DNA of 64,000 nucleotides from assembly GCF_021869535.1 (NCBI RefSeq), contig NW_026262672.1, positions 1,612,001 through 1,676,000 on the forward strand, in the 5' to 3' direction. This document shows positions 1-64,000 of this stretch, piece after piece. This DNA comes from Mytilus californianus. Lineage: Eukaryota. Positions within the stretch are counted from its first letter, which is position 1. Each line of letters opens with the position of its first letter. Under the pieces are notes generated by a model. That model was not told the DNA's origin and made no database searches. It worked only from the letters and a program-made list of their open reading frames with translations. The position numbers and the translations under genes were made by a program.

Positions 1-127
1 ATCTTGAATGTACAGTTAAGTTTAAGTATTGCGGGCTGCCATAGATTTATTTATATGGGAGATAACTCAGGGTTTTCTTCGACAAAAATGTGGGACCAAT
101 AATATTGTGTATTTTCTCCAGTTTACA

Positions 128-553
128 TTGATTGATTGATTTTTGGTTGCTTAACGTCTAGTGGTAAATATTTCATGCATATTCAGGACGAGAACAAGTT
201 AACAATAAATACAAAAGATAGGTTCTGTAATAGGGGGTTCCGGGATTAAGGTCGGAGAAATTTAGACTGCCACGGGAAATCAGGGAATATTGGATAAGGA
301 CAGAAATTTAGCCTTGCAACAGGTCACCTACGGACCCCTCAAAGAGTTGTTGCAAGGGTTCTTAACGTACAAGGAGCGTGGCACTCTCTTTACACGAGGC
401 ATCGGATTTAACGTCCCCATTCTGACCGGACGTGGCTGCAAATTTGTACATCCCGCACAGCCAAACGGACGCCCCACTTTAGCAAGGGTTTTACTGCCGG
501 TCGGAGGAAGACCAATGGTGACCATACTTCTATTCCCCTGTCACCCTTGGGGG
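128..553 (-). mobile_element. SINE copy (~420 bp, (AATC)n tail, Meta-like core)
   Basis: Near-identical to the other copies; no TSD seen. Confidence 0.85.
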
Positions 554-2329
554 TTCATACCAAAGATGACTCACGTAGAAGACCACTGCATAATGCCACA
601 GACATTACACAGATCACATTCATGGCTGTGATTTTGAAAGTAAGCATACAGAGCTTGATTTGGATGACTTTTTACAAGTATCACTCCATTTGTTGGCCTG
701 CCCAGAGACACCTTTTTTTCAAAATTCTGAATCAACACCTGGCAGACATTTATTTATTTATGTGGTGAATTAATGCATTGATTAACTTATATTTTGGGAG
801 ATACTCATTATGTATATATGTTCTGTGACCCGTTTCTCTGATTTCTAATTCTGACATATATATTAGGTTATTTTTTTTTCACTAATTGCATTAAAGTGTC
901 ATGTAAATGTGTATGACAACTTAAATGATATAACCTAACAGCACTCATCAGCAACAACTGTGTTTTTAGCAACAAGAATCACACACGTACATGTACATGC
1001 ACTTATCTTTAGGATCTTTGATCATAATCACACATACTTTCAAATTTAAGATGTTGATTTCATGTATTAAGTAGCTTCACAACTTGAATATGTTTAAAAA
1101 AAAACACATTTCAGATAAAAATATAATGAATTTGGCTCATTAGTGTCTTTTAAATTACAGTTGAAGTGCAAGTATTCCATCAGTGTGGAAGATGTGAATG
1201 AACTGCTAATGCTGTTTCAGAAAGTAGCACCTAAAGAGAACATCATACTAAAGACCATCACTGAAATGTAGGTATATAAATATCAGAGAGAGAGAGAGAG
1301 AATTATATGGTTAATGCTGCAATAAAGGTGCTTACATTTTTTCATCACGATAGATTCACAGACCGCCAAACGTGAAATTTGTAACCGAGATAGATCAGTG
1401 GGAACAAAGCAAGTCGTAAATATTTCTGCTAATTTTTTGTTGGGTACCTTCAATTTATTTTACCTTTAATTTGCTGTAGAAAACCATTATGTTTTAAAAT
1501 AATTGCATGGGGAAAGCAGAGACCATTTAATGGACGTTGCAATTGGACCTTATTTTTTCGGGATCTGAGAAAGAATGTTTGTTATTTATACATGTTTCAG
1601 CGTTTATTTTCCTGGGAATTTGGAATGATTGTATTGTTCTATTTGAAGAATTTTTAGTAACTTTCCGTTTGAACACTAATAGTAAATTTCATTTCTGATT
1701 TCCTTAATGATAAAACCAGGTTCGAAAATAAAATATCATTATATTTTCTTTAAAGAATTGCTCATCATTAACGGCCACATGACAAGTGGTATTAAATTAA
1801 ATGTTTAAAGTTGTATAAAAATTAAAGTAGATACATTGTTCAAATGTGGAAAATATGACACGACTCAAGTTATATGTGCAAAATGTTATTTTAATTCTGT
1901 TTGTTTGTTAGGTATTACACAATACCAGTTGGTCCAAGACGTCAGCAGCTTAGGGAGGTGAAATCCATGGCCAGACTAACAGCTCTGATGGAATGCATTC
2001 CAGAAAAGTCACGCTTTGTAGCAGACCTACACGAGTCGTCAAGTTGGGCTACCTTCAGCAAGCAGAGGGAGAAGAATGTCATAGCTCTTTCCTACTGTTC
2101 AGATGGTTTCAACCCCTTCCACTATATCATCAGTTAAGGATCGTACAGTATTTGGGCACAGTCTAGTTTGATACTGAACCTTCTACAACACATGAGGACA
2201 AAATCAGGCAACACTCTCTTGCTTGGGTTAATTTCAGGTATTAGTTTGTATAAAAAATGGTAAAATAACCAAAATTTGACCATACTTCTATTCCCCAGTC
2301 ACCCTTGGGGTGGAGAATAATGGGGTAGA

Positions 2330-2758
2330 TTGATTGATTGATTGTTGGTTGGTTGCTTAACGTCCAGTGGCAAATATTTCATGCATATTCAGGACGAGAA
2401 CAAGTTCACAATAATAGATACAATAGGTAGGTACTGTAATAGATTAAGGGATTAAGGTCGGAGAAATTTAGACTGCCACGGGAAATGAGGGTATATTGGA
2501 TAGGGACAGAAATTTAGCCTTGCAACAGGTCACCTACGGACCCCTCAAAGAGTTGTTGAAAGGGATCTTAACGTGCAAAGAGCGTGGCACTCTCTTTACA
2601 CGAGGCATCGGATTTAACGTCCCCATTCTGACCGGACGTGGCTGCAAATTTGTACATCCCGCAAAGCCAAACGGACGCCCCACTTTGACGAGGGTTTTAC
2701 CGCCGGTCGGAGGAAGACCAATGGTGACCATACTTCTATTCCCCAGTCACCCTTGGGG
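2330..2758 (-). mobile_element. SINE copy
   Basis: Full length; TSD TAATGGGGTAGA (2318-2329 / 2761-2772). Confidence 0.9.
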
Positions 2759-3679
2759 ACTAATGGGGTAGACAAATTAAGATTAGATAAAAAGAACAAA
2801 AAATAAAAAACAGCGAATAAGAGGGTTCTATTACAATTTACAGTATAAGGAATAGAGAATAACGAGCAAAAATATAAAGGATTGAAAATAATGGCAAAAA
2901 ATAGAGAATACCGTAGAGAAAAATGTCATAAAAAAATAAAAGAATACAGAAATAAAGGACCCTAATCTGGGACCCTCTTACAAGGCAATACATTTTTCAA
3001 ATTGATTAGTGTATTATGTCTCTGGCATGATCCGGCATGGCTACTGTATATAAGCATTATGTAATTTTTCATTAATAATCGAACAATATGTTTTTCTTTT
3101 TATCTAAGGTTATTGTCAAGAGGAAAAAATCATAAATATATTGTAGGCCTACTTTTAATATAATTTATCGGTCTCACCCGGGTGCTCCTAATTAAGAGGA
3201 AGGAACTACGAAAGAAGAAGTAAGCTGTTTAACTATAAAACTTGTGTACTATCCTTTCGTTTAATACCCTTCTTTGACCTCAATACTACAGAAAAGTTGA
3301 TTTAGAAAGCACCAGTTTGCATAGCCTGGATTCCTGACCCAAATGCCTGCTTCACATCGATCAGCATTGAACAGTCTTTAATATGGATCCCAGCCAAAAG
3401 TCAACACTTTTATTTCGTCTGAAATGTTTTCATCAATTACCTAATGGTTAATGTTTTAGCAAGGACGTATTTATAACTAACATACGTCCTTGGTTTTAGA
3501 AATGATATATTGAGCATGCAGACTGTCAGTCTAGTTTATTTAGTAACAGTTTTTTTTTCTTCTGTAGGACAACGGGCCCCAAAGAAGTTGAATAAATACA
3601 ACGAGATTCTTGTAAACGAATTGGTTCAGCTAAAAGACGGTCTAGCAACTTTCAACGGAGACATCAAACAGCGCTCGAT

Positions 3680-4102
3680 TGATTGATTGATTGTTGGTTG
3701 CTTAACGTCCAGTGGCAAATATTTCATGCATATTCAGGACAAGATCAAGTTCACAATAAATACAATATGTAGGTTCTGTAATAGATTAAGGGATTAAGGT
3801 CGGAGAAATTTAGACTGCCACGGGAAATGAGGGTATATTGGATAGGGACAGAAATTTAGCCTTGCAACAGGTCGCCTACAGACCCCTCAAAGAGTTGTTG
3901 CAAGGGTTCTTAACGTGCAAAGAGCGTGGCACTCTCTTTACACGAGGCATCGGATTTAACGTCCCCATTCTAACCGGACGTGGCTGCAAATTTGTACATC
4001 CCGCACAGCCAAACGGACGCCCCACTTTAGCACGGGTTTTACTGCCGGTCGGAGGAAGACCAATGGTGACCATACTTCTATTCCCCAGTCACCCTTGGGG
4101 GG
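3680..4102 (-). mobile_element. SINE copy
   Basis: Full length; TSD AACAGCGCTCGAT (3667-3679 / 4103-4115). Confidence 0.9.
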
Positions 4103-4449
4103 AACAGCGCTCGATAATGTCCGCGTATATAGATCGGTTACCAGTCAAACACGAAAGTTACGTAAGTAGAAATCTCGTCGGCAACAATACATTGTAAACA
4201 AAAAATAAATATGTGATTTATCTGTGTAAATCAGTGAATAAATGATTATACATTTATAAAAGAAGCATGCATAAGTAGAGGTTATGAGCAACTCGTTATG
4301 TGTGCTACCAGAATGTATGAAATATTAGTTTATTCAAAATATGATATAAAAAAAAAACAATTATTTACTATGGTTGAAGGTGATCTGGAGAGTAGAATAT
4401 TAGATCAATGCTTCAAATTAAGATGGATTACTTTGCTTCATTTGTTTAG

Positions 4450-5750
4450 ATGAAAGCATTAGAAGATAAAATAGCAGATCTTGAGATAAAGTTACATTCG
4501 CGCGAAAGGAAAAATTTAATTCTAAGTAGATTTCATATCCACAAGAATAGATCAAATTTTGTAGCAGCGTTAGTGCTAAAACTTGTGTGCAACAAAGAAG
4601 AGGAAGCGGTGCTTGATAAAGAACAGAAGTTACTTAAGATATTTGGTAAAAATGATGTTCAAAGTGACAATTATAATAATATGCAGTCGCAAAATTTGTA
4701 TTTGCATGCGGCTGGTTTATTTGGAGGTTCTTTTGAACAAGCACAAGGTCACACTGATGGAATGCCTCCTAGATTTTTAGGTTCACCTCGTCGCGGTAGG
4801 CCTCGTGGTTATATTCACGAAAATGTGTTTTAAATGTAATAAGCCGGGTCATTTTGTCTGTGATTGTCCAGTGAACCAAATTCCCACAAATTTAAATTAA
4901 ATGGATGGTGTCTCTCCAGATATACAAAACGTGAAATTTTTGAATCCGAAAACTTTTGCTGGAAAAATTCACACTAGGTTATATCAATGGCAAAAGATAT
5001 TAGCTTGTTCGTCTTCTTCAGATGAAATTTTAGATTGGTTCATAGTGTTAATATCAATAAGTACATTGTACATGTTAAAGCAGATTTTTTGGGATAAGTG
5101 CCCACCTTGCAGAATATTCAATAATTCGAATATATGCAAAAAGTTTTATCTGTTCATAACAGAAACTGTTGTGGAAAGACAACAATGGTTCCAGTAAATT
5201 CGTAGGAAAAGTAGGTTTAGTTAAACCACCCCACATTGTAGCACCGTTAAGAGCAGAACCGACAAAACATAGACTATGTATTTACCTAATGTATTTGAAC
5301 AATTGGAGCAAAGATATTCCTTTTAGTTTCGACACTCACAAAAATAAAGTCAGGTTTTGATAATGTTTTTGTCCGAGGATTCCAGAGGATTCGTGGGTTT
5401 TCAGTGGAGTGGAATTTATTTCATTTTCACAACATTACCGTTTGGCTTCAAACTATCTAGCTATATTTATAACACTTTAAATCTGCAAGCAACTTCTTAC
5501 ATCAGGAATCAATAATTGTATATAGATGGCAGCAAAACTTTACACTCGAGATATAAAATCTGTAATTTCATTCGGAATCTGCAAAAAAAAAAAACAACAA
5601 AAAAAACAAGTATCCCAATGACAAAAGAATTAAAAAGACAAGATTATTATGGGCGGTTATTTGGATTCATGGACAGGAAAGTTAGAAAACTAGAGGCTCT
5701 CAAGAGCCTGTGTCGCTCACCTGATTCTACTTTGGTTTTGGAAATCATGT
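4450..5750 (+). pseudogene. Degraded DIRS-like (tyrosine-recombinase retrotransposon) gag/RT remnant
   Basis: CCHC knuckle CFKCNKPGHFVCDCP at 4826-4870; RT-like PHIVAPL..EPTKHRLC..L.YLN.W, GFQWSGIYFIFTTLPFG and YIDG, broken by frameshifts. Confidence 0.65.
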
Positions 5751-5759
5751 AAAAATAGA

Positions 5760-7548
5760 TTAAAATCATAACAGATACCCTAATAATGAGTGAGACCAAA
5801 TTTGGTTTAATATTGGTCCTGTAATTTGATAAAAAATCCTGGTGGCCATCTTGAACAGTAAATCGGCAACAAAGTAGCAACACTTCATCAGCACCTCATA
5901 AGAAACATTTATGCCATGTTTTGATTTCATTCCATTCAGTGCACCTCTAGAAGAAACATTTGTATGTATTTCCCATAGGGTCTTATGTTAAAGGAAGTCC
6001 CCCCATTGGCGGCCATCATGGATGAAGGATCAGCTTCAAAGTAACAAAACTTAGTCAGCACCTCATAAGGAACATTCATGCCATGTTTGGTTTCAATCCA
6101 TTCAGTATGTGGTTCTCTGAAAGAAGACATTTGTATGTATTGTCCATAGGGTCCTTTGTTAAACATTGTCCCCATCTGGCGGCCATCGTGGATGAAGAAT
6201 CAGCTTCAAAGTAACAACACTTGGTCAGCACCTCAAAAGGAACATGCATGCCATGTTTGGTTTCATTCCATTCAATGGTTCTCTAAAAGAAAACACTTGT
6301 ATGTATTTCTCATAGGGTCCTATGTTAAACTAAGTCCTCCGCTGGCGGCCATCTTAGAATATGGATCGGCTTCATAGTAACAACACTTCGTCAGCACCTC
6401 ATAAAAAAACATTCATGCCATGTTTGGTTTCATTGCATTCAGTGGTTCTCTAAAAGAAGACATTTGTATGTATTTCCAATAGGGTCCTATGTTAAACTAA
6501 GTCCCCTGCTGGCGGCCATCTTGGATAATGGATCAGCTTCAAAGTAACAACACTTGGTCAGCACCTCATAAGGAACATTCATGTCATGTTTGGTTTCATT
6601 CCATTCAGTGGTTCTCTAAAAGAAGACATTTGTATGTATTTCCCATATGGTCCTATGTTAAACTAAATCCCCCGCTGGCGGCCATCTTGGATTATGGATC
6701 GGCTTCAAAGTAACAACATTCGGTCAGCACCTCATAAGAAACATTTATGCCATGTTTGGTTTCATTCCATTCAGTGGTTCTCTAAAAGAAGACATTTGTA
6801 CGTATTTCCCATAGGGTCCAATATTAAACTAAGTCCCCTGCTAGCGGCCATCTTGGATTATGGATCGGCTTCATAGTAACAACACTTGGTCAGCACCTCA
6901 TAAGGAACAGTCATGCCATGTTTGGTTTCATTCCATTCAGTGGTTCTCTAAAAGAAGACACTTGTATGTATTTCCCATAGGGTCCCATGTTAAACTAAGT
7001 CCCCCGCTGGCGGCCATCTTGGATTATGGATCGGCTTCAAAGTAACAACACTCGGTCAGCACCGCTTAAGGAACATTCATATCAAGTTTGGTTTCATTCC
7101 ATTCAGTGGTTCTCTAAAAGTAGACATTTGTAAGTATTTCCCATAGGGTCCTATGTTAAACTAAGTCCCCCGCTGGCGGCCATCTTGGATAATGGACCAG
7201 CTTCAAAGTAACAACACTTGGTCGGCACCTCATAAGGAACATTCATGCCATGTTTGGTTTCATTCCATTCAGTGGTTCTCTTAGAGGAGACATTTGTATG
7301 TATACCCCATAGGGTCCTATGGTAAACTAAGTCCCCCGCTGGCGGCCATCTTGGATGATGGATCCGCTACAAAGTAACAACACTTGGTCAGCACCTCATA
7401 AGGAACATTCATGCCATGTTTGGTTTCATTCCATTCAGTGGTTCTCTAGAAGAAGTTCAAAATGTAAAAAGTTAACGACGACGACGGACGACGGACGCCA
7501 AGTGATGAGAAAAGCTCACTTGGCCCTTCGGGCCAGGTGAGCTAAAAA
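5760..7548. mobile_element. Helentron/HINE-like non-autonomous element carrying ~10 tandem 166-167-bp units
   Basis: GTAACAACAC recurs at ~167-bp spacing from 5875 to 7374. It ends with an (ACG)n/GACG microrepeat and the hairpin AGCTCACTTGGCC-CTTCG-GGCCAGGTGAGCT followed by an A-run. Confidence 0.72.
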
Positions 7549-7904
7549 AGAGCGGCATTTAGTTGTTAACATTTATACAGATGCTTGCATTGTGTGTACA
7601 AATGGGGTGGATATTTCAAAATAAACGACAAAGAGCACAACGTTGGTGATTCGTGCATGGGCACAGGAAATGTTATCGCTTCCTATTATGGTACTAGAGG
7701 CTAAAGCTTAGTTTGTAAAATGTATTAAGATCAATACAGGAAGACATAAAGTGTAGTCGGGTGGACGTAAACATAGACACTCAGGCCTTGTTAGGTGCTT
7801 GAAATAACGGAAGTTCCAAATCTATGAAACTGAATTCTACTCTTATAGATTATTTTCAATTGACTTTGGATTTTAGACGTTATGTTTAATTACATTTGTA
7901 GTAT

Positions 7905-8327
7905 TGATTGATTGTTGATTGCTTAACGTCCAGTGGCAAATATTTCATGCATGCTCAGGACGAGAACAAGTTAACAATAAATACAATAGGTAGGTCCTGT
8001 AATAGAGGCCGTCCGGGATAAAGGTCGGGGAAATTTGGACTGCCACGGGAAAATGAGGGTATATTGGATATGGACAAAAATTTAGCCTTGCAACAGGCCA
8101 CCTACGGACCCCTCAAAGAGTTGTTGCAAGGGTTATTAACGTGCATAGAGCGTGGCACTCTCTTTACACGAGGCATCGGATTTAACGTCCCCATTCTGAC
8201 CGGACGTGACTGCTAACTTGTACATCCCGCACAGCCAAACGGACGCCCCACATTAGCGAGGGTTTTACCGCCGGTCGGAGGAAGACCAATGATGACCATA
8301 TTTCTATTCCCCTGTCACCCTTGGGGG
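7905..8327 (-). mobile_element. SINE copy
   Basis: Full length; TSD TACATTTGTAGTAT (7891-7904 / 8329-8342). Confidence 0.9.
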
Positions 8328-9258
8328 CTACATTTGTAGTATCTAAATTGATATTAGTACATGAACCATCGAGAAGACTTAGTAAATCAGACGCGACATT
8401 AGATAAAGAGATATGGAATAAAATATAAGAGTATTTTGGTGACAATACAGGACATACGATCGACTTGATGTCTTTAGATTTTAATAGCATCACAGACAGA
8501 CATGGTGGAATTCTAAAACATTTCACATCATGTTTTTCTCCTTTGTCGACAGGCGAAAATTTATTTGCTCAAACAGTGGATAAGAGTGAAAACTGTTATG
8601 TATTTCCTCCTTTTGTATTATTACTACCGGTGTTATATTTATCAGGCAGAATATGTTAAATTGTATACAGTGATAATTCGTGTCTATGGAGTAATAGCCA
8701 CATGGGTTCCAACATTTTATGAATTTTGCTTATGTTGTTGATAACAAGCGACGAAAGAAAAAAAGGTTATGACCCGGATGTTTTGGGGTTATCTGGAAAT
8801 CTGTATGCAATTCGCATAAAAGAAAAACCATATATATGCATTTATTCTGGAAAATTATTATTTCTTAATGAACCACTTGTTTCTACAAAATTTCACTTGA
8901 TAAGTATTGGTGATTAAATGATAAGATTTTAAGAATGGCAAAAAGATTTTTATAACCCAATGTTAAATGTTGTTTTCATAAGGTGGTGCTCTAGTGTGTG
9001 AAAAAACACCCAAAATTGAGAGATTAACTAGACCACAACCGCCTAGGCTTATTTTCATTCATGAAGGTGTCAATAATGTTAGCAAGTCTTTCTTGTTAAA
9101 AATGAGTTCAACCAGTTATTGAGTACAACACAACAATTTGAACATTTAGCACAAATGCTAAAGTGTACGTTAGAAAGGGATAGGCACGTATCTATTGTAT
9201 TATTATTGATAATCATGTGTAAAGATGATGCTATAAATGCAAGGTCGACCATTATTAA

Positions 9259-9681
9259 TGATTGATTGACTGTTGGTTGCTTAACGTCCAGAGGCAAATA
9301 TTTCATGCATATTCAGGACGAGAACAAGTTAACAATAAATATAATAGGTAGGTTCTGTGAAAAGGGCTTCCGGGATTAAGGTCGGAGGAATTTAGACTGC
9401 CACGGGAAATGAGGGTATATTGGATAGGGACAGAAATTTAGCCTTGCAACAGGTCACCTACGGACCCCTCAAAGAGTTGTTGCAAGGGTTCTTGACGTGC
9501 AAAGAGCGTGGCTCTCTCTTTACACGATGCATCGGATTTAACGTCCCCATTCTGACCGGACGTGGCTGCAAATTTGTACATCCCGCACAGCCAAACGGAC
9601 GCCCCACTTTGACGAGGGTTTTACCGCCGGTCGGAGTAAGACCAATGGTGACCATACTTCTATTCCCCAGTCACCCTTGGG
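9259..9681 (-). mobile_element. SINE copy
   Basis: Full length; no TSD seen. Confidence 0.85.
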
Positions 9682-12600
9682 TTTTTTTTTTATATGAAGG
9701 GGAAAATTCCAACAGCAGTAGTAAAGTATATGCAGTGACATTACGTATCATAGGGTCAATGGTGAAGGAATTAATCAACACGTAGGGTGGGGCACAAAAT
9801 ATATAGTTGATTATAATGCCAATGTAGGGAAATTAATAAGTCCTAAAGGGCCAACTTTAATTTGTCGCAGGCTGTGGACAATTTTGGTAAGGGAAGTTCT
9901 TCTTTTGATAAAGTTGCAAATCAATATTCTGGTTTGAGTAAATTGAAAAGTTGCAGTTTCAATTAATTATGTTTGACTGTGTACATTTAGGTTTAGTTTA
10001 GCAATGTTCTGAAATGGAACATACTTCTTTTTTATAAGTATTGGATATGTTTTATGATGGGTATAGTTGTATAATAATGAAGTTGGAACATTAAATAAGG
10101 TTTTGTATTTAGTCAGTCGGTTATGTCATATTATTTCACTGAGACCCGTTTGTACATCGTTGGTTTTTTTAATCCACTATCTTATATATAAGAGGAACCG
10201 TGGTGAACTTGTTATATTCCACTATTCCAAGTTCCCCCTTCGGTACCCCGAATGTATAAGATAGCACGGTCACTCTTAGTCTAATCGTCACTCGATTGGA
10301 GGTCATAAGTAGAGCATGATCGCTATGTGGATCGAATGCACAAGCGTTGTTGATTGAGCGGTCATTATGCTTTAAAAAATACGTACATGAAATACAAAAA
10401 CACAAAAAAAGGTAAAAAACCAAAACAAGCGACGAAACAAAATTGGAACTAAGGTAGTTAGTTGTCTTATTGAATATTAACCATATTCCTTGCTTTCTGT
10501 GGAGTCATATTAGGGATGATGCAGTATAACAAAGGTACTCGAGATATGCACTTATGATGATAAAGATGTGGTTCATGTCAAAATTTAGGTTAGGCTAGTC
10601 TGGTTTTGCAACAGAAGGTCATTGTACCTGTTTTTTCTTACCGTTTTTAGCAGTGTTCGGATATTACGGGATATGAAAATGATATATTCTGTGGATAACA
10701 ATATAGCTAGTATTTGGTCTACTCGTTTGGTGTTGTAGTTGATATAATTAAAAATACTAGTACTTGTTTTTAATATATGGTAAAATTGCTATAAATAAGC
10801 GATTACATTTCAAACCGATTATGTACCTGGGGATCATTTTTGTAAGTCAGGTTGCTACACAGTCTTTTTGTTTTCGAATACCGAAACAGGTTTTATGTTT
10901 TCAAAACATGATTGGTTGTATTGTCAACCATGAGCATTTGAATTAAAATACAGTTACACCTTAACTTATTTGAACCTTTAGAAATGCTAGTCTTGAAATG
11001 ACGCATGCAGTACTTTGTATTTTCTTTTCGGAACTGAATTACGCATGCAATACATGTATATTGTTACATGTAAAGGCAGAGTGTATGGAAACAGTTGCGA
11101 TCAGGGAATGTAACACAAATGCGAGACAATTAAAACGTTTATTTGGTTGATAGATATCTAAGAACGAGTTAATTGATCGTATTAATTATAGTTCACTTGA
11201 TTCCTTTCACCCCTTTATCAAACCTCTTATGGTTTGTTGAATCCACTATCTTATATATGATAGGAACCGTGGTGAACTTGTAAGATTCCACTATATATTC
11301 AAACAATTATCAACAAATTATTTGTAACTTTTTGTCTTATCAAATTTGTGACTTTATGTCCTGTGACTTTCTGTCCGTTTACCTATACAGGTAAATGAAA
11401 ATAATTTTGTTGTTAGGTATACAGTTTCAATGTAGAAAGGAAATATTTTTATAAAATAAATAATTTTGATGTTCATAGTACGAAGAAGTGAACATTCATA
11501 GTAATACGAAACACTTATCAAAGGTGGTATATAGACCAGATATAACCCTGAATAAGTAAACATTAAATAACAAAAAAAAACATTACAATAGTATCAACAG
11601 GTCAAATTAACAAGTAAGTATGCCTTTTAGTGTTTCTTTGATACATATGACGTGGCTCTGTACTTATACATCTCGTCATTATGTTTTTGTTCCATGACAA
11701 TGTTTGTATTCTTGTCTTTCATTTTAGCTAATGTGCATTGTCTATATGCCTTTCAGTTTCTTCGATACATATGACGTGGCTCTGTTCTTATACATCCCGT
11801 GCTAATGTAAAGTTTTGTATTCTTGTCTTTCACTTTTGCTAATGTGCTTTGTTACATATTTGTTTGTTTTTATAGTGATGTAAGATTATAACACAATGTT
11901 GACGGCTGTATCCGTATTTTTGACAATTATGTCCGTTTGTTTTGCTTTGTTGAAAGATTGGTGATTCAAACAGTTTCTTTTTAGGATAGTTGTCCAGGGC
12001 TGAGTCGTCTACTGTGATTCATATGCCATGTTTTAAGGGAAATGGTTAAAGAATGTTTTAAAAACTCCATACCCAAGGAACAGGGGTGGATTTTACACAG
12101 CAAGTTTTATTATATATTTTTTTAATTAGTAAATTGACAGGACATTTCATATTTTGAAGCAAATATCTGTTAATTACAATATAATGTTCAACATTACCTG
12201 TAATTTTATCTTATTATTTCACTTTCTGTATAGAAAACAATGTAAGAAGTCTGGAAGGCAACAGGACCTATGCAGATTTTATTCCAAAATTATAGCACAA
12301 CCGTCCTGCACAATTCGTAATCCACTGCCTTACAAGATTGCCTCCATCCATTAAACAAATCCCATTGGAAAACCTTTCTGCTGATGGAAATTGGGAATTT
12401 AATGTCCAGGGTGTTGATATAGATAAAGTGTCAATCTGAAAAAAGCAAAATGTTCTTGTATAAACTTAAAGAATCACTTACCATGCAAACACAATCTGTC
12501 AGTGATTCACGCTTTAACAAATTGTAAATAGGAATATTGATTTTATAAATTACAATGATGAGAAAAAAGCATATGAATGATATGGATACTTATATGAGAA

Positions 12601-12962
12601 AAGAGAATCCTGAAATAGTTGTCACTTATTCCTTGGTTATAATGCAGCGGAAGCAAACCACCGTTCGATTTGAATGTTTTAATAATCGTGTAAATTGATC
12701 ATTCCACTATAGAGTTGTTCAGGGCTGAGTCGTCTACTGTCTTTTTATTATTTCATTGTCATTACAAAATTTATTGTATTCATTGTACTGATTGTTGGTT
12801 GCTTAACGTTTAAGAATGACTCAAAAGTTTAAAGCAATAATCTCATAAAGCTAAATACTGTCCACACTAGTCTGTCTTCACTCTTTTGTATTTTCCCCAT
12901 TAGTTTGAACATGCAGTAACGACACCTTACACTTAAGATTACAATTTAAGCTGAATCAGAGT

Positions 12963-13248
12963 AGTAGTAGTAGAATAGGGATAAGAAAACAGTAGAGCAG
13001 GTAGAGCAGCTTATGTAAATATTGTGCTAGTGATGGTGGAATGTTTGTGTCCACGTGTGATACTTTTGACCAAGGTAGAGCAACATTGGTTGGTAACCAG
13101 GTTATGTTTGTCGTCCATTTTGTTTCCACGTTGCAAGGTAGAGCAACATTGGTCGGTAACCAGGGGTATGTTTGTCGTCCATTTTTGTTTCCACGTTGCT
13201 GACTTTTTCAAGGTAGAGCAACATTGGTTGGTAACCAGGGTACGTTTG
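12963..13248 (+). repeat. Left terminal inverted repeat of the Polinton (286 bp matching; degenerate extension to ~13311)
   Basis: Reverse complement of 32724-33009; the mirrored ORF translations in the track are identical across the overlap. Contains three ~63-75-bp internal units starting at 13071, 13134 and 13209. Confidence 0.95.
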
Positions 13249-13611
13249 TCGTCCATTTTTGTTTCCACGTTGTAGAATTTTGGGTTGCCTTGCTTGTCTA
13301 AATTGTTATTTAAGTGAGCGGCATCCATTTTTTTTTTTACGTTACTATATTTATTTTTGACGATATATGTTGGTAATAATTTTAAAACGAAAATTCTGAG
13401 GTTACATTACCAGGTTTTGTTATCAACAAAAAAGGTGCAGATATATATCTTATTATTTAAGTATGGTTTGAGTAGATTCATAGAATTAAAGCAGCTTTAT
13501 GACATTGTTGAATTAAAGGTTGAAGACTGGAAGTACGATTTAATTATACAAATTGTAGAGACTTCAGGTGGTGGTGGTATGTAAGTAAATGTTAGTCTTT
13601 ACTGATTAATC

Positions 13612-13938
13612 ATGGATTTAGAAACAGACTCGGGATGTTACTTTTCAGACATCCTCCGTTTCAAACCAGCCCATCTGAATATGATGTATTTCACAAATAG
13701 AATGCAAACATATACAAATTGGCCGGAACAGATTAAACAAAAGCCAGAAGATCTAGCTCATAATGGTTTTTTTTACACCGATATAGGAGATAGAGTGACA
13801 TGTTTTTATTGTGACATTACTCTAAAAAAGTGGACTAAAGAAGACGATATCGAAACAGAACATATAAAATGGGATCCAAATTGTTTGTTTGCAAAGATGG
13901 TATCTAGTAAAACCTTGTCCAACATACTTATGAAATAA
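13612..13938 (+). CDS. Single-BIR-domain inhibitor-of-apoptosis-like protein (108 aa)
   Basis: BIR signature R..TY..WP...LA..GFFY...GDRVTCFYC-x16-H-x6-C (CFYC...EH...PNC). No RING domain. Confidence 0.92.
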   Translation: MDLETDSGCYFSDILRFKPAHLNMMYFTNRMQTYTNWPEQIKQKPEDLAHNGFFYTDIGDRVTCFYCDITLKKWTKEDDIETEHIKWDPNCLFAKMVSSKTLSNILMK

Positions 13939-14025
13939 GAATGTTACGTAATGACTGAGATACACTATAAGAAGATCCTCGAATTCCGTTCATTTACAGA
14001 TTGATTGTTGTAGAGAGAAGACACT

Positions 14026-14430
14026 ATGGATGCAACATTTGAAAAAGCCGAGAAACTTATGCATCACACACTTAAATATTTGTATGCTAGGATGGTCTTA
14101 GACTGTTTACCGGATATTGTGAAAGAACATTGTTATGGGTGTGAAGTAAACCACCCGAGTCAGATTCAACACACTTGTTTAATGTGGACAAAAATGGAAC
14201 ATTTAGAAACTTATTTCGATATTGCTTATAAACAGATAGCGGAGAAGGACATGGTTAGGAAGATGTCCAATCAAGTGAAGCTCATGGATGTACCAGATGA
14301 CTATAAAAATGACGTTTTATCTACATTAAAGGATTGGTGCATTCTACATAAACCAAGTACCAAAAATGTGTCACACTGGTGCAAACGATTGGTGTTGTTG
14401 GAAGAAAGATTCACAAACGAATTAAATTAA
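14026..14430 (+). CDS. Uncharacterised Polinton accessory protein with C-x2-C...H-x-C cluster (134 aa)
   Basis: Clean ATG-to-stop ORF inside the element with motif HCYGCEVNHPSQIQHTCL (possible metal site). An acceptor-like ttcatttacAG lies at 13999. Confidence 0.75.
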   Translation: MDATFEKAEKLMHHTLKYLYARMVLDCLPDIVKEHCYGCEVNHPSQIQHTCLMWTKMEHLETYFDIAYKQIAEKDMVRKMSNQVKLMDVPDDYKNDVLSTLKDWCILHKPSTKNVSHWCKRLVLLEERFTNELN

Positions 14431-14484
14431 TTTAAAACACACCGATCATTAACATTGGTTATCATTTGATGTGAAACACTCATC

Positions 14485-14802
14485 ATGAACAGACGTATTT
14501 TTGAAAACTCAACCTTCCTGAAAGAACTTTACTATGATAGACCCCTAAGAAGAAAAGAATTGATTGAGGAGAGTTCCGATGATCAAATTCGAACCATTTC
14601 ACACATTGCATATAAAATTTATCATGCAACACTTATGATTAGTATAGTACATAGACGAAAACTTCGAGAGTTTCGGAACACTATTAAGTTTTTAGCCAGT
14701 GGGAGAATTAGTGTAAGCAGGAAAAGACGAGTACTGTTAGTGTATCACAAATTAATACCACTCCTGATTAAGCCTCTGTTGCATTTACTAGACGAACAAT
14801 GA
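14485..14802 (+). CDS. Small basic helical Polinton protein (105 aa), probable paralog of 19659-19970
   Basis: ATG-to-stop ORF. Its pattern L..L...R.ELI...S..QI..I..I...I...KL...IK.LAS..S...KR..L resembles 19659-19970 by eye. Confidence 0.7.
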   Translation: MNRRIFENSTFLKELYYDRPLRRKELIEESSDDQIRTISHIAYKIYHATLMISIVHRRKLREFRNTIKFLASGRISVSRKRRVLLVYHKLIPLLIKPLLHLLDEQ

Positions 14803-15049
14803 GATGCTTGAACTGTTTCTAATGATATTTCAATAAAAGTTAGTTACTTGTATTTTGTTTTTTGTCTCTTTATTATATTTTCACAAAGTGCATATTGGTT
14901 AGGTATCTCAATTGAAGAAAGTGTCAGTAAAATTTAAATTCCTTCTCGCTTTCAAAACTTTACTTCAGTAGAGATACCAAACCAAGACTATCAGCCTTAA
15001 ATACAAAGGGAACAGGTCTTACCTTTCATAGAATGAAAAAAAATCCAAG

Positions 15050-16156
15050 ATGAACACACAAGATAGAATAAATGATTTAATATCAAACACATATAAAAAC
15101 ACACATGTAGGTCCCGAAAAAATATACAGAATATTAAAATCCAAAGGAATCACTAATGTTGGACGATCCAGGATAAAAAGACTATTACGAAGTCAAGACA
15201 GTTACACTTTAAGAAAGGAACTCCGTCATTCTTTTCGTCGTGCACGTGTAATTGTATCTGGAATTGATGATCAGTGGGACATGGACCTCGCTGATATGTC
15301 AAACATTGCAAGTGAAAACGGTCAGTTTCGATACCTATTAGTCGTCGTGGATATCTTTTCAAAGTATCTGTGGATTCAGGTTCTGAAAAATAAATCAGCA
15401 AAAGTTGTAGTCGAGGCAATGAAGAAAATTTTAGCTGGTAACAGAAAATGTAAAAAGATTCGAACTGATAAAGGAAAAGAATTTAACAACAACATAATGA
15501 AATCATATCTGAAAAATGAAGGTATACAATATTTCACCACACAGAATTCAGAAACAAAGGCTAACTACGCTGAAAGAGTTATCAAGACTGTGAAAAATAT
15601 GATGTATCGATACTTCACAGAGAGGAGAAATCATAGGTACTTGGATGTACTTCAAGATATTGTTAAAGTATACAATTCTACTCCACATAGAAGCTTGAAC
15701 AATATCCAACCAAAAGACGTCAGCAAAACAAACGAAGCAGATATATGGGCATATATGTATTTAAAACCAAAGAAAATAACATCAAAAAAGCCTCGATCAT
15801 ACCACTTTAAGGCTAATGACTTCGTTCGTATTTCTTACATTTCTATGCTATTTGACCGTTCATATGATGAACATTTCACAAGAGAAATTTTTAAAGTTAG
15901 CCAAAGATTTCGAATGCAGGCTATACCGGTTTATAGAATAAAGGAGTATGATGGAACTTCCATAAAAGGATTATTTTATGAATCAGAGATGGTTAAAGTG
16001 AACAAGGATGAAGATGTTATGTGGTATGTAGAAAAAAAAATTCGAAAACGTAAGAGAAATGGACGGGTTCAGTGGTTAGTTAAGTTTGAAGGGTGGCCAA
16101 ATAAATATAATCAGTGGTTGAATGAAGAGGATATCACAGATCCAAATGACTCCTGA
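15050..16156 (+). CDS. int: Retroviral-like DDE (rve) integrase with C-terminal chromodomain (368 aa)
   Basis: Catalytic D (WDMDLADM), D (IRTDKGKEF) and E (AERVIKTVK); chromodomain WYVEK...WLVKFEGWPNKYNQW. Consistent with the 6-bp TSD. Confidence 0.96.
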   Translation: MNTQDRINDLISNTYKNTHVGPEKIYRILKSKGITNVGRSRIKRLLRSQDSYTLRKELRHSFRRARVIVSGIDDQWDMDLADMSNIASENGQFRYLLVVVDIFSKYLWIQVLKNKSAKVVVEAMKKILAGNRKCKKIRTDKGKEFNNNIMKSYLKNEGIQYFTTQNSETKANYAERVIKTVKNMMYRYFTERRNHRYLDVLQDIVKVYNSTPHRSLNNIQPKDVSKTNEADIWAYMYLKPKKITSKKPRSYHFKANDFVRISYISMLFDRSYDEHFTREIFKVSQRFRMQAIPVYRIKEYDGTSIKGLFYESEMVKVNKDEDVMWYVEKKIRKRKRNGRVQWLVKFEGWPNKYNQWLNEEDITDPNDS

Positions 16157-16158
16157 AG

Positions 16159-16578
16159 ATGAGCATCTACATAACATTCAATAGTGAAAAATCTCTGAAC
16201 TATTTTCCAAACAACAAAGCATATACTTTTTCTTCTCAACTGAATTCACCTGTGTTTTTGAATGGAAATTGGAGAGTTGCCTTAGTTGAAGCAGACATTT
16301 CAAGTAGCATATCTAAATCAGAATCCATTTACCTGTATTCTAATATTTGTGGTGAATCTATTGTCGATGGAGAACAAAAGCCACTTCTTCGAAGGTTAAG
16401 TGCAGCCTCTATGGGAAACTGGTCAAACATTTTCGAAGTTCCGCATTATGTTCCTGTAAAAATAAATGACCTCTATAATATTGATATCTATATAAATGAT
16501 GGTGACAACAATCTAGCTTCATTTTTAGATATTCCTGCAACGGTAACACTACACTTCAAATCGTTTCCATTCTTTTAA
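16159..16578 (+). CDS. Minor capsid protein (penton, single jelly-roll), short 139-aa form
   Basis: Polinton penton-like motifs: S..YFP.N....F...L...V.L.G.W.VAL.E, IYLYSNI....IVDG...PLLRR, HYVPV, VTLHF. Confidence 0.85.
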   Translation: MSIYITFNSEKSLNYFPNNKAYTFSSQLNSPVFLNGNWRVALVEADISSSISKSESIYLYSNICGESIVDGEQKPLLRRLSAASMGNWSNIFEVPHYVPVKINDLYNIDIYINDGDNNLASFLDIPATVTLHFKSFPFF

Positions 16579-16580
16579 AA

Positions 16581-17060
16581 ATGAACAAGATGTATGTGCC
16601 AAATGTAGGAAGCTGGATTAATTATTATGAGAAGCTAGACAGAAAAGGTCATCACAATACTAACAAAGGTCAAAAACAAATCGGAGGTGGGTCTCTAACT
16701 GGAACCTCAAGGTCATCCATTACACCAATCGGCATACCAACCAAAACTCCTTCTGGTGAGAAAGTAAAAATTCAACTTGTCTCCCCCGTCCATCAAACGG
16801 ATGAAATGGCCAAGGACATGGTTGAAAGAGAGAAAAAGACATTAAAAAGAAAGCCATCTAGTTATGATGCCAATTCTTCCAAAAGACGTCGAACGAACGA
16901 GACCTCCAAAAAGCCCAGTAAAACCACCAAAAAGTTGACTAAGCACAAAAAGTCAAGAAAGACAACCAAAGCATCAAACAAGAAGAGACATACGAAGAAA
17001 AAAACCAACAAGAAAAAACTGCAAAGCTCTGTGAAAACCTTCAAAGACATATTCAAGTAA
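16581..17060 (+). CDS. Basic K/R-rich core/DNA-condensing protein (pVII-like), 159 aa
   Basis: Lies between penton and MCP, has a very basic C-terminal half, and contains QIGGG, matching the adenain consensus (M/I/L)xGG. Confidence 0.7.
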   Translation: MNKMYVPNVGSWINYYEKLDRKGHHNTNKGQKQIGGGSLTGTSRSSITPIGIPTKTPSGEKVKIQLVSPVHQTDEMAKDMVEREKKTLKRKPSSYDANSSKRRRTNETSKKPSKTTKKLTKHKKSRKTTKASNKKRHTKKKTNKKKLQSSVKTFKDIFK

Positions 17061-18383
17061 ATGGCTGCTTTATCGTTAGATGGGTTCCAAGAAGCTCAGC
17101 CAAGTGGTTTGGATCTGTTTTCATTACCACCAACACAGACAGCGATTGATTCAGTGTATTATGATGAGCATAGGTCAACAGCACAGCTAACTGGAACTGC
17201 GCCAGTAGAATTTAACATTGCAGCCCAAAATTCACTGGAGTATATAGATTTGAGAAAAACAAAATTATATGTAAAAGCGAGAATAAAACATATCAATGGA
17301 GACAGTCTAAAACCTACTGAGTATGTTGGTCCAGTTAACAATTTTCTACATTCTATGTTCTCACAGATTGATATAACATTACAAAATAAGTTGGTGACAT
17401 CAACTACCACACATTATCCATACAAGGCAATGATACAAACTCTTTTATCTTTTGGATCTGAAGCAAAAAAATCTCAGCTGACTAGCCAGTTATGGAAAAA
17501 AGATCAACCAGGACATTTTGATGATAGTGATGTAGAAAATGGTGGCAATTCTTCCTTATTCGATCGCGCACAGTATTTTACTCAAAGTCAAGTGTGTGAT
17601 TTAGAAGGTCCGTTATTTCATGATTTATGTAGTCTGGACAGATACATGCTGAATCAAGTAGCTATTAATGTTAAACTTTACCGTTCAAGACCTGAGTTTG
17701 CTTTGATGACAAGTGAAAAAGATCCAAATTTTCAAGTCATCATCGATGACATAGTGTTAAAAGTGTGCAAAATACGTTTAAACCCTGCTGTCATTATGGC
17801 ACATGCGCAGAAACTACAAACAACAAATGCTAGATATCCCTATACCAGAACAGAAGTGCGCCTTATTTCTATACCTGCTGGGAGTCTTAGTTTCAATTAC
17901 AATAATTTGTTCAACGGGCTCCGACCGACTCGTTGCGTTATAGCTTTTACAGAGTCCGCTAGTTCTAGTGGTTCATATACGTTATATCCATTCAACTTTC
18001 AACATTTCAACCTTAGTCAAATAACGCTCAAACTGAACCAAGTTCCTGTAGGTGGGAATATTATGCAGTTAAACTATGGAGCCACGAGTCGAACTATACT
18101 ACCTGCTTTTAATAGTATGTTTGAAGTGACTAACAAGTGGATGAGAGACAGTGGAAATCAGTTGAGTAGAAATGATATAGTAGGAGGAAATGCTTTATAT
18201 TGTTTTGAAATAGAACCAAATTTCAGCGACGAGGGACAGTACTTAAACTTAGTGAAACAAGGAACTTGTTCTCTAGAAGTCAATTTCAATGCACCACTGC
18301 CGAAAGCGTCCACGTGTGTTGTGTATGCAGAGTTTCCAGCTTATTTTGAAATAAATTTAGAAAGAAACATCATTTTAGAATGA
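17061..18383 (+). CDS. Major capsid protein (double jelly-roll, Polinton PY/hexon-like), 440 aa
   Basis: Polinton MCP motifs LDLFSLPPTQTAI, YIDLRKTKLYVK, PVNNFLHSMFSQIDI, YPYKAMIQTLL, LEGPLFHDL, ARYPY, YPFNFQHF. Confidence 0.93.
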   Translation: MAALSLDGFQEAQPSGLDLFSLPPTQTAIDSVYYDEHRSTAQLTGTAPVEFNIAAQNSLEYIDLRKTKLYVKARIKHINGDSLKPTEYVGPVNNFLHSMFSQIDITLQNKLVTSTTTHYPYKAMIQTLLSFGSEAKKSQLTSQLWKKDQPGHFDDSDVENGGNSSLFDRAQYFTQSQVCDLEGPLFHDLCSLDRYMLNQVAINVKLYRSRPEFALMTSEKDPNFQVIIDDIVLKVCKIRLNPAVIMAHAQKLQTTNARYPYTRTEVRLISIPAGSLSFNYNNLFNGLRPTRCVIAFTESASSSGSYTLYPFNFQHFNLSQITLKLNQVPVGGNIMQLNYGATSRTILPAFNSMFEVTNKWMRDSGNQLSRNDIVGGNALYCFEIEPNFSDEGQYLNLVKQGTCSLEVNFNAPLPKASTCVVYAEFPAYFEINLERNIILE

Positions 18384-18892
18384 ATACTTACCAGCTCAAG
18401 TGTGCCATTGTTTCAGACGTTGACTTACAACGATCTGTTCTTGGTGTATTCTCATCTGATGAACTGTCTCAAGTTCACCTACTACCAGGAATGGGTGTGA
18501 TAGCCAATACAGATGTCGCAGGCTTACCAGGAAGACATTGGGTAGCATTTTTCTGTAATAGAAAGAACAGTCTTGAAGTATTTGACTCTTTTGGGTATTC
18601 AGAAAAAGAACTCACTGTTTATTTTAACAAATTCATGCGGAATTATGCATACATACAATCAAACGAGAAAAGACTACAAGGTGATGACACAGTTGTGTGT
18701 GGACAATATTGTTTGTTTTATTTAATGTGTCGTGTGAGAGGATTTACCATGCAACAGATAACAGATGTGTTTTCAGAAGACTATCAATTGAATGACAATT
18801 TTGTGTACAGTTTTATAGACAATCGGTTTCATTGCTGTGTGAACAATGTGTGTAATGTTGTGAATCAATCTTGTATCAAAATAAAAAATTAA
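18380..18892 (+). CDS. Adenain-like cysteine protease (170 aa)
   Basis: Catalytic H (NTD..GLPGRHW), D (FDSFG) and Q/C (LQ.....CGQYC). The start overlaps the MCP stop (ATGA). Confidence 0.93.
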   Translation: MNTYQLKCAIVSDVDLQRSVLGVFSSDELSQVHLLPGMGVIANTDVAGLPGRHWVAFFCNRKNSLEVFDSFGYSEKELTVYFNKFMRNYAYIQSNEKRLQGDDTVVCGQYCLFYLMCRVRGFTMQQITDVFSEDYQLNDNFVYSFIDNRFHCCVNNVCNVVNQSCIKIKN

Positions 18893-18990
18893 TGCTTATA
18901 TGTTATTGTTGGTGTTGTTGTTGCCTCTCTTTTTTTTTACATATAAAACAGTTTGTCTCTCAGCTATTTTTATTATTTCACTTGAACAGT

Positions 18991-19662
18991 ATGGTTGACT
19001 GGTGGGAGAAGGAAAGTTTGCTCAAATTTCAGAGTCCAACATCAATATTCATTGTTGGTCCGTCAAATTCAGGAAAAACAATGTATACCAAAAACCTTCT
19101 TGAAAATGCAGATGGTATGTTTCAAGTACCACCGTCGAAGATATTTTACTGTTACAGTATTTGGCAGTCAGTTTTCGATGAAATGAAATCAGCAATACCA
19201 AACATTGAATTTTTTCAAGGTTTCCCCCATATGGATGTTTTATCAGAATGGGGGACTTTACAAGGGCATAAGGTTCTTGTTTTAGATGACCTGATGGTGG
19301 AATCTGCAGATAGTAAAGAACTGGTTCATCTCTTAACTGTAGGAATTCACCATAATTCAATCACTTTGATTCAGATTCTACATAACTTGTATTGTAAAGG
19401 TAAAGCCATGAGAACAGCCTCCCTCAATTGCCATTACTTTGTTTTATTTCGGAATTATAGAGATCAGTTACAAATTCAAACTCTTGGTAGGCAGATTTTT
19501 CCCGGACAGTCTAAATACTTTTTAGATGCATACAAGAAGGCGACATCTGTAGCCTATCGCCCATTAATTATTGATTTAAATCCACATACAGACAAAACAT
19601 ATCAGTTGACAACAGATCGTGGAGTTGGACAGACACCTATCGTATATCACTCTGCAGAATGA
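18991..19662 (+). CDS. A32/FtsK-like genome-packaging ATPase (223 aa from M at 18991)
   Basis: Walker A GPSNSGKT, Walker B VLVLDDLM, and downstream HHNSIT / RTASLNCHY / RDQLQI motifs. The ORF-track start at 18871 is non-ATG and low-complexity. Confidence 0.94.
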   Translation: MVDWWEKESLLKFQSPTSIFIVGPSNSGKTMYTKNLLENADGMFQVPPSKIFYCYSIWQSVFDEMKSAIPNIEFFQGFPHMDVLSEWGTLQGHKVLVLDDLMVESADSKELVHLLTVGIHHNSITLIQILHNLYCKGKAMRTASLNCHYFVLFRNYRDQLQIQTLGRQIFPGQSKYFLDAYKKATSVAYRPLIIDLNPHTDKTYQLTTDRGVGQTPIVYHSAE

Positions 19663-19970
19663 AGGACTATTTAGCACATTTTCTTTTGAATGCTACTGCA
19701 AAACAAATTTCTCAAGCGATTAAATCACTAAGCAAGGAACAGTTGGAATGGTTGGTTGAAATAATATACAATGTGATGCAAGGAGTTTGCCCCATTTCAA
19801 GTGTTGATAAAACTTTGCTGACCAAGAAAAAGAAGCTCATACGTAAAATTGTTTCCAAAGGAGCAGCATATAAACAGAGAAAATTATATTTATTAAAAAT
19901 AAGAGGACTGCTTCCTAGTTTCCTAAAGACATATCTCCGTTATGTCTCGCGAACTGATTCTGATTCCTAA
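19659..19970 (+). CDS. Small basic helical Polinton protein (103 aa)
   Basis: ATG overlaps the ATPase stop. Motif QL..LVEI.YN...G..P....K..L.K.K..IRK resembles a small ORF commonly found next to the ATPase in Polintons. Confidence 0.8.
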   Translation: MKDYLAHFLLNATAKQISQAIKSLSKEQLEWLVEIIYNVMQGVCPISSVDKTLLTKKKKLIRKIVSKGAAYKQRKLYLLKIRGLLPSFLKTYLRYVSRTDSDS

Positions 19971-20250
19971 ACTGAGGTATGAACAATTAAAAAATCCAGA
20001 GACATTGCCGGAAAAAAGAGAAAATCGAGATCAAGATCAGCCGAAAGATAAACCAGAAAATATCGATGACTTGGAAAGTAAACAGTTAGTAGAGGACTTT
20101 CAACCTGAAAAATTGAAGAAGTCAAACAAAAAGAGAAAAATTACACAACACGAGGAAAGTAAACCATATATCGCTATGTCCCTTAAAACAATGCTGCAAG
20201 AGAAAAGTAAACAAAAACCAAAGATGAAATGGTTATCGTTTCGAATTTAG
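19942..20250 (+). CDS. Charged hypothetical Polinton protein (102 aa)
   Basis: Overlaps the previous ORF. Starts M.RELILIP..RYEQL and ends KW..F, a pattern I recall from Polinton ORFs at this position. Confidence 0.7.
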   Translation: MSRELILIPKLRYEQLKNPETLPEKRENRDQDQPKDKPENIDDLESKQLVEDFQPEKLKKSNKKRKITQHEESKPYIAMSLKTMLQEKSKQKPKMKWLSFRI

Positions 20251-20281
20251 ATGTCATGTGACATCGTCACGTGTATTTAAA
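20250..20281 (+). promoter_or_regulatory. Candidate polB promoter: palindrome GATGTCATGTGACATC, E-box GTCACGTG, TATA-like TATTTAAA
   Basis: Motifs read directly at 20250-20265, 20266-20273 and 20274-20281, about 47 nt upstream of the ATG at 20328. Confidence 0.5.
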
Positions 20282-20327
20282 TTGAGGAAATTAGGTAGCT
20301 GTTATCATTTTGTGTAAAGTGAAAAGC

Positions 20328-23300
20328 ATGGCTCACCGCGGTGTTCATACCAATGATTTACATTTTAACGAATCTGATGATGGTATGTTGGTGAAGGCAG
20401 CCATAGAGGTTGAGAATAAACTCAAACGTAAGAAATCATGTGCTGAAAATGTTGATGTCAAAAGACCAAAGTTAAATTGTGATATTTGTGATAAAACTTT
20501 CAAATACAACAGAAATTTGAACAGACATATGAATTCACATTTTAACAGAATTCAGTGTTTAGCGTGTGGGAAATCGTTTACGCAAAAACATAATTTAGTC
20601 AAACATGGTAATAAGTGTTCTGGACAGCGCACAATAAACAAACGAGATAAACAATTATCTAAGCAACTTACATGTAGACACTGTGATGTCTCCTTTGATG
20701 ATGTTGATTCTTTATTCACCCATGTTGCCAACCATCATCCGTTAAACCAAACAGGAGGTAGAATGCCTAAAACGGAGGAGCCAGTTGTCAGTCAGATAAA
20801 ACGTAAACGGTTTCGTTTTAAGAAAAGCGCCATTAACAAATCAGTGAATCGTGTAGACCTTATGCCTATTGGTGATGAAAAATATGATTTATTACGTTTT
20901 TTGGCTAATACGAAAACTGATGTTGAAGAAATAATAGTATCTCAGCAAAAGAAACAAAAAAATGTCAAATGGTATGTAAATGCTCGAGTGAAGATGGTTC
21001 GAGATATTGATGATGGACAACAAGAAAAGGCACACCCACATTTCCGCAGCAAAAGTTACATATCTCTTCAGAATGAGAGTAATGATCATAATTTAAATGA
21101 AGCTTTCCAAACGATTAACAGAGTAATGGAAGAATTTATCAACAAGGGATCTAACTGGATATTGAATAAAGTTATATGCCTCGAAGTACATACTTTACCA
21201 TACTCACCCATAGCTGGTTCAAATTATATGGAATTACCATACAAAATTAAGGCCACTGGTGGAATTATCAACATTAGAAATGATGACCAAAAGTGTTTCC
21301 TATGGTCTGTACTGGCAGCCCTACATCCGATGGAATATAATCCATATCGGAAGTCACATTATACGGCACACGAAAATGAATTGAACATGAACGATATTGA
21401 ATATCCTGTGTCTTTAACAAAAATGGAGAAATTTGAGAAACAAAACAATATTTCAATCAATGTTTTTGGCTTTGAAAACGAAGAAGTGTTCCCACTATAT
21501 TTAACAAAGTTAGAAAATGTAGATAGGGAGATCGATTTATTGTATTTATCACAGAACGGGGAAACTCACTACTGTTGGATCAAAAATTTAGATCGTTTCC
21601 TTGGATCAATGACTAAATTTCACACCAAACGGTTTTACTGTAGAAGATGTCTTCACGGATTCATAAGACAAGACTTATTAAATGAACACAGACTATATTG
21701 TAATAAGTTTGATTTTCAAAAAGTGACTTATCCAAAAGAAGGAGAAGCCATTTTAGAATTTAGAGACTTTCATAAACAAATGCGTGTTCCTTTTGTCATC
21801 TATGCAGACTTTGAATGCTTTGCAAAAAAGATGGATACTTGTCAACCAGACCCAAATCAATCGTCAACAACACATAAAACAAAATTTGTTCCATGTGGTT
21901 ACTCCTACGTTGTGGTCAGTTCAAATGATAGATATTCCAAGCCAGCCGTTGTATACAGAGGAGAGAACGCAGTCGAACACTTTTTTGAAAATATATTTAC
22001 AGAGGAAGAATACATAGATGATATATTGAGGAACATTTATGAGGAGTTAATTATGAGTGTGGAAACCGAAACGCAATTTCAAAATGCTACAAACTGTTAT
22101 GTATGCAATCAACCATTTTCAGGCAAAATAATCAAAGTTCGTGACCACGACCATTTAGGTATAAACGAAGATAACGAATCACCAAAGTATAGCAATTACA
22201 GAGGGGCAGCCTGTCAGAGATGCAACTTGATGTTGAAAAATCCAAATTTCATTCCGGTCTATTTTCATAATTTGCGGAACTTTGATGCACACCTTTTGCT
22301 GTCGGAAGCTGGTAAATTCAAGGACAAAAAATTAACATGTATACCAAACAATATGGAGAAATATGTGTCCTTTTCTGTTGGACAACTGAGGTTTTTAGAC
22401 ACATACCAGTGCATGAGTAGCTCTTTGGAGACGTTAATTGCTAATTTAGCGGCAGACGGTTTTAAAAATTTCAAACAATTTCGAAAAGCTTTCCCCAATG
22501 ACGAACACGCTAAACTTTTGCTACAGAAAAACGAATACTGTTATGATTATGTGAATTGTTCTGAAAGATTTGAAGAGACAGCTCTCCCTTCAAAAGCAGC
22601 TTTTTATAATTCCTTAACCAAAGAAGCTATTTCTGATGAAAAGTATGAACACGCTCAAAAGGTCTGGAACACGTTCAATATGAAAACCTTAGGGGATTTT
22701 CACAATTTGTATGTATTAACAGATACGCTACTCTTAGCAGATGTTTTCGAACGATTCCGTGACATGACTCTTAAATATTACAAGTTGGATGCTAGTCACT
22801 TTTTCACGAGTCCAGGTTTAGCATGGCAAGCAGCATTGAAAATGAGCGGTGTCTGCCTGGATTTAATAACTGATCCCCTCATGTACAACATGATAGAGCT
22901 TGGAACACGAGGTGGGGTCAGTATGGTTACCAAAAAATACAGTCGAGCTAATCATCAATATGTTGACGACTTTAATGAATCAGATGTGAAAAAACACATC
23001 ATGTATCTAGATGCTAACAATTTGTACGGTTGGGCAATGTCTCAACCATTGCCTTCTGGTTTTTTCCATTTTTTAAATGAAGATGAAATTAGTCATTTTG
23101 AGTTACAGAAAGTCGAGTCAGACGCAAAAGAAGGCTACATTTTAGAAGTAGACATAGAATATCCTGAACATCTCCACAACAAACATAACGATTATCCTCT
23201 GGCACCCGAACATCTACTCATTGAAGACAAAGATCTATCGAAATACAGTACTGATTTATGGGGAAAGTTAAATTCTGTGAAGAATGCAAATGGTGTGGAA

Positions 23301-25235
23301 AAAGTGAAACCTAGGATTAAAACCCGAAAATTAATTCCAACTCTGAAGAAAAAGACAAACTATGTGGTGCATTATCAAAATTTACAACTTTATACAGAAC
23401 TTGGAATGAAAATAACTAAAATACATAGAGTATTAGGATTTCAACAAAAGGCATGGCTTAAAACCTACATAGAATTCAACACCAACATGAGAAAACAGGC
23501 AAACAACGACTTTGAGAAGGACTTTTTCAAACTGATGTGTAATAGGTATGTTTCTCGTTTTTTTTTTTTTTTATATAGATTAGACCGTTGGTTTTCTCGT
23601 TTGAATGGTTTTACACTTTTGGGGCTCTTTATAGCTTGTTGTTCGGTGTGAGCCAAGGCTCCGTGTTGAAGGCCGTACATTAGCCTATTATGGTTTACTT
23701 TTTTTTTTAAATTGTTATTTGAATGGAGAGTTGTCTCATTGGCACTCACACCACATCTTCCTATATCTATGTTATTTTTAAATGTGTAAGATTTTAAAGT
23801 GTTGTCAAGATCTCGAGTTTGCTTGTTGTCTCATTGTCGCATTACCCACATTGATTTAATTATGTTTTGTGGTTTTTGTGTCAGCTTCTAGTACTTATCT
23901 AAAAGTATTCCTACTTTTTCAGTGTTTTTGGTAAATGTATGGAAAATTTGCGTGCTAGGATGAATCTAAGACTAATCAATTCAGCCTCGGAAGAAAAACT
24001 AAAAAAGTTAGTAGCTCAGCCGTCGTTTCTATGCTGCCAAATTTTCAATGAAGACCTCGTTGGAGTACACAACCAACAGATCAACCTAACTCTCAATAAA
24101 CCCATCTATGCCGGACAAGCTATTTTAGACCTTTCAAAGAGACTGATGTATGAATTCCATTACAAGGTGATGAAGCCTCAGTACGGTGACAAGATCAACT
24201 TGCTGTTTACAGATACAGGTATGATATTTTTTTGTTTGTTTGTTTGTTAAAATAAAAGCCATTGTTTCTTTAAATTTCTAATATTTCTCATTGTTTTCTC
24301 CTTTGTATAAGTAGAATAAAGGAAGAGATTCCTCTTTGGTATTGTGCTAACATTTCTGAATTCATTTTAGATTCGTTGTGTTATGAGATTCTGACTGATG
24401 ATGTATATGAAGACATGAAACCTATCAAAGACCTATTCGATACCTCCAACTACGGCTCATTCAACAAAACGAAACATCTCTTTTCCAGCAAATATAAGAA
24501 AGTCGTTGGGAAATTTAAAGATGAGCTTGGTGGTGAGTTCTTTCAAACAAACATTTTATTTTTCTCTCTCTAAAGTTTAACATAAATTTTCTTTCAAATT
24601 TTCCTTTTTCTTGTGAATTTTCTGTAAAATTTTCCTTTTTCTTTTGAATTTTCTGTAAAATTTTCCTTTTTCTTTTGAATTTTCTGTAAAATTTTCCTTT
24701 TTCTTTAGAATTTTCTGTAAAATTTTCCTTTTTCTTTAGAATTTTCTGTTAAATTTTCCTTTTTCTTTAGAATTTTCTGTTAAATTTTCCTTTTTCTTGT
24801 GAAATTTATGTTAAATTTTCCTTTTTCATGTGAATTTTCTGTTAAATTATTATTAAATATTGTCTTTCTCATGTGCCTCAAAAAATCTTTTCAGGTGTTC
24901 CTTTAAAAGAATTCGTTGGCTTGAGACCTAAAATGTACAGCCTTTTGTATAACCAGACCTCTACAGAAGGTATCACATGCGAAAAGGAAAAAAAAGTGGC
25001 GAAAGGCATTTCAAAAACTGAAATAAAACAGACTCTCCGACATGAAATGTATAAGACATGTTTGAATGAAGAAACTACGACCACCAATTCAATGACGTGC
25101 ATTAGAAGTAAAAATCATGAACTTTTCATGGATACCGTTGTGAAAAAAGGACTGTGTAGTTTTGATGATAAACGTTACTGGAAGAACCCAATTGAAAGCT
25201 ATGCCTATGGACATTATAAGATAGACACATATTAG
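20328..25235 (+). CDS. polB: Protein-primed family B DNA polymerase, 4 exons (20328-23545, 23923-24218, 24371-24532, 24895-25235), 1338 aa; N-terminal C2H2 fingers and an endonuclease-VII-like insert
   Basis: Exonuclease motifs YADFEC and FHNLRNFD; motif A YLDANNLYG. Splicing restores KLMCNSVFGKCMENLR (motif B), FTDTDSL (motif C) and KFKDELGGVPLKEFVGLRPKMYS. Spliced length is 4017 nt = 1339 codons with no internal stop. Confidence 0.93.
23546..23922 (+). other. polB intron 1 (GT-AG, phase 2), contains a host dispersed-repeat fragment
   Basis: Donor AG|GTATGT, acceptor cctactttttcAG|T; joins AG+T = Ser in KLMCN-S-VFGK. Confidence 0.92.
24219..24370 (+). other. polB intron 2 (GT-AG, phase 1), splitting the catalytic DTDS motif
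   Basis: Donor ACAG|GTATGA, acceptor ttcattttAG|AT; G+AT = second Asp of FTDTDSL. Confidence 0.93.
24533..24894 (+). other. polB intron 3 (GT-AG, phase 1), contains a 31-bp minisatellite
   Basis: Donor G|GTGAGT, acceptor atcttttcAG|GT; restores DELGGVPLKEFVGLRPK. Confidence 0.9.
24597..24846 (+). repeat. Tandem minisatellite, ~8 x 31 bp (AAATTTTCCTTTTTCTTKWGAATTTTCTGTW)
   Basis: Directly visible periodic repeat inside polB intron 3. Confidence 0.92.
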
Positions 25236-25369
25236 TGATAGTATTTATTAAATATTTAAAAAAAAAACTAACCGTGTCAGTCTGTTTGCATATATGTCCG
25301 TAATGAAATTTATAAATGTTATTCCTATAAACACCACATTGAATGAAAGTCACACCACATTGAGCATCA

Positions 25370-27141
25370 TCACATCGATTGGAAAAAGGCTCCCATTTCC
25401 TCCTCAGAGAGATCATATAAATTGTTTTGCACAGGGGAAATCTGTTCATATTTTGTATTCTTCCCAGACCACTGTGGGTTTAATTCTTCACGTATCGGTC
25501 TCTTTGCGGCCATCCTCACCGGAATCATATTTCCTTTGCTCCACATCGGGTCTGTTATAGTTTGAAGTGGAGTGGTAGTTGACGTCTCGTTTTCATATAT
25601 TATTGTTAGAGGTGCCTGCAATAATAAAAATGAAATATTTAAATAAATAAACCAGAGAGAAATGAAATACTTTCAGTGTTGCTTATCTTTTTTTTTTTAA
25701 GGACAAAAGGTTGTTTGCAAGTTCAATTCTATACTTAAAAAACAAGTATTGCTTTGTTCGCATTTAAGTGTATCAAGTTAAGAATACATGGTGATTCTTG
25801 AGAAGAACAAAAAAAAACCCACCCTCTATTGCAAGACTTACCTATTGTATGTATTGTTAACTTGTTCTCACCCTGAGCATGTATGAAATATTTGCCACTG
25901 GACGTTAACCAACCAACAATCAATCATGATTCTTGAACATATTTAAACTCTACATTAATAAATGTATACTTACGGAAGGTGTTGGTGGTGGTTGCTTAAC
26001 GTCCAGTGGCAAATATTTCATACATGTTCAGGGTGAGAACAAGTTCAGAATACATGGTGATTCTTGAGAAGAAGAAAAAAAAACCCACCCTCTATTGCAA
26101 GACTTACCTATTGTATGTATTGTTAACTTGTTCTCACCCTGAACATGTATGAAATATTTGCCACTGGACGTTAAGCAACCAACAATCAATCATGATTCTT
26201 GAACATATTTAAACTCTACATTAATAAATGTATACTTACGGAAGGTGTTGGTGGTGGTGGCGGTGCATAAACCGGCGCTACATTTTCTTTAAGTACAACC
26301 TGCTCCTGTGGCTGGGAGAGCGGCTAAAACATGAAAAATAAAATAAAACTCAAACTCAAATGTTATGAAGAAAGTTTTATACTTGCGAGAGGTGTTGGTG
26401 GTGTGCATATTGTTTTTCGTTCATTATTTTGTACATAAATTAGGTTGTTATCTTTTTTCTCCCCTCGGATGTTTGTTTTACATTCATCATTTTGAAGCTA
26501 TTTATAGCTGACTATGAGGTATGGGTTTTGCTTATTGTTGATGGTCGCAAGGTGACCAAAAGTTGACAATTTCTGTATCATTTGGTCTCTTGTGAAGAGT
26601 TATCTTATTAACAATCATACCACATCTTCGTTTTATGTTATTCAATTGTTGCATTAAATTAGTTAAAATAAAAGGCAAATGTGAACACCGATATCTCCCC
26701 TAACAAAAGCGAGGTAGATAGATAAACAGAAAGATAAACGGTAATAGACAATACTTAAAACCTTCCTGTTGTTTACGGTAAGCGCATACAAACAGAGAAA
26801 AAAAAACACCTCAAAGGGTATAATCTTTAATTTTCCTCGGTTTTTAAAGAAAACTCCTACATGTGAACCTCGTGTAAAAACAAAAAGAAAGAAAATAGTC
26901 TTACCTGTGGAAAGTATGCAGTTAGGGACTCTAGGTGCCCCCTCAGTGTAAACAGATCATCCAGCTCGTCTAGCCCTAAATTCAGCTTCATTGATCCATT
27001 TGACGCAGCCAAGTCTAAATAAAAGAGTCCTCTAGCGGACTTTTTATAGGTAAGCACTTTCCCTCTCCCGAATTGAGTTTTGTATTCCGTTCTACCAGTG
27101 GAAGTAATAATTTGACTAAATTGAACATTTTCGGCTGCCAT
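25370..27141 (-). CDS. Three-exon Polinton accessory gene (27141-26905, 26323-26240, 25615-25370), ~188 aa; N-terminal beta-rich domain possibly PC4/ssDNA-binding-like, Pro-rich linker
   Basis: Donors CAG|GTAAGA (26904) and TCC|GTAAGT (26239); acceptors gttttAG (26324) and ttattgcAG (25616). All junctions are phase 0 and the ORF stays open. The domain call is only a by-eye resemblance. Confidence 0.72.
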
Positions 27142-27786
27142 TATAACACTTAATCGTAAATAGATTTCTAGACAAAGGTTAGAAGTACTGACTTGTAAAC
27201 GAAAAATACGCACTACTATATTTATTTCATTTTTCTAGCTAATATTATCTAAACCAATAATATTACACTTTGAAGTATGGGGTGGGACTAATGGAGGGAT
27301 AATCACCCCATTCTTAGGTTTCGCATAACAACTCTATACCAAATTGTTTATGTGGTGCGCAAACAAAAATGCGCTTAACAACAAAACAACGTGTTGATGA
27401 ATCTCTAGAAACTATACTGTGATAATATTTCATCTGCTTTATTTTTGGGTTTCTTAACTTAAAATCTTTATCTAAAGCAGCTACATTGTAAAAAAAAACC
27501 CAAAACGTTCGATTTTTTTTTCTGAAATTTTTTTTTGAGTGCCATTGTCTCGTACCTAATATTTTCTTATTATATGTTTCCGTTCCCCCCTTTTTTTTTC
27601 GAGTTATGCTATTGTTGAAGATCATATAGCAACATCTCAATTCTTTCATATTTATTCTTTTTCGTATTGTTCTTTTTTTTTTTTTGTTGACACAATCATA
27701 ATCTCCCGCCTTTTTATTTTTAATTAAACTGTTGATTATGTGCACATGCGCAAACGATTCACAGAGAAAAAACTGAAAAATCAAAA

Positions 27787-29026
27787 ATGGTGCCCGCTAA
27801 GTGTTTGTTGTTGTTGAGTATTGTTGTATGTAATGGCCAAGTGCATGACCTTAATATAAGGAAATGCAGAAGTGTGGTTGATGAAAGCTACGAGGTAGTG
27901 GAGCTGCAGTGCCTGTATGAGGGGGAAGGCAGCTACATTTTCAATGGGCCGACTTCAGTGAAGAAGATTACCCTGGACAGACTGGCGGGTTCCAGTACAT
28001 TAATGACTTTTGGCCAGCAGTTAGAAAAAGTAGCCATCAAAACATGCACCATAGACAATTGTTGCCAGGCCATTTCAGCAACCCCTAGCACGGAAGTGCA
28101 GATTGCGGATAAAGTTTGTGTAAGATGCTATTACGTAACTTGTTTTCAACATCCGCCATTTTTATTGTTTACAAAAAATTGACACCTACTTTATGAAAGA
28201 CAAATTCCCTTTATTTTCTTTTGAAAGTATAACAATATAAGAAAAGAAATATTTGTTAGCATAATTTTAATTGTATTTCTATTAAACAGATTTGTGTTAA
28301 AAACTATAAATATTAAATTTGATAACTGTCTATAAATATTATTGTTTTTGTTTACAGTCACTGGAAGACCTTGTTTCCTCTACTGGTGTGGTTGAGACCT
28401 CTCCTCATACGGAGGGGGGTTCTCCTGACTCCTCAACAGAATGGTCTCAAAGCGCTCCAACATCAGCAGTGTACGAGCACAGCCAAATGTCCAGCACTCT
28501 CCCTGACCATCAACAGGTGGGTTTTCACCTATAGGGCAAAGAGAATCCCTACTTAACATAACCATTGCATTGTGGTGATGTATTCTAAAAAACATGAAAA
28601 CACTGCTGTTAAAATTAACGTAAACAATTTTGAAAGTACTTATTTTCACTATTTTAGACATTTATACTTATAAATTTCTCATGCTTTAAATTCAGCTAAA
28701 GCTAAATGTGTATTGATTGTAACATGTAGTAGGGTGTGGATTAGGTTATGTTATTTTATTTGTGTACATGTAGTTTATTATTTAATTTTTTATTTTAGAC
28801 TACTACAGAAAATGAGACGAACTCAACAACACCGTGGATAGTAGCAACCGTCACCACTTTAACAGGTAGCTTAAAAGTTTATATAATTTTTCTTGGAGTA
28901 ATTTTGTTTCTTTTAATTGTCTTAATTTTGGTGTTCTTATTAAAAAAGTATTACTATCAATCAGACTACATTCCAGTTAAGAACGATGATTCTTTATATG
29001 TTGAAATGGATACCATAACTAGTTAA
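27787..29026 (+). CDS. Spliced type I membrane glycoprotein, isoform A (exons 27787-28119, 28358-28516, 28799-29026; 239 aa)
   Basis: Signal peptide MVPAKCLLLLSIVVCNG, 6-Cys ectodomain, Ser/Thr-rich stalk with NET/NST sequons, TM VYIIFLGVILFLLIVLILVFLL followed by KK, tail YYYQSDYIPVKNDDSLYVEMDTITS. Phase-0 GT-AG junctions at 28120/28357 and 28517/28798. Confidence 0.82.
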
Positions 29027-29045
29027 ATTATTTCTTTTCTTGTAG

Positions 29046-29170
29046 TACTTCTGGTGATAGCTCTCATTTGTTTGGGGAAGAAATGTTTGAGGAATAGTAG
29101 GGGAGGGTTAATTGAGCATTGTCTTCCTCTACAGGAGATTCCTACTGCCCCTAAATATAAGGACTATTAG
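29046..29170 (+). CDS. Alternative terminal exon B of the membrane glycoprotein gene (VLLVIALICLGKKCLRNSRGGLIEHCLPLQEIPTAPKYKDY*)
   Basis: Acceptor tttcttttcttgtAG (29045); phase 1 from the donor at 28865/28866; completes the TM WIVATVTTLT-VLLVIALICL-GKK. Confidence 0.68.
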
Positions 29171-29276
29171 GATAAAAGAAATAATTATTAATTTAAATTG
29201 TAATTTCAATATCACTGCTTTTAACTCTTTTTTTTCAATATCACTGCTTTTAACTCTTTTTTTTTTTTACTTACAG

Positions 29277-29398
29277 TGATATTCTTTCTAATAGGTGGAT
29301 TTATTGTTTGGAGGAAAAGACATTCTCAAAATATTTCAAACTCTGAAGATGAACTCTATAATAAAGCCTGGTACAATTTAAGTAGTGACAATTTATAA
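29277..29398 (+). CDS. Alternative terminal exon C (VIFFLIGGFIVWRKRHSQNISNSEDELYNKAWYNLSSDNL*)
   Basis: Long poly-T acceptor ttttttttacttacAG (29276); phase 1; completes the TM and is followed by the stop-transfer WRKRH. Confidence 0.68.
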
Positions 29399-29432
29399 AA
29401 TTTGTATTTTTTTTTTTATTTTCTTCTTGTAG

Positions 29433-29545
29433 AGCAATTTCAAGTTCTAATCTTTACCATGATTAGTGTATTAGTGGTTTTAAACCGTATCCATAGACTT
29501 TTGTTAAATGCAATACCAGCTATTAGAAACTTCATCCCCCTGTAA
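29433..29545 (+). CDS. Alternative terminal exon D ((EQFQ)VLIFTMISVLVVLNRIHRLLLNAIPAIRNFIPL*)
   Basis: Acceptors at 29432 (ttttcttcttgtAG) and 29444, both giving the same phase-1 frame; hydrophobic run followed by NRIHR. Confidence 0.55.
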
Positions 29546-29778
29546 GACAGCTTATTAACCCTCCTCAACATCAACCACCACAACAAGCAGCAGTCCAACC
29601 TATACCACCTGCAGTACACCAGGAAGTCATCCTACCCTTACCAGCACCTCCACTCATTTTAAGAAGAAGCACCAGACAGTCCATACCACCCAACAGGCTT
29701 AATTTGTGATTAATTTGTGTATTATGTTTTTTTTTTGTTTGTTTTCAAACCAAACTTCTATATAATTTGTGTAATTAA

Positions 29779-30043
29779 GATGTACCTAACACTACAGGGG
29801 GATAACTCTGTAAAATCAGCTAAATGTTAATTATGATATGTATTTAAGGGCATTGTAATAAGCTTCTCAATGGTTGAAATTAGTGTTTGTTAAACTGTTA
29901 TATACCCAGTGTAATTTTTATAAAGAAATGGTTGCTTCAAATATTTTGAAATTTTTATCAAAGGTTCAAAATAAATACTTTGTTAAAATTTTATGAAAAC
30001 TCAACAAACCAAATTTATTTTAGGTAAGGTGTTGGATACCACC
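29779..30043. mobile_element. Non-autonomous DNA transposon (TTAA TSD, imperfect TIR; Kolobok/piggyBac-like) inside the Polinton
   Basis: TTAA at 29775-29778 and 30044-30047; ends GATGTACCTAACAC versus reverse complement GGTGGTATCCAACAC. Confidence 0.55.
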
Positions 30044-30146
30044 TTAATTATAAAACTATGAATAATACCATTGTAAGACTAGCTTTATGAATCATATTGC
30101 TTCATTAAGTAACTTCATATACAAAAATGTTTAAAGTATTTCTTAC

Positions 30147-30508
30147 CTGTCCTTTAAGATATCTAATCCTATCTGCAGCATGTCTCGGCTTTGCACACTA
30201 TTAGCTGTATTGCACTGCTGCATCAGTTCTCCCAAAAATGTCTCGCTCATTCGTATGAGACATCCTATCCTAGTTTCCCTGCTTTCATGCAACAAAGCAT
30301 GATATAGTGCAGAAACATTAAATTGCATGCTACTGAATGTGTTGATGGGTTGCTGACAATACCAATTCTTTATTTCTTCAAACAACTCAGGTTGTATTGA
30401 ACACTTATAACATGGGAAAAAATGACTCCCCACTACTGGTATATGTTGAGATACAAAATTAGTCAATTGAGAAAGAAAGTTACTGATTGAAGCACGATGA
30501 TCCATCAT
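30147..30508 (-). CDS. Probable exon of a further Polinton accessory gene (Cys/His-containing, unknown function)
   Basis: 121-codon ATG ORF ending at a strong donor GACAG|GTAAGA (30146), with an acceptor ctatttAG just upstream of the ATG. The downstream exon was not identified. Confidence 0.5.
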
Positions 30509-31479
30509 AAAGTTTTCTAAATAGAATGAAAGTATAACATTTTTCCTAAATATTAAAGGACTTATTCTTCTCTCTTGGTTATGATAAGATTCATTAAATA
30601 AAGTTGGGTTGATAAATTTAATTCATTTAGACTTAACTGAGATGCCATTTTAGGATTAATTTATATATGACTAAGCATCCATTGTGATAACAAAGGAGAC
30701 ATTAGCATTTCTATGCTATATTATCTTAAGAAGTTTATTGAGGGGGGCTTTTTTTTTATTATTGAAGGTTTTAACAAAGGAGAGTGATAATTTTCCATAC
30801 ATAAGAAAGACTCAACATCCTGTGTTTGACATGATTATAAATTATGGATAAATTGATACATTTTTCGCTTAATTTCTCTCTTTAAATTTATTTTTATGAT
30901 GAAAATAGGGAATAAGTCAGATTTTTGAAATGATGTTACTTTAAAGGGTGTTGTTTATATTATACATATCTAGAAGTTTTGTATATATGTTTACACAAGT
31001 CTGTTTTGTTATGTTAAGAAGAAGTTTAACTCAAATTAGAAATAATATATGTTTATCTGTCTGATGTTCTCCATTAACAGTTAATTAGTTTTGAAACTTG
31101 ATTGCAATTAAGACAATTTCCTATACTCTACATTTAAAGATTGTTATACATGTTTATCTATCAACAGTTATTTAGCTTGAGGCTTGATTGTAATTAAAAA
31201 TATTTAGTAATTATACAGTATGATAACTTCTAAAGGAAGAAAATCAAAATATTTATGAAGCTTTACATCAGAGGAATTATCTGATATGATCTATCAGATT
31301 AAAAGATAACGTTTATTTGGTCTTAAAAATAATGTAAAAATATCAAAAATGCTATAGAGGTTGATGGGGAACATTAGACAGACCTTAGTAGTATATGAAA
31401 TGTTTATACTGTAATATAAAACATGTATCTTGTGTACAATTTGGAGTTTAGTATGGCGTTCATTATCACTGAACTAGTA

Positions 31480-31633
31480 TATATATTTGTTTAGGGGCCA
31501 GCTGAAGGACGCCTCCGGGTGCGGGAATTTCTCGCTGCATTGAAGACCTGTTGGTGACCTTCTGCTGTTGTCTGTTCTATGGTCGGGTTGTTGTCTCTTT
31601 GACACATTCCCCATTTCCATTCTCAATTTTATA
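31480..31633 (+). repeat. ~150-bp abundant mussel-type dispersed repeat inserted in the Polinton
   Basis: Sequence TTTAGGGGCCAGCTGAAGGACGCCTCCGGGTGCGGGAATTTCTCG...CATTCTCAATTTTA, recognised from memory as a common Mytilus repeat; flanked by TA runs. Confidence 0.65.
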
Positions 31634-32723
31634 TAGTCTTTGTTTTTCTTGTTATTAAGCAATATAGTTGTGATAATTTATTAAATGTTAATTGTTTTAA
31701 AGTTGGTGCTAAATAATTGTGATAATCATTAAAGTTCATATTTCAAATCATGATAGTTGTACTCCTGATAACATGCTGTTATATATATTTAATATATTCA
31801 TTTACAATGATAGTTTAAGAGAGGAAAATATACTCTATAAAGACAAGTTTTATAAAAAAAAAAAGTAGTGCTTATACTATAGTTTTGGTGCTAACTGTTT
31901 TATGGTGCTATGCATTCCGCCAGATTCCCCTATAAAGACAAGTTTTATAAAGAGAGTAGTACACTACATTTTTACTAAAGTTTTGGTGCTGTGTATTCTT
32001 ACATTGAAAAAATAAGCATTTACGGTTGTTAATCAAACCATGATACCTGTATATATTTTATCTATATTTTGTTACTTTAGTGCAACATTCCATCTTTTAA
32101 TTTTTGCTTCATGCGTGTTTTCATTTTAAACGTGGAAACCATGTGGGTTATATTTTTATTTTATAACATAATTTATCTTCTATCACATTCCATCAAGTTA
32201 CTTTTTATATTGTAGTCATTTTTAAAAACTAGAATCATCTAGTTAATCATATTACTATATGTAATCTTTTACATGTCTCTTTTTAGAAATCCATTCTTGT
32301 TAAAAAAAAAAAACATTTGTTTTAGAAGCTTTATTAAATTTTATATATATTAGAAACAAACTCAGGGTTGTATGCTCAAATATCGGTTTTAATACAAGTT
32401 TTTATATACTATACATAGTATTGTAATATTTATTTTTTATGCTAAAAATACTCAATCAGTTTTTGCAATAATGGTGATCTACACAAAATGTGATGTATAC
32501 ATAATGTATATAAGTTTTTGATAATAAAAATAATTTATTTTCTTCAATCTTTGTTTTATCTCTTCTCAAGTTTCTGTAGTTTGTGTGTTGTGGAAAGAAA
32601 ATGAATGCCACCCCTTACCAACAACCATCTCTCTCACATATTGACTAACTCCAAGCAAATAACAATTTAGACAAGCAAAAAACAACACAAAATTCTACAA
32701 CGTGGACAACATGGACGTCATCT

Positions 32724-33009
32724 CAAACGTACCCTGGTTACCAACCAATGTTGCTCTACCTTGAAAAAGTCAGCAACGTGGAAACAAAAATGGACGACAA
32801 ACATACCCCTGGTTACCGACCAATGTTGCTCTACCTTGCAACGTGGAAACAAAATGGACGACAAACATAACCTGGTTACCAACCAATGTTGCTCTACCTT
32901 GGTCAAAAGTATCACACGTGGACACAAACATTCCACCATCACTAGCACAATATTTACATAAGCTGCTCTACCTGCTCTACTGTTTTCTTATCCCTATTCT
33001 ACTACTACT
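32724..33009 (-). repeat. Right terminal inverted repeat of the Polinton (degenerate extension to ~32657)
   Basis: Mirror of 12963-13248; ends ...TTCTACTACTACT followed by TSD CAGAGT. Confidence 0.95.
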
Positions 33010-34279
33010 CAGAGTTGCTGAGAGTTACTATATATTTGTTAGTATCATCAACTTACTATAAGCCTCAAGTCATATATAAGCTATTATGGATCTTAGCTAC
33101 TCATGTTTTTGACTTTTGTCAGAATGATTGAATGATTGACGGTTGCTTAACGTCCAGTGTTATTTCAATTTTTGTTCAATCACTTTAATAATTTCAAATG
33201 CAAATTTTCATTTTTCTCAATCAAATATATAGTTTTCAAGTTTAAATCAACAGATGTTAGTCAGTGAACTGAATATACGATAATGATTATGTATTACAGT
33301 GATGCTAATCAGGTAAAATCATATGTATTGGTTATTTAAATATAAGTATGTAAAACTATTGTCAGTTTAAACTCATTTGATTTTTTCCCTGGTCAAGTGA
33401 GGCTGTATAAATACAGGGGTCCCCAAGTATGCGACCTGGGCTACTTAGGTATCAGGAAATTGAATAAAAATATTTGTTATCGTTAAAACTAAACAAAAAA
33501 AGTCCAGTGTCAAATATTTCATGCATATTCAGGGCGAAAACAAATTAACAATAAATACAATAGGTCGGTTCTGTAATAGAGGCGTCCGGGATTAAGTTCG
33601 GAGAAGACTTTTTGTCAGATATTCGGAATCCTAGAGTATTCTCTATGAAGTAACAATATCAATTTTGACCGCTAACCTCTAATTTTCTTTTCATTATTTT
33701 CATTATAAGTGTATAAACTAAGCTCTGTCGTTATCTAATTCTGAATTAATTATTTCGAATCAAGAACCAAAATAAATCAGCAACTCTCTTGATGACTACT
33801 CGGCAGTCTTGCGAAGCATTTGTTACTTTTACTGAAAGAAAGTATTTTGTTTTTATTGTGATGGATTACGTTTTAATTTTTAATTTATTATCGCCAAACT
33901 ATGGAGTTATGGCAAATGTGTAATAGGACTAAATTCACATTTACTTCAGTCTACTAGCAACTACAAGAATATTTGCTTGAAAACTAGCAACGACAAAATC
34001 TTCAGTACTAGCAATGACAAAATTATTTACTTAAGTACTAACAACGACAAACTATTTTTATTTACCTATTTGACATTTATGAAATTTTCATCTACTAGTT
34101 TGTATTGTTTTATATGCTTGTCTAGGAGAATATTGTTCTACACCTATGATTTTATATTGGTTTGATTCTGTTGCTTATAGTAGTGATACATCGTAATTAT
34201 ATAACTGTGGTATGTTCTGCGCTTGCCACTAGGACGTGTGTTGTCGTCTGGTTCCTGATCAGCTTTGAGTGTATTTTTT

Positions 34280-34584
34280 GCCGCCACGTCCGGTCTGAAT
34301 GGGGACGTTAAATCCGATGCCTCGTGTAGAGAGTGCCACGCTCTCTACACGTTAAGAACCCTTGCATCAACTCTTTGAGGGGTCCGTACGTGGCCTGTTG
34401 CAAGGCAAAATTTCGGTCCCTATCCAATATACCCTCATTTTCCAGTGGCAGTCCAAATCTTCCCGACCTTCATCCCGGATGCCCTCTATTACAAGACCTA
34501 TCTATTGTATTTATTGTTAACTTGTTCTCGTCCTGAACATGCATGACATATTTGCCACTGGACGTTAAGCAACAAACAAACAAT
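34280..34584 (+). mobile_element. SINE copy, 5'-truncated and diverged
   Basis: Core and tail present, head missing. Confidence 0.8.
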
Positions 34585-35484
34585 ATTCTGATTACCACAT
34601 TGATGCAATTTAGTATTCTGTTCAAGTGGAGGACAAAAAAAAATTGCAGAATCCAGAATCCATACCTTATAGTGTTAAATGTTGAACAAAACATTTGATT
34701 GATAGCGTTGAAATCTAAATAAAATGTTTTTCTGATTCAAACATAAAACAATACCCACCCCCCTTGAATTTAAATGGTTGGTCCCTAAATACAACAATAT
34801 TTCCACAGTCAGCGATTATGATGGCAATGGATTAAGCTTGCACACAATATAAATTCGTCTGTTTAGTTTCTGTTTTTCAGCAGAGAGTTCTGCGCATGTG
34901 TCGATTTCCGGACATCCGATTTATGCATGACAAAAACCAGGAACCAGCACCACACTCCCTTTTCTATACATTTGTATTGACGGGAATACTTTGATGGACC
35001 TCCATCCGATTCGGTAAACCAAAAACAGTCTCATTCAATACTTTTTTCGAATATAAAACATTTCGGAATTAAAAAAATGCAGTTAGTAAAATGTTAATCG
35101 TAGATAAACAGTTGCTGCTTCCAAGGAAGCTATTACACCAACAGTGGTGAAGTTGAAATAATCCCATCGAGAGTATTATGGATGCGATAACGAGTTGGTT
35201 AACCGTTATGAAATATCCATTTCGCAAATGGTAACGGATATGTTCCTAATGTCGTAACTACAATCCCGTCCTCTTTTCCCCAATGTGGCCTACCGAATTA
35301 GACTTATGGGTGATGGATTCATAAGTGATACTCCCCAGGGAAGATTCATATAAAAAATTGCTCACACAAGAGGAATCTTTCTCGGAGTCAAAAGAATCTC
35401 TCTTGCGTTTTCTGCCTCTATTGTCGCAGCAGAAGTGTTTTACATGCGCCTTCGGAGAAACCCCGAAATGTTAAATATGCACGT

Positions 35485-35901
35485 CCCCAAGGGTGACTGG
35501 GGAATAGAAATATGGTCACTACAGGTCTTCTTCCGACCGGCAGTAAAACCCTTGCCAAAGTGGGGCGTCTGTTTGGCTGTGCGGGATGTATCAAGTACGC
35601 AGCCACGTCCGGTCAGAATGGGGACGTTGAATCCGATGCCTCGTGTAGAGAGAGTGTCACGCTCTCTGCACGTTAAGAACCCTTGCACTATTTGAGGGGT
35701 CCGTAGGTGACCTGTTGCAAGGCTAAATTGCTGTCCCTATCCAATATACCCTCATTTCCCGTGGCAGTCTAAATTTCTCCGACCTTAATCCCGGAAGCCC
35801 CTATTACAGAACCTACCTATTGTTTTTATTGTTAACTTGTTCTCGTCCTAAATATGCATGAAATATCTGCCACTGGACATTAAGCAACCAACAATCAATC
35901 A
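35485..35901 (+). mobile_element. SINE copy
   Basis: CCCCAAGGGTGAC head through to the AATC tail. Confidence 0.87.
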
Positions 35902-35949
35902 AGTAATTGTATTCTGATTTGACGATTTCTCTGCCAAGCTATATTTCGT

Positions 35950-36140
35950 CTGGGTTTTGCACATTTTACATACCACATGGCAATCTATTAAAGGCACAAA
36001 TTGTTCAAATCTAATGGTCTAGCTCTATAGTAATCATTTATATTGTTGTAAAATATTTCAGTACTATTATCAGGCAACTTTTCACGTTCTGCTTTAGGTT
36101 TTAATACTCTGTATCTAAACTTGGGGGATTTGTCTGACCT
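35950..36140 (-). pseudogene. Helitron/Helentron Rep-helicase fragment
   Basis: R.RVLKP..E.E.LPDNSTEIFYNNINDYYRARP..L.NLCL resembles the RepHel 'DrY..RP..Le.mcl' motif; followed by a stop. Confidence 0.55.
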
Positions 36141-37829
36141 GAGCAGGTTCCTCAGGAGCAGCACTTGCATTGCTAGTCTTGCTGGCGCTGGTTTCTATTA
36201 GAATTGTTTTTAGCTCAGTATACGCAACTATCACAGTACATATATTTATATGACCCGATACTAAATGACTGTTTCTGTATCTGAATTACGTTGTACCATT
36301 TATAACTATTTCATGAAAAGCGTACGAATCAGAAGCGGATCCAGGACTCTTAAAAAAGGGAGGTAGGAATGGGACTTGCAAAAAGTCAATGCATTACCCA
36401 TGTATGCAGCTCAATTTGGAGACCCAGGATCGCCCCCTTCAAAAATTGGCCTCGAAAAAGCAGATTAAACAAGAAGTTACAAAATTTAAACTTTGACTAT
36501 TGAGTTGGCGAGAGATTAACGAGAATAAGGTTCAGCTGGTATCAATAAGCATTTTTTACCTTAAGACTGTTCCTTGAGTCTATCATGGACCAAACTTCTC
36601 CCATCTTACTGGCACTTAGTGTGATTTTACTGCGAATCCCGGTAATTGTTCCTGTAGTAACAACTCTCTGCAACTACAAAATAAATGCTATTGAAAGTTC
36701 AAAATAGTGCTTTTTGGAACGACAAACAATACTCTTATATAGAACATTACATCTGCAGTACGTGTATTGCATGCATTTATCTGCTGTGACTATTTAGGGA
36801 TACGAATACGATTAGGTCAGTGCAAAATATATAAATGCTCATGTATTGACAGTTTGACTAGAATATGAAGTTTTCAGTGCAAAATATATAAATGTTCATG
36901 TATTGAAAGTTTGACAAGAATATGAAATTTAACTATCGTTTTTTAAGAACTAGTACAACAAAATGTATAATAAATTATTATTTACGTAATCACTACTACT
37001 CCTTACCTCTATCACAGACGGAATATCTCCCATAGCCTCGTCAGGACACAGCGATTCTAATCTTAGAATTTGGAGTGCTAGTTCTGTTTGCCCCACTGAG
37101 TGTCAGTAGATCGTCTTCTTCAGTGTCAGACCCATCAAATCTTAGATGGAAACTATTTGATTTGTGCATTTTACGAGGAGTTTCATCTTCATCAGATATT
37201 GGTCTGGAAGTTGAAATTGACATCGACATCATGTGAATGAAGAGGGAATCGCTATACTCACGCGATATGTACTTGAAGTTTTATTATGCAACGCTTGATA
37301 AAATGGACACTTTGTGATATAATTAACTGTACCTTCCCATCATATAACATATTTTTGGTTGTTTATCAAACTGCCTTAAAATTACTGGTCAATAACTATA
37401 ATCCGAATGCTTGACAAATAATATCAGGACTCCCTTGAAATATATTCACCGACTTTGTTGTTTTAATTGTTAAACTCGTGTGTGCGGGTTAGAAAGATAT
37501 CGAAGGTGCGAAAAGTTGATCCGATGGAATGACAGCTTCGGTTGGTTGTTCCTCATTTAACAACTGCCTCATTGGTGATGAAGAGCGGGGCTGCACACCC
37601 AAAAGTTCAGAAAAATCTGGCATGCTGCCATCCAGAAATTCAGTCGATTGTCTTTTTGTTTCATTTTGGATATTCAGCGTCTGATCTCTGGGGTATATTT
37701 TTATATTTTACCTCTCACACACGTAACTAACTGTAACCGTCACGGCTTTCGACTATTGACACCAACAACACTTTAAAAATTCCTGACTGGGACCTAATTA
37801 TATGCCTTTGATGACTTTCCCTAAATGAA

Positions 37830-38430
37830 AATCGCTTCTCACGGTAATTGCATTGGTAAGAGTAGATATAGTCAGTTTTAAAGTAAATCACTCATACTAC
37901 AAAATAAAAACGTTTGTTAACACAATGACCCTCTGTGGTTCTTGCAGGAAGTTAAAACGGCCTTACTTCTCTGTCCATCATCATGATACATCGTGTTTCT
38001 AAGGTTGTATGATCCGATGACATATAGGCCATCTTAAGGTACGGTAAATATTGTTCCCAGTCCATTTGGTGTTCAGGCACAAATTTGCTTATCATGTCTT
38101 CAATGGTTGGATTTAATCTTTCCAAGATATTTCAATTTAAAATTTAATTTTACAAGCTTAATAACGCAACGTTTGTTCATCTTTATTATTTCTGGATATC
38201 CGTACCGGTCTTCTAGTCATTCCCATATTCTTGGCAGTCCCCGTTGAGGGTGATGAGCATTTGCAGTCTTTATGCTGCTTACTGATCCAAGTAGAATTTT
38301 TCCGATTTGTGTTGGCGGTCAAACAGAAAAATTTCTCTAGTACCCAAATCCCTTTAGGGATTATCTGATTCTCTAGAATTGACACAATTTCCCTTCTATA
38401 AACATTCATATGAACTTCATTAAACACAAG
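37830..38430 (-). pseudogene. Decayed Gypsy-like integrase fragment
   Basis: At ~38126-38004 it reads ERLNPTIEDMISKFVPEHQMDWEQYLPYLKMAYMSSDHTT, the typical post-catalytic-E segment of LTR retrotransposon integrases. Confidence 0.65.
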
Positions 38431-38474
38431 TTCAGAAACAAAAATTTTGCAGTGCTGATTTCAAAGTATATTGC

Positions 38475-38900
38475 CCCCAAGGGTGACTGGGGAATAGAAG
38501 TTTGGGTCACCATTGGTCTTCCTCCGACCGGCAGTAAAACCCTTGCTAAAGTGGGGCGTCCGTTTGGCTGTGCGGGAAGTACAAATTTGCAGCCACGTCC
38601 TGTCAGAATAGGGACGTTAAATCCGATGCCTCGTGTAAAGAGAGTGCCACGCTCTTTGCACGTTAAGAACCCTTGCAACAACTCTTTGAGGGGTCCGCAG
38701 GTGACCTATTACAAGGCTAAATTTCTGTCCCTATCCAATACACCCTCATTTCCCGTGGCAGTCTAAATTTTTCCGACATTAATCCCGGACGCCTCTATTA
38801 CAGAACCTACCTATTGTATTTATTGTTAATTTGTTCTCGTCCTGAATATGCATGAAATATTTGCCACTGGACGTTAAGCAACCAACAATCAATCAATCAA
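38475..38900 (+). mobile_element. SINE copy
   Basis: Full length; TSD TCAAAGTATATTGC (38461-38474 / 38901-38914). Confidence 0.9.
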
Positions 38901-39784
38901 TCAAAGTATATTGCAAGAGGCATCAGATTTAACGTTCCCATTCTTGGTAGTGCATGCTGGTATTTAATCAAAGAAAATAACCCTTTATTTTCAGTGTGTA
39001 CTTATTAAAGAAGTAATCACAAAAATATGTATAAAATTGTTTTGTCATTTTTGTTTCTTATTTATTAATGCGTCCCTTGCATTCCCTAAATTCATGTATC
39101 TATATTTTGATAGAAAATATTAACATGTGGTTTAAAATTAAATCTTACTTTCTACATACTGTTGCTTGAAATAAGGGAGAAATGTTACTAATACCAGTGT
39201 AAAAAATGTCACTTCCAGTTTTATCAGTTAGTGTCCCTACTTATAAAACAAGTAATTCTTTTTTAAACAAGTAGCTATCTAAAAAAAAAAGCAATATCTG
39301 AACTCGCGACCACTTACTGGTCACCAAAAAAAAAAGGTTGCTGAATTTTTGTTTGCTTTTGATTTGAAATTATTGACTGTGAATAGAGTAAGATAATAAT
39401 GACGATTGGTATGCAGTTGTATAAGCGTAAGAACATCACATTTCCATGGAGAATATTTGGCCCTTACCTCTCAGTTTCGGTCTATTGACTCTGAAGCTTT
39501 TGCTAAGTTTACATGTATTAGTTTGTGATTAGGTCAGTTTAAGTGGAACCACTAATGCTATGCCATTGCTATTTGGTATGCAAATGTAATGACATTTCCA
39601 AGTTTCATTTCCATGGAGATTATATAAACCCGACGCTCATTGTGGATCATTGACTTTGAAACTTTTCATAGTTGAAAGGGAACTACTTATGAAAAGTCAA
39701 GAGTATTTGGTATGCAGTTGTATTAACATATTTTATAGGTGATCAATTATACAGATTTTACGACAGTTACTTGTATGAGTAATA

Positions 39785-40038
39785 AGTGCCACGCTCTTTG
39801 CACGTTAAGAACCCTTGTAACAACTCTTTGAGGGGTCCGTAGGTGACCTGTTGCAAGGCTAAATTTCTGTCCCTATCCAATATACCCTCATTTCCCGTGG
39901 CAGTCTAAATTTCTCCGACCTTAATCCCTTAATCTATTACAGAACCTACCTATTGTATTTATTGTGAACTTGTTCTCGTCCTGAATATGCATGAAATATT
40001 TGCCACTGGACGTTAAGCAACCAACAATCAATCAATCA
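39785..40038 (+). mobile_element. SINE copy, 5'-truncated
   Basis: TSD TGTATGAGTAATA (39772-39784 / 40039-40051). Confidence 0.9.
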
Positions 40039-40873
40039 TGTATGAGTAATATTTATAAAGCCTCGTTTTCAACTTTACTTGTGTAGATAAATGCGTGATC
40101 CCCTCAGTGGTTTACGCCTATATATTCACGAGTATTGCTAGCTTTCATGATGCATTCGATGTTTGCTGTATTATGGTTCATTTCAACGCATTTAATGACA
40201 ATACCACTATACCAATCAGAATGATTTTGTTTGCAGTGTTAAATATTATTATTTTACAAAGATAAAAAATGTTTTGAATTTGTAAAACATTTATAACATA
40301 CATTTGTTTTCATGGGTCCTTGATTAGAATAATAAAGTTATTATTCTTATTCTGTTTTATACGTGTTAGAGTTGAAATCGTTCTAAAATCTACACACAAA
40401 GTATATTCAATATAAAATTCAACATCTGAAGAAGAAAAAAAGAACATACTAATTGCAGAGAAGTCAATGATATAAATGTAATAAACGTGTCCAGATATTA
40501 CTGTTTGATTAAATATCTTCATATTATATGACCAGTTTTACCTCTTTAAACAAGACTACAATACTAATGAATACCGTAAATCTAAATAAATAAGAAACAA
40601 GTAACAAAAAAAAAACCAAAAATGTAAATATGAGTTGTTTTGATTGATATTAATCATTATTTATGTGTCTTGTTTGGTGTTGATGCCAAGGGTATTTTTC
40701 TTCTGCATCCTTTTTGTGGCGTTTCCTTCTGTTTTCTTTTTCTTGTTTGTTCCTTTCCGGTTGATGGCGAATTCAAGCATATTAGGTCATTTATGTCACC
40801 AATAAACGAATCAGGTCCCAAATCATATTCTATATCTCCTGATTCGGTTTTTCTTAGACACCCTCTTTCTAAG

Positions 40874-41297
40874 ATTGATTGATTGATTGTTGGTTGCTTA
40901 ACGTCCAGTGGCAAATATTTCATGCATATTCAGGACGAGAAAAAGTTCACAATAAATTCAATAAGTAGGTTTTGTAATAGATTAAGGGATCAAAGTCGGA
41001 GAAATTTAGACTGCCACGGGAAATGAGGGTACATTGGATAGGGACAGAAATATAGCCTTGTAACAGGCCACCTACGGACCCCTCAAAGAGTTGTTGCAAG
41101 GGTTCTTAACGTGCAAAGAACGTGGCACTCTCTTTACACGAGGCATCGGATTTAACGTCCCCATTCTGACCGGACGTGACTGCGAACTTGTACATCCCGC
41201 ACAGCCAAACGGACGCCCCACTTTAGCGAGGGTTTTACCGCCGGTCGGAGGAAGACCAATGGTGACCATATTTCTATTCCCCAGTCACCCTTGGGGG
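40874..41297 (-). mobile_element. SINE copy
   Basis: Full length; no TSD seen. Confidence 0.87.
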
Positions 41298-41689
41298 TCA
41301 CCTGTCTGAGGAACAAGAGAAAAGGAGGGGGGTTGAGGAGGGAACCGTGCGTTTTGGGGAGCATATGAACTAAGTATACATTACATGGATTGATAGCACT
41401 ATCTTCCCGGTCAACCATTTAAGTGTGTTCTTGGCCACCATTATGGCCAATAATGACGTGGCACATCCGCTTTAAACCCAACGTTATTACCAAAGGACAT
41501 GTTCCCTTCTTCTAACCGGAAACTTTAATGTCGCCGGAGCAGGTGACATTCCACTCAAACGTATGCATTTGCAGGTAACTCAAAGGAAAAGAAGAAATAA
41601 TTAAACTCACCATATATACCAGGACTAAATTTTGTAAATAAAAAGTTGAAATCATGAATGTTCCAAAAGCTGATTTATTTATTTTACCG

Positions 41690-42715
41690 TACAGATATAC
41701 TGTGTAAAGTGTAGAAAAGTCAAATGTTTTATACTATTGCAAGATGAGAGAGTCTTAGATTGTATGTACTCTAAAAGATCTTTGGAATTTTTTAGTATCC
41801 ACATCTGATTCACGCCACCTCTAAAATAGGCAGTTTCACAATAACTTTGGAGCCCGGCTTTGATTGCTAATAAAATAGATGTTAATAATTTAGAAAGAAG
41901 TTTCGTGGAGCACTTGGAAGACCCAGCAATATACCGTTGTTTGTAAGGACATTTATGTAGTTTAGGTATCCAATACAGTGATGGAAGATCCAGTTTTTCA
42001 TCTTTGGTTGAAATTCCAAAGGAACATAGAACAGACCTATGATTATCCAGGATTTCCTCTTTGGTAAGTGTCGTGAGGGTATATGTTGAGTTTCCAAGTG
42101 AATTGTCAATACCTAATTCATTTATCAAGCAGTCTATGTAATGATATTTACACACAAAAACGATGTTGTTTGGGGCTTTATCTGCGGGGACAACAACATA
42201 TTTGTTATGGAGGTAGGACAAGTGTTTTGCAACATTTGTGTCTTTAAAAATTGACGTAGCGTGGGTATTGATATGCCTATTTAGTTTTTTAATTCGGATT
42301 TGTACCAACGACCTCACAGCCTTAATCCATTCGGAAAGAGTATCTAGTACGTCTTCTTTCTCGCGTTTAGCCCATTGTCTGGCATAATCCTCGACTGAAT
42401 CCATCAGTATTTTGAAGTTGTATTTCCAATTGATGGATTTAGGCTCACGATATTTCGGACCTTTGGATAACAAATTTTGCAGGGAAGTAATATTGACAAT
42501 GTTGAGGTCTCCGGTAATAACGTGGCCAGCCGGATTATATGTGAATTGGGAACTAGCATAGGTGCAATCAGGAGGTTTAGACTTGAGGTTGTCAATGTTG
42601 ACATCCTGCAAAACATGTTGTAATTGAAAATTTATCTTGCAATTGGTTTGGTATAGGGAATACGAAATTATTGGTACAGACTGATCTTTAAAATAAGGTG
42701 GTATTTTCGACTGAA
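41690..42715 (-). pseudogene. Penelope-like element reverse-transcriptase fragment
   Basis: Motifs LLSKGPKYR, VVVPADKAPNNIV and LYWIPKLHK.PYKQRYI. A 1-nt frameshift near 41735 hides IKTFDFSTLYT, and the fragment is truncated there. Confidence 0.8.
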
Positions 42716-42724
42716 CTAATTTAT

Positions 42725-44297
42725 GATGAATGATATTGCCTAATTCATATAGATCTCTAGTTAGATCTAAACTAGATTATGGCTCAATAGTGTATGGCTC
42801 TGCAAGGAAGTCCTACATACTGATTCTCGATGCTGTTTATCACCAGGGTTTGCGTCTCTGTCTTGGCGCCTTTAAAACCTCACCAGTTGAGAGTCTGTAT
42901 GTAGAGGCTGATGAGCATTCACTCTCCAATAGATGCTTGAAGCTTGGACTTCAATACGCTGTCAAGCTAAAAGCATATCCAGAAAATCCTGCCTACGACT
43001 GTGTTTTTAATCCAATTTACGAAGATGTATTTGCAAAACATGAAAATAAAATTCCTCCATTAGGAATTCGTTCAAAACCACATTTAATCACTTTTGCTTT
43101 GAAATCTGTCGCTCAAGTTGAAACTTGCAAATGTCCTCCCTGGTAACTTCCCAACCCTAAAATGATTTTCGATCTCCGTAAATACAAAAAAAAAAATGAA
43201 ACAAACCATCTATTAATTCAACAACATTTTGCTGAAATTAAGGCAAATTATTCAGATTTTTCAACTGTTTATACATATGGATCGAAGGATGGTAACCGAG
43301 TTGCATGTGCTGCTATCCTTGATGAAAGAGCTGCGACTCTCCGTTTGTCATCTGACGCATCCATATTTACTGCTGAAGCACAGGCAATAATTTTGGCTTT
43401 GAAATTTATTGCTACTTCAGACAAATCCAAATTTATAATCTGTTCTGATTCACTTTCATGCTTACAAGCTATACAACATTCTAAAATTATAAACCCGATA
43501 ATTCTCAAGATTTTATCTGTAATGATGAATTTGAACATTTTTCATAAAGAGATAATTTTTCTATGGGCACCGAGTCATGTTGGAATCCATGGAAACACGG
43601 TTGTAGACCAGGAGGCAAAAAATGCCCTGGATGACCCTTTATCTAACTGTGATATACCATATACCGATTTTAGATCTAATATTAGAGAATATGTTTTTAA
43701 TATTTTGAAAAATGAATGGAGTAAAAAAGATGATAATAAATTACATGAAATTAAACCTAATTTAGGTAAACCTTTCAATAATTTTATATGCAGAAAAGAT
43801 CAGTGTGTTATATCTAGATGTCGTATTGGTCATACTAGAATAACACACGAGTATCTTTTTAAAAATGAAGATGAACCACAATGTATACCTTGCAACTGCA
43901 AGTATACTATTAAACATGTTTTAATTAATTGTATGGACTTTGCTGATATTCGTAGGAAGCATTTCAATGTCAACAATATGTATGATTTATTTAACAGTGT
44001 TCCAATTACAAATATTGTTTCATTCTTGAAGGAAGTTGGAATATATCATAAAATATAAAAATGTTGTATAAATGTAAACTGATTTTAATTTTTATCACGT
44101 TATCTTAGTGTTTGAATTTTATTTGTAAATAAACAATTTGCTTGAGACTTGAATTTTAGTTTATTGAAGGACCTTTTGTCTGATTTTATAACTATACTGT
44201 AAATTGTAAAAATATTTGAATAAGCTCTCGCCGCGATATAGCATTTTTGTGCTCATGCAGCGTAAAGCAAATACCAATCAATCAATCAATCAATCAA
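42725..44297 (+). mobile_element. 5'-truncated I/Nimb-clade LINE (RT thumb, RNase H, C-terminal CCHC, 3' UTR ending in (AATC)n)
   Basis: Motifs SLVRSKLDYG, GAFKTSPVESLYVEA, RNase H YTyGSK / AEAQAI / CSDSLS / WAPSHVGIHGN, and CIPCNCKYTIKH. Broken by a stop at 43144-43146; tail at ~44275-44297. Confidence 0.88.
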
Positions 44298-45035
44298 TTC
44301 AGACAAAAGGTCCTTTAATAAACTAAAATTCAAGTCTAAACCAAATTGTTTATTTACAAATAAAAATCAAACACTAAGATAACGTGACCAAAATTAAAAT
44401 CATTTGAAACTTATTCATTTTTATATTTTATAATATATTCCAACTGCCTTCAAGAATGAAACAATATTCATAATTGGAACACTATTAAATAAATCATACA
44501 TATTATTGACATTGAAATGCTTCCTGCAAATATCAGCAAAGTCAATACAATTTATTAAAACATGTTTAATAGTATACTTGCAGTTGCAAGGTATACATTG
44601 TGGATCATCTTCATTTTTAAGAAGATACCCGTGTGTTATTCTAGTATGACAAATACGACATCTAGAAATAACACACTGATCTTTTCTGCACATAAAAAAA
44701 TTGAAAGGTTTACCTAATTTCTGTTTAATTTCATGTAATTTATTATCATCTTTTTGACTCCATTAATTTTTCAACATATTAAAAACATATTCTCTAATAT
44801 TACATCTAAAATCAGTATATGGTATATTTCAGTTAGATAAAGGGTAATCCAGGGCATTTTCTGCTTCCTGGTCTAGAACTGGGTTTCCATGGATTCCAAC
44901 ATGACTCGGTACCCATAGAAGAAATATCTCTCTATGAAGAATTTTCAAATTCCTGATTACATATAAAATCTTGAGAATTATCGGGTTTTTAATTTTGGTA
45001 TGATGTATAGCTTGTAAGCATGAAAGTGAAGCAGA
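44298..45035 (-). mobile_element. Second, inverted and diverged copy of the same LINE 3' region
   Basis: The ORF at 44421-44693 is nearly identical to the C-terminus of 43162-44058; it abuts the first copy's tail. Confidence 0.88.
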
Positions 45036-45046
45036 CATTTTGTATT

Positions 45047-45101
45047 TGCGCCAGACGCGCGTTTCGTCTACTTAAGACTCATCACTCATCAGCGACGCTC
45101 G
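45047..45101 (-). ncRNA. Minimal type I hammerhead ribozyme relic (Penelope-type) with a 7-nt duplication in the core
   Basis: Minus strand reads GAGCGTCG-CTGATGAG-TGATGAG-TCTTAAGTAGAC-GAAAC-GCGC-GTC-TGGCG: core CUGAUGA/GAAA, stem II GTCT/AGAC, palindromic loop III, GUC cleavage triplet. Confidence 0.75.
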
Positions 45102-45711
45102 AATAAAATAAATTATAAAGGCCAAATAAAATACGAAGTTGACGACCTTTTAAACGAGGTTTTTTAAAATACTAAAAACGAAATCATGGGAACCAGCACA
45201 AATTCTAGACTGACTCGGTTTTACTTGATATTTACGTAATGGGTATATAGATATACCAACTTATAAACTAGGAAATCTTCGTGAAAAGGCCATTAACATC
45301 GTCTTCTAAGAGAACATTGAGATCTCGTTCTAGTCTCGATTCTATATTATCCTATTCTATTATTATGCTGTAGCGGCTAGTTGGCACGGAATTTGCCCAA
45401 ATAAGAGACAGAAATGCGAAACAGAATGCTCTCTTGGAAGAACAAAAGTTTGCGATTGCTTCGTTAAAACGTCTAAAAGAGGGACGCAAGATACCAGAGG
45501 GACAGTCAAACTCACAGACCGAAAACAAACTGACAACGTCATGGCCAAAATACAAAGACAAACAGATAAATAATAGAATAGATGACACAACATAGAAAAC
45601 TAAAGACTAAGCAACACGAACCCCACCAAAAACTTGGGGTGATCTCGGGTGCTCCGGAAGGGTAAGCAGGTCCTGCTCAACATGTGTGTAATGTTGTAAC
45701 AGAAGCATGCA

Positions 45712-46186
45712 TTAAACTTCTTCTACACCAGAAAGAGACAGAAGCAGCCGAGGACGAATATCGAGTTGAGAAAGTGATGTAGACCCTGTATCAAATCTTA
45801 CTCCAGAGAAATAAGAACTAAAAGGAACAATAGATCCTGCTAGACGTATTTCATTTTTTGTTTAAATGGACACCTGATTTTTAACGTCCTGAACCAGTGG
45901 TTCTAATTCTGAGGACAGAGCAACAGATCTAACATTAATTAATGCATGTCTCGATAAATTGTTATCACTTCCCATTTTGTTTCATACACTGTAACACAGG
46001 CTAATTTAGAGCACCTCTATTTTATTAGGAATACAAAAACAAATATTTAGAAGTGTACATTAATTGTAATGTTGTTATAACCTTTTATGTAATACTAAAA
46101 TGTATTAATGATCAATGTAAATTTTGTTTTACCTGACAGAGAAGCTTGGCTGTACTGATGCTTATCTTGATGATGGTTATCCCCAT
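45712..46186 (-). other. Two possible spliced exons (46186-46133 and 45839-45712) of an unidentified transcript
   Basis: Good acceptor (ttgtttctgttgtAG) and donor (CAG|GTAAAA); they join in phase 1 and stay open to TAA. No recognisable domain. Confidence 0.3.
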
Positions 46187-48229
46187 CTACAACAGAAACA
46201 AGAAGGTGTGCATGATATTTTGTAATATTTATATGAGCTTTACATCAAAACTTGTAAAATGATTTTTTTCTGGTTTAAATCAGAGATTTTTACAAAAATT
46301 AAAGTTCTATATCTTTATAGCCTAATAACTGGCTTGGTTCATAAAGGGTGTAATTGTTGAATAAAGTTTGAATGAAAAATCAGTTTTTAAATGCTAGCAG
46401 ACAAAATAAACACATTTAACGAACGATGATAAATCATTTTAAAAGCATAGAACATTGCAAATGAAGGGGGATGAAAATAATTAATTTTAGTCTACACATT
46501 TTTATTGTGATCCACTGCAGACATAATGCAAGAGTCTTCTATTGTAAAACAAATTCTAATGACACTAAGGTCAATGGTTGGATCTTTCTTATTATTGTGT
46601 TTATGATATTAGATGGAGTTCGTCACTTTACATGTTTATAGTCTCTAAATACTTCCTTTCTGGACAAGTTATCAGTTATTCTCTATTTCAGATAATTGTT
46701 TCCAGGAATATATCAGATCTAGATTTTGTAAACGTGTTGGAAGTGATGTACAGTGTATTATAAAGTGTGTAAGGTAATGGCATTAAGTATTAATTTAAAA
46801 AATAATATTTCTAGTACATGTGTCTGTAATGTTTAAAATCCTCAATTTTGAACTATTTTCATGTTGTGGGACTTGTAGCACACCTCTATCAGCTACATGT
46901 ATTAATATATTGAAGACTTCAAAGAAAAGCCTTTGAAGCACATTTGAAGAAACTTGACCTAATGAACATTTTTACCCATTTCAGATTTGCTATAATTTGT
47001 TTAGTTTTTGAGATAAAAAAAAAAAAACCCTGCATTTTACCACTGTATACTATTTTAAAACATGGCGGCCATGTTTTGATGAAACAGAAAATAAAACACA
47101 TACTTAATCTAGATACCCTAAGGATCGTTCAGCATAAGTTTGGTTGGACTTGGTTCAATAGTTTCAGAGGAGAAGATGCTTGAAATAGTTTACACCGGAC
47201 GGACGTCATGTGATGGCAAAAGCTCACATTTCCTAAAATTACGGAAAAAATAAAATCACAAAAATACTGAACTCAGAGGAAAATTCAAAACGGAAAGTCA
47301 TTAATCAAATAGCAAAATCAAAAGCTCAAACACATCAAAGGAATAGATAACAACTGTTATTTTCCTGATATCATCGGCCAAACCCAGTCGTCCCCTAATC
47401 TTGAATTCCATACTGAATAAGAGTTTAACGAAATATAATATTCACAATTTCTTCAGTTCTGGGTATTCATACAACAATACATGCGTCAATAATTCTTGTG
47501 TCATAGAATTGATGGTCAATCAGTTAAAACGGTCCACACAATGTTAACAATTAATAATTGTTCCACTTACGGGATCCTTATTCTTGAGGCAAAATGTGCA
47601 GATTTTCTCCTTCGTGCGGTTTTCTAAACGCATTTTTCTCTCGAATAGAATCATGTTATGATAGTAGAGACAGGGCGCTACGTTTTCCTATCTGATCTCG
47701 GACTACTTGTCTACTATTCCGATTTTGTTTCGCGGGGGTGAAGTTGTCATCATTTTCCATCAGAAACATTCGTTATGAATTATTGAGTCGGAAGAACTGT
47801 CGGGACACGGTTGATATATGTATAACCAGAGACATATATACACAGAGATTGGCAACTGTAACAGTAGTCAGCGAAATCCAATTAAAAACACGCATCACAC
47901 GAGACTTTAACGTGATCGCCATTTTGCATCTGATCATGACAAGTTCACCACCGCTTCGATTTTTATTTTACTTCAAGCATTTCAAAACAGCATAATTTAA
48001 GTATATATTTCAATTTCGTAAATTATTTACCTTGTTTTCTTCAGTTTGTAGTAATTGTTAGTTAAACTATTGTGACGATTAACGTTTTATTGTGGTCAAT
48101 AATAAGGGGAAAGCTTGGCCGACATGGACGTTATGAAAATTTTTTACACGGGCGTATTTTTTATAAAAACCTTTTCATTCGAAAAGGAATAAAACCATTT
48201 ATGAGATGAATTACTTTTCCCAAGACATA

Positions 48230-49480
48230 TTGGTTTTGAGTAAATATGTTGAATTTTTCATTAAATCACCCACTTTGATGCAATATTACAATTAAAATTC
48301 AGTGTTCTCGCTGTCGGCCACGTTCAATTTTTTAAATATAAAGACAGGCCCCTGTCCATGTCTACAGTCAATAAACTTTTCCATCTTTAGAGAAAAATTA
48401 TTCCCAGCACATGAATTACTTTCTTATGACATACTGGATTTGTGTATAACAGTTGATTTTTCCATATTTTCACCCATTTTGATGCAATTTACAATTAAAA
48501 ATCACCATTCAAGCTGTCGGCCGTGTTAATTCTCTTCAATATAAAGACAGGCCCCTGTCCATGGCTACAGTCAATTAACTTTTCCATCTTTAGAGAATAA
48601 TTGTTCCCAGCACATTATTACTTTCCTATGACATACTGGATTTGTGTATAACATATTTTCACCAACTTTGATGCAATTTACAATTAAAAATCACCATTCA
48701 AGCTGTCGGCCATGTTCATTCTCTTCAATACAAAGACAGACACCTGCCCATGGCTACAGTTTATAAACTTGTCCATCTTTAGAGAATCATTGTTCCCAGC
48801 ACATGACTGATTGATTGATTGTTGGTTGCTTAACGTCCAGTGGCAAATATTTCATGCATATTCAGGACGAGAACAAGTTCACAATAAATACAATAGGTAG
48901 GTTCTGTAATAGATTAAGGTATTATGGTCGGAGAAATTTAGACTGCCACGGGAAATGAGGGTATATTGGATAGGGACAGAAATTTAGCCTTGCAACAGGT
49001 CACCTACGGACCCCTCAAAGAGTTGTTGCAAGGGTTTTTAACGTGCAAAGAGCATGGCACTCTCTTTACACGAGGCATCGGATTTAACGTCCCCATTCTG
49101 ACCGGACGTGGCTGCAAATTTGTACATCCCGCACAGCCAAACGGACGCCCCACTTTAGCACGGGTTTTACTGCCGGTCGGAGGAAGACCAATGGTGACCA
49201 TACTTCTATTCCCCAGTCACCCTTGGGGGCTCCCAGCACATGAATTACTTTCCTATGACATACTGGATTTGTGTATTTCAGTTGTTTTTTCCATATTTTC
49301 ACCCACTTTGATGCAATTTACAATTAAAAATCACTATTCAAGCTGTCGGCCAGGTTCATTCTCTTCAATATAAAGACCGACACCTGTCCATGGCTACAGT
49401 TTATAAAATTGTCCATCTTTAAATAACAATTGTACCCATCACAGGAATTACTTTCCCAAGACATACCGGTTTTGTGTATA
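48230..49480. repeat. Tandem array of ~155-160-bp units (about 5-6), interrupted by a SINE
   Basis: Recurring AATTAAAAATCACCATTCAAGCTGTCGGCC...CCATGGCTACAG...CCCAGCACATGA. Confidence 0.85.
48807..49229 (-). mobile_element. SINE copy inserted into a tandem array
   Basis: TSD TCCCAGCACATGA (48794-48806 / 49231-49243). Confidence 0.9.
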
Positions 49481-51635
49481 TAAATTGTTTTTTTCATTAT
49501 TTTCACCACTTTGATGACATTTACAAGTTTATATATATTTACATTCAGTATCTGACAGCATTTTTTTTTAACAGGATCCTGCATGTTATAAAAGAACACT
49601 GACAGCATTTTTTTTTAACAGGATCCTGCATGTTATAAAAGAACAAAGATGTTGATCAAATTTACCTAACAGTGCAGCATACAAGAGATGTAATATCATA
49701 CATGTGCTGAATGTAGGACTCCCAAGCCTTTCTGATTGAAAAAAAAGATTCCCTGGCAGACAGGAACAACTATTAGTGATGACTTTTTTCAAATGTTACT
49801 GCACAGTCATGTAGTGGACCGATTACATGTACTACTATCAATGTGATACTTTTTGTAAGAGAGAAAATGACATGTGCTTATCCTGACTGTGAAAACACCA
49901 TATTATTGCAGTTCAAATATCATAGTTCATATGCTAAAGTTGATGTACATGTGTATGCGATTTTCGTGCAAGTGATGGTGACATCATTGAACTAAAAACA
50001 AATACAAGACTCCGCATTCAATCTATTGAATTTGAAACAGAAGTGGCAGTTGTGCAGAGACTATACGGGAAAAATGCAAATAAATATCTTGTGTTCCACT
50101 TCATTTGTCTTCTTTACGTTTACAAAGTATACATGTACATAGTTTTTACATACATGTATAACAATATGATGATGTAGTATGATTGCCAATGAGACAATGA
50201 TTTTCATGTATGACTATCATTGGAAGGCCACTCTATAATATCTTTGTACATCATGAGAATGGAAATGCTACCTTTGTAGCATAAAGGTAGCATAATGTAA
50301 AAAAAGAGAAAATGTTCATTTATTCGACAACACTCCTGTCAGTATATAACTTGACAGTACTGAAGGCAAAAAATTTCGTTTCACAAATTCCTTCCTCTCC
50401 TCGGAAAATAACATATTTAATTGTTTACATGAAATGACAAAATGTGTAGAATAAGAAGCAAGAAATGTCACTCTACTTGTACACTAGTCGCTCATATTAG
50501 TCATCATCTATGTTTGTTTCAGTCCTTTAGCAATGGTGCTTGTTTATATTTATCTGTTGTGTTGTGTTGTTTCAGTTTTACATGTCCTCATTCTGTGATC
50601 ACTATTTCACCTCGCCTGTTTTGAAAAATGTTTATGCAAATATTTTCTGCATGAATAAATTGAAAAGGCACAGATGCTATGACTATTCAGAAATGTGAGG
50701 TATATGCATGTCAATGAGACAACAACCCAACGACAAAAATATTCTTTGCACATCTTTGAATGTTTAAGAATTCTTGTGGAGGTCAAAAGCACATAACGTG
50801 TACTTATATATCCGTGACCTGGTACATGTATGTACCTATTGATGCATTCCGTCCTAAACATAAGTTGTGTGAAGAGACCAAGCAGTTTATATGCTTATAA
50901 AAAAAACTGATATTAAAATGAATTCCTGTTTAACAAATTCCGGGAATGAGACACTATTTTATTTAAACCAGATGAGATATTAGTGGTAAAGGTTTTAACA
51001 GAAGCAGGAGATGTCAAGGGACAATACAAAAAGTACAAGGTCGTGTAACACAGAGGAAAAAATGACAAATGAAAAGAAAATAACATCCCACATAGCACTG
51101 CACCGAAACATAAACCCACAAAAGATCAGATAAAACTTGTCTACAATTTTAAATCTTTCTAATTTCAAACTCGAGTTTCACTACCCGATAGGAAAGAGTA
51201 AAGATAAGGATGTTGCAGTACTTCTGTGGTCTATGAAACAGAACATTAAAATTCTACAGTTCAGCAGAGCATTTTACTGTACTTATGATACACATTGTTT
51301 TTAATCAGGGTCTATGATATTAAGTCTTTAAAAAACTACAAATAATGACAGATTCATATTCAATATTTCATGGCAGCAAAAATGGTGATTTCGACAACAC
51401 TATACATAATGTACGTTCATTTAGGAAATTCATGCATAGGTTCCACAAATAATGTAATTCTAGGTCAATCAAAAATTAAACATTATAATTAAATTAAAAC
51501 AGATATAAAATCAGTTTTCCACGAGACAAAATTCTACTGGCTACATATTTTTTTATATGAAAAAGTTGCTTTCTGATTTCTTTTTTTGACATGTTAAATG
51601 ACTATTTTTGTTCCTGATTGAATACTATAGTAGAA

Positions 51636-52052
51636 TGTAGGACGAAAAGTCACAGGACAAAAAGTCACAATTCAGTTTTCAGATTATTTTTCTCTGAACA
51701 AGAAAACACTAATTTTAAGCAACTTTGTAATTAAAATTTATTCAATAAATATCAATGATGATCAAATAATTGTTATGATAACAAAATGTCAAAGTGGTTT
51801 GGCACTTAAATGGCTTCATGGTGCCAAGAAATGTATTATTAGCATGATTAAAATTTAATAATTTTTCATTTATCAAGAATTATGAACAATTTACTGAACT
51901 TACAAATGAATAAATGTAAAAAAAGAAATTATTTGAAGATCTTTCTCTTATATATTCAAACAATTGTCAGTAAATTATTTGTGACTTTTTGTCCTATCCA
52001 ATTTGTGACTATGTCCTGTGACTTTTTCTCCTGTGACTTTCTGTCCGTTTAC
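51636..52052. mobile_element. MITE-like element with repeated GTCACAGGACAAAAA subterminal motifs
   Basis: Inverted ends GGACGAAAAGTCACAGG / CCTGTGACTTTCTGTCC; reverse-orientation relative of 57688-58171. Relics at ~11340-11390 and ~52975-53410. Confidence 0.7.
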
Positions 52053-54717
52053 CCTATTCATAGTGTAGCCCACTGTTTCTGTTAAAATAAAGTTCAGGTC
52101 ATGGTTAAAATAATATGTCAGAATTTGTTTAATTGTAAAAACAATTACCAAGTAATAATCCACTTAGAACTTCACCTCCGGCAAAATTCAGGTGATCGGA
52201 AGGCAATAAATTGCGTAATCGCACACCTGTGAATCTACAGTCACAACTCTAAGGAAATAATGACCGGAAAATCGGACACACATAATTTCACTGTGTAATT
52301 TAGAAGCAAACTTTAGCAAAGAAATGTTTCTTGTAATATCATGATCATTACCAGATTTTACTTTTAAATTAAAAGAAATGCCGAAAAAAAGAAAAAAAAT
52401 ATTTTCTCAATCAAATACATTAAAAAAATACAACTATTTCAAGTAGTTTTTTTAAGAAAAAGAATATATTTGATTTGAAATAAGTTTTCCTATTACTTTT
52501 CTTGATTAGCTATCGAGGTTATTCATCCCTGACTTGTCTACATGTTGTAGAATAATTATCGACGAGAATCTCATTCCGGGCCGCGTTTTTTAACGGGATT
52601 TCACGGAGTTGCCAATCTCTGTGTATATATGTCTCTGGTATAACATATTGTATTTGCTAGACATCACACATGTATAATTAAAAAAAAATTTGTCGTTGGT
52701 AGCATGGTATAAATGCAGTTCAAACAGATAAATTAAAACGTAGTACATGCGAGACGTCACACAGGTATAAGTAATATAAAAGAGGGGCGAAAGATACCAG
52801 AGGGACATTCAAACTCATAGATCGAAAACAAACTGACAACGCCTTGTCGTTGGTAGTCCTCGAATTCATGCTGATATGGTATAAACAATAGTAATACAGT
52901 ATGGTTGTAATAATATGCAAATTATTTTGTCGTTGTTAGTACTCAAGGTAATTATATTGTGGAGTTGTTAAAACGATAAACGGACTAATAGTCTCAAATT
53001 TGATAGGACAAAAAGTCACAAATAATTTATTGACAATTGTTTGAATATATAAGAGAAAGAACATGAATTATTTTTCATTTTATTACATATATTCTTTTTT
53101 GAAGTTAAGGAATGTGTTCATAAGCCTTGACAAATGAAATTTTTTTTTTTAATCATTTAAACGATATATTTCTTGGCACAATGAAGCTATTAAAGTACCA
53201 AGCTTGCTCCTTTGACATTTTGTTTTCCTAACAGTTAGTTTATCAATATTGATATATATTGAATAAATTGGAATTACAAAGTTGCTTCATATATAATAGT
53301 TCAAGAAAAAAAACAAAACTTAATTTTTAAAATTAAGTGTTTTCTTGTTCAAAGAAAAATAATCTCAAAACAGAATTGCGACTGTTTGTCCTGTGACTTT
53401 CTGTCTTATTTTCGATAAAACCCATGTTTTGTCGATATTTGGTAATCATGTGACTGTATCCGGGGATAACGCTGGTCATTTTGTTCAGTTGGACTGAAAG
53501 AGAGAATTTACAGGTTTATTAAAACGTTTAGCTGATTTCGCCTCAAGATGCTTCACTTTAGGAGTATACAATATCTGTTTGCACCAAACTTGGAAAAAAT
53601 TTGACAGACCTAAAATTCCGGATAATATACAAACTTTCCGAAAAGTCGGGTCTCAAATTTTACAGAGTTTGATGCTAAAATGTGTTATATACTCTCCTAA
53701 ATTTCAATCAGCTACGCGTTATAAAAAAACAGTAGATTATCGTCCGCCTCAGATGGAATTGTAACTTTTTTTTTGCTTTTAACTTTTCTTTGAGAAATTA
53801 TTGGAAATATTTTGCACTAACAAACGCTGAAAAGGTAAGCATTTGTATATATGCTAAAATTTCTAGCCGTAAATGAAAATTTTATGGCTAATTTGGGTAA
53901 CAAAGATAAGAGCAAATTCCCTCTCAAAATCCAACCGAAAAAAATATGGCTTCAGCGTTATGACGTCGCAGGAACGCGTCAAAGCAAAAAATAAAATAAC
54001 CTTACAAGACGTCATAATTATTTCGACTAATCAAGACTGTGATCTTTAAGCACCTATTGTAGCTGAAACCTTATCAGATGAAATAAATTTAATTTTACAC
54101 TTAAAAAGTGTTAGTGTTAGACTGCATACATAGCTTTTTACATATTTTTAATTGTTTTGAAAGGATGATTTTGGTTATTTTAAATTAAAACAGAGAGCTT
54201 TTACATACACAACGTTATTTAATCATTTAAAGTTCAGATGGTCACAAGCGAAATAGAAAAAAAATAACACCAAGGGATGCTTGTTTAACCGACATTTCCT
54301 CTAATATTTAGGTTAATACTGAATGAAGGTAAAAAATTTAAAAAATATGTCATATCAGAATTAAATTTCACGAAAATGATAAAAAAAATATCGAAGAGAT
54401 AATTCAAATGTCAGTGTAACCATTAGGGTTAAGCGAAAACCCAAAGTAAATAAAGGTCTTTCATTCTTATATTTACACAAACATTTTGTTGAAATGATTT
54501 TTACAATATGAAGAGTCTACTAATAACCATATATGTCTCAGAAGTAAAATGGTTTTTTTTTCCTTCCTGGTATCTATTTATCTGGTATCTGCAGTTGATG
54601 AACGAATTTTTTTTCCACGACCATAACACACCATTATCCTGGTATTTTCCAAAAATCGGAATATATAATTGTTCTCAGTGTCCACTTGGAAAGGGTCAAT
54701 GACCGATAGTCGGATGA

Positions 54718-55840
54718 TTAGGTACATGTAGCTTTCTTCTTGGTCCACACTCTCTTTTCGTTTGGGTTTCGCCCAGCTGATTTTGCCAAAGTGGTATTTA
54801 CTGCTAGTGATAGAGAGGGAGTTCTTTTCTTCTTTTTTGTCCATTGTAAATAATCCTCCGATACTCCGACATTCTCGGCAACAGCTAGTACATGATGGCA
54901 TATTTTGTGAAGTTTATTCAAATGACATTCACACTTGATAATTCCTGTCTTCTTCCAAATTTCCACAAAATGGCATGTTTTCGGACGTTTGTAATAACCA
55001 CATGAGTCTGATGAGGAGCTCAGACCATTTGTTACCTCTAAAGGAGTATATATACGGCTACAGCTTTCCTTTGCCTTTGCAGTATAATTGTTAACTTTTG
55101 AAATGTGTTTTTTTTTTTCTCTGATGGATCCTATGTTGCCCATGTAGATATTGGAACTTCAAGATTTCGGAATTCTTCTTTCAATCTTTGATGTCCTTGT
55201 TGCACAATTGCCAACGAAATTTGATTCTTCTGAGTTTTTATGAAATCCTTCAGTTCCTTAAGAAATGATGGAAGTGTCTGGTTCTTTCTGCATACCTTCT
55301 GTAAGGCACTATTCATGCTTTCATTATCATTTGTTGTGTAGCACGCTGATCTTGAAGCCGGGCCAAATTCTTTACAGACTGGATGACATGTGATTGTAAA
55401 CTTATCTGCATGATGTCTCTTGAACCCCTAGCTACCTCCCCTATGTAATTTGTGTATCCATGACCCGGATTGGACACCCGTGATGGCATAAAATAGGATG
55501 CATCACTTTCTACGAAAATTGAGTCGAGTGGCAGCGCCGACACCATTCTTCTCTGCTGTACTTTGGCGATAAAGCCGAAGTACACCCTGTTGAAGGCCTC
55601 CCTCCACAGTCTGGCTTTCTGCCTCCTACCAGAAAAATAGTGAAGGTGTATCTTCTGCCTAGGGCTCACCTTATCATTAACAGTGGCAAAGCATTGCCTG
55701 TGAGCATCTTGACCAAACTGGTCGTTTGGGGCTCCTGCCTTATCTCTGGCTTCCCCGTCCTTATACTCAATCGCGGGTCCATTACAGGAGTATTTTTTTA
55801 TTCCATATCGTTTAAAAGTACTCTGCAATTGGTTACCCAT
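54718..55840 (-). pseudogene. Degraded TatD-like nuclease fragment followed by a SWIM zinc-finger fragment (probably transposon cargo)
   Basis: KIHLHYFSG...VYFGF...LPLDSIFVESDASY (TatD C-terminal HcFtG / ETDaPY pattern); CECHLNKLHKICHH (SWIM C-x-C-x8-C-x-H). Frameshifted. Confidence 0.65.
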
Positions 55841-56658
55841 GAATATGAACCATGATAGACATGCTGAATGGGATGTAAATGGATATGAATCGTTATTATG
55901 CTATATTCGATTAATTTTATTTGATTTCGTTAGATTCCTTTTTCGTTTCGCACAAAATATGCACCCCTATACTTATACCATTACACAAATTCTGCGCCTT
56001 AACATTAGACACAGACAAGTTGGTCTGTATAGGCTAAACATCAATATACTGCTAGTGAAAGAAAGAAGTCAAAGATTTTCGAGGTCATGAAACCTGCATT
56101 AATGTCGTCTGATGAGGAGGATGGGTTCATAACTCATCATAGAATTCCAATAGAATTAATGACTGCAAAATATAATTAGACAATAAATATAAAACTGTTT
56201 GTTTAATGGCCAGTTTTGACATATCACCTACCGCATATCGAGTTTTCGTCACGTGTTTAAAATTCGCCATGTTCGCGGCACCCCGCGCAAACATCCCTGC
56301 ATATTCCTAAATTAACCGCTGTCTTAACGTTTCATACATTATACTGTTAATTGTCTAGTTGAACAGCTCATATTAAGACACTTTTATTTTTTTTTAATGT
56401 TTTTATTCTTTTGTTAGATTGAAGTTTGGTTGCTTAACTTCCTGTTGCAAATCGTCCTGAATATGCATGAAATATTTGCCACTGGACGTTAAGCAACCAA
56501 CAATCAATCAATCAATCCTGTTGCAAATATTACATGCATGTTCAGGACGAGGACAAATTAAAAAATACAATAGGTAGGTCCTCCAATAGAGCCTACAAAA
56601 TTTTAGTATATATTGCAGTATTTGTTTAACACATCTTGTTTTACATAAGTACCTTTGA

Positions 56659-57078
56659 CCCCCAAGGGTGACTGGGGAATAGAAGTATGGTCACCATTGG
56701 TCTTCCTCCGACCGGCGGTAAAACCCTCGTCAAAGTGGGGCGTCCGTTTGGCTGTGCGGGATGTACAAATTTGCTGCCACGTCCGGTCAGAATGGGGACG
56801 TTAAATCCGATGCCTCGTGTAAAGAGAGTGCCACGCTCTTTGCACGTTAAGAACCCTTGCAACAACTCTTTGAGGGGTCCGTAGGTGACCTGTTGCAAGG
56901 CTAAATTTCTGTCCCTATCCAATATACCCTCATTTCCCGTGGCAGTCTAAATTTCTCCGACCTCAATCCCTTAATCTATTACAGAACCTACCTATTGTAT
57001 TTATTGTGAACTTGTTCTCGTCCTGAATATGCATGAAATATTTGCCACTGGACGTTAAGCAACCAACAATCAATCAAT
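56659..57078 (+). mobile_element. SINE copy
   Basis: TSD CATAAGTACCTTT (56644-56656 / 57079-57091). Confidence 0.9.
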
Positions 57079-57687
57079 CATAAGTACCTTTACAATGTAA
57101 GATTTATTAGCATTAGAGAAAAATTACCGTACCAATTTCTTAATTGTATTTGGAAGCTCACTCAAAGAATGTAACAGTTGTCCCGTTTCTTGTTCCACAT
57201 CCAAAGAGAATTTAATGAGGATTGTGGTTAGATTATTTGTGTGAAATTATAATATTCCCGTTATCAGTTTTAAGTATTATTAGCAAATAATTGTAGATTG
57301 CTAATACGTTAAATAGCAGTAATCTTGAAGTTCATACTAATTTAGAGTTTAACGAAATATAAACATTTACAATATCTTCTGTTCTATGTGTTATGTAACA
57401 ATATTTCATACATACTCAAAAATTATACTTGTATCATCACTTTGATATTTAATCATTTTAAACGGTTGACAGAATTACCAATTGTTCCATTACGTCTTAC
57501 ATGATCGAATCATACCATGCCATGAGAGTAATGTAGACACAGGGCTACCTTAAGATATCTGATCATAATACAAATTTGTTTTACGATGAGTACTCCTATT
57601 TCTTTTAGACACATTTGTTCAGTGTCAATGAGAGAAATCGTTGACCCGTCGGGAAAGCAGAACATTGAGGATTTTGTTCGCTAATCG

Positions 57688-58171
57688 GTAAACGGACAGA
57701 AAGTCACAGGACAAAAAGTCACAGGACATAAAGTCACAAATTTGATAGGACAAAAAGTCACAAATAATTTTTTGACAATTGTTTGAATATATAGGAATAA
57801 GATCTTGAAATATTTCTTTTTATTACATAAATTCATTTTTAAGTTTAGTGGATTGTTCATAAGCCTTGATAAATGAAAATTTATTAAATTTTAATCATTC
57901 AAAGGATATATTTCTTGGCACCATAAAGCCATTTAAGTACCAAGCCACTTTGACATTTTGTTTTCATAACAATTATTTGATCATTATTTTATTGATATTT
58001 ATTGAATAAATTTTAATTACAATGTTGCTTTATATATAATAGTTCAAGAAAAAAAAAAAAAAAAAATTTTTTTAAAATTAGTGTTTTCTTGTTCAAAGAA
58101 AAATAATCTCAAAACTGAATTGTGACTTTTTTGTCTGTGACTTTTTGTCCTGTGACTTTCTGTCCTACATT
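57688..58171. mobile_element. MITE-like element (same family as 51636-52052)
   Basis: Inverted termini GGACAGAAAGTCACAGGACAAAAAGTCAC at both ends. Confidence 0.72.
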
Positions 58172-58186
58172 CCGCCCCCCCCCCCC

Positions 58187-58565
58187 CCCCCAAGGGTGAC
58201 TGGGGAATAGAAGTATGGTCACCATTGGTCTTCCTCCGACCGGCAGTAAAACCCGTGCTAAAGTGGGGCGTCCGTTTGGCTGTGCGGGATGTACAAATTT
58301 GCAGCCACGTCCGGTCAGAATGGGGACGTTAAATCCGATGCCTCGTGTAAAGATAGTGCCACGCTCTTTGCACGTTAAGAACCCTTGCAACAACTCTTTC
58401 AGGGGTCCGTAGGTGACCTGTTGCAAGGCTAAATTTCTGTCCCTATCCAATTAAACCCTCATTTCCCGTGGCAGTCTAAATTTCTCCGACCTTAATCCCG
58501 GAAGCCCCTATTACAGAACCTACCTATTGTATTTATTGTTAACTTGTTCTCGTCCTGAATATGCA
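58187..58565 (+). mobile_element. SINE copy, tail missing
   Basis: Head preceded by an extended C-run; the 3' end is replaced by a Penelope-type repeat. Confidence 0.85.
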
Positions 58566-58569
58566 AAAC

Positions 58570-58720
58570 CGAGTTTTGGTCCTCGGTGCTCTTCAGCTTT
58601 GTACTTGTTTTGGCTTTCAAACTTTTTTCATCTGAGCGTCACTGGTTGGTCTTGTGTGGACGAGGCGCACGTCTGGCGTATTGAATTTTAAGCCTAGTAC
58701 CTTTTGTTAGCTATTATTCG
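58570..58720 (+). repeat. Penelope-derived repeat with a degenerate hammerhead (core mutated)
   Basis: CTGAGCGTCACTGGTTGGTCTTGTGTGGACGAGGCGCACGTCTGGCGTA at ~58632-58680 aligns to the 45047-45101 motif, with CUGAUGA and GAAA both mutated. Confidence 0.6.
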
Positions 58721-59234
58721 TGTGTTTCTTTGTATTGTGGTCCTGTCATGTGATGTTGTCGTTTGGTGTTGTGTTTAACGTTGCCATAAAAGCGGGAGGT
58801 TTGGCATGCCACAAAACCAGGTTCAACCCACCATTTTTTTCTTAAAATGTCCTGTACCAAGTCAGGAAAATGGCCATTGTTATAATATAGTTCGTTTCTG
58901 TGTGTGTTACATTTTAATGTTGTGTTTTTGTTGTGTCGTTGTTCTCCTCTTATATTTGATGCGTTTCCCTCAGTTTTAGTTTGTAACCTGGATTTGTTTT
59001 TATCTCTATCGATTTATGAGTTTCGAACAGCGGTAAACTACTGTTGCCTTTATTTATATTATGACACACGACTAAAAATGCCTTCTGTTTATTTTTTGTT
59101 TGATCATTACAAACTACTTGACATCAGGGATTTCTTTACTAACTAGAAAGTCCCTGTTGACATGTTAACTTAATTAAAACGTGAAAATAGGGAAACCAAC
59201 CTGTATTTGCATTATCAATTGTGTATTGGAATGG

Positions 59235-59620
59235 TCTGTTGACTTAAGTCCTTTGTACTAGTTCATCACCAAATTGTGTATCTCCACTTTCTGGAAGTTC
59301 AATTTTGACTTTAGACCTTTGTGCAAGATCATCACTAAATTGTGCATCTCCGGATTTTGGAAGCTCAGTGTTGACTTATGACCATTTTACAAGTTCATCA
59401 CTAAAATGTGCAGGGGCGGATCCAGTCATTTTTAAAAGGGGGGGGGGGTCAAAATATGTCCCCATTCAAATGCATTGATCGTCCAAAAAAGGGCGGTTCC
59501 AACCCCCCGAACCCATCCCCCCCCGCCCCCTGGATCCGCCACTGATGTGTATCCCCACTTTCTGGAAGCTTAGTGTTGACTTTAGACCTTTGTACAAATT
59601 CATCACTAAATTGTGTATAA
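59235..59620. repeat. ~67-bp tandem repeat (about 4 units) containing a 134-bp MITE at 59411-59544
   Basis: MITE TIRs CAG(G/T)GGCGGATCCAG; ATGTG duplicated at 59406-59410 and 59545-59549. Confidence 0.7.
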
Positions 59621-62543
59621 CGTTGGTTTCAGTCTTTTTTGCCAAAACCCCTTATATCTTTGACAAAATTTGAGCTTAAAGTATAGAACCACTAATCCAG
59701 GCCCGGTCGGAAAGAACATACAAGAAAGTAGTATATATTTTAAACAAAATAGTTCATACGCAAAGCTGTATCTTTGTCAACAGGTGATATATTTTGGGTA
59801 GATTTGGTATCAAATGAAAGTTTTGGGATCACTGTAGAACGTTTTTTTTTAATAATAAAGCTGTATATAAAATTATAAAAGGAGGACACATTTGCCCTGT
59901 TGTTTAGATCAGAAGTACTGATTTTGTACTATCAAACTTCCAGGAACCAGTACACTCTAATATGCAATTTTAGACGATAAATTTTCACTTCTGTTCTCGT
60001 ACTATGAACAACAAACAACAAATTTATTTATTTTGTTAAAAAAATATTTTCGTTCTCCATGTACTCCTTACAACAAAATTATTTTAATTGACCTGTGTTT
60101 GTTATTTTATTTAACGGCATTTTGTTCAAGGTCATAGTTGTCTTTCTGGTTTTGTTTTACATCTCGCACCCTTTTTTTATTTATTAATTTTGTATTTACA
60201 TTGTGGTAAAGATCGAATTTATTCCTTCAGTGTATGCGTTTGTCAACATGTCTTTGGATTGAGTTAAGCCATTTCAATTGATATTTTCTAGTGTGTCTTT
60301 CTATGTTGTGATGTTACACTATTGTTTCAGGTTGGAGCTACCATTAGATTTTTATGGGGGGAGGAGTTAGGATGAAATTTTAAAAGAAAAGGCAGGACAG
60401 GGTATATACTAATTAAAAAAAAGGAAGGACAGAGATTACAACTAAAAAAAATGCAGGACAATTTTTTTTCATCCTAGCACCATAAGTGGAAAAATATTCT
60501 AAAGTAAGAAAAATCTCCGACCTTAGTCTTTATCCTTGAACTAGACGGGAAGTATCCAATAAAATTATTCTAGATGAAACCCATGTTCCCCTGTAGACAG
60601 CAATCAAAAAAGACCATTGAACTACGAACTCCTGACTTGGGATATGTACATTATTAAATGCTCCGCAGGACACAGCTTGATACGAACACAGAAGTTGAAC
60701 CCTGAACAGTTGGGGCAAGTATGGACACCACATTCAAGCTTGATACAGCTCTGAATTTGGATTGTGATAAGTATTTGACACATCATATGTTTCTGACGCA
60801 GAATGAATGTGGTATAAGAAACCTAAAGATTTTAAATTTGACATTTACCTTTTATAGTCAGATATCCAAAATTTAAATACATGGTTACATTTGGCATATT
60901 AAAGAACCCCAAGAATTCAATTGTTGATGAAATCAAACAAATGAAAATCAAAGAGCTGGGGAGCTCCAAGGGAAAGACATTGTTTCTATATTTTGGGGGT
61001 ATATTTTGATAGTCTTGATAGCCACCAGGTAGTAAGTAAATGAGCACTGAAGGGCTCTAATTCTGCATTGAGCTCTTCAAGGAAAACATTGACATTGTCT
61101 TTCTTACAACTCAGAATTGTTTTTAGACTTTCTTTCATTCCCATACATTTTGTCTGCGTTTCCGTATTTATACCTTTGTGTAATTTGCTTATTGTATTTG
61201 TATAAATTTAACTGGCATTCCATTTTGTAGTATCTGGATCCCTCTAATTTTTGGCATACAGTTTGTGCTCATAAGTCATATCTGCTTTTTATTCCTTTTA
61301 CATTCAGTGCCTTCACTTTGTATTCACTATTGGTGCAATATTCACACAGACAGTTATGAAAAATGGTTTCCCCATAGTCTAAAAAGATGTTTGTCTTAGT
61401 GCAGTGAACTTAGAAAAACAGTGCATTCTTGGTTCTCTTGTAATTATCCTTTAAACTGCTGTCAAGGGTCTCTAAAGTTCCTCCGATTTCAATGATGCCT
61501 GGTTTTTTTTATCAGGCAGACATAGTGTCAAAATCTTTGTAAAATGTGTCTATCTTATCAATTCTATCTTTTGTCAGTTGCAGTATCCTCTTTCCATACA
61601 TCTTTAATTTGGAACATTTAGCTGCAACTTTAGAAGCAAAATTGATTAACAAGACAAGATTTACAAATAATTCAATATGCTTGAAATTTTCTGACGACCG
61701 CTTATTGTACTCATTACCCTTTACACTTAGCATGTACCCAAAATTTGTCTGCCTTTGAGGAGCAGCCTACCCACATGGCTCTAGAATCTAGCTGCCCTTC
61801 TGCACAAACGCGGCAATTGTCCTTGTTGGCATCGTAGTTCTTTAACAAAAATACTGGTTGTTTGTGTAGTCTTCTGAACAGGAGAAAATGTGACTCTAGT
61901 CGTGCTTGGACTTGCTTGCTGATTAAATATAAAAAAAATTGTTTAGATGTACAATTATATAATATAAAGCAAGATTTTTGTATTCTCTTATCACAATTAT
62001 ATTTTTCTTTATTATATTACATGTTGTTAGGATTGTTTTGCATATGCTGTAAACTATTACTTGAAATTTTCAACTCTTTATGCATTTGAATCCTTATTCA
62101 AGTTGTTCAAGTTGTGATATCATTTTTTTGAAAACTAGCCGAAAAGTCAGACAGGGGGCATACATTTCACCAGTTTTACCAGTTTCCCCATAAAATACAA
62201 ACGAAAACATTTTATATGACTGGAAGTAAACAAGACAATGCTAAATACACTTAAATTAATTCTGTTGCAATTTCTTTGAGGTTTAAGTAGCTTTTAAGAA
62301 ATGTTCCTTGATTAAAATACTGCTATGAGTTTGCATTTTAGGTGGAAGGTACGGGAAAGTGCAGCCCCCTTATGTAGAGGACTAATTGAACAAGTAAAGG
62401 AAATGTACATGTCAACGATCTACTATGCACCATAGTCTGTGTTCATGGATGTTAAATTACACACAAAAATTAAAATTGAAGCATTTACAGATAAGTGTTA
62501 TTCCAGAAATATATGTATGGGGGCCGAATTTCGCTACATATTG

Positions 62544-62736
62544 GGATCCGTAGGTGACCTGTTGCAAGGCTAAATTTCTGTCCCTATCCAGTATACCCTC
62601 CTTTCCCGTGGTAGTCTAAATTTCTCCGACCTTAATCCCGGTCGCCCCTATTACAGAACCTACCTATTGTATTTATTGTTAATTTGTTCTCGTCCTGAAT
62701 ATGCATGAAATATTTGCCACTGGACGTTAAGCAACC

Positions 62737-62765
<29 letters not shown>
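62544..62765 (+). mobile_element. SINE copy, 5'-truncated
   Basis: TSD TCGCTACATATTG (62531-62543 / 62766-62778); long (AATC)n tail. Confidence 0.9.
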
Positions 62766-62769
<4 letters not shown>

Positions 62770-63413
62770 TACATATTGCATGATTCTGTAATGTTATTCT
62801 TAATTCTTCTAATACGGTTCAAATTATTTATAATTGAAATTTACCATTGACCATTCCTTTCATGTTTACATCAACAATTTCAGGTCAGTTAGGCAAATAT
62901 CCTAATAACTATTATACTAAATACCTTGAGATGACTTTCTAGACTGCATGCAATATCATACATATTATACAATTGATCCTTGTCATCACTTCTTTTTTCC
63001 TCTAATAACTTTTGAAGCAAGTGAACTGCATACCCTAGTCTAAAAGGTTAATAGTGCAAATGTCTGATCAATTTTATATTGGAAGTAGAAAGACAAATAA
63101 CAAAATTATTTTATTAATTGAAAAAGCTACATCTAAGTGTAGGAACTACTTTGTTTAGAGTATGTTCTACTTTCTTGTAGGTTCTTTTTTTTAAAAGAAC
63201 AGAAATACAAACTGCTTTTCCTTTGTTTTTCGTTTCATATGAGTGTATTGATTTTTTGAAAAGCTGTAGACCAGGTATGAAGTAATTCTCTTTTGATGAA
63301 GTTTTCTATCTTATCATTCGTAATTTGTAATGGTGTTGTCAGTTTTTCTTCAACTTAAAAAATGAATATCTCTTTAATGTTGAAACCAGCTGTGACATCA
63401 ATATACAGGTCAT

Positions 63414-63896
63414 TCAACATAACTGATTGATATACAAATTTTTACCCTTCTTACAGAGTTCTTTCAAAATATTATTCAATTTATTAATTCTCAAATTGAT
63501 AACTTCATTTTTTGTATACACACAACCAGAAAAAATAAATGCAAATTGTTTCATCTTCTGCAACTCAGATATTAGGTGAAAAATTTTATTTAGAATTCTC
63601 ACAGCATTTTTACGTTGAGCTGTTTCCGGTTTTGCTGAATTGTTTACATTATTCGTTCCACAATGATAAATTACTATGAAACTTGTTGAATGTTTTGAAA
63701 ATTCTACCAAAGAAAAGTAACAATCTAACAATTTACCTCCACTTACGGAAATAACGGTAACATTTTTATTTGTATTGCTTAAAAATTTAATTATCGAATC
63801 ACCTATAATTAAAACTGGAATAAAGTGTTTATGAGGTAATAATTTATTTTCAATTTTTTCATGAAATAAATCAAAGGAAAAACTTGCAGCAAGCAT
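63414..63896 (-). CDS. SGNH/GDSL esterase-like domain, probably a retroelement ORF1 remnant
   Basis: Block I IIGDSII, block II VSGG, block III HCGTNN; no associated RT seen within the window. Confidence 0.6.
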   Translation of the reverse strand: MLAASFSFDLFHEKIENKLLPHKHFIPVLIIGDSIIKFLSNTNKNVTVISVSGGKLLDCYFSLVEFSKHSTSFIVIYHCGTNNVNNSAKPETAQRKNAVRILNKIFHLISELQKMKQFAFIFSGCVYTKNEVINLRINKLNNILKELCKKGKNLYINQLC

Positions 63897-64000
63897 ATTT
63901 CATTGCAAGCCCTTGTCAGAAAGAAAACCTTTTTTGGAGGGATAAAGCAAAACTCCAGTATCCCCATTAAAACCAATAGGAACAACTTGGCTCGCTTGTG

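Follow-up and report, generated by a model that had tools for sequence, protein, structure and literature searches.

The element at 12963-33009 of the window (the whole stretch of 64,000 nucleotides of Mytilus californianus DNA that was analysed) is probably a recent, likely unfixed and largely silent Polinton copy, of a lineage in which the predicted capsid genes are selected, PolB would need the spliceosome, and the tails of a membrane gene are likely alternatively spliced. Its departures from the textbook Polinton plan are the PolB introns, the multi-tail membrane gene, an antisense RNA seen in close relatives, and host repeats. The original prediction is supported as to identity, youth and lack of fixation; its view of activity was not supported, and it overlooked the intron history and the other three departures. 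Bivalve Polintons that are young and intact are in themselves ordinary, as the available part of bioRxiv 10.1101/2025.04.19.649669 indicates. The element (~20 kb) is bounded by the following TIRs and TSD.

12957..12962, plus strand: left TSD CAGAGT, in single copy at the empty homologous site
12963..13248, plus strand: left TIR, 286 bp, (AGT)3 end, internal tandem repeat with a 75-bp unit
32724..33009, minus strand: right TIR, 286 bp
33010..33015, plus strand: right TSD CAGAGT

Both the matching TIRs and the perfect TSD that had been claimed were borne out. In the base-by-base alignment the TIR pair is 100% complementary over 286 bp (0/286 divergent); the exact match stops at base 286, and the ends start with (AGT)3. 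An empty homologous site exists elsewhere in the same assembly (G000:C93, L061), where the left flank leads directly into the right flank with one CAGAGT, and its flanks are 97.3% and 94.3% identical to those of the element. This single CAGAGT means that the 6-bp duplication at the element is real. A matching 6-bp TSD of their own was also found in 11 of 14 other copies (6/7 and 5/7 in two sets); among the remaining three, one end is not printed, one TSD is missing and one is mismatched. The 6-bp duplication is that of an integrase-type insertion, and the copies were inserted independently. The TIRs, the 6-bp TSD, the rve integrase, the adenain protease and the A32-type ATPase support the proposed Polinton/adintovirus identity, and we place the element with the Polintons/Mavericks (Polintoviricetes, Amphintovirales, Eupolintoviridae). 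Shared with the Mavericks described by Barreat & Katzourakis (2021, PMC8097293) are the TIRs, 6-bp TSD, integrase, ATPase and protease, and, as predictions, pPolB, MCP and penton. The core ORFs are open, with catalytic motifs present, and all lie on one strand.

13612..13938, plus strand: single-BIR inhibitor-of-apoptosis (IAP)-like ORF, 108 aa (PF00653, E=1.4e-23, 83.7 bits)
14026..14430, plus strand: conserved ORF, 134 aa, no family match, dN/dS 0.22
14485..14802, plus strand: basic ORF of 105 aa, conserved, without family match, dN/dS 0.85 on 12 changes
15050..16156, plus strand: rve integrase, 368 aa, with D, D and E motifs and a chromo-like domain at the C terminus
16159..16578, plus strand: predicted penton (minor capsid), 139 aa, named by position only, dN/dS 0.027
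16581..17060, plus strand: putative basic core protein, 159 aa, from composition and position
17061..18383, plus strand: predicted MCP, 440 aa, from homolog names and gene order, dN/dS 0.095
18380..18892, plus strand: adenain-type maturation protease, 170 aa (PF00770), His, Asp and Cys motifs present
18892..19662, plus strand: A32-type packaging ATPase (PF04665), with Walker A and B; a later ATG is probably the true start
19659..20250, plus strand: pair of small conserved ORFs (103 and 102 aa)
20328..23545, plus strand: pPolB exon 1, with C2H2 fingers, putative TP and vOTU (Cys/His), exonuclease motifs, motif A and the first half of motif B
23546..23922, plus strand: PolB intron 1, phase 2, inside motif B, containing a 217-bp host repeat (23551-23767)
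23923..24218, plus strand: pPolB exon 2
24219..24370, plus strand: PolB intron 2, phase 1, splitting the DTDS catalytic motif C
24371..24532, plus strand: pPolB exon 3
24533..24894, plus strand: PolB intron 3, phase 1, oldest of the three, with a 31-bp minisatellite (24585-24848)
24895..25235, plus strand: pPolB exon 4, to the stop

The profile matches exceed their cut-offs for the integrase (PF00665, rve; 42.5 bits vs 32.6), the protease (PF00770, Peptidase_C5; 24 bits vs 21.3) and the ATPase (PF04665, Pox_A32; 23.8 bits vs 22.8). Searches of Pfam, NCBIfam, PHROG and PDB gave nothing meaningful for the 139-, 159- and 440-aa ORFs. The MCP has 363 homologs, some of which are named "Capsid protein" or "F54H12.2-like", and the one-gene spacing between penton and MCP fits that given in the available part of PMC4028283; for the double jelly-roll MCP and single jelly-roll penton expected of a Polinton, these two ORFs are candidates from names and position only. 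Of the complete virion module that had been announced, the open frames stood for all these proteins, while the penton, core and MCP labels are without a profile match. The BIR-domain ORF, absent from the earlier gene list, is kept in relatives at 55-78% identity, and IAP homologs are reported in adintoviruses too (Starrett et al., bioRxiv 10.1101/697771, in part).

PolB is encoded in four exons (20328-23545, 23923-24218, 24371-24532 and 24895-25235), which join into 1338 codons with one terminal stop; the introns are all GT-AG, in phases 2/1/1. This four-exon frame agrees with the spliced PolB of the original prediction, although plus-strand splice joints of PolB were absent among those listed in three RNA or presumed-RNA runs, a listing that leaves out six lesser joints. 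Of the TP-vOTU-exo-palm order expected of a protein-primed family B polymerase, patterns matched the vOTU Cys/His, exo, A, B and C motifs, with one exo III pattern unmatched and the TP domain putative; the TP-vOTU layout was taken from the available part of bioRxiv 10.1101/2024.03.18.585575. When the exons were scanned singly, no Pfam polymerase hit was obtained, including PF03175, and OTU was recognised by motif only; exon 1 also has a weak endonuclease VII insert (PF02945, E=0.002, below cut-off). OTU-type motifs together with no PF03175 match resemble the beta-type adintoviruses of Starrett et al. (bioRxiv 10.1101/697771); in the available part of that text there is no mention of splicing or molluscs. 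A Terrapene-class hexon/penton cluster and GasderminX or cupiennin accessory genes are further marks of that group, and no GasderminX, PLA2X or cupiennin came up incidentally in the mussel element.

In intronless relatives all three junctions read straight through, with exactly one codon in the gap. Within a clade of 19 loci (support 99), intron 3 is present in all 17 that could be scored; it is in none of 12 loci outside the clade, and the 12 outgroup PolB loci are intronless. The three intron positions are inherited across families down to ~54% PolB identity, the intron sequences being of unrelated length. The introns inside motifs B and C are confined to one clade. Vertebrate Mavericks are called intact by their intronless ORFs, and no introns were observed in them, according to the available part of PMC8097293. 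Under that definition the mussel element, with three GT-AG introns in PolB, falls outside the intact class. In contrast to the intact vertebrate Mavericks of the same source, two of these introns are inside catalytic motifs, and the element has at least two spliced accessory genes and its core genes on one strand. Spliceosomal introns are also carried by the introner-bearing polinton-like proviruses of dinoflagellates, which are full-length and have morphogenesis genes (PMC11957031, in part); there, however, the introns are mostly introner copies gained after integration, whereas the mussel positions are inherited across families.

The insertion is recent, likely unfixed, and young but not pristine. 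Its youth, as originally claimed, is evident from the identical TIRs and from the divergence of 0.27% from the nearest sister copy (24 private substitutions in 19,690 columns, and 6 indels), against 2.7% between the two flanking haplotypes; the homologous empty site supports lack of fixation. The description "intact, full-length" holds for the core genes, which are open, but a private indel near 29535 truncates an accessory tail (tail D, below) and a private 201-bp repeat is inserted. In the scored coding sequence, the window copy has 6 private amino-acid changes (2 in MCP) and 0 private silent changes. Compared with relatives, dN/dS is not near 1 but 0.15 overall on the shared branches (subfamilies A and B differ by 254 silent and 150 replacement changes). 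On the tip branches it is 1.05 (103 silent, 391 replacement, 39 stops), and the contrast between shared branches and tips is clear (Fisher p=1e-42). The dN/dS values of penton, MCP and protease (0.03-0.10) are among the lowest in the element. The predicted capsid genes are thus under purifying selection on shared branches, with neutral decay on the tips; this reflects importance to the lineage and is not proof of particles leaving the cell. Purifying selection on morphogenesis genes, with most copies decayed, is common to the vertebrate Mavericks (PMC8097293, in part).

Transcription was examined in a raw RNA run (~6% read) and in two contig runs taken to be RNA by guess (X15 and X17), beside a DNA run (X2). 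In the raw RNA run the copy is almost silent, with 27 of 30 bins at zero depth and neither antisense joints nor capsid-gene reads found. Run X17 has patchy low-depth contigs over parts of the core and MCP region. The presumed-RNA contigs keep the sequence of PolB intron 1, and in the DNA run intron 1, which contains the host repeat, had a summed contig depth of about 10^4-fold. Both presumed-RNA runs (2/2), and not the DNA run (0/1), contain three CT..AC joints of one antisense RNA.

15168..20672, minus strand: spliced antisense RNA in contigs of close relatives, exons >=20672, 18552-18391, 16452-16333 and 15382 to <=15168

The X15 and X17 contigs diverge from the window sequence by as much as ~4%, so this RNA comes from relatives and not provably from the window copy. 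There is about an even chance that it is noise, namely read-through spliced at cryptic sites in AT-rich coding DNA. Its exons have no open frame, as far as was found, its joints have a depth of 5-8, and the raw run lacks it. The sites survive as 4/6, ~3/6 and 0/6 in the 75%, 56% and 45% families, respectively, and their retention is not clearly beyond coding constraint, given a background of 29-61% codon identity to the 75% family. Against noise, two studies with two organism labels share these three joints, and the six canonical sites are kept in subfamilies A and B, except for one donor in a decayed copy and one unscorable site. In latent HTLV-1 proviruses, the antisense HBZ transcript is a spliced minus-strand RNA crossing the structural genes when sense RNA is scarce. 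The mussel RNA differs in that no open frame was found and in belonging to a DNA virus, and any regulatory role is hypothetical. It likely originates by transcription reading through from m1, the convergent gene on the minus strand, and might, as a tentative suggestion, damp the virion genes.

Host-repeat segments and an interspersed repeat are found inside the copies, as follows.

25774..26258, unstranded: 266-bp duplication with pieces of a ~420-bp host repeat common in the window flanks, subfamily A only
29725..29858, unstranded: segment of 134 bp, part of it host repeat, found in subfamily A only
31429..31629, unstranded: 201-bp interspersed repeat, at that position in the window copy only

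Three host-repeat segments, distinct from the window-only 201-bp repeat, occur in 8-9 of the 9 other A copies and in none of 4 B-type or more distant copies; host repeats were thus inherited by later copies. For the 134-bp segment, 30 of the 40 matches listed are partial (82-95%) and lie outside subfamily-A copies. One reading is that the family spreads only intracellularly as a self-synthesising transposon, the capsid packaging inside the cell or hitch-hiking, and that introns and repeats accumulate because it never leaves the genome. Host repeats inside introns, copied to 8-9 further sites, fit such genome-resident templates, and intron gain is typical of resident genes; repeats can, however, also insert into free viral DNA. 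In addition, no virions are reported for animal Mavericks in the available part of PMC8097293. We nevertheless consider this reading improbable. One reason is the low dN/dS of the penton, MCP and protease, and another is the retention of the IAP and the predicted surface protein. Further, subfamily A has closer kin in the M. edulis relatives than in the resident subfamily B, and the silent divergence between A and B is 0.06-0.14 in the core but 0.45-0.57 in the right arm, a mosaic implying exchange among lineages.

The accessory arm contains a membrane gene with four tails, together with m1 and m2.

27787..28119, plus strand: membrane gene exon 1, signal peptide and Cys-rich ectodomain, dN/dS 0.10
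28358..28516, plus strand: membrane gene exon, Ser/Thr stalk
28799..28865, plus strand: membrane gene juxtamembrane exon, phase-1 donor
28866..29026, plus strand: tail A, donor read-through, hydrophobic segment and Tyr-bearing tail, open also in the 75% family
29046..29170, plus strand: tail B, 40 aa, phase-1 exon with a hydrophobic segment and Cys/Lys, the tail in XP_052097338.1 and XP_071150089.1
29277..29398, plus strand: tail C, 39 aa, phase-1 exon with a hydrophobic segment and a basic stop-transfer
29433..29710, plus strand: tail D, phase-1 exon, Pro/Gln-rich tail, used by XP_071150090.1
25370..27141, minus strand: m1, three-exon accessory gene convergent with PolB; exon 1 27141-26905 (dN/dS 0.10), Pro-rich exon 2 ~26324-26239, exon 3 ~25617-25370
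30143..30508, minus strand: m2, accessory ORF or exon, 121 aa, no family match, dN/dS 0.15

The four tails, which follow shared exons spanning 27787..28865, are likely interchangeable by alternative splicing on a predicted membrane protein. A hydrophobic run opens 3 of the 5 acceptors in the tail cassette, compared with 1 of 276 in the flanks. The M. edulis RefSeq isoforms X1 and X2, which are predicted models, differ by tail B vs D; the M. trossulus m1 isoforms X1 and X2 differ by exon 2. Tails A and C were in none of the gene models examined. Tail D has 36 aa in the window copy vs 91 aa in the sister copies, and in one 57% relative it was the only tail found. The product of the element's membrane gene, whose family comprises 101 clusters, matches a RefSeq protein with the label Mytilus californianus at 100% identity, in support of a bivalve host.

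It is improbable, in our assessment, that the membrane gene is a captured host gene made in only one form, with decayed exon duplicates as extra tails. This would suit tails A and B, which show no clear purifying signal when the two subfamilies are compared (pN/pS 0.4-0.8 and 0.75-1.3, from 4-12 changes), and the 7 of 34 genome matches to the ectodomain that are not within 25 kb of a Polinton hit in a partial hit list; the other 27 are. However, the same four-tail layout, all open, recurs in a family with only 31-40% ectodomain identity, a third family has open B- and C-like tails, and the RefSeq isoforms use tails B and D. Moreover, a Tegillarca homolog is two locus numbers from an MCP homolog, on contigs of equal size, and one gene model fuses a membrane-gene homolog to the PolB end. 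The adenovirus E3 region likewise lies at the genome end, looks dispensable, is alternatively spliced, and encodes type I membrane proteins with Tyr-based tail motifs. The resemblance is one of layout, an analogy: the membrane gene had no Pfam match at E<0.1 (P0001, P0003) and no E3 CR1/Ig-type homology, and it swaps tails on one ectodomain, unlike the separate genes of E3.

That the window copy itself is still active and making virions, as had been suggested, is very unlikely. In its favour, all seven core genes are open with their motifs, the TIRs are identical and X17 has its patchy contigs; against it stand the near-silent raw RNA, the 6 replacement vs 0 silent private changes, the private tail truncation and repeat insertion, no pile-up of molecule ends listed in a stretch that excluded the termini, and no relative found among viral contigs.

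For the largely silent, recently inserted copy of a selected lineage, the following cycle may be proposed. A copy would be excised or copied in the nucleus and replicated from the TIRs by protein-primed PolB, whose production would need the host spliceosome; packaging would be by MCP, penton, ATPase and protease, and the copy would re-integrate in the germ line and decay there. The tails would likely set the sorting or signalling of the predicted surface protein, which together with the IAP could possibly act on the host cell like adenovirus E3 products. More broadly, and as a rather unlikely extension, bivalve Polintons of this clade may be regulated, temperate animal DNA viruses: a spliced antisense RNA from the accessory arm would hold down the polymerase and virion genes when integrated, an isoform-switching surface glycoprotein with four tails and the IAP would manage the host, and new copies would arise from old germ-line copies carrying host repeats, also between mussel species.

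Young, near-intact Polintons are common in bivalves; for bivalve genomes, one survey gives 107,631 viral regions, of which 58.5% are assigned to Orthopolintovirales (bioRxiv 10.1101/2025.04.19.649669). The interest of the present element lies in its lineage's adoption of host splicing, namely, clade-restricted introns in PolB, a membrane gene whose tails are probably interchangeable, and an antisense RNA that is spliced. The literature searched gave no earlier description of Polintons with spliced tails or antisense RNA; introns may already be annotated in Kapitonov & Jurka 2006, in Repbase or in bioRxiv supplements such as the adintovirus maps. The extent of the element is as follows.

12963-33009: Polinton element, 20,047 bp, TIR-to-TIR span
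13011-13328 and 13033-13275: two TIR ORFs

PolB consists of four exons separated by GT-AG introns of 377, 152 and 362 bp with compatible phases. Since motif B is split by intron 1 and the DTDS motif by intron 2, no polymerase would be made from a message left unspliced; PolB would come from the spliced one. The introns were scored in 31 loci: the window copy, 11 loci from TIR or PolB matches, and 19 loci hand-picked across identity classes from at least 150. In the PolB tree (midpoint-rooted, about 430 query-anchored residues, one inner node with support 62), 19 loci form a clade with support 99, and all three introns are missing from the 12 loci outside it, including two with small frameshifts and one with an unscorable junction. 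Within the clade, every scorable locus (17 of 17) has intron 3, and 12 of 18 have intron 2; intron 1 sits at the window's site in 9 loci and 8 nt away from it in 2, the remaining 8 lacking it. The gains after intron 3 may have occurred in more than one order, and recombination could mimic loss. The shifted intron 1 (fetched stretches L045-L046, G000:C154:19.60 Mb of the own genome assembly, and L066) sits 8 nt downstream of the window's position in the same motif, and is either an independent gain or a product of intron sliding. In L032-L034 (G000:C88:110.39 Mb) and L062, which show 84-85% identity in exon 2 and are nested among carriers, intron 1 is precisely missing, through either loss or recombination. 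Across this assembly, at least 150 matches to PolB (471 candidates) and 99 to MCP were counted. Among the distant PolB loci, many keep a frame of about 1400 codons unbroken, and thus several young intronless families coexist. In contrast to the mussel PolB with its three introns, intact vertebrate Mavericks are described without introns in PMC8097293.

The membrane gene (+ strand) encodes a signal peptide, a Cys-rich ectodomain and a Ser/Thr stalk, followed by a juxtamembrane exon with a phase-1 donor at 28865. Its four probably alternative tails, each composed of a hydrophobic segment and a cytoplasmic tail, are listed below.

Read-through of donor 28865, + strand: tail A
Acceptor 29046, + strand: tail B
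Acceptor 29277, + strand: tail C
Acceptor 29433, + strand: tail D

A hydrophobic start follows the acceptor in 3 of 5 cases in the tail cassette versus 1 of 276 in the flanks. All four tails are present in a family with 31-40% ectodomain identity; tails resembling B and C occur in a 56% family, and in a 57% relative tail D alone was seen. The RefSeq models carry tail B in M. californianus and M. edulis X1 and tail D in M. edulis X2, and tails A and C were in no gene model seen. For tails A and B, no selection signal was found at short distance. A private indel near 29535 leaves tail D of the window copy with only 36 residues. Homologs of the tail D region (29433-29710; protein records P0004, P0144, P0199 and P0237) end in a short Arg-rich motif in 5 of the 17 long members, an end that may be comparable to the nucleosome-binding arginine anchors of viral proteins. 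The likeness of the membrane gene to adenovirus E3 products would be functional only.

The host is a Mytilus mussel, as the membrane gene product has an identical counterpart in RefSeq under the name M. californianus. A profile search with this product gave 101 clusters, and 8 of the 10 looked up were named, from Mytilus and Tegillarca. Most of the genome matches to the ectodomain (27 of 34) have a listed Polinton hit no more than 25 kb away, and among 13 fetched regions the profile was strong in five intron-bearing regions and one rearranged copy and weak in one intronless region. Atlas matches for the ectodomain and m1 scored under 0.9 and were dropped. The minus-strand accessory gene m1 has three exons and is convergent with PolB; its M. 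trossulus isoforms differ in exon 2. Accessory genes (P0010, P0001, P0003/P0005, P0007/P0008) are annotated as mussel genes, an M. coruscus m1 homolog being named 'INSR'. A PC4-like identity of m1 had no Pfam support and was dropped, and the 88-aa ORF at 25294-25560 (+), which overlaps m1 exon 3 on the opposite strand, is probably not a gene.

Transcription was examined within 13300-24580, on which four runs were mapped: a raw RNA run (about 6% read), two contig runs presumed to be RNA, and a DNA run. The two contig runs, which come from different studies and bear different organism labels, share three CT..AC joints (15382/16333, 16452/18391 and 18552/20672), and these joints were not found in the DNA run over that region. 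They are minus-strand GT-AG introns and therefore indicate an RNA antisense to PolB, protease, penton and integrase. A coding role of its exons was rejected, as no frame is open across them. The antisense splice sites are kept in subfamily A (the close copies, including that in the window) and in subfamily B, in 4 of 6 cases in the 75% family, and in none in the 45% family; this retention does not clearly exceed coding constraint. Depth increases in the direction of m1, as would be expected of read-through from that gene. The raw RNA run gave depth in 3 of 30 bins, one of them the host repeat, and no sense PolB splice joint was listed in the runs over this region; the 'still active' status in the original prediction is thus unsupported for the window copy.

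Among the core genes, integrase, protease and ATPase passed the Pfam cut-offs, with a BIR domain ORF upstream of these, and catalytic motifs were found by pattern. The 440-aa and 139-aa ORFs had no profile or solved-structure match in Pfam, NCBIfam, PHROGs or PDB: the NCBIfam and PHROGs searches gave nothing above noise, and the former ORF, alone and as a 57-sequence profile, gave nothing meaningful against PDB sequences. It has 363 homologs, whose names include 'Capsid protein' or 'F54H12.2-like', and from these names and from the order penton, one further gene, MCP described in PMC4028283 it is predicted to be the MCP, and the 139-aa ORF the penton. A scan of viral contigs yielded no relative of the element, and no tRNA was found within the 64-kb window.

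The TIRs match over exactly 286 bases, and both element ends are flanked by CAGAGT. The own-genome search with the left flank gave one full-length homolog, on contig C93, where the left flank is followed by a single CAGAGT and then the right flank (97.3% and 94.3% identity, respectively); the CAGAGT duplication is therefore real. The element is missing there, so that this match is not a second copy of the same insertion. Most simply, the empty locus is the other haplotype, and a segmental duplicate is possible. Lack of fixation is likely in view of this locus. The TIR probe gave 38 matches in the own genome; in the 14 close-family stretches fetched in two batches, an own 6-bp TSD was found in 6 of 7 and 5 of 7, respectively. 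The sister copies are not haplotype duplicates, because their flanks and TSDs differ.

The identity to the window copy is 97-99.7% for subfamily A copies and about 95% in the core for subfamily B. Among five aligned copies, 24 substitutions over 19,690 columns and 6 indels are private to the window copy; those substitutions lying in scored ORFs comprise 6 amino-acid-changing and 0 silent. The original description of the copy as near-intact and young holds: its age is roughly a tenth of that of the split between its flanking haplotypes, yet it is not pristine. The seven core genes are all open in 3 of the 13 other scored copies, and breaks or deletions occur in 10. For dN/dS, 8 A and 3 B copies were used, and three partial copies (C132b, C126 and C132c), whose pairwise values were inflated by partial coverage, were omitted. 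The shared differences gave 0.15 (254 silent, 150 replacement), with penton at 0.027, MCP 0.095, protease 0.096, PolB exon 1 0.14, ATPase 0.23 and integrase 0.25; two small ORFs gave 0.75-0.85 on few changes, and the singletons gave 1.05. Such values are what a lineage shows when it replicates under selection and its copies decay once inserted. The uncorrected silent divergence between A and B is 0.06-0.14 in the core genes, rises to 0.45-0.57 for m1, m2 and exon 1 of the membrane gene, and is again about 0.1 in tails A-C. The core genes and the right arm (25370-30508) thus form a mosaic, and recombination probably took place close to the end of PolB and inside the tail cassette. Two odd copies were also seen (L035-L038, G000:C89:9.17-9.21 Mb; L030-L031, G000:C132:78.44 Mb): in one, the leftmost 3.3 kb, TIR included, is tandemly duplicated and a 16-kb insertion is present; in the other, a rearrangement has brought two right arms together as a near-palindrome. 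Sequencing runs of organism B contain 65-74% of the sampled words, and cross-species transfer between mussels is a lead.

Segments 23551-23767, 25774-26258 and 29725-29858 are carried by 9, 8 and 8 of the 9 other A copies, respectively, with all absences in one rearranged copy, and by none of the 4 copies that are B-type or more distant; segment 31429-31629 occurs in no copy but the window's. The first has a summed depth in the DNA run that exceeds the element's about 10^4-fold, and the other three match dispersed sites, although the own-genome search with 31429-31629 recovered not even itself and is uninformative on copy number. These host repeats entered the lineage's non-coding DNA and were copied onward, and an origin of new copies from previously integrated ones is therefore favoured. 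It is possible that the repeats instead jumped into free viral DNA. Under the favoured origin, new copies would arise from integrated ones that carry the host repeats onward. The flanks contain throughout, in both orientations, a young interspersed repeat of about 420 bp (91-98% alike), pieces of which also lie inside the m1 intron:

127-523, 2413-2758, 3680-4101, 8007-8327, 9259-9681, 38505-38901: ~420-bp repeat
39785-40038, 40876-41300, 48808-49229, 56656-57080, 58186-58507: ~420-bp repeat
43444-44063/44416-45035: 620-bp inverted repeat, 92% complementary, 352-bp spacer, possibly a foldback-type element

The questions at stake are whether animal Polintons are real viruses and how integrated copies are silenced. 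Handles for study in an abundant host are the dimorphic insertion site, the copy-specific variants, the antisense transcript and the predicted surface protein, for which antibodies could be used. Polinton accessory genes sit in RefSeq as uncharacterised mussel genes. Surveys requiring intronless ORFs (PMC8097293) or ignoring introns (bioRxiv 10.1101/2025.04.19.649669) would count elements of this kind as defective. A graded series from intronless to one- to three-intron polymerases within one genome is a rare opportunity to follow how a virus-like lineage gains and loses introns.

Follow-up and report, generated by a model that had tools for sequence, protein, structure and literature searches.

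A young Polinton/Maverick insertion in the window, a stretch of 64,000 nucleotides from the mussel Mytilus californianus, carries the gene of a protein-primed DNA polymerase of family B (pPolB), split by three spliceosomal introns, two of them inside catalytic motifs. We think it probable that this recent element belongs to a lineage that gained host-type introns serially long ago and now depends on the splicing of all three for a functional polymerase. Our literature search found no published description of this spliced mussel polymerase.

Results

A complete element with one interrupted core gene

The terminal inverted repeats begin with AG and carry short end repeats, and a 6-bp target duplication is present (Table 1). 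The core gene set is complete within 12963..33009 and lies on one strand, and sister copies share the layout, each with its own target duplication. The major capsid protein was assigned from ESM Atlas feature scores of 0.98 to clusters with PF21738 (30% and 15% of members). The 139-aa ORF after the integrase has no Pfam match and is 55-67% conserved in other families. Intronless core genes are a described trait of Polintons and not a taxonomic criterion; here pPolB has three introns and the other core genes are uninterrupted. Towards the right end, a predicted minus-strand accessory gene converges on pPolB. Exon 1 of this gene has no ESM Atlas match (best 0.79), and the PC4-like identity that we considered for its product is an unsupported guess. 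Exon 1 of the predicted membrane-protein gene is 28-43% conserved in other families.

Table 1. Features of the mussel element (positions in the window)
Feature	Position	Strand	Details
Polinton/Maverick element	12963..33009	+	20,047 bp; ends AGTAGT...ACTACT; 6-bp target duplication CAGAGT on both sides
Left terminal inverted repeat	12963..13248	+	286 nt; 100% complementary to right copy; 63-75-nt subrepeats
BIR (inhibitor-of-apoptosis) domain gene	13612..13938	+	Pfam PF00653, E 1e-23
Retrovirus-type integrase, C-terminal chromodomain, intronless	15050..16156	+	PF00665 (E 8.5e-11), PF00385
Spliced antisense RNA, non-coding	15168..25301	-	CT..AC joints in X1 and X6 (two studies)
Conserved 139-aa ORF, likely minor capsid protein	16159..16578	+	From position and size only
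Major capsid protein, double-jelly-roll type, intronless	17061..18383	+	ESM Atlas features
Adenovirus-type cysteine protease, intronless	18380..18892	+	PF00770, E 3e-5, above cut-off
A32/FtsK-type packaging ATPase, intronless	18991..19662	+	PF04665, E 3e-5, above cut-off
pPolB exon 1	20328..23545	+	3218 nt, 1072 whole codons
pPolB intron 1, phase 2, in motif B	23546..23922	+	377 nt, GTATGT..TTTCAG
pPolB exon 2	23923..24218	+	296 nt
pPolB intron 2, phase 1, inside catalytic DTDS motif	24219..24370	+	152 nt, GTATGA..TTTTAG
pPolB exon 3	24371..24532	+	162 nt
pPolB intron 3, phase 1	24533..24894	+	362 nt, GTGAGT..TTTCAG; 31-nt tandem array at 24585-24848
pPolB exon 4 with stop	24895..25235	+	341 nt; ATTAAA at 25247
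Predicted accessory gene, 188 aa	25370..27141	-	Three exons (27141-26905, 26323-26240, 25615-25370); phase-0 GT-AG introns
Predicted three-exon accessory gene, type-I membrane protein, 239 aa	27787..29026	+	Gene prediction
Right terminal inverted repeat	32724..33009	-	286 nt, perfect partner of left repeat

Three spliceosomal introns in the polymerase palm

The original prediction was that removing three GT-AG segments restores an open frame, and it holds. Translated separately, the four exons are free of internal stops, and together they make up 4017 nt (1338 codons plus a stop). In 83 of the best 120 homologues, exactly one residue separates the ends projected for successive exons at each of the three junctions. 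Exon 1 encodes C2H2 fingers, a predicted terminal-protein and vOTU region (Cys323 and His414 motifs), Exo I-III, an endonuclease-VII-like insert, motif A and the first half of motif B; motif names are partly taken from excerpts of PMC11161782. With the exonuclease and motifs A, B and C all located, the protein is a protein-primed family B polymerase. PF03175 has no match in the pPolB exons of the window and occurs in 7 of the best 120 homologues, which are named DNA-directed DNA polymerase, and a PDB sequence search of exon 1 gave only zinc fingers among the 60 matches listed.

The clustering of the introns in the C-terminal part, with none in exon 1, was also borne out: all lie in the last 799 of 4017 nt (p = 0.008 for three random positions). 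The codon interrupted by intron 1 is that of the Ser in motif B. Intron 2, as foreseen, falls inside the catalytic DTDS by splitting the second Asp of motif C, and intron 3 interrupts a Gly that follows the KDE motif. Motif conservation is at the 97th-99th percentile for sites 1, 1b and 2 and at the 46th for site 3; the idea that introns target conserved motifs as a general rule fails at site 3.

The GT-AG ends, donor consensus and pyrimidine-rich acceptors are those of major-class spliceosomal introns, and the segments are 46-55% T with stops in all three frames of each. By raw count, a possible branch-point motif YTRAY lies 12-45 nt upstream of the acceptor in 12 of the 21 introns checked, including all 7 intron-2 sequences but one. 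We rejected self-splicing group I/II introns (0 Rfam matches in 12963-33009; stops in all frames) and introners or recent transposon insertions (introns unalignable between families; no terminal repeats at intron ends).

Age of the introns and selection on the spliced protein

Sister loci of the same family have introns 1 and 2 in 15/15 cases and intron 3 in all 13 that could be resolved, with GT kept in 42/43 and AG in 42/43. Their lengths range over 175-377, 137-154 and 362-1306 nt for introns 1, 2 and 3, with every phase class represented. Among 7 full-length sisters, the introns differ by 50 indels (40 not multiples of three), a number inflated by low-complexity intron sequence, versus 0 in 5,593 aligned nt of exons 2-4. 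The sisters thus retain both segments and splice sites, contrary to what the original prediction expected of recent inactivating insertions.

Other families in the genome extend this pattern. Of 15 loci, five carry GT-AG introns at each of the three codons (exon 2 being 70-79% identical), 4 have site 3 alone, and 2 combine sites 2 and 3 with a site that lies three codons beyond site 1. When introns of different families are aligned, they score no higher than shuffled sequence. Silent sites have reached saturation (pS 0.80-0.85), whereas exons 2-4 show a pN of 0.16-0.26, like the end of exon 1; between-family dN/dS is mostly uncorrectable (pS above 0.75), and dN/dS against an older sister is 0.24. 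Since unalignable introns occupy the same codon sites while silent sites are saturated, the introns are, on these comparisons, old, and selection acts on the spliced protein. Copies with introns are flanked by 6-bp target duplications of their own in 6/8 same-family and 4/9 other-family stretches resolved.

Could the segments instead be recent inactivating insertions, in a dead family spread in trans by intronless Polintons? A high-copy host repeat does fill 23547-23767 of intron 1, the genome holds intact intronless families, and introns 1 and 2 were not seen spliced. But the repeat is a later arrival within an older intron, missing from 5/15 sisters whose intron is still 175-201 nt, and divergent families have unrelated sequence at the same codon sites with purifying selection downstream of the inserts. 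Intron 3 is moreover excised exactly in RNA (see below), and we find a dead family hardly credible.

The genome also contains many intronless relatives (about 50% identity, open frames >1250 aa). Such relatives could move intron-bearing elements in trans, which counts against our preferred explanation.

Distribution of the introns

The proposal to place intron positions on a pPolB tree gave a clear result. In a tree built solely from the end of exon 1, a single clade of 32 rows (support 100/99) takes in all rows that have site 1, 2 or 3, and within it intron sets are nested. Intron 1 lies mostly within a 16-row subclade (98/84); of the three, intron 3 is the oldest and has the widest distribution. 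Three places on the tree show the site three codons after site 1, and L062 has yet another site. Two degraded relatives nested near this pPolB family lack intron 1 and have intron 2; therefore loss or recombination occurs.

In metagenome and viral loci, 71/91 span all three sites without an insert. Of the apparent inserts in 48/91 loci, nearly all arose against the yardstick protein P0060, which has its own deletion, and these were dropped; after this filtering GT-AG inserts remain in L062 and L069. A few unexplained inserts are left (L088, L106, L111, L112, L129, L132).

These distributions bear on the possibility that introns were selected as an aid to expression. They would make a long AT-rich viral RNA resemble host mRNA, favouring export and escape from the silencing of intronless RNA, or would let nonsense-mediated decay clear transcripts of damaged copies that give dominant-negative fragments. 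Separate lineages have repeatedly gained introns in this one 3' region (the site after site 1, thrice on the tree, and L062), and with such 3' placement nearly every stop in exon 1 would have junctions downstream of it. Yet the remaining core genes of the same element are intronless, most metagenome and viral loci lack an insert, and intronless families thrive in the same genome. We regard this function as quite improbable.

It had also been claimed that ORF-based surveys would score the gene as a dead pseudogene. Surveys can indeed be misled: 10 of the best 120 database matches stop 1-44 residues past the intron-1 site (intron states of database proteins being deduced from where their ORFs stop), and "intact" has meant intronless in excerpts of PMC8097293. 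The verdict of death is overstated, as tblastn and splice-aware annotation still see the gene, the public model P0008 being spliced at introns 2 and 3.

Sense and antisense RNA

The suggested check for junction-spanning RNA succeeded for intron 3 and gave nothing for introns 1 and 2. Contigs of X5 and X6, from two studies with two organism labels, skip the 362-nt GT..AG intron 3 exactly, the short side of the skip being 255 letters in X5 and 26 in X6. None of the runs listed as holding the sequence is recorded as RNA, and taking the three contig sets for RNA is a guess. Splice joints of intron 1 or 2 were absent from all 4 runs examined, of 24 listed, as was a fully spliced pPolB transcript; in the raw run X21, exons 1-3 are without read depth. 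Contigs of X1 and X6 cross the ends of intron 1 unspliced, and the X5 contig without intron 3 retains the last 113 nt of intron 2. Two signals were discarded: X1/X6 contigs ending at 24217-24218 (donor 2), where reads are cut at a repeat, and the very high depth at 23236-24063, which is the host repeat of intron 1. Together with selection on exons 2-4, the one junction in RNA supports the predicted dependence on nuclear splicing.

An unexpected observation was a spliced antisense RNA covering the genes for the polymerase, protease, likely minor capsid protein and integrase. Its exons end or lie at 25273+, 20766-20672, 18552-18392, 16453-16333 and 15382-15168, separated by introns of 4506, 2119, 1938 and 950 nt. 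A coding role was rejected (stops in all frames of 3/4 downstream exons), and a search for a joined DNA copy of the spliced RNA found none. Raw reads at 25057 are first-mate-on-plus in 8/8 cases, i.e. antisense if the library is of the usual stranded type. Three of its splice sites are kept in 4/4, 4/5 and 4/5 other families, where they sit under plus-strand coding constraint; the other four are not kept.

These RNAs invite a regulatory reading. The polymerase RNA might by default stay partly unspliced, being degraded or giving a polymerase-dead terminal-protein/vOTU/exonuclease protein, while antisense RNA from the converging right-arm gene represses the core genes and full splicing starts replication. 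The terminal-protein, vOTU and exonuclease parts are encoded 5' of all the introns, which interrupt motifs B and C; the partly spliced contig, those unspliced over intron 1 and the antisense joints of two studies would fit; and in 4/7 elements, retention of intron 1 leads to a stop one residue later. However, a phase-2 GTAA donor automatically produces that early stop; unspliced contigs could equally come from nascent RNA, carried-over DNA, dead copies or the antisense intron of 4.5 kb over the region; and the antisense splice sites are either unkept or under coding constraint. The predicted switch to an exonuclease/terminal-protein-only product fares no better. Exon 1 also holds motif A and half of motif B, read-through into intron 1 adds tails of 1, 35, 37 or 44 residues that are unrelated from family to family, and a poly(A) hexamer is missing from intron 1 in 3/7 elements examined, that of the window included. 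We consider such a latency switch unlikely. Doubtful, too, is the wider proposal that in an old molluscan clade stepwise palm introns and antisense RNA across the core block jointly became one, incomplete splicing yielding no polymerase or surplus terminal protein, as an adenovirus-like programme in an integrated element.

Discussion

We thus favour obligatory splicing of introns gained serially. Host RNA polymerase II would probably transcribe the element in the nucleus, the spliceosome would remove the introns (as seen in RNA for intron 3 and as we infer for introns 1 and 2), and the 1338-aa protein would then replicate the element by protein priming. Since Polinton copying runs from DNA to DNA, each new insertion would inherit the introns, and their loss would be rare. 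As they lie in or beside motifs tolerating no indel, only precise splicing would be viable, and selection would hence hold GT and AG while intron bodies drift, vary in length and take up host repeats. Most likely, the introns are passengers that were tolerated and became obligatory, not a dedicated control device.

Adenoviruses are nuclear double-jelly-roll viruses that make their protein-primed polymerase through host splicing and transcribe both strands. Their E2B polymerase and terminal-protein mRNAs have a short leader spliced onto long uninterrupted body exons; the mussel polymerase shares the reliance on host splicing but differs in that its introns cut the catalytic palm.

Comparisons with described Polintons are drawn from excerpts of the papers cited. 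Intact vertebrate Mavericks are reported without introns, intactness being defined by intronless ORFs and GeneWise "introns" being treated as insertions (Barreat and Katzourakis 2021, PMC8097293). They share with the mussel element size, terminal repeats, 6-bp target duplication and the integrase, pPolB, ATPase, protease and capsid genes, but not the three conserved polymerase introns or core genes all on one strand. Nematode Mavericks carry cargo genes and are stated to have intronless core genes (Widen et al., bioRxiv 10.1101/2022.07.12.499685); both they and the mussel element have intron-containing accessory genes near an element end, whereas only in the mussel is an essential replication gene split. 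The adintovirus OTU-pPolB and TP-vOTU-EXO-PALM polymerases (PMC8502044, PMC11161782) have the same domain order and motifs as the mussel protein, and the excerpts of these papers make no mention of spliceosomal introns in the gene. Introns do lie inside other Polinton-like elements: the introners of dinoflagellate eupolintoviruses are young mobile insertions, under-represented in coding regions (PMC12166617), and the group I introns of cryptophyte PLVs are self-splicing RNAs (PMC12220804). Unlike these, the mussel introns are old, position-conserved, sequence-unrelated and spliceosomal, and the catalytic motifs that they occupy belong to an animal element.

The published rule that tells intact from dead copies by the lack of introns is broken by a mobile clade whose intron-split polymerase is under selection, and ORF-based counts will miss or misfile live Polinton lineages. 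A split polymerase ties these elements to nuclear transcription, which is hard to square with replication in cytoplasmic giant-virus factories. From the nested intron sets one could date how a DNA-only replicon gained introns and perhaps lost them. The antisense RNA warns against equating unstranded read counts over Polinton genes with expression of those genes; pPolB splice junctions provide a direct RNA marker of true polymerase expression.

The polymerase gene and its element

The polymerase gene lies in a discrete unit, a Polinton/Maverick with terminal repeats of 286 nt each (100% complementary), ends AGTAGT / ACTACT and a flanking 6-bp target duplication. Its plus-strand genes are a BIR gene, two further ORFs, an integrase with a chromodomain, a 139-aa ORF, a basic 159-aa ORF, a 440-aa capsid protein, an adenovirus-type protease, an A32 ATPase, two small ORFs and the polymerase.

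Features of the element and of its surroundings (positions within the window)
Feature	Position	Strand	Remarks
Tandem array	5833-7537		166-nt unit; outside the element
Element	12963-33009		20,047 bp
BIR-domain gene	13612-13938	+	left end of the element
Antisense RNA	15168-25301	-	spliced, non-coding; contigs of two studies
Antisense joint	15382-16333	-	CT..AC; runs X1 and X6
Antisense joint	16452-18391	-	CT..AC; runs X1 and X6
Antisense joint	18552-20672	-	CT..AC; runs X1 and X6
Antisense joint	20765-25272	-	CT..AC; run X1, and run X6 with 18 other letters
Polymerase gene (pPolB)	20328-25235	+	four exons
Intron 1	23546-23922	+
Host repeat in intron 1	23547-23767		high-copy, young subfamily; dominates RNA depth locally
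Intron 2	24219-24370	+
Intron 3	24533-24894	+
Accessory gene, right arm	25370-27141	-	188 aa, three exons, looks spliced, introns all phase 0
Tandem duplication	25774-26258		266-nt, 98%; copies the end and donor of the minus-strand gene's middle exon plus a host repeat
Accessory gene, right arm	27787-29026	+	239-aa type-I membrane protein, three exons, looks spliced, introns all phase 0
Exon-like pieces	29250-29710	+	short, GT-AG edges; second membrane-protein-like gene read by eye
Exon-like piece	29800-30508	-	GT-AG edge; 120-aa ORF running to a donor, read by eye
ORFs of 365 and 303 aa	41679-44058		beyond the element; probably other transposons
Inverted repeat pair	43444-45035		620-nt, 92%; beyond the element; probably other transposon

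The three inserts that the original prediction placed in pPolB were recovered at the same coordinates. They have GT-AG ends, are 46-55% T and contain stops in every frame, and the four exons joined give 1338 codons plus a stop, with no internal stops. For 83 of the 120 best homologues, the projected exon ends lie exactly one residue apart at all three junctions. Intron 1 falls within motif B, intron 2 within the catalytic DTDS and intron 3 within a glycine codon after the KDE motif; among 45 uninterrupted relatives the first two sites rank in the top 3% for conservation and the third is average. Over exons 2-4 this gene is 99-100% identical to P0008, a public gene model from Mytilus edulis, which makes a Mytilus mussel the very likely host.

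Introns in other copies of the genome

A DNA search of the 1.65 Gb assembly, in which 40 candidates were scored as a lower bound, gave at least 30 loci, reducing to the window copy, 15 sisters spanning exons 2-3 and two loci with exon 4 only. All 15 sisters carry introns 1 and 2, and the 13 that could be resolved for intron 3 carry it as well, with only 1/43 donors and 1/43 acceptors mutated. Intron lengths vary (175-377, 137-154 and 362-1306 nt for introns 1 to 3), and across seven full stretches of the family the introns hold 50 indels, exons 2-4 not a single one. The elements have moved with their introns in place: of eight stretches fetched in full, six have their own 6-bp duplication, one is ambiguous and one truncated. 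Ten sisters share a host repeat of roughly 220 nt within intron 1 which five older sisters lack; hence the repeat entered an already existing intron and its subfamily spread later.

Searching the genome with the exon 2 protein (150 of 471 candidates scored) placed 15 of the 30 loci listed in other families. GT-AG introns occur at all three codons in five loci (L046, L048-L051), at site 3 only in four (L053-L055, L060), at sites 2 and 3 in L052, where site 1 is not readable, and at sites 2 and 3 plus three codons after site 1 in L056 and L058; L059 lacks introns 1 and 2. Two degraded loci close to the window family (L044, L045) miss intron 1 exactly and keep intron 2 or its donor, which points either to exact loss of the intron or to recombination with a family that has none. 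Several other-family loci span complete elements of 19-21 kb whose gene order and terminal repeats are those of the element described here. Introns of other families align with those of the window no better than shuffles do. Between families silent substitutions have reached saturation, and replacement sites stand at 0.16-0.26 in exons 2-4, like the end of exon 1. Constraint downstream of the introns thus equals that upstream, which means that splicing is required.

The genome holds at least 150 pPolB matches, many with open frames above 1250 aa. Its Polinton population is large and diverse, and intron-bearing and intronless families coexist in it.

Wider range and history of the introns

Among database proteins, ten (53-77% identity) end just past the site-1 residue; five end at site 3, and three at a shifted site lying three codons beyond site 1. 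Their intron states are deduced from where the proteins end. Of 91 metagenome and viral loci, 71 span the three sites without an insert and 20 are partial. GT-AG inserts at other sites occur in two of the 91; L062, a contig of metagenomic origin that falls outside the main clade, has one of 127 nt at a different pPolB site (L062:3158-3283).

We built a maximum-likelihood tree of 75 rows from the final 330 residues encoded by exon 1, including 34 of the 83 uninterrupted proteins and six intronless loci. All carriers of introns at sites 1, 2 and 3 fall in one clade (100/99). Within it intron 3 is found in every main branch, and most occurrences of intron 1 belong to a 16-row subclade (98/84). 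Read most simply, this midpoint-rooted tree suggests a stepwise gain of introns that began with intron 3 and was accompanied by some loss. The shifted site appears in three separate places of the tree (L188-L190 of this genome, L069, P0029, P0034 and P0061), reflecting either repeated independent gain or a slide of the intron position at motif B.

RNA from both strands

Transcript evidence bore out the predicted splicing for intron 3, but not for the other two introns. Contigs of runs X5 and X6 skip intron 3 exactly (362 nt, GT..AG), the short side of the joint being 255 letters in X5 and 26 in X6. No joint for intron 1 or intron 2 was found in the four runs mapped to 13300-25700, whose depth is low and whose contig runs are only presumed to be RNA. 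At the ends of intron 1 contigs read through without splicing, and the X5 contig that skips intron 3 still holds part of intron 2.

The antisense RNA, which was unexpected, covers the genes for integrase, putative minor capsid protein, protease and polymerase. Its minus-strand donors are GTAAAT, GTAAGT, GTAAGT and GTTAGT, and its acceptors are pyrimidine-rich. These splice sites are kept in nearly all same-family copies holding the stretch, and most other families keep three of the seven. In three of the four downstream exons every frame contains stops. The stop codon of the predicted three-exon minus-strand gene precedes the first donor by 97 nt, and this RNA is most likely a spliced 3' extension of that gene. 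A joined DNA form was not found among the genomic matches to one exon: all 12 close copies continue into both flanks, and the remaining six matches are distant families. The 4.5-kb antisense intron spans the polymerase and can by itself account for the unspliced-looking contigs.

Mechanism and relation to earlier work

Nuclear transcription followed by full splicing would give a 1338-aa TP-vOTU-exonuclease-palm polymerase, a domain order taken from PMC11161782. Copying from DNA to DNA would keep the introns, which may persist because motifs B and C tolerate exact removal only. It had also been proposed that splicing switches between an exonuclease/terminal-protein-only product and the full polymerase. 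This idea fared poorly: motif A also lies in exon 1, reading on into intron 1 adds a tail of 1-44 unrelated residues, and the elements share no poly(A) signal in that intron. Should such a switch exist after all, which is less likely, the antisense RNA could be its second arm.

We found no paper on spliceosomal introns in an animal Polinton polymerase, nor on spliced antisense Polinton RNA; subscription papers, Repbase notes or supplements may mention either. In the portions available, intact vertebrate Mavericks are without introns (PMC8097293), nematode Mavericks have intronless core genes and cargo with introns (Widen et al. 2022), dinoflagellate eupolintoviruses have introners (PMC12166617) and cryptophyte PLVs group I introns (PMC12220804). 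Word searches of the accessible text of PMC8502044, PMC10748475, PMC11296320, PMC11161782, PMC10328495, PMC11131425 and bioRxiv 10.64898/2026.10.13.758929 gave no such introns. That the element with an intron-split pPolB is a real variant of a known element is well supported, and the case adds depth: it covers numerous copies from several families, the nesting of their intron sets, one junction backed by RNA, and an antisense transcript.

Accessory genes

The BIR gene is common to most related families of this genome. It is frameshifted in three of six young sisters, where core genes are better kept. The 239-aa membrane protein comprises a signal peptide, a Cys-rich domain, a Ser/Thr stalk and tyrosine motifs in its tail.

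What the first reader, a model, noticed from the sequence alone, without database searches (positions are those of the whole stretch)
27787..29545. Polinton-encoded membrane glycoprotein with four alternative transmembrane/cytoplasmic-tail endings (adenovirus E3-like)
Seen: one signal peptide, 6-Cys ectodomain and mucin stalk (3 exons) reach a single phase-1 donor (ACAG|GTAGCT, 28865/28866) placed just where the TM helix starts (PWIVATVTTLT). Four continuations follow. Read-through (A) ends at 29026. Three tandem polypyrimidine acceptors (29045, 29276, 29432/29444) give B, C and D. Each of the four supplies a hydrophobic helix, a basic stop-transfer motif (KK, GKK, WRKR, NRIHR) and a different short tail. 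Each stop lies only 19-106 nt before the next acceptor. Tail A has SDYIPV (matches the ITIM consensus SxYxxV) and YVEM (YxxM). Established: adenoviruses, which are Polinton relatives, make immunomodulatory membrane proteins by alternative splicing of E3. Inference: this endogenous virus makes one ectodomain with four signalling or sorting tails. I know of no such description for Polintons, but I have not searched the literature.
Basis: partly seen in the sequence, partly recalled or inferred. Interest (0 to 1): 0.95.

Follow-up and report, generated by a model that had tools for sequence, protein, structure and literature searches.

The report
Mussel Polinton glycoprotein with alternative tails
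A young virus-like transposon (Polinton) in a mussel genome carries an intron-containing gene for a small surface glycoprotein whose membrane anchor and inner tail can be supplied by several alternative end-pieces; two of these are already separate isoforms in public annotation, but it is not a relative of the adenovirus E3 proteins.

Summary
Three exons (27787-28119, 28358-28516, 28799-28865) end in a phase-1 donor at the start of the membrane helix. Read-through (A) and three acceptors (B 29046, C 29277, D 29433) each give a hydrophobic stretch, a basic cluster and a short tail. Such endings are almost absent from the rest of the window and from shuffles. The gene lies inside a 20-kb Polinton (12963-33009) with perfect 286-nt inverted repeats and a 6-bp target duplication. 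The host is Mytilus californianus: isoform B is 100% identical to RefSeq XP_052097338.1. The M. edulis RefSeq gene has isoform X1 (B-type) and X2 (D-type). C is kept in frame in other M. edulis copies. A has no outside support. D is the ancestral ending, shared with M. coruscus and Tegillarca, and normally runs into a P/Q-rich tail; in the window that long tail has one frame change. The ectodomain has no Pfam, PDB or viral fold match. It models as a small beta-solenoid, not an E3-like Ig domain. Verdict: an alternative-tail membrane glycoprotein carried by a Polinton. This is a new variant of a known kind. The E3 homology and ITIM signalling claims are unsupported.

The parts
12963..33009 (+). 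Polinton/Maverick element, 20,047 bp
   Evidence: It is bounded by perfect inverted repeats and a 6-bp duplication. It carries integrase, adenain-like protease and A32-like ATPase ORFs.
12957..12962 (.). Target-site duplication CAGAGT, left copy
33010..33015 (.). Target-site duplication CAGAGT, right copy
12963..13248 (.). Left terminal inverted repeat, 286 nt
   Evidence: It is 100% complementary to 32724-33009 and has an internal ~75-nt tandem repeat.
32724..33009 (.). Right terminal inverted repeat, 286 nt
13612..13938 (+). BIR (IAP-like) domain ORF, an accessory gene
   Evidence: Pfam BIR, E 1.4e-23
15050..16156 (+). Integrase (rve core plus chromodomain)
   Evidence: Pfam rve E 8.5e-11; Chromo E 9.8e-5, below the cut-off
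17061..18383 (+). 440-aa ORF at the position expected for the major capsid protein (not verified)
   Evidence: Assigned by gene order only. There was no Pfam or PDB hit.
18380..18892 (+). Adenain-like cysteine protease
   Evidence: Pfam Peptidase_C5, E 3.4e-5, above the cut-off
18871..19662 (+). Packaging ATPase (A32-like)
   Evidence: Pfam Pox_A32, E 3.9e-5, just above the cut-off
20310..25235 (+). Probable protein-primed DNA polymerase B with N-terminal C2H2 zinc fingers. The reading frame lies in four ORF pieces, with three interruptions of unresolved nature.
   Evidence: ORF list; zinc fingers. Polymerase motifs were read by eye only; there was no Pfam or PDB polymerase hit.
27787..29709 (+). 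The glycoprotein gene, from ATG to the stop of the family-type long tail. It equals RefSeq LOC127732314 of Mytilus californianus. The long D ending carries one frame change relative to relatives.
27787..28119 (+). Exon 1: signal peptide plus Cys-containing beta-rich ectodomain (111 aa)
   Evidence: There are 30 relatives at E<=1e-3, most ending just past the last Cys in a read-through of the conserved donor. AlphaFold2 pLDDT 87.
28358..28516 (+). Exon 2: Ser/Thr-rich stalk (53 aa)
   Evidence: identical to P0050
28799..28865 (+). Exon 3: two N-glycosylation sequons and the first half of the membrane helix. It ends in the phase-1 donor CAG|GTAGCT.
   Evidence: 20-22 of 21-22 aa identical in M. 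edulis copies
28866..29026 (+). Ending A: read-through of the donor, giving its own 22-aa hydrophobic helix, KK and a 27-aa Tyr-rich acidic tail
   Evidence: It is the only such ending in six frames of the window. It is absent from all database proteins retrieved.
29046..29170 (+). Ending B (41 aa): second half of the helix, GKK and a tail
   Evidence: It is the RefSeq model of this gene (P0050 is identical). M. edulis isoform X1 is 36/41 identical with the same length.
29204..29261 (+). Perfect 29-nt tandem duplication just 5' of acceptor C. Each copy has a branch-point-like TTAAC and a T run.
29277..29398 (+). Ending C (40 aa): second half of the helix, WRKR and a tail
   Evidence: The pyrimidine tract scores 0.88. 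It is in frame and 35/36 and 33/36 identical in M. edulis models P0043 and P0049.
29433..29709 (+). Terminal exon D: the family-conserved ending (acidic junction residue, helix, NRIHR, then a P/Q-rich tail ending in a basic RRSxR...PxRL motif). In the window the long tail is out of frame with the helix (one frame change).
   Evidence: Nine close relatives read it continuously. M. coruscus and Tegillarca models share the architecture. The first 36 aa are 34-35/36 identical.
29970..29975 (+). First AATAAA after the end of D; candidate shared poly(A) signal
   Evidence: Its use is an inference.

Best explanation
The gene is an accessory ('cargo') gene of a recently inserted Polinton/Maverick of the mussel Mytilus californianus. 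It encodes a type I membrane glycoprotein: a signal peptide, a roughly 90-aa Cys-stabilised beta-solenoid-like domain with no known relatives outside bivalves, a mucin-like stalk, a membrane helix and a cytoplasmic tail. The last common exon ends in a weak phase-1 donor inside the helix.

The 3' region works as one composite terminal exon with nested alternative 3' splice sites. Joining to D (29433) gives the ancestral form with a long P/Q-rich tail. Joining to B (29046), and probably to C (29277), gives forms whose helix is completed by 10-12 new residues followed by a basic cluster and a different short tail. Failure to splice would give A, which has a complete helix of its own. One downstream poly(A) site would serve all forms.

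Shown: the anatomy, its non-random nature, the Polinton context, the annotated use of B and D, and the in-frame retention of B, C and D between copies. Inferred: actual use of C and A, the shared poly(A) site, and the purpose. I take the purpose to be giving one ligand-binding ectodomain different sorting or signalling behaviour in the secretory pathway or at the cell surface. In this copy the long D tail has one frame change, so B is the best intact product.
For: Splice anatomy and translations.

Chance controls: B and C are the only 2 of 254 strong acceptors that pass; A is unique in six frames; shuffles give a mean of 0.037 endings against 4 observed, and never two.

Element: 286-nt perfect inverted repeats, the 6-bp duplication CAGAGT, and integrase, protease and ATPase ORFs.

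Identity: isoform B equals XP_052097338.1.

Alternative use at one locus: M. edulis isoform X1, XP_071150089.1, is B-type, and X2, XP_071150090.1, is D-type.

Conservation, window against M. edulis: mature exon 1 76/93, exon 2 38/51, exon 3 20/21, B 36/41 with the same length, C 35/36, D 35/36. The endings are therefore at least as well kept as the ectodomain.

D-type junction and tail appear in M. coruscus and Tegillarca models. The gene is multi-copy with decayed copies, as expected of an element gene: M. edulis models sit on at least six contigs, and at least four have a frame change in exon 2.
Against: I saw no transcript reads. RefSeq and ab initio models are predictions, and the M. californianus model may have chosen B only because the long D form is interrupted.

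A has no support outside the window.

B and C are documented only in close relatives (about 80-90% protein identity), so their retention could partly reflect recent common descent. I could not compute substitution patterns because I did not fetch sister DNA. Nothing shows B/C/A-like endings in the M. coruscus or Tegillarca subfamilies.

Two M. edulis ab initio models use B or C as internal exons spliced on to D (P0045, P0043), which is a different reading.

I did not check whether relatives also sit inside Polintons. Function is entirely inferred.
Confidence: 0.65

Rival explanations
1. Only the ancestral D ending and B are ever used. C and A are unused leftovers, for example decaying duplicates or captured exon fragments sitting in the last intron.
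For: Only B and D appear in RefSeq isoforms. A is in no database protein.
Against: C has the best pyrimidine tract (0.88) and a duplicated branch-point-like segment. It keeps its frame, length and 33-35 of 36 residues in M. edulis copies whose ectodomain has changed by about 18-25%. A and C are each unique in the window under the null scans.
Confidence: 0.25
2. B and C are internal exons, not endings. They splice on to D from weak donors just before their stops, giving proteins with two membrane helices, as in the M. edulis ab initio models.
For: P0045 (exon 3 -> part of B -> D) and P0043 (exon 3 -> C -> D) are built this way.
Against: These come from an ab initio annotation that tends to lengthen ORFs. 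The two RefSeq models end in B at its own stop (P0050, P0053). No GT[AG]AG donor lies inside B or C. A second helix would invert the topology of the conserved tail.
Confidence: 0.05
3. The endings are accidents of AT-rich sequence, in which T-rich codons give hydrophobic residues and A-rich codons give Lys.
Against: Real-sequence and shuffle nulls both reject this reading. B and D are annotated isoforms in a sister species.
Confidence: 0.01
4. It is a homologue, or close functional counterpart, of the adenovirus E3 immunomodulatory membrane proteins, and signals through an ITIM in tail A.
For: It is a type I membrane glycoprotein in a member of the adenovirus-Polinton lineage, and alternative splicing is involved. 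Tail A matches the ITIM and YxxM patterns. A BIR gene in the same element shows that the element carries host-interaction genes.
Against: No E3 family was hit in Pfam for the exons, for full-length relatives or for 28 family members. The PDB profile search found nothing. No adenovirus protein appeared among the BFVD fold matches, and the model is solenoid-like rather than Ig-like. Tail A is unsupported outside the window. The motifs are short.
Confidence: 0.05
5. It is a host gene that one Polinton lineage picked up as a genomic, intron-containing copy, and it has no role in the element's own life cycle.
For: It has three or more spliceosomal introns, whereas the integrase, capsid-position ORF, protease and ATPase are single ORFs. 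The family is restricted to bivalves.
Against: It is multi-copy with decayed copies in M. edulis, like an element gene. The exon-1 domain sits next to a homologue of the window's neighbouring ORF in another relative (P0016). I identified no single-copy host paralogue, but I did not examine genomic context.
Confidence: 0.2

Closest known systems
RefSeq 'uncharacterized protein LOC127732314' of Mytilus californianus (XP_052097338.1) and the M. edulis gene with isoforms X1/X2 (XP_071150089.1, XP_071150090.1)
   Same: It is the same gene. The window's exons 1-3 plus B translate to exactly XP_052097338.1. The M. edulis isoforms differ only in having a B-type or a D-type ending.
   Different: The database entries carry no function and no link to a Polinton. 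They list at most two endings and do not include A or C.
MFUS-1, the herpesvirus gB-like fusogen of nematode Mavericks (bioRxiv 10.1101/2022.07.12.499685)
   Same: It is a Maverick/Polinton-borne type I membrane glycoprotein with a signal peptide and a single membrane helix.
   Different: MFUS-1 is 866 aa with a class III fusogen fold. Here the folded domain is about 90 aa and has no gB-like match. No alternative endings are described for MFUS-1.
Adenovirus E3 membrane glycoproteins (named from my own knowledge; no sequence fetched)
   Same: They are small type I membrane proteins of a related virus lineage, expressed through alternative splicing, with sorting motifs in short tails.
   Different: No sequence or fold relation was found. 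E3 splicing selects different ORFs, whereas here one ectodomain receives different anchors and tails.
Cellular genes that swap membrane or cytoplasmic exons, for example Drosophila Dscam1 TM1/TM2, CEACAM1 long/short tails and CD46 CYT-1/CYT-2 (own knowledge)
   Same: One ectodomain is combined by alternative splicing with different membrane or tail segments that change sorting or signalling. This is what the present gene most plausibly works like.
   Different: Those are host genes with mutually exclusive or cassette exons. Here the choice is among nested 3' splice sites in a terminal region, inside a mobile virus-like element. There is no homology.
FNIP/LRR-type repeat proteins of virophages and giant viruses
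   Same: They are the best, though weak, fold matches of the ectodomain model. The mavirus FNIP-repeat protein scores E 0.03, and a Gaeavirus fragment reaches TM 0.51/0.70 over 78 columns. Weak LRR or L-domain hits also appear in PDB.
   Different: No match reaches E<=0.001, and there is no sequence signal in Pfam. Those proteins are cytoplasmic repeat proteins, not secreted Cys-bridged domains.

Membership tests
Polinton/Maverick element | Terminal inverted repeats | tested here: met
   286 nt, 100% complementary, at 12963-13248 and 32724-33009
Polinton/Maverick element | 6-bp target-site duplication | tested here: met
   CAGAGT on both sides
Polinton/Maverick element | Retrovirus-like (rve) integrase | tested here: met
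   Pfam rve, E 8.5e-11, above the cut-off
Polinton/Maverick element | Adenain-like protease and A32-type packaging ATPase | tested here: met
   Peptidase_C5 at 24.0 bits (cut-off 21.3); Pox_A32 at 23.7 bits (cut-off 22.8)
Polinton/Maverick element | [quoted passage not shown] | tested here: inconclusive
   Polymerase motifs were read by eye in 20310-25235. No Pfam or PDB polymerase hit; only zinc fingers were found.
Polinton/Maverick element | Double jelly-roll major capsid protein | tested here: inconclusive
   A 440-aa ORF sits at the expected position but has no Pfam or PDB hit. It was not modelled.
Adenovirus E3 membrane glycoproteins | Sequence match to an E3 family profile | tested here: not met
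   No E3 family was hit at E<=1 for exons 1 and 2, for full-length relatives, or at E<=0.1 for 28 family members.
Adenovirus E3 membrane glycoproteins | Fold likeness of the lumenal domain to an adenovirus protein | tested here: not met
   BFVD and PDB Foldseek found no match at E<=0.001 and no adenovirus protein in the lists. The model is built of short beta strands, like a solenoid.
Adenovirus E3 membrane glycoproteins | Immune-modulating activity | not testable with these tools
   No data
ITIM-bearing inhibitory receptors | [SIVL]xYxx[IVL] in the cytoplasmic tail | tested here: met
   The pattern is present once in tail A. It is expected 0.09 times per 29 aa by chance.
ITIM-bearing inhibitory receptors | Motif conserved in relatives and the tail expressed | not tested
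   Tail A is in no retrieved protein. Sister DNA was not fetched.
Bivalve family of LOC127732314-like proteins (unnamed, uncharacterised) | Significant similarity of the exon-1 domain, with conserved Cys and the exon boundary after the last Cys | tested here: met
   30 cluster representatives at E<=1e-3. C42 and C93 are invariant; C27 and C111 are kept in at least 90%. Most ORF-type hits end just past the last Cys.
Bivalve family of LOC127732314-like proteins (unnamed, uncharacterised) | PW[IV]V helix start, acidic junction residue, P/Q-rich tail with a terminal basic motif | tested here: met
   These are encoded in the window at 28799-28865 and 29433-29709, with one frame change in the tail. 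They are shared with P0004, P0006, P0044 and others.
Class III (gB-like) Maverick fusogen MFUS-1 | Large ectodomain with a gB-like fold | tested here: not met
   The ectodomain is 111 aa including the signal peptide. No gB match appeared in the PDB fold search.

The most novel reading that the evidence does not exclude
A Polinton of a bivalve uses regulated alternative 3' splice-site choice, plus intron retention, to put four different membrane anchors and cytoplasmic tails on one otherwise unknown ectodomain. The ancestral long-tail form and the derived short-tail forms would serve different roles, such as surface display, internal retention or signalling. This would be the first described case of isoform diversification in a Polinton accessory gene, and a sign that these elements manage the host cell surface as true viruses do.
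Probability: 0.3. Interest if true: 0.75.

Novelty: new variant of a known kind. Interest (0 to 1): 0.55.

Why it matters
Polintons/Mavericks are abundant in bivalve genomes (bioRxiv 10.1101/2025.04.19.649669), but their accessory genes are almost unstudied. The adintovirus survey (PMC8502044) and the nematode Maverick study describe membrane-active or fusogenic proteins. Neither describes a spliced surface glycoprotein with exchangeable tails.

If the isoforms are expressed, this gene gives a concrete handle on what such elements do to their host cell. It also shows that an element with compact, intron-free core genes can carry a gene that depends on host-type alternative splicing. It defines a bivalve-restricted ectodomain family with a confident model but no known fold relatives. 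The practical value is modest, because the gene is already in RefSeq as an uncharacterised protein.

Tried and rejected
(1) Pfam on exon 1, exon 2, the P/Q tail, full-length relatives and all 28 aligned family members found nothing.

(2) A PDB profile search with the family alignment found nothing.

(3) Foldseek of the exon-1 model against PDB and BFVD gave only weak LRR/FNIP-like matches and no E3 or gB match.

(4) I rejected acceptor D2 (29445). Its pyrimidine tract scores 0.59, and all relatives have E, D or K at the junction, which fits 29433.

(5) I looked for separate poly(A) signals for each ending. No usable AATAAA or ATTAAA follows the stops of A, B or C; the hits at 28939 and 29360 lie inside coding parts. 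I therefore prefer a shared site after D, near 29970.

(6) The minus-strand neighbour ORF (26860-27141) as a PC4-like protein is not supported.

(7) I looked in the window for the different N-terminal domain seen in models P0051 and P0054. It is absent, and Pfam did not confirm its fusion-protein look.

(8) A profile search with alignment A2 for more spliced relatives was capped at 8000 candidates and added only P0052.

(9) I found no second copy of the gene in the window.
Full report
WHAT IS IN THE SEQUENCE

- Exon 1 is 27787-28119. It starts at an ATG and ends at TGT|GTAAGA.
- Exon 2 is 28358-28516 and ends at CAG|GTGGGT.
- Exon 3 is 28799-28865 and ends in phase 1 at CAG|GTAGCT. Judged against the usual metazoan consensus (my own knowledge), this is a weak donor.

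The common 186 aa read as a signal-peptide-like start, a domain with six Cys, a stalk with 40% Ser+Thr, two N-x-S/T sequons, and the first half of a membrane helix.

Four continuations exist.
- A (28866-29026) is read-through. It has a complete 22-aa helix of its own (mean hydropathy 3.67), then KK and a 27-aa tail.
- B (29046-29170) and C (29277-29398) each complete the helix begun in exon 3 with 10-12 residues. A basic cluster (GKK or WRKR) and a tail of about 27 aa follow.
- D starts at 29433.

In scripts I joined the predicted exons as they stand in order to translate them. I sent no self-joined model to any search or folding tool. Exons were searched one by one by reference. The only full-length queries were database proteins that the tools had returned (P0003, P0050 and alignment A2). 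The joined-model search was left out.

IS IT CHANCE?

No.
- Among 254 AG sites with a strong pyrimidine tract on both strands of the window, only B and C give a phase-1 hydrophobic start, a basic cluster and a 25-60 aa ORF.
- Among all 6520 AG sites there are 11 hits, and 6 of them lie in 28866-29650.
- An A-type ending occurs once in all six frames.
- 2000 dinucleotide-preserving shuffles of the region gave a mean of 0.037 endings and never two, against four observed.

CONTEXT

The gene lies inside a 20,047-bp element, 12963-33009. The element has perfect 286-nt terminal inverted repeats and the 6-bp duplication CAGAGT on both sides. It carries:
- an rve integrase with a chromodomain, an adenain-like protease and an A32-like ATPase;
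- a 440-aa ORF where a capsid gene is expected, with no database hit;
- a long ORF with N-terminal C2H2 fingers that I read by eye as a protein-primed polymerase.

The polymerase frame is in four pieces, with three interruptions. I did not resolve whether these are introns or damage. The perfect repeats and intact duplication indicate a recent insertion. 'Polinton-encoded' is therefore correct as to location.

WHOSE GENE IT IS

The exon-1 domain has 30 relatives at E<=1e-3 among 1.84 billion cluster representatives. Most are ORFs of 110-150 aa that stop a few residues after the last Cys. They are read-throughs of the same donor, so the exon boundary is conserved. Named relatives come from Mytilus edulis, M. 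coruscus, M. galloprovincialis, M. trossulus, M. californianus and the ark clam Tegillarca granosa.

The window's exons 1-3 plus B translate to exactly XP_052097338.1, 'uncharacterized protein LOC127732314 [Mytilus californianus]'. The window is therefore M. californianus, and NCBI's model already uses the 28865 donor with acceptor B.

EVIDENCE FOR EACH ENDING

D is the ancestral ending.
- Nine close relatives, plus the M. coruscus models P0004 and P0006 and (more loosely) the Tegillarca model P0021, join the PW[IV]V exon to a segment that starts with an acidic residue.
- From there they continue through the helix into a P/Q-rich tail ending in a basic RRSxR...PxRL motif.
- The acidic junction residue fits acceptor 29433, not 29445.
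- In the window this long tail is encoded directly after the D helix but in another frame. That is one frame change relative to the relatives, so the D product as it stands is truncated.

B is supported.
- B is the ending of the M. californianus RefSeq model.
- B is also the ending of M. edulis isoform X1, while isoform X2 of the same M. edulis gene has a D-type ending. This is annotation-level evidence that one donor serves two acceptors.
- B keeps its length and 36 of 41 residues between the two species.

C is plausible but not confirmed. It is present in frame in two M. edulis ab initio models (35/36 and 33/36 identical).

A is in no retrieved protein.

Identity between the window and M. 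edulis is 76/93 in the mature exon-1 domain and 38/51 in the stalk, against 88-97% in B, C and D. The endings are thus at least as well kept as the ectodomain. Without DNA I cannot separate constraint from recency.

THE ECTODOMAIN AND THE E3 CLAIM

AlphaFold2, run with a 28-sequence alignment, gives a confident model of short beta strands (pLDDT 87, pTM 0.74).
- Foldseek finds no PDB or BFVD match at E<=0.001.
- The weak matches are LRR, L-domain or FNIP-repeat solenoids. The best is a mavirus FNIP-repeat protein at E 0.03.
- No adenovirus protein appears in the match lists.
- Pfam, which includes the E3 families, gives nothing for the exons, for full-length relatives or for any of 28 family members.
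- A PDB profile search gives nothing.

I had the E3 CR1-type glycoproteins and gp19K in mind as comparators. I fetched none and wrote out none. Homology to E3 is not supported. The resemblance is a loose analogy.

The ITIM-like and YxxM patterns in tail A are real as strings. They are expected 0.09 and 0.03 times per 29 aa in six-frame translation of this window. They sit in the one ending that has no outside support.

HOW IT MOST LIKELY WORKS

I read the region as one composite terminal exon with nested alternative 3' splice sites.
- A weak phase-1 donor inside the helix is joined to B, C or D, at intron lengths of 180, 411 and 567 nt. All three acceptors have good pyrimidine tracts (0.76-0.88).
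- C has, in addition, a perfect 29-nt duplication of a branch-point-like segment.
- Non-splicing would give A.
- The first AATAAA after D (29970) could serve all forms. This is an inference.

The likely effect is one ligand-binding ectodomain on a mucin stalk with different anchors and tails, and hence different sorting or signalling. This works like cellular genes that swap membrane or tail exons. The purpose in a Polinton is not known. I favour a host-cell surface or secretory-pathway role over a virion role, because the fold is not fusogen-like and the protein is small.

WHAT IS KNOWN

Bivalve genomes are rich in Polinton-type regions. Nematode Mavericks carry a gB-like fusogen. Adintoviruses carry membrane-active accessory proteins. 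My literature searches found no description of this family or of alternative endings in a Polinton gene. These searches were limited to the held library.

STEPS LEFT OUT AND SLIPS

Left out:
- As a result, conservation of A, substitution patterns, and the genomic context of relatives remain untested.
- I fetched no adenovirus sequence.

Slips:
- In my reasoning I localised the frame change in the D exon and considered what kind of difference from relatives underlies it.
- The output shows alignment bounds in two frames that bracket that change.
- In my reasoning I also recalled from memory short comparator motifs (PC4, a BIR consensus, a copia linker, a baculovirus F cleavage region).

VERDICT

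The gene is a Polinton-borne type I glycoprotein with at least two annotated alternative endings (B and D), a probable third (C) and a possible fourth (A). It is not an E3 relative. It is a new variant of a known kind, of moderate interest.

Noticed in passing
window 13612-13938 (+): A BIR (inhibitor-of-apoptosis) domain ORF lies just inside the left inverted repeat of the Polinton (Pfam E 1.4e-23). It is a second host-interaction-type accessory gene in the same element.
   Followed up: partly
window 20310-25235 (+): The probable polymerase ORF starts with C2H2 zinc fingers. Its frame is in four pieces, with three interruptions. It gives no Pfam or PDB polymerase hit. Introns versus damage was not resolved.
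   Followed up: partly
window 29204-29261: A perfect 29-nt tandem duplication lies immediately 5' of acceptor C. Each copy has a branch-point-like TTAAC and a T run. It could strengthen that acceptor.
   Followed up: no
window 29433-29709; proteins P0004, P0006, P0021, P0044: The family-conserved cytoplasmic tail is P/Q-rich and ends in a basic RRSxR...PxRL motif, kept from Mytilus to Tegillarca. It has no Pfam hit and no known function.
   Followed up: partly
proteins P0051 (M. galloprovincialis) and P0054 (M. edulis): Two annotation models join a quite different N-terminal ectodomain (a dibasic RNKR site followed by a hydrophobic Gly-rich stretch, then coiled-coil-like sequence) to exons 2/3 and the D tail of this gene. 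This is either chimeric annotation or a real module swap. No such sequence is in the window, and there was no Pfam hit.
   Followed up: partly
window 26860-27141 (-); protein P0016: A 94-aa ORF lies divergent from the glycoprotein gene. In another relative (P0016) its homologue is fused in frame to the exon-1 domain. It has no Pfam or PDB relatives.
   Followed up: partly
window 24585-24848 and 25774-26258: A 31-nt x 8.5 tandem array and a 266-nt x 1.8 repeat (98% matches) lie inside the element, between the polymerase pieces and the glycoprotein gene.
   Followed up: no
window 1-12900 and 33100-64000: There are many copies of 250-420-nt repeats at 94-98% identity in both orientations, for example 3680-4101, 40876-41300, 48808-49229 and 56659-57080. 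They look like a MITE-type family of the host genome. A 620-nt inverted pair lies at 43444-45035.
   Followed up: no
proteins P0003, P0042, P0043, P0049 (M. edulis): At least four M. edulis copies read part of the stalk exon in another frame than the window and the RefSeq models do (one frame change each). This is consistent with decaying copies of a multi-copy element gene.
   Followed up: partly
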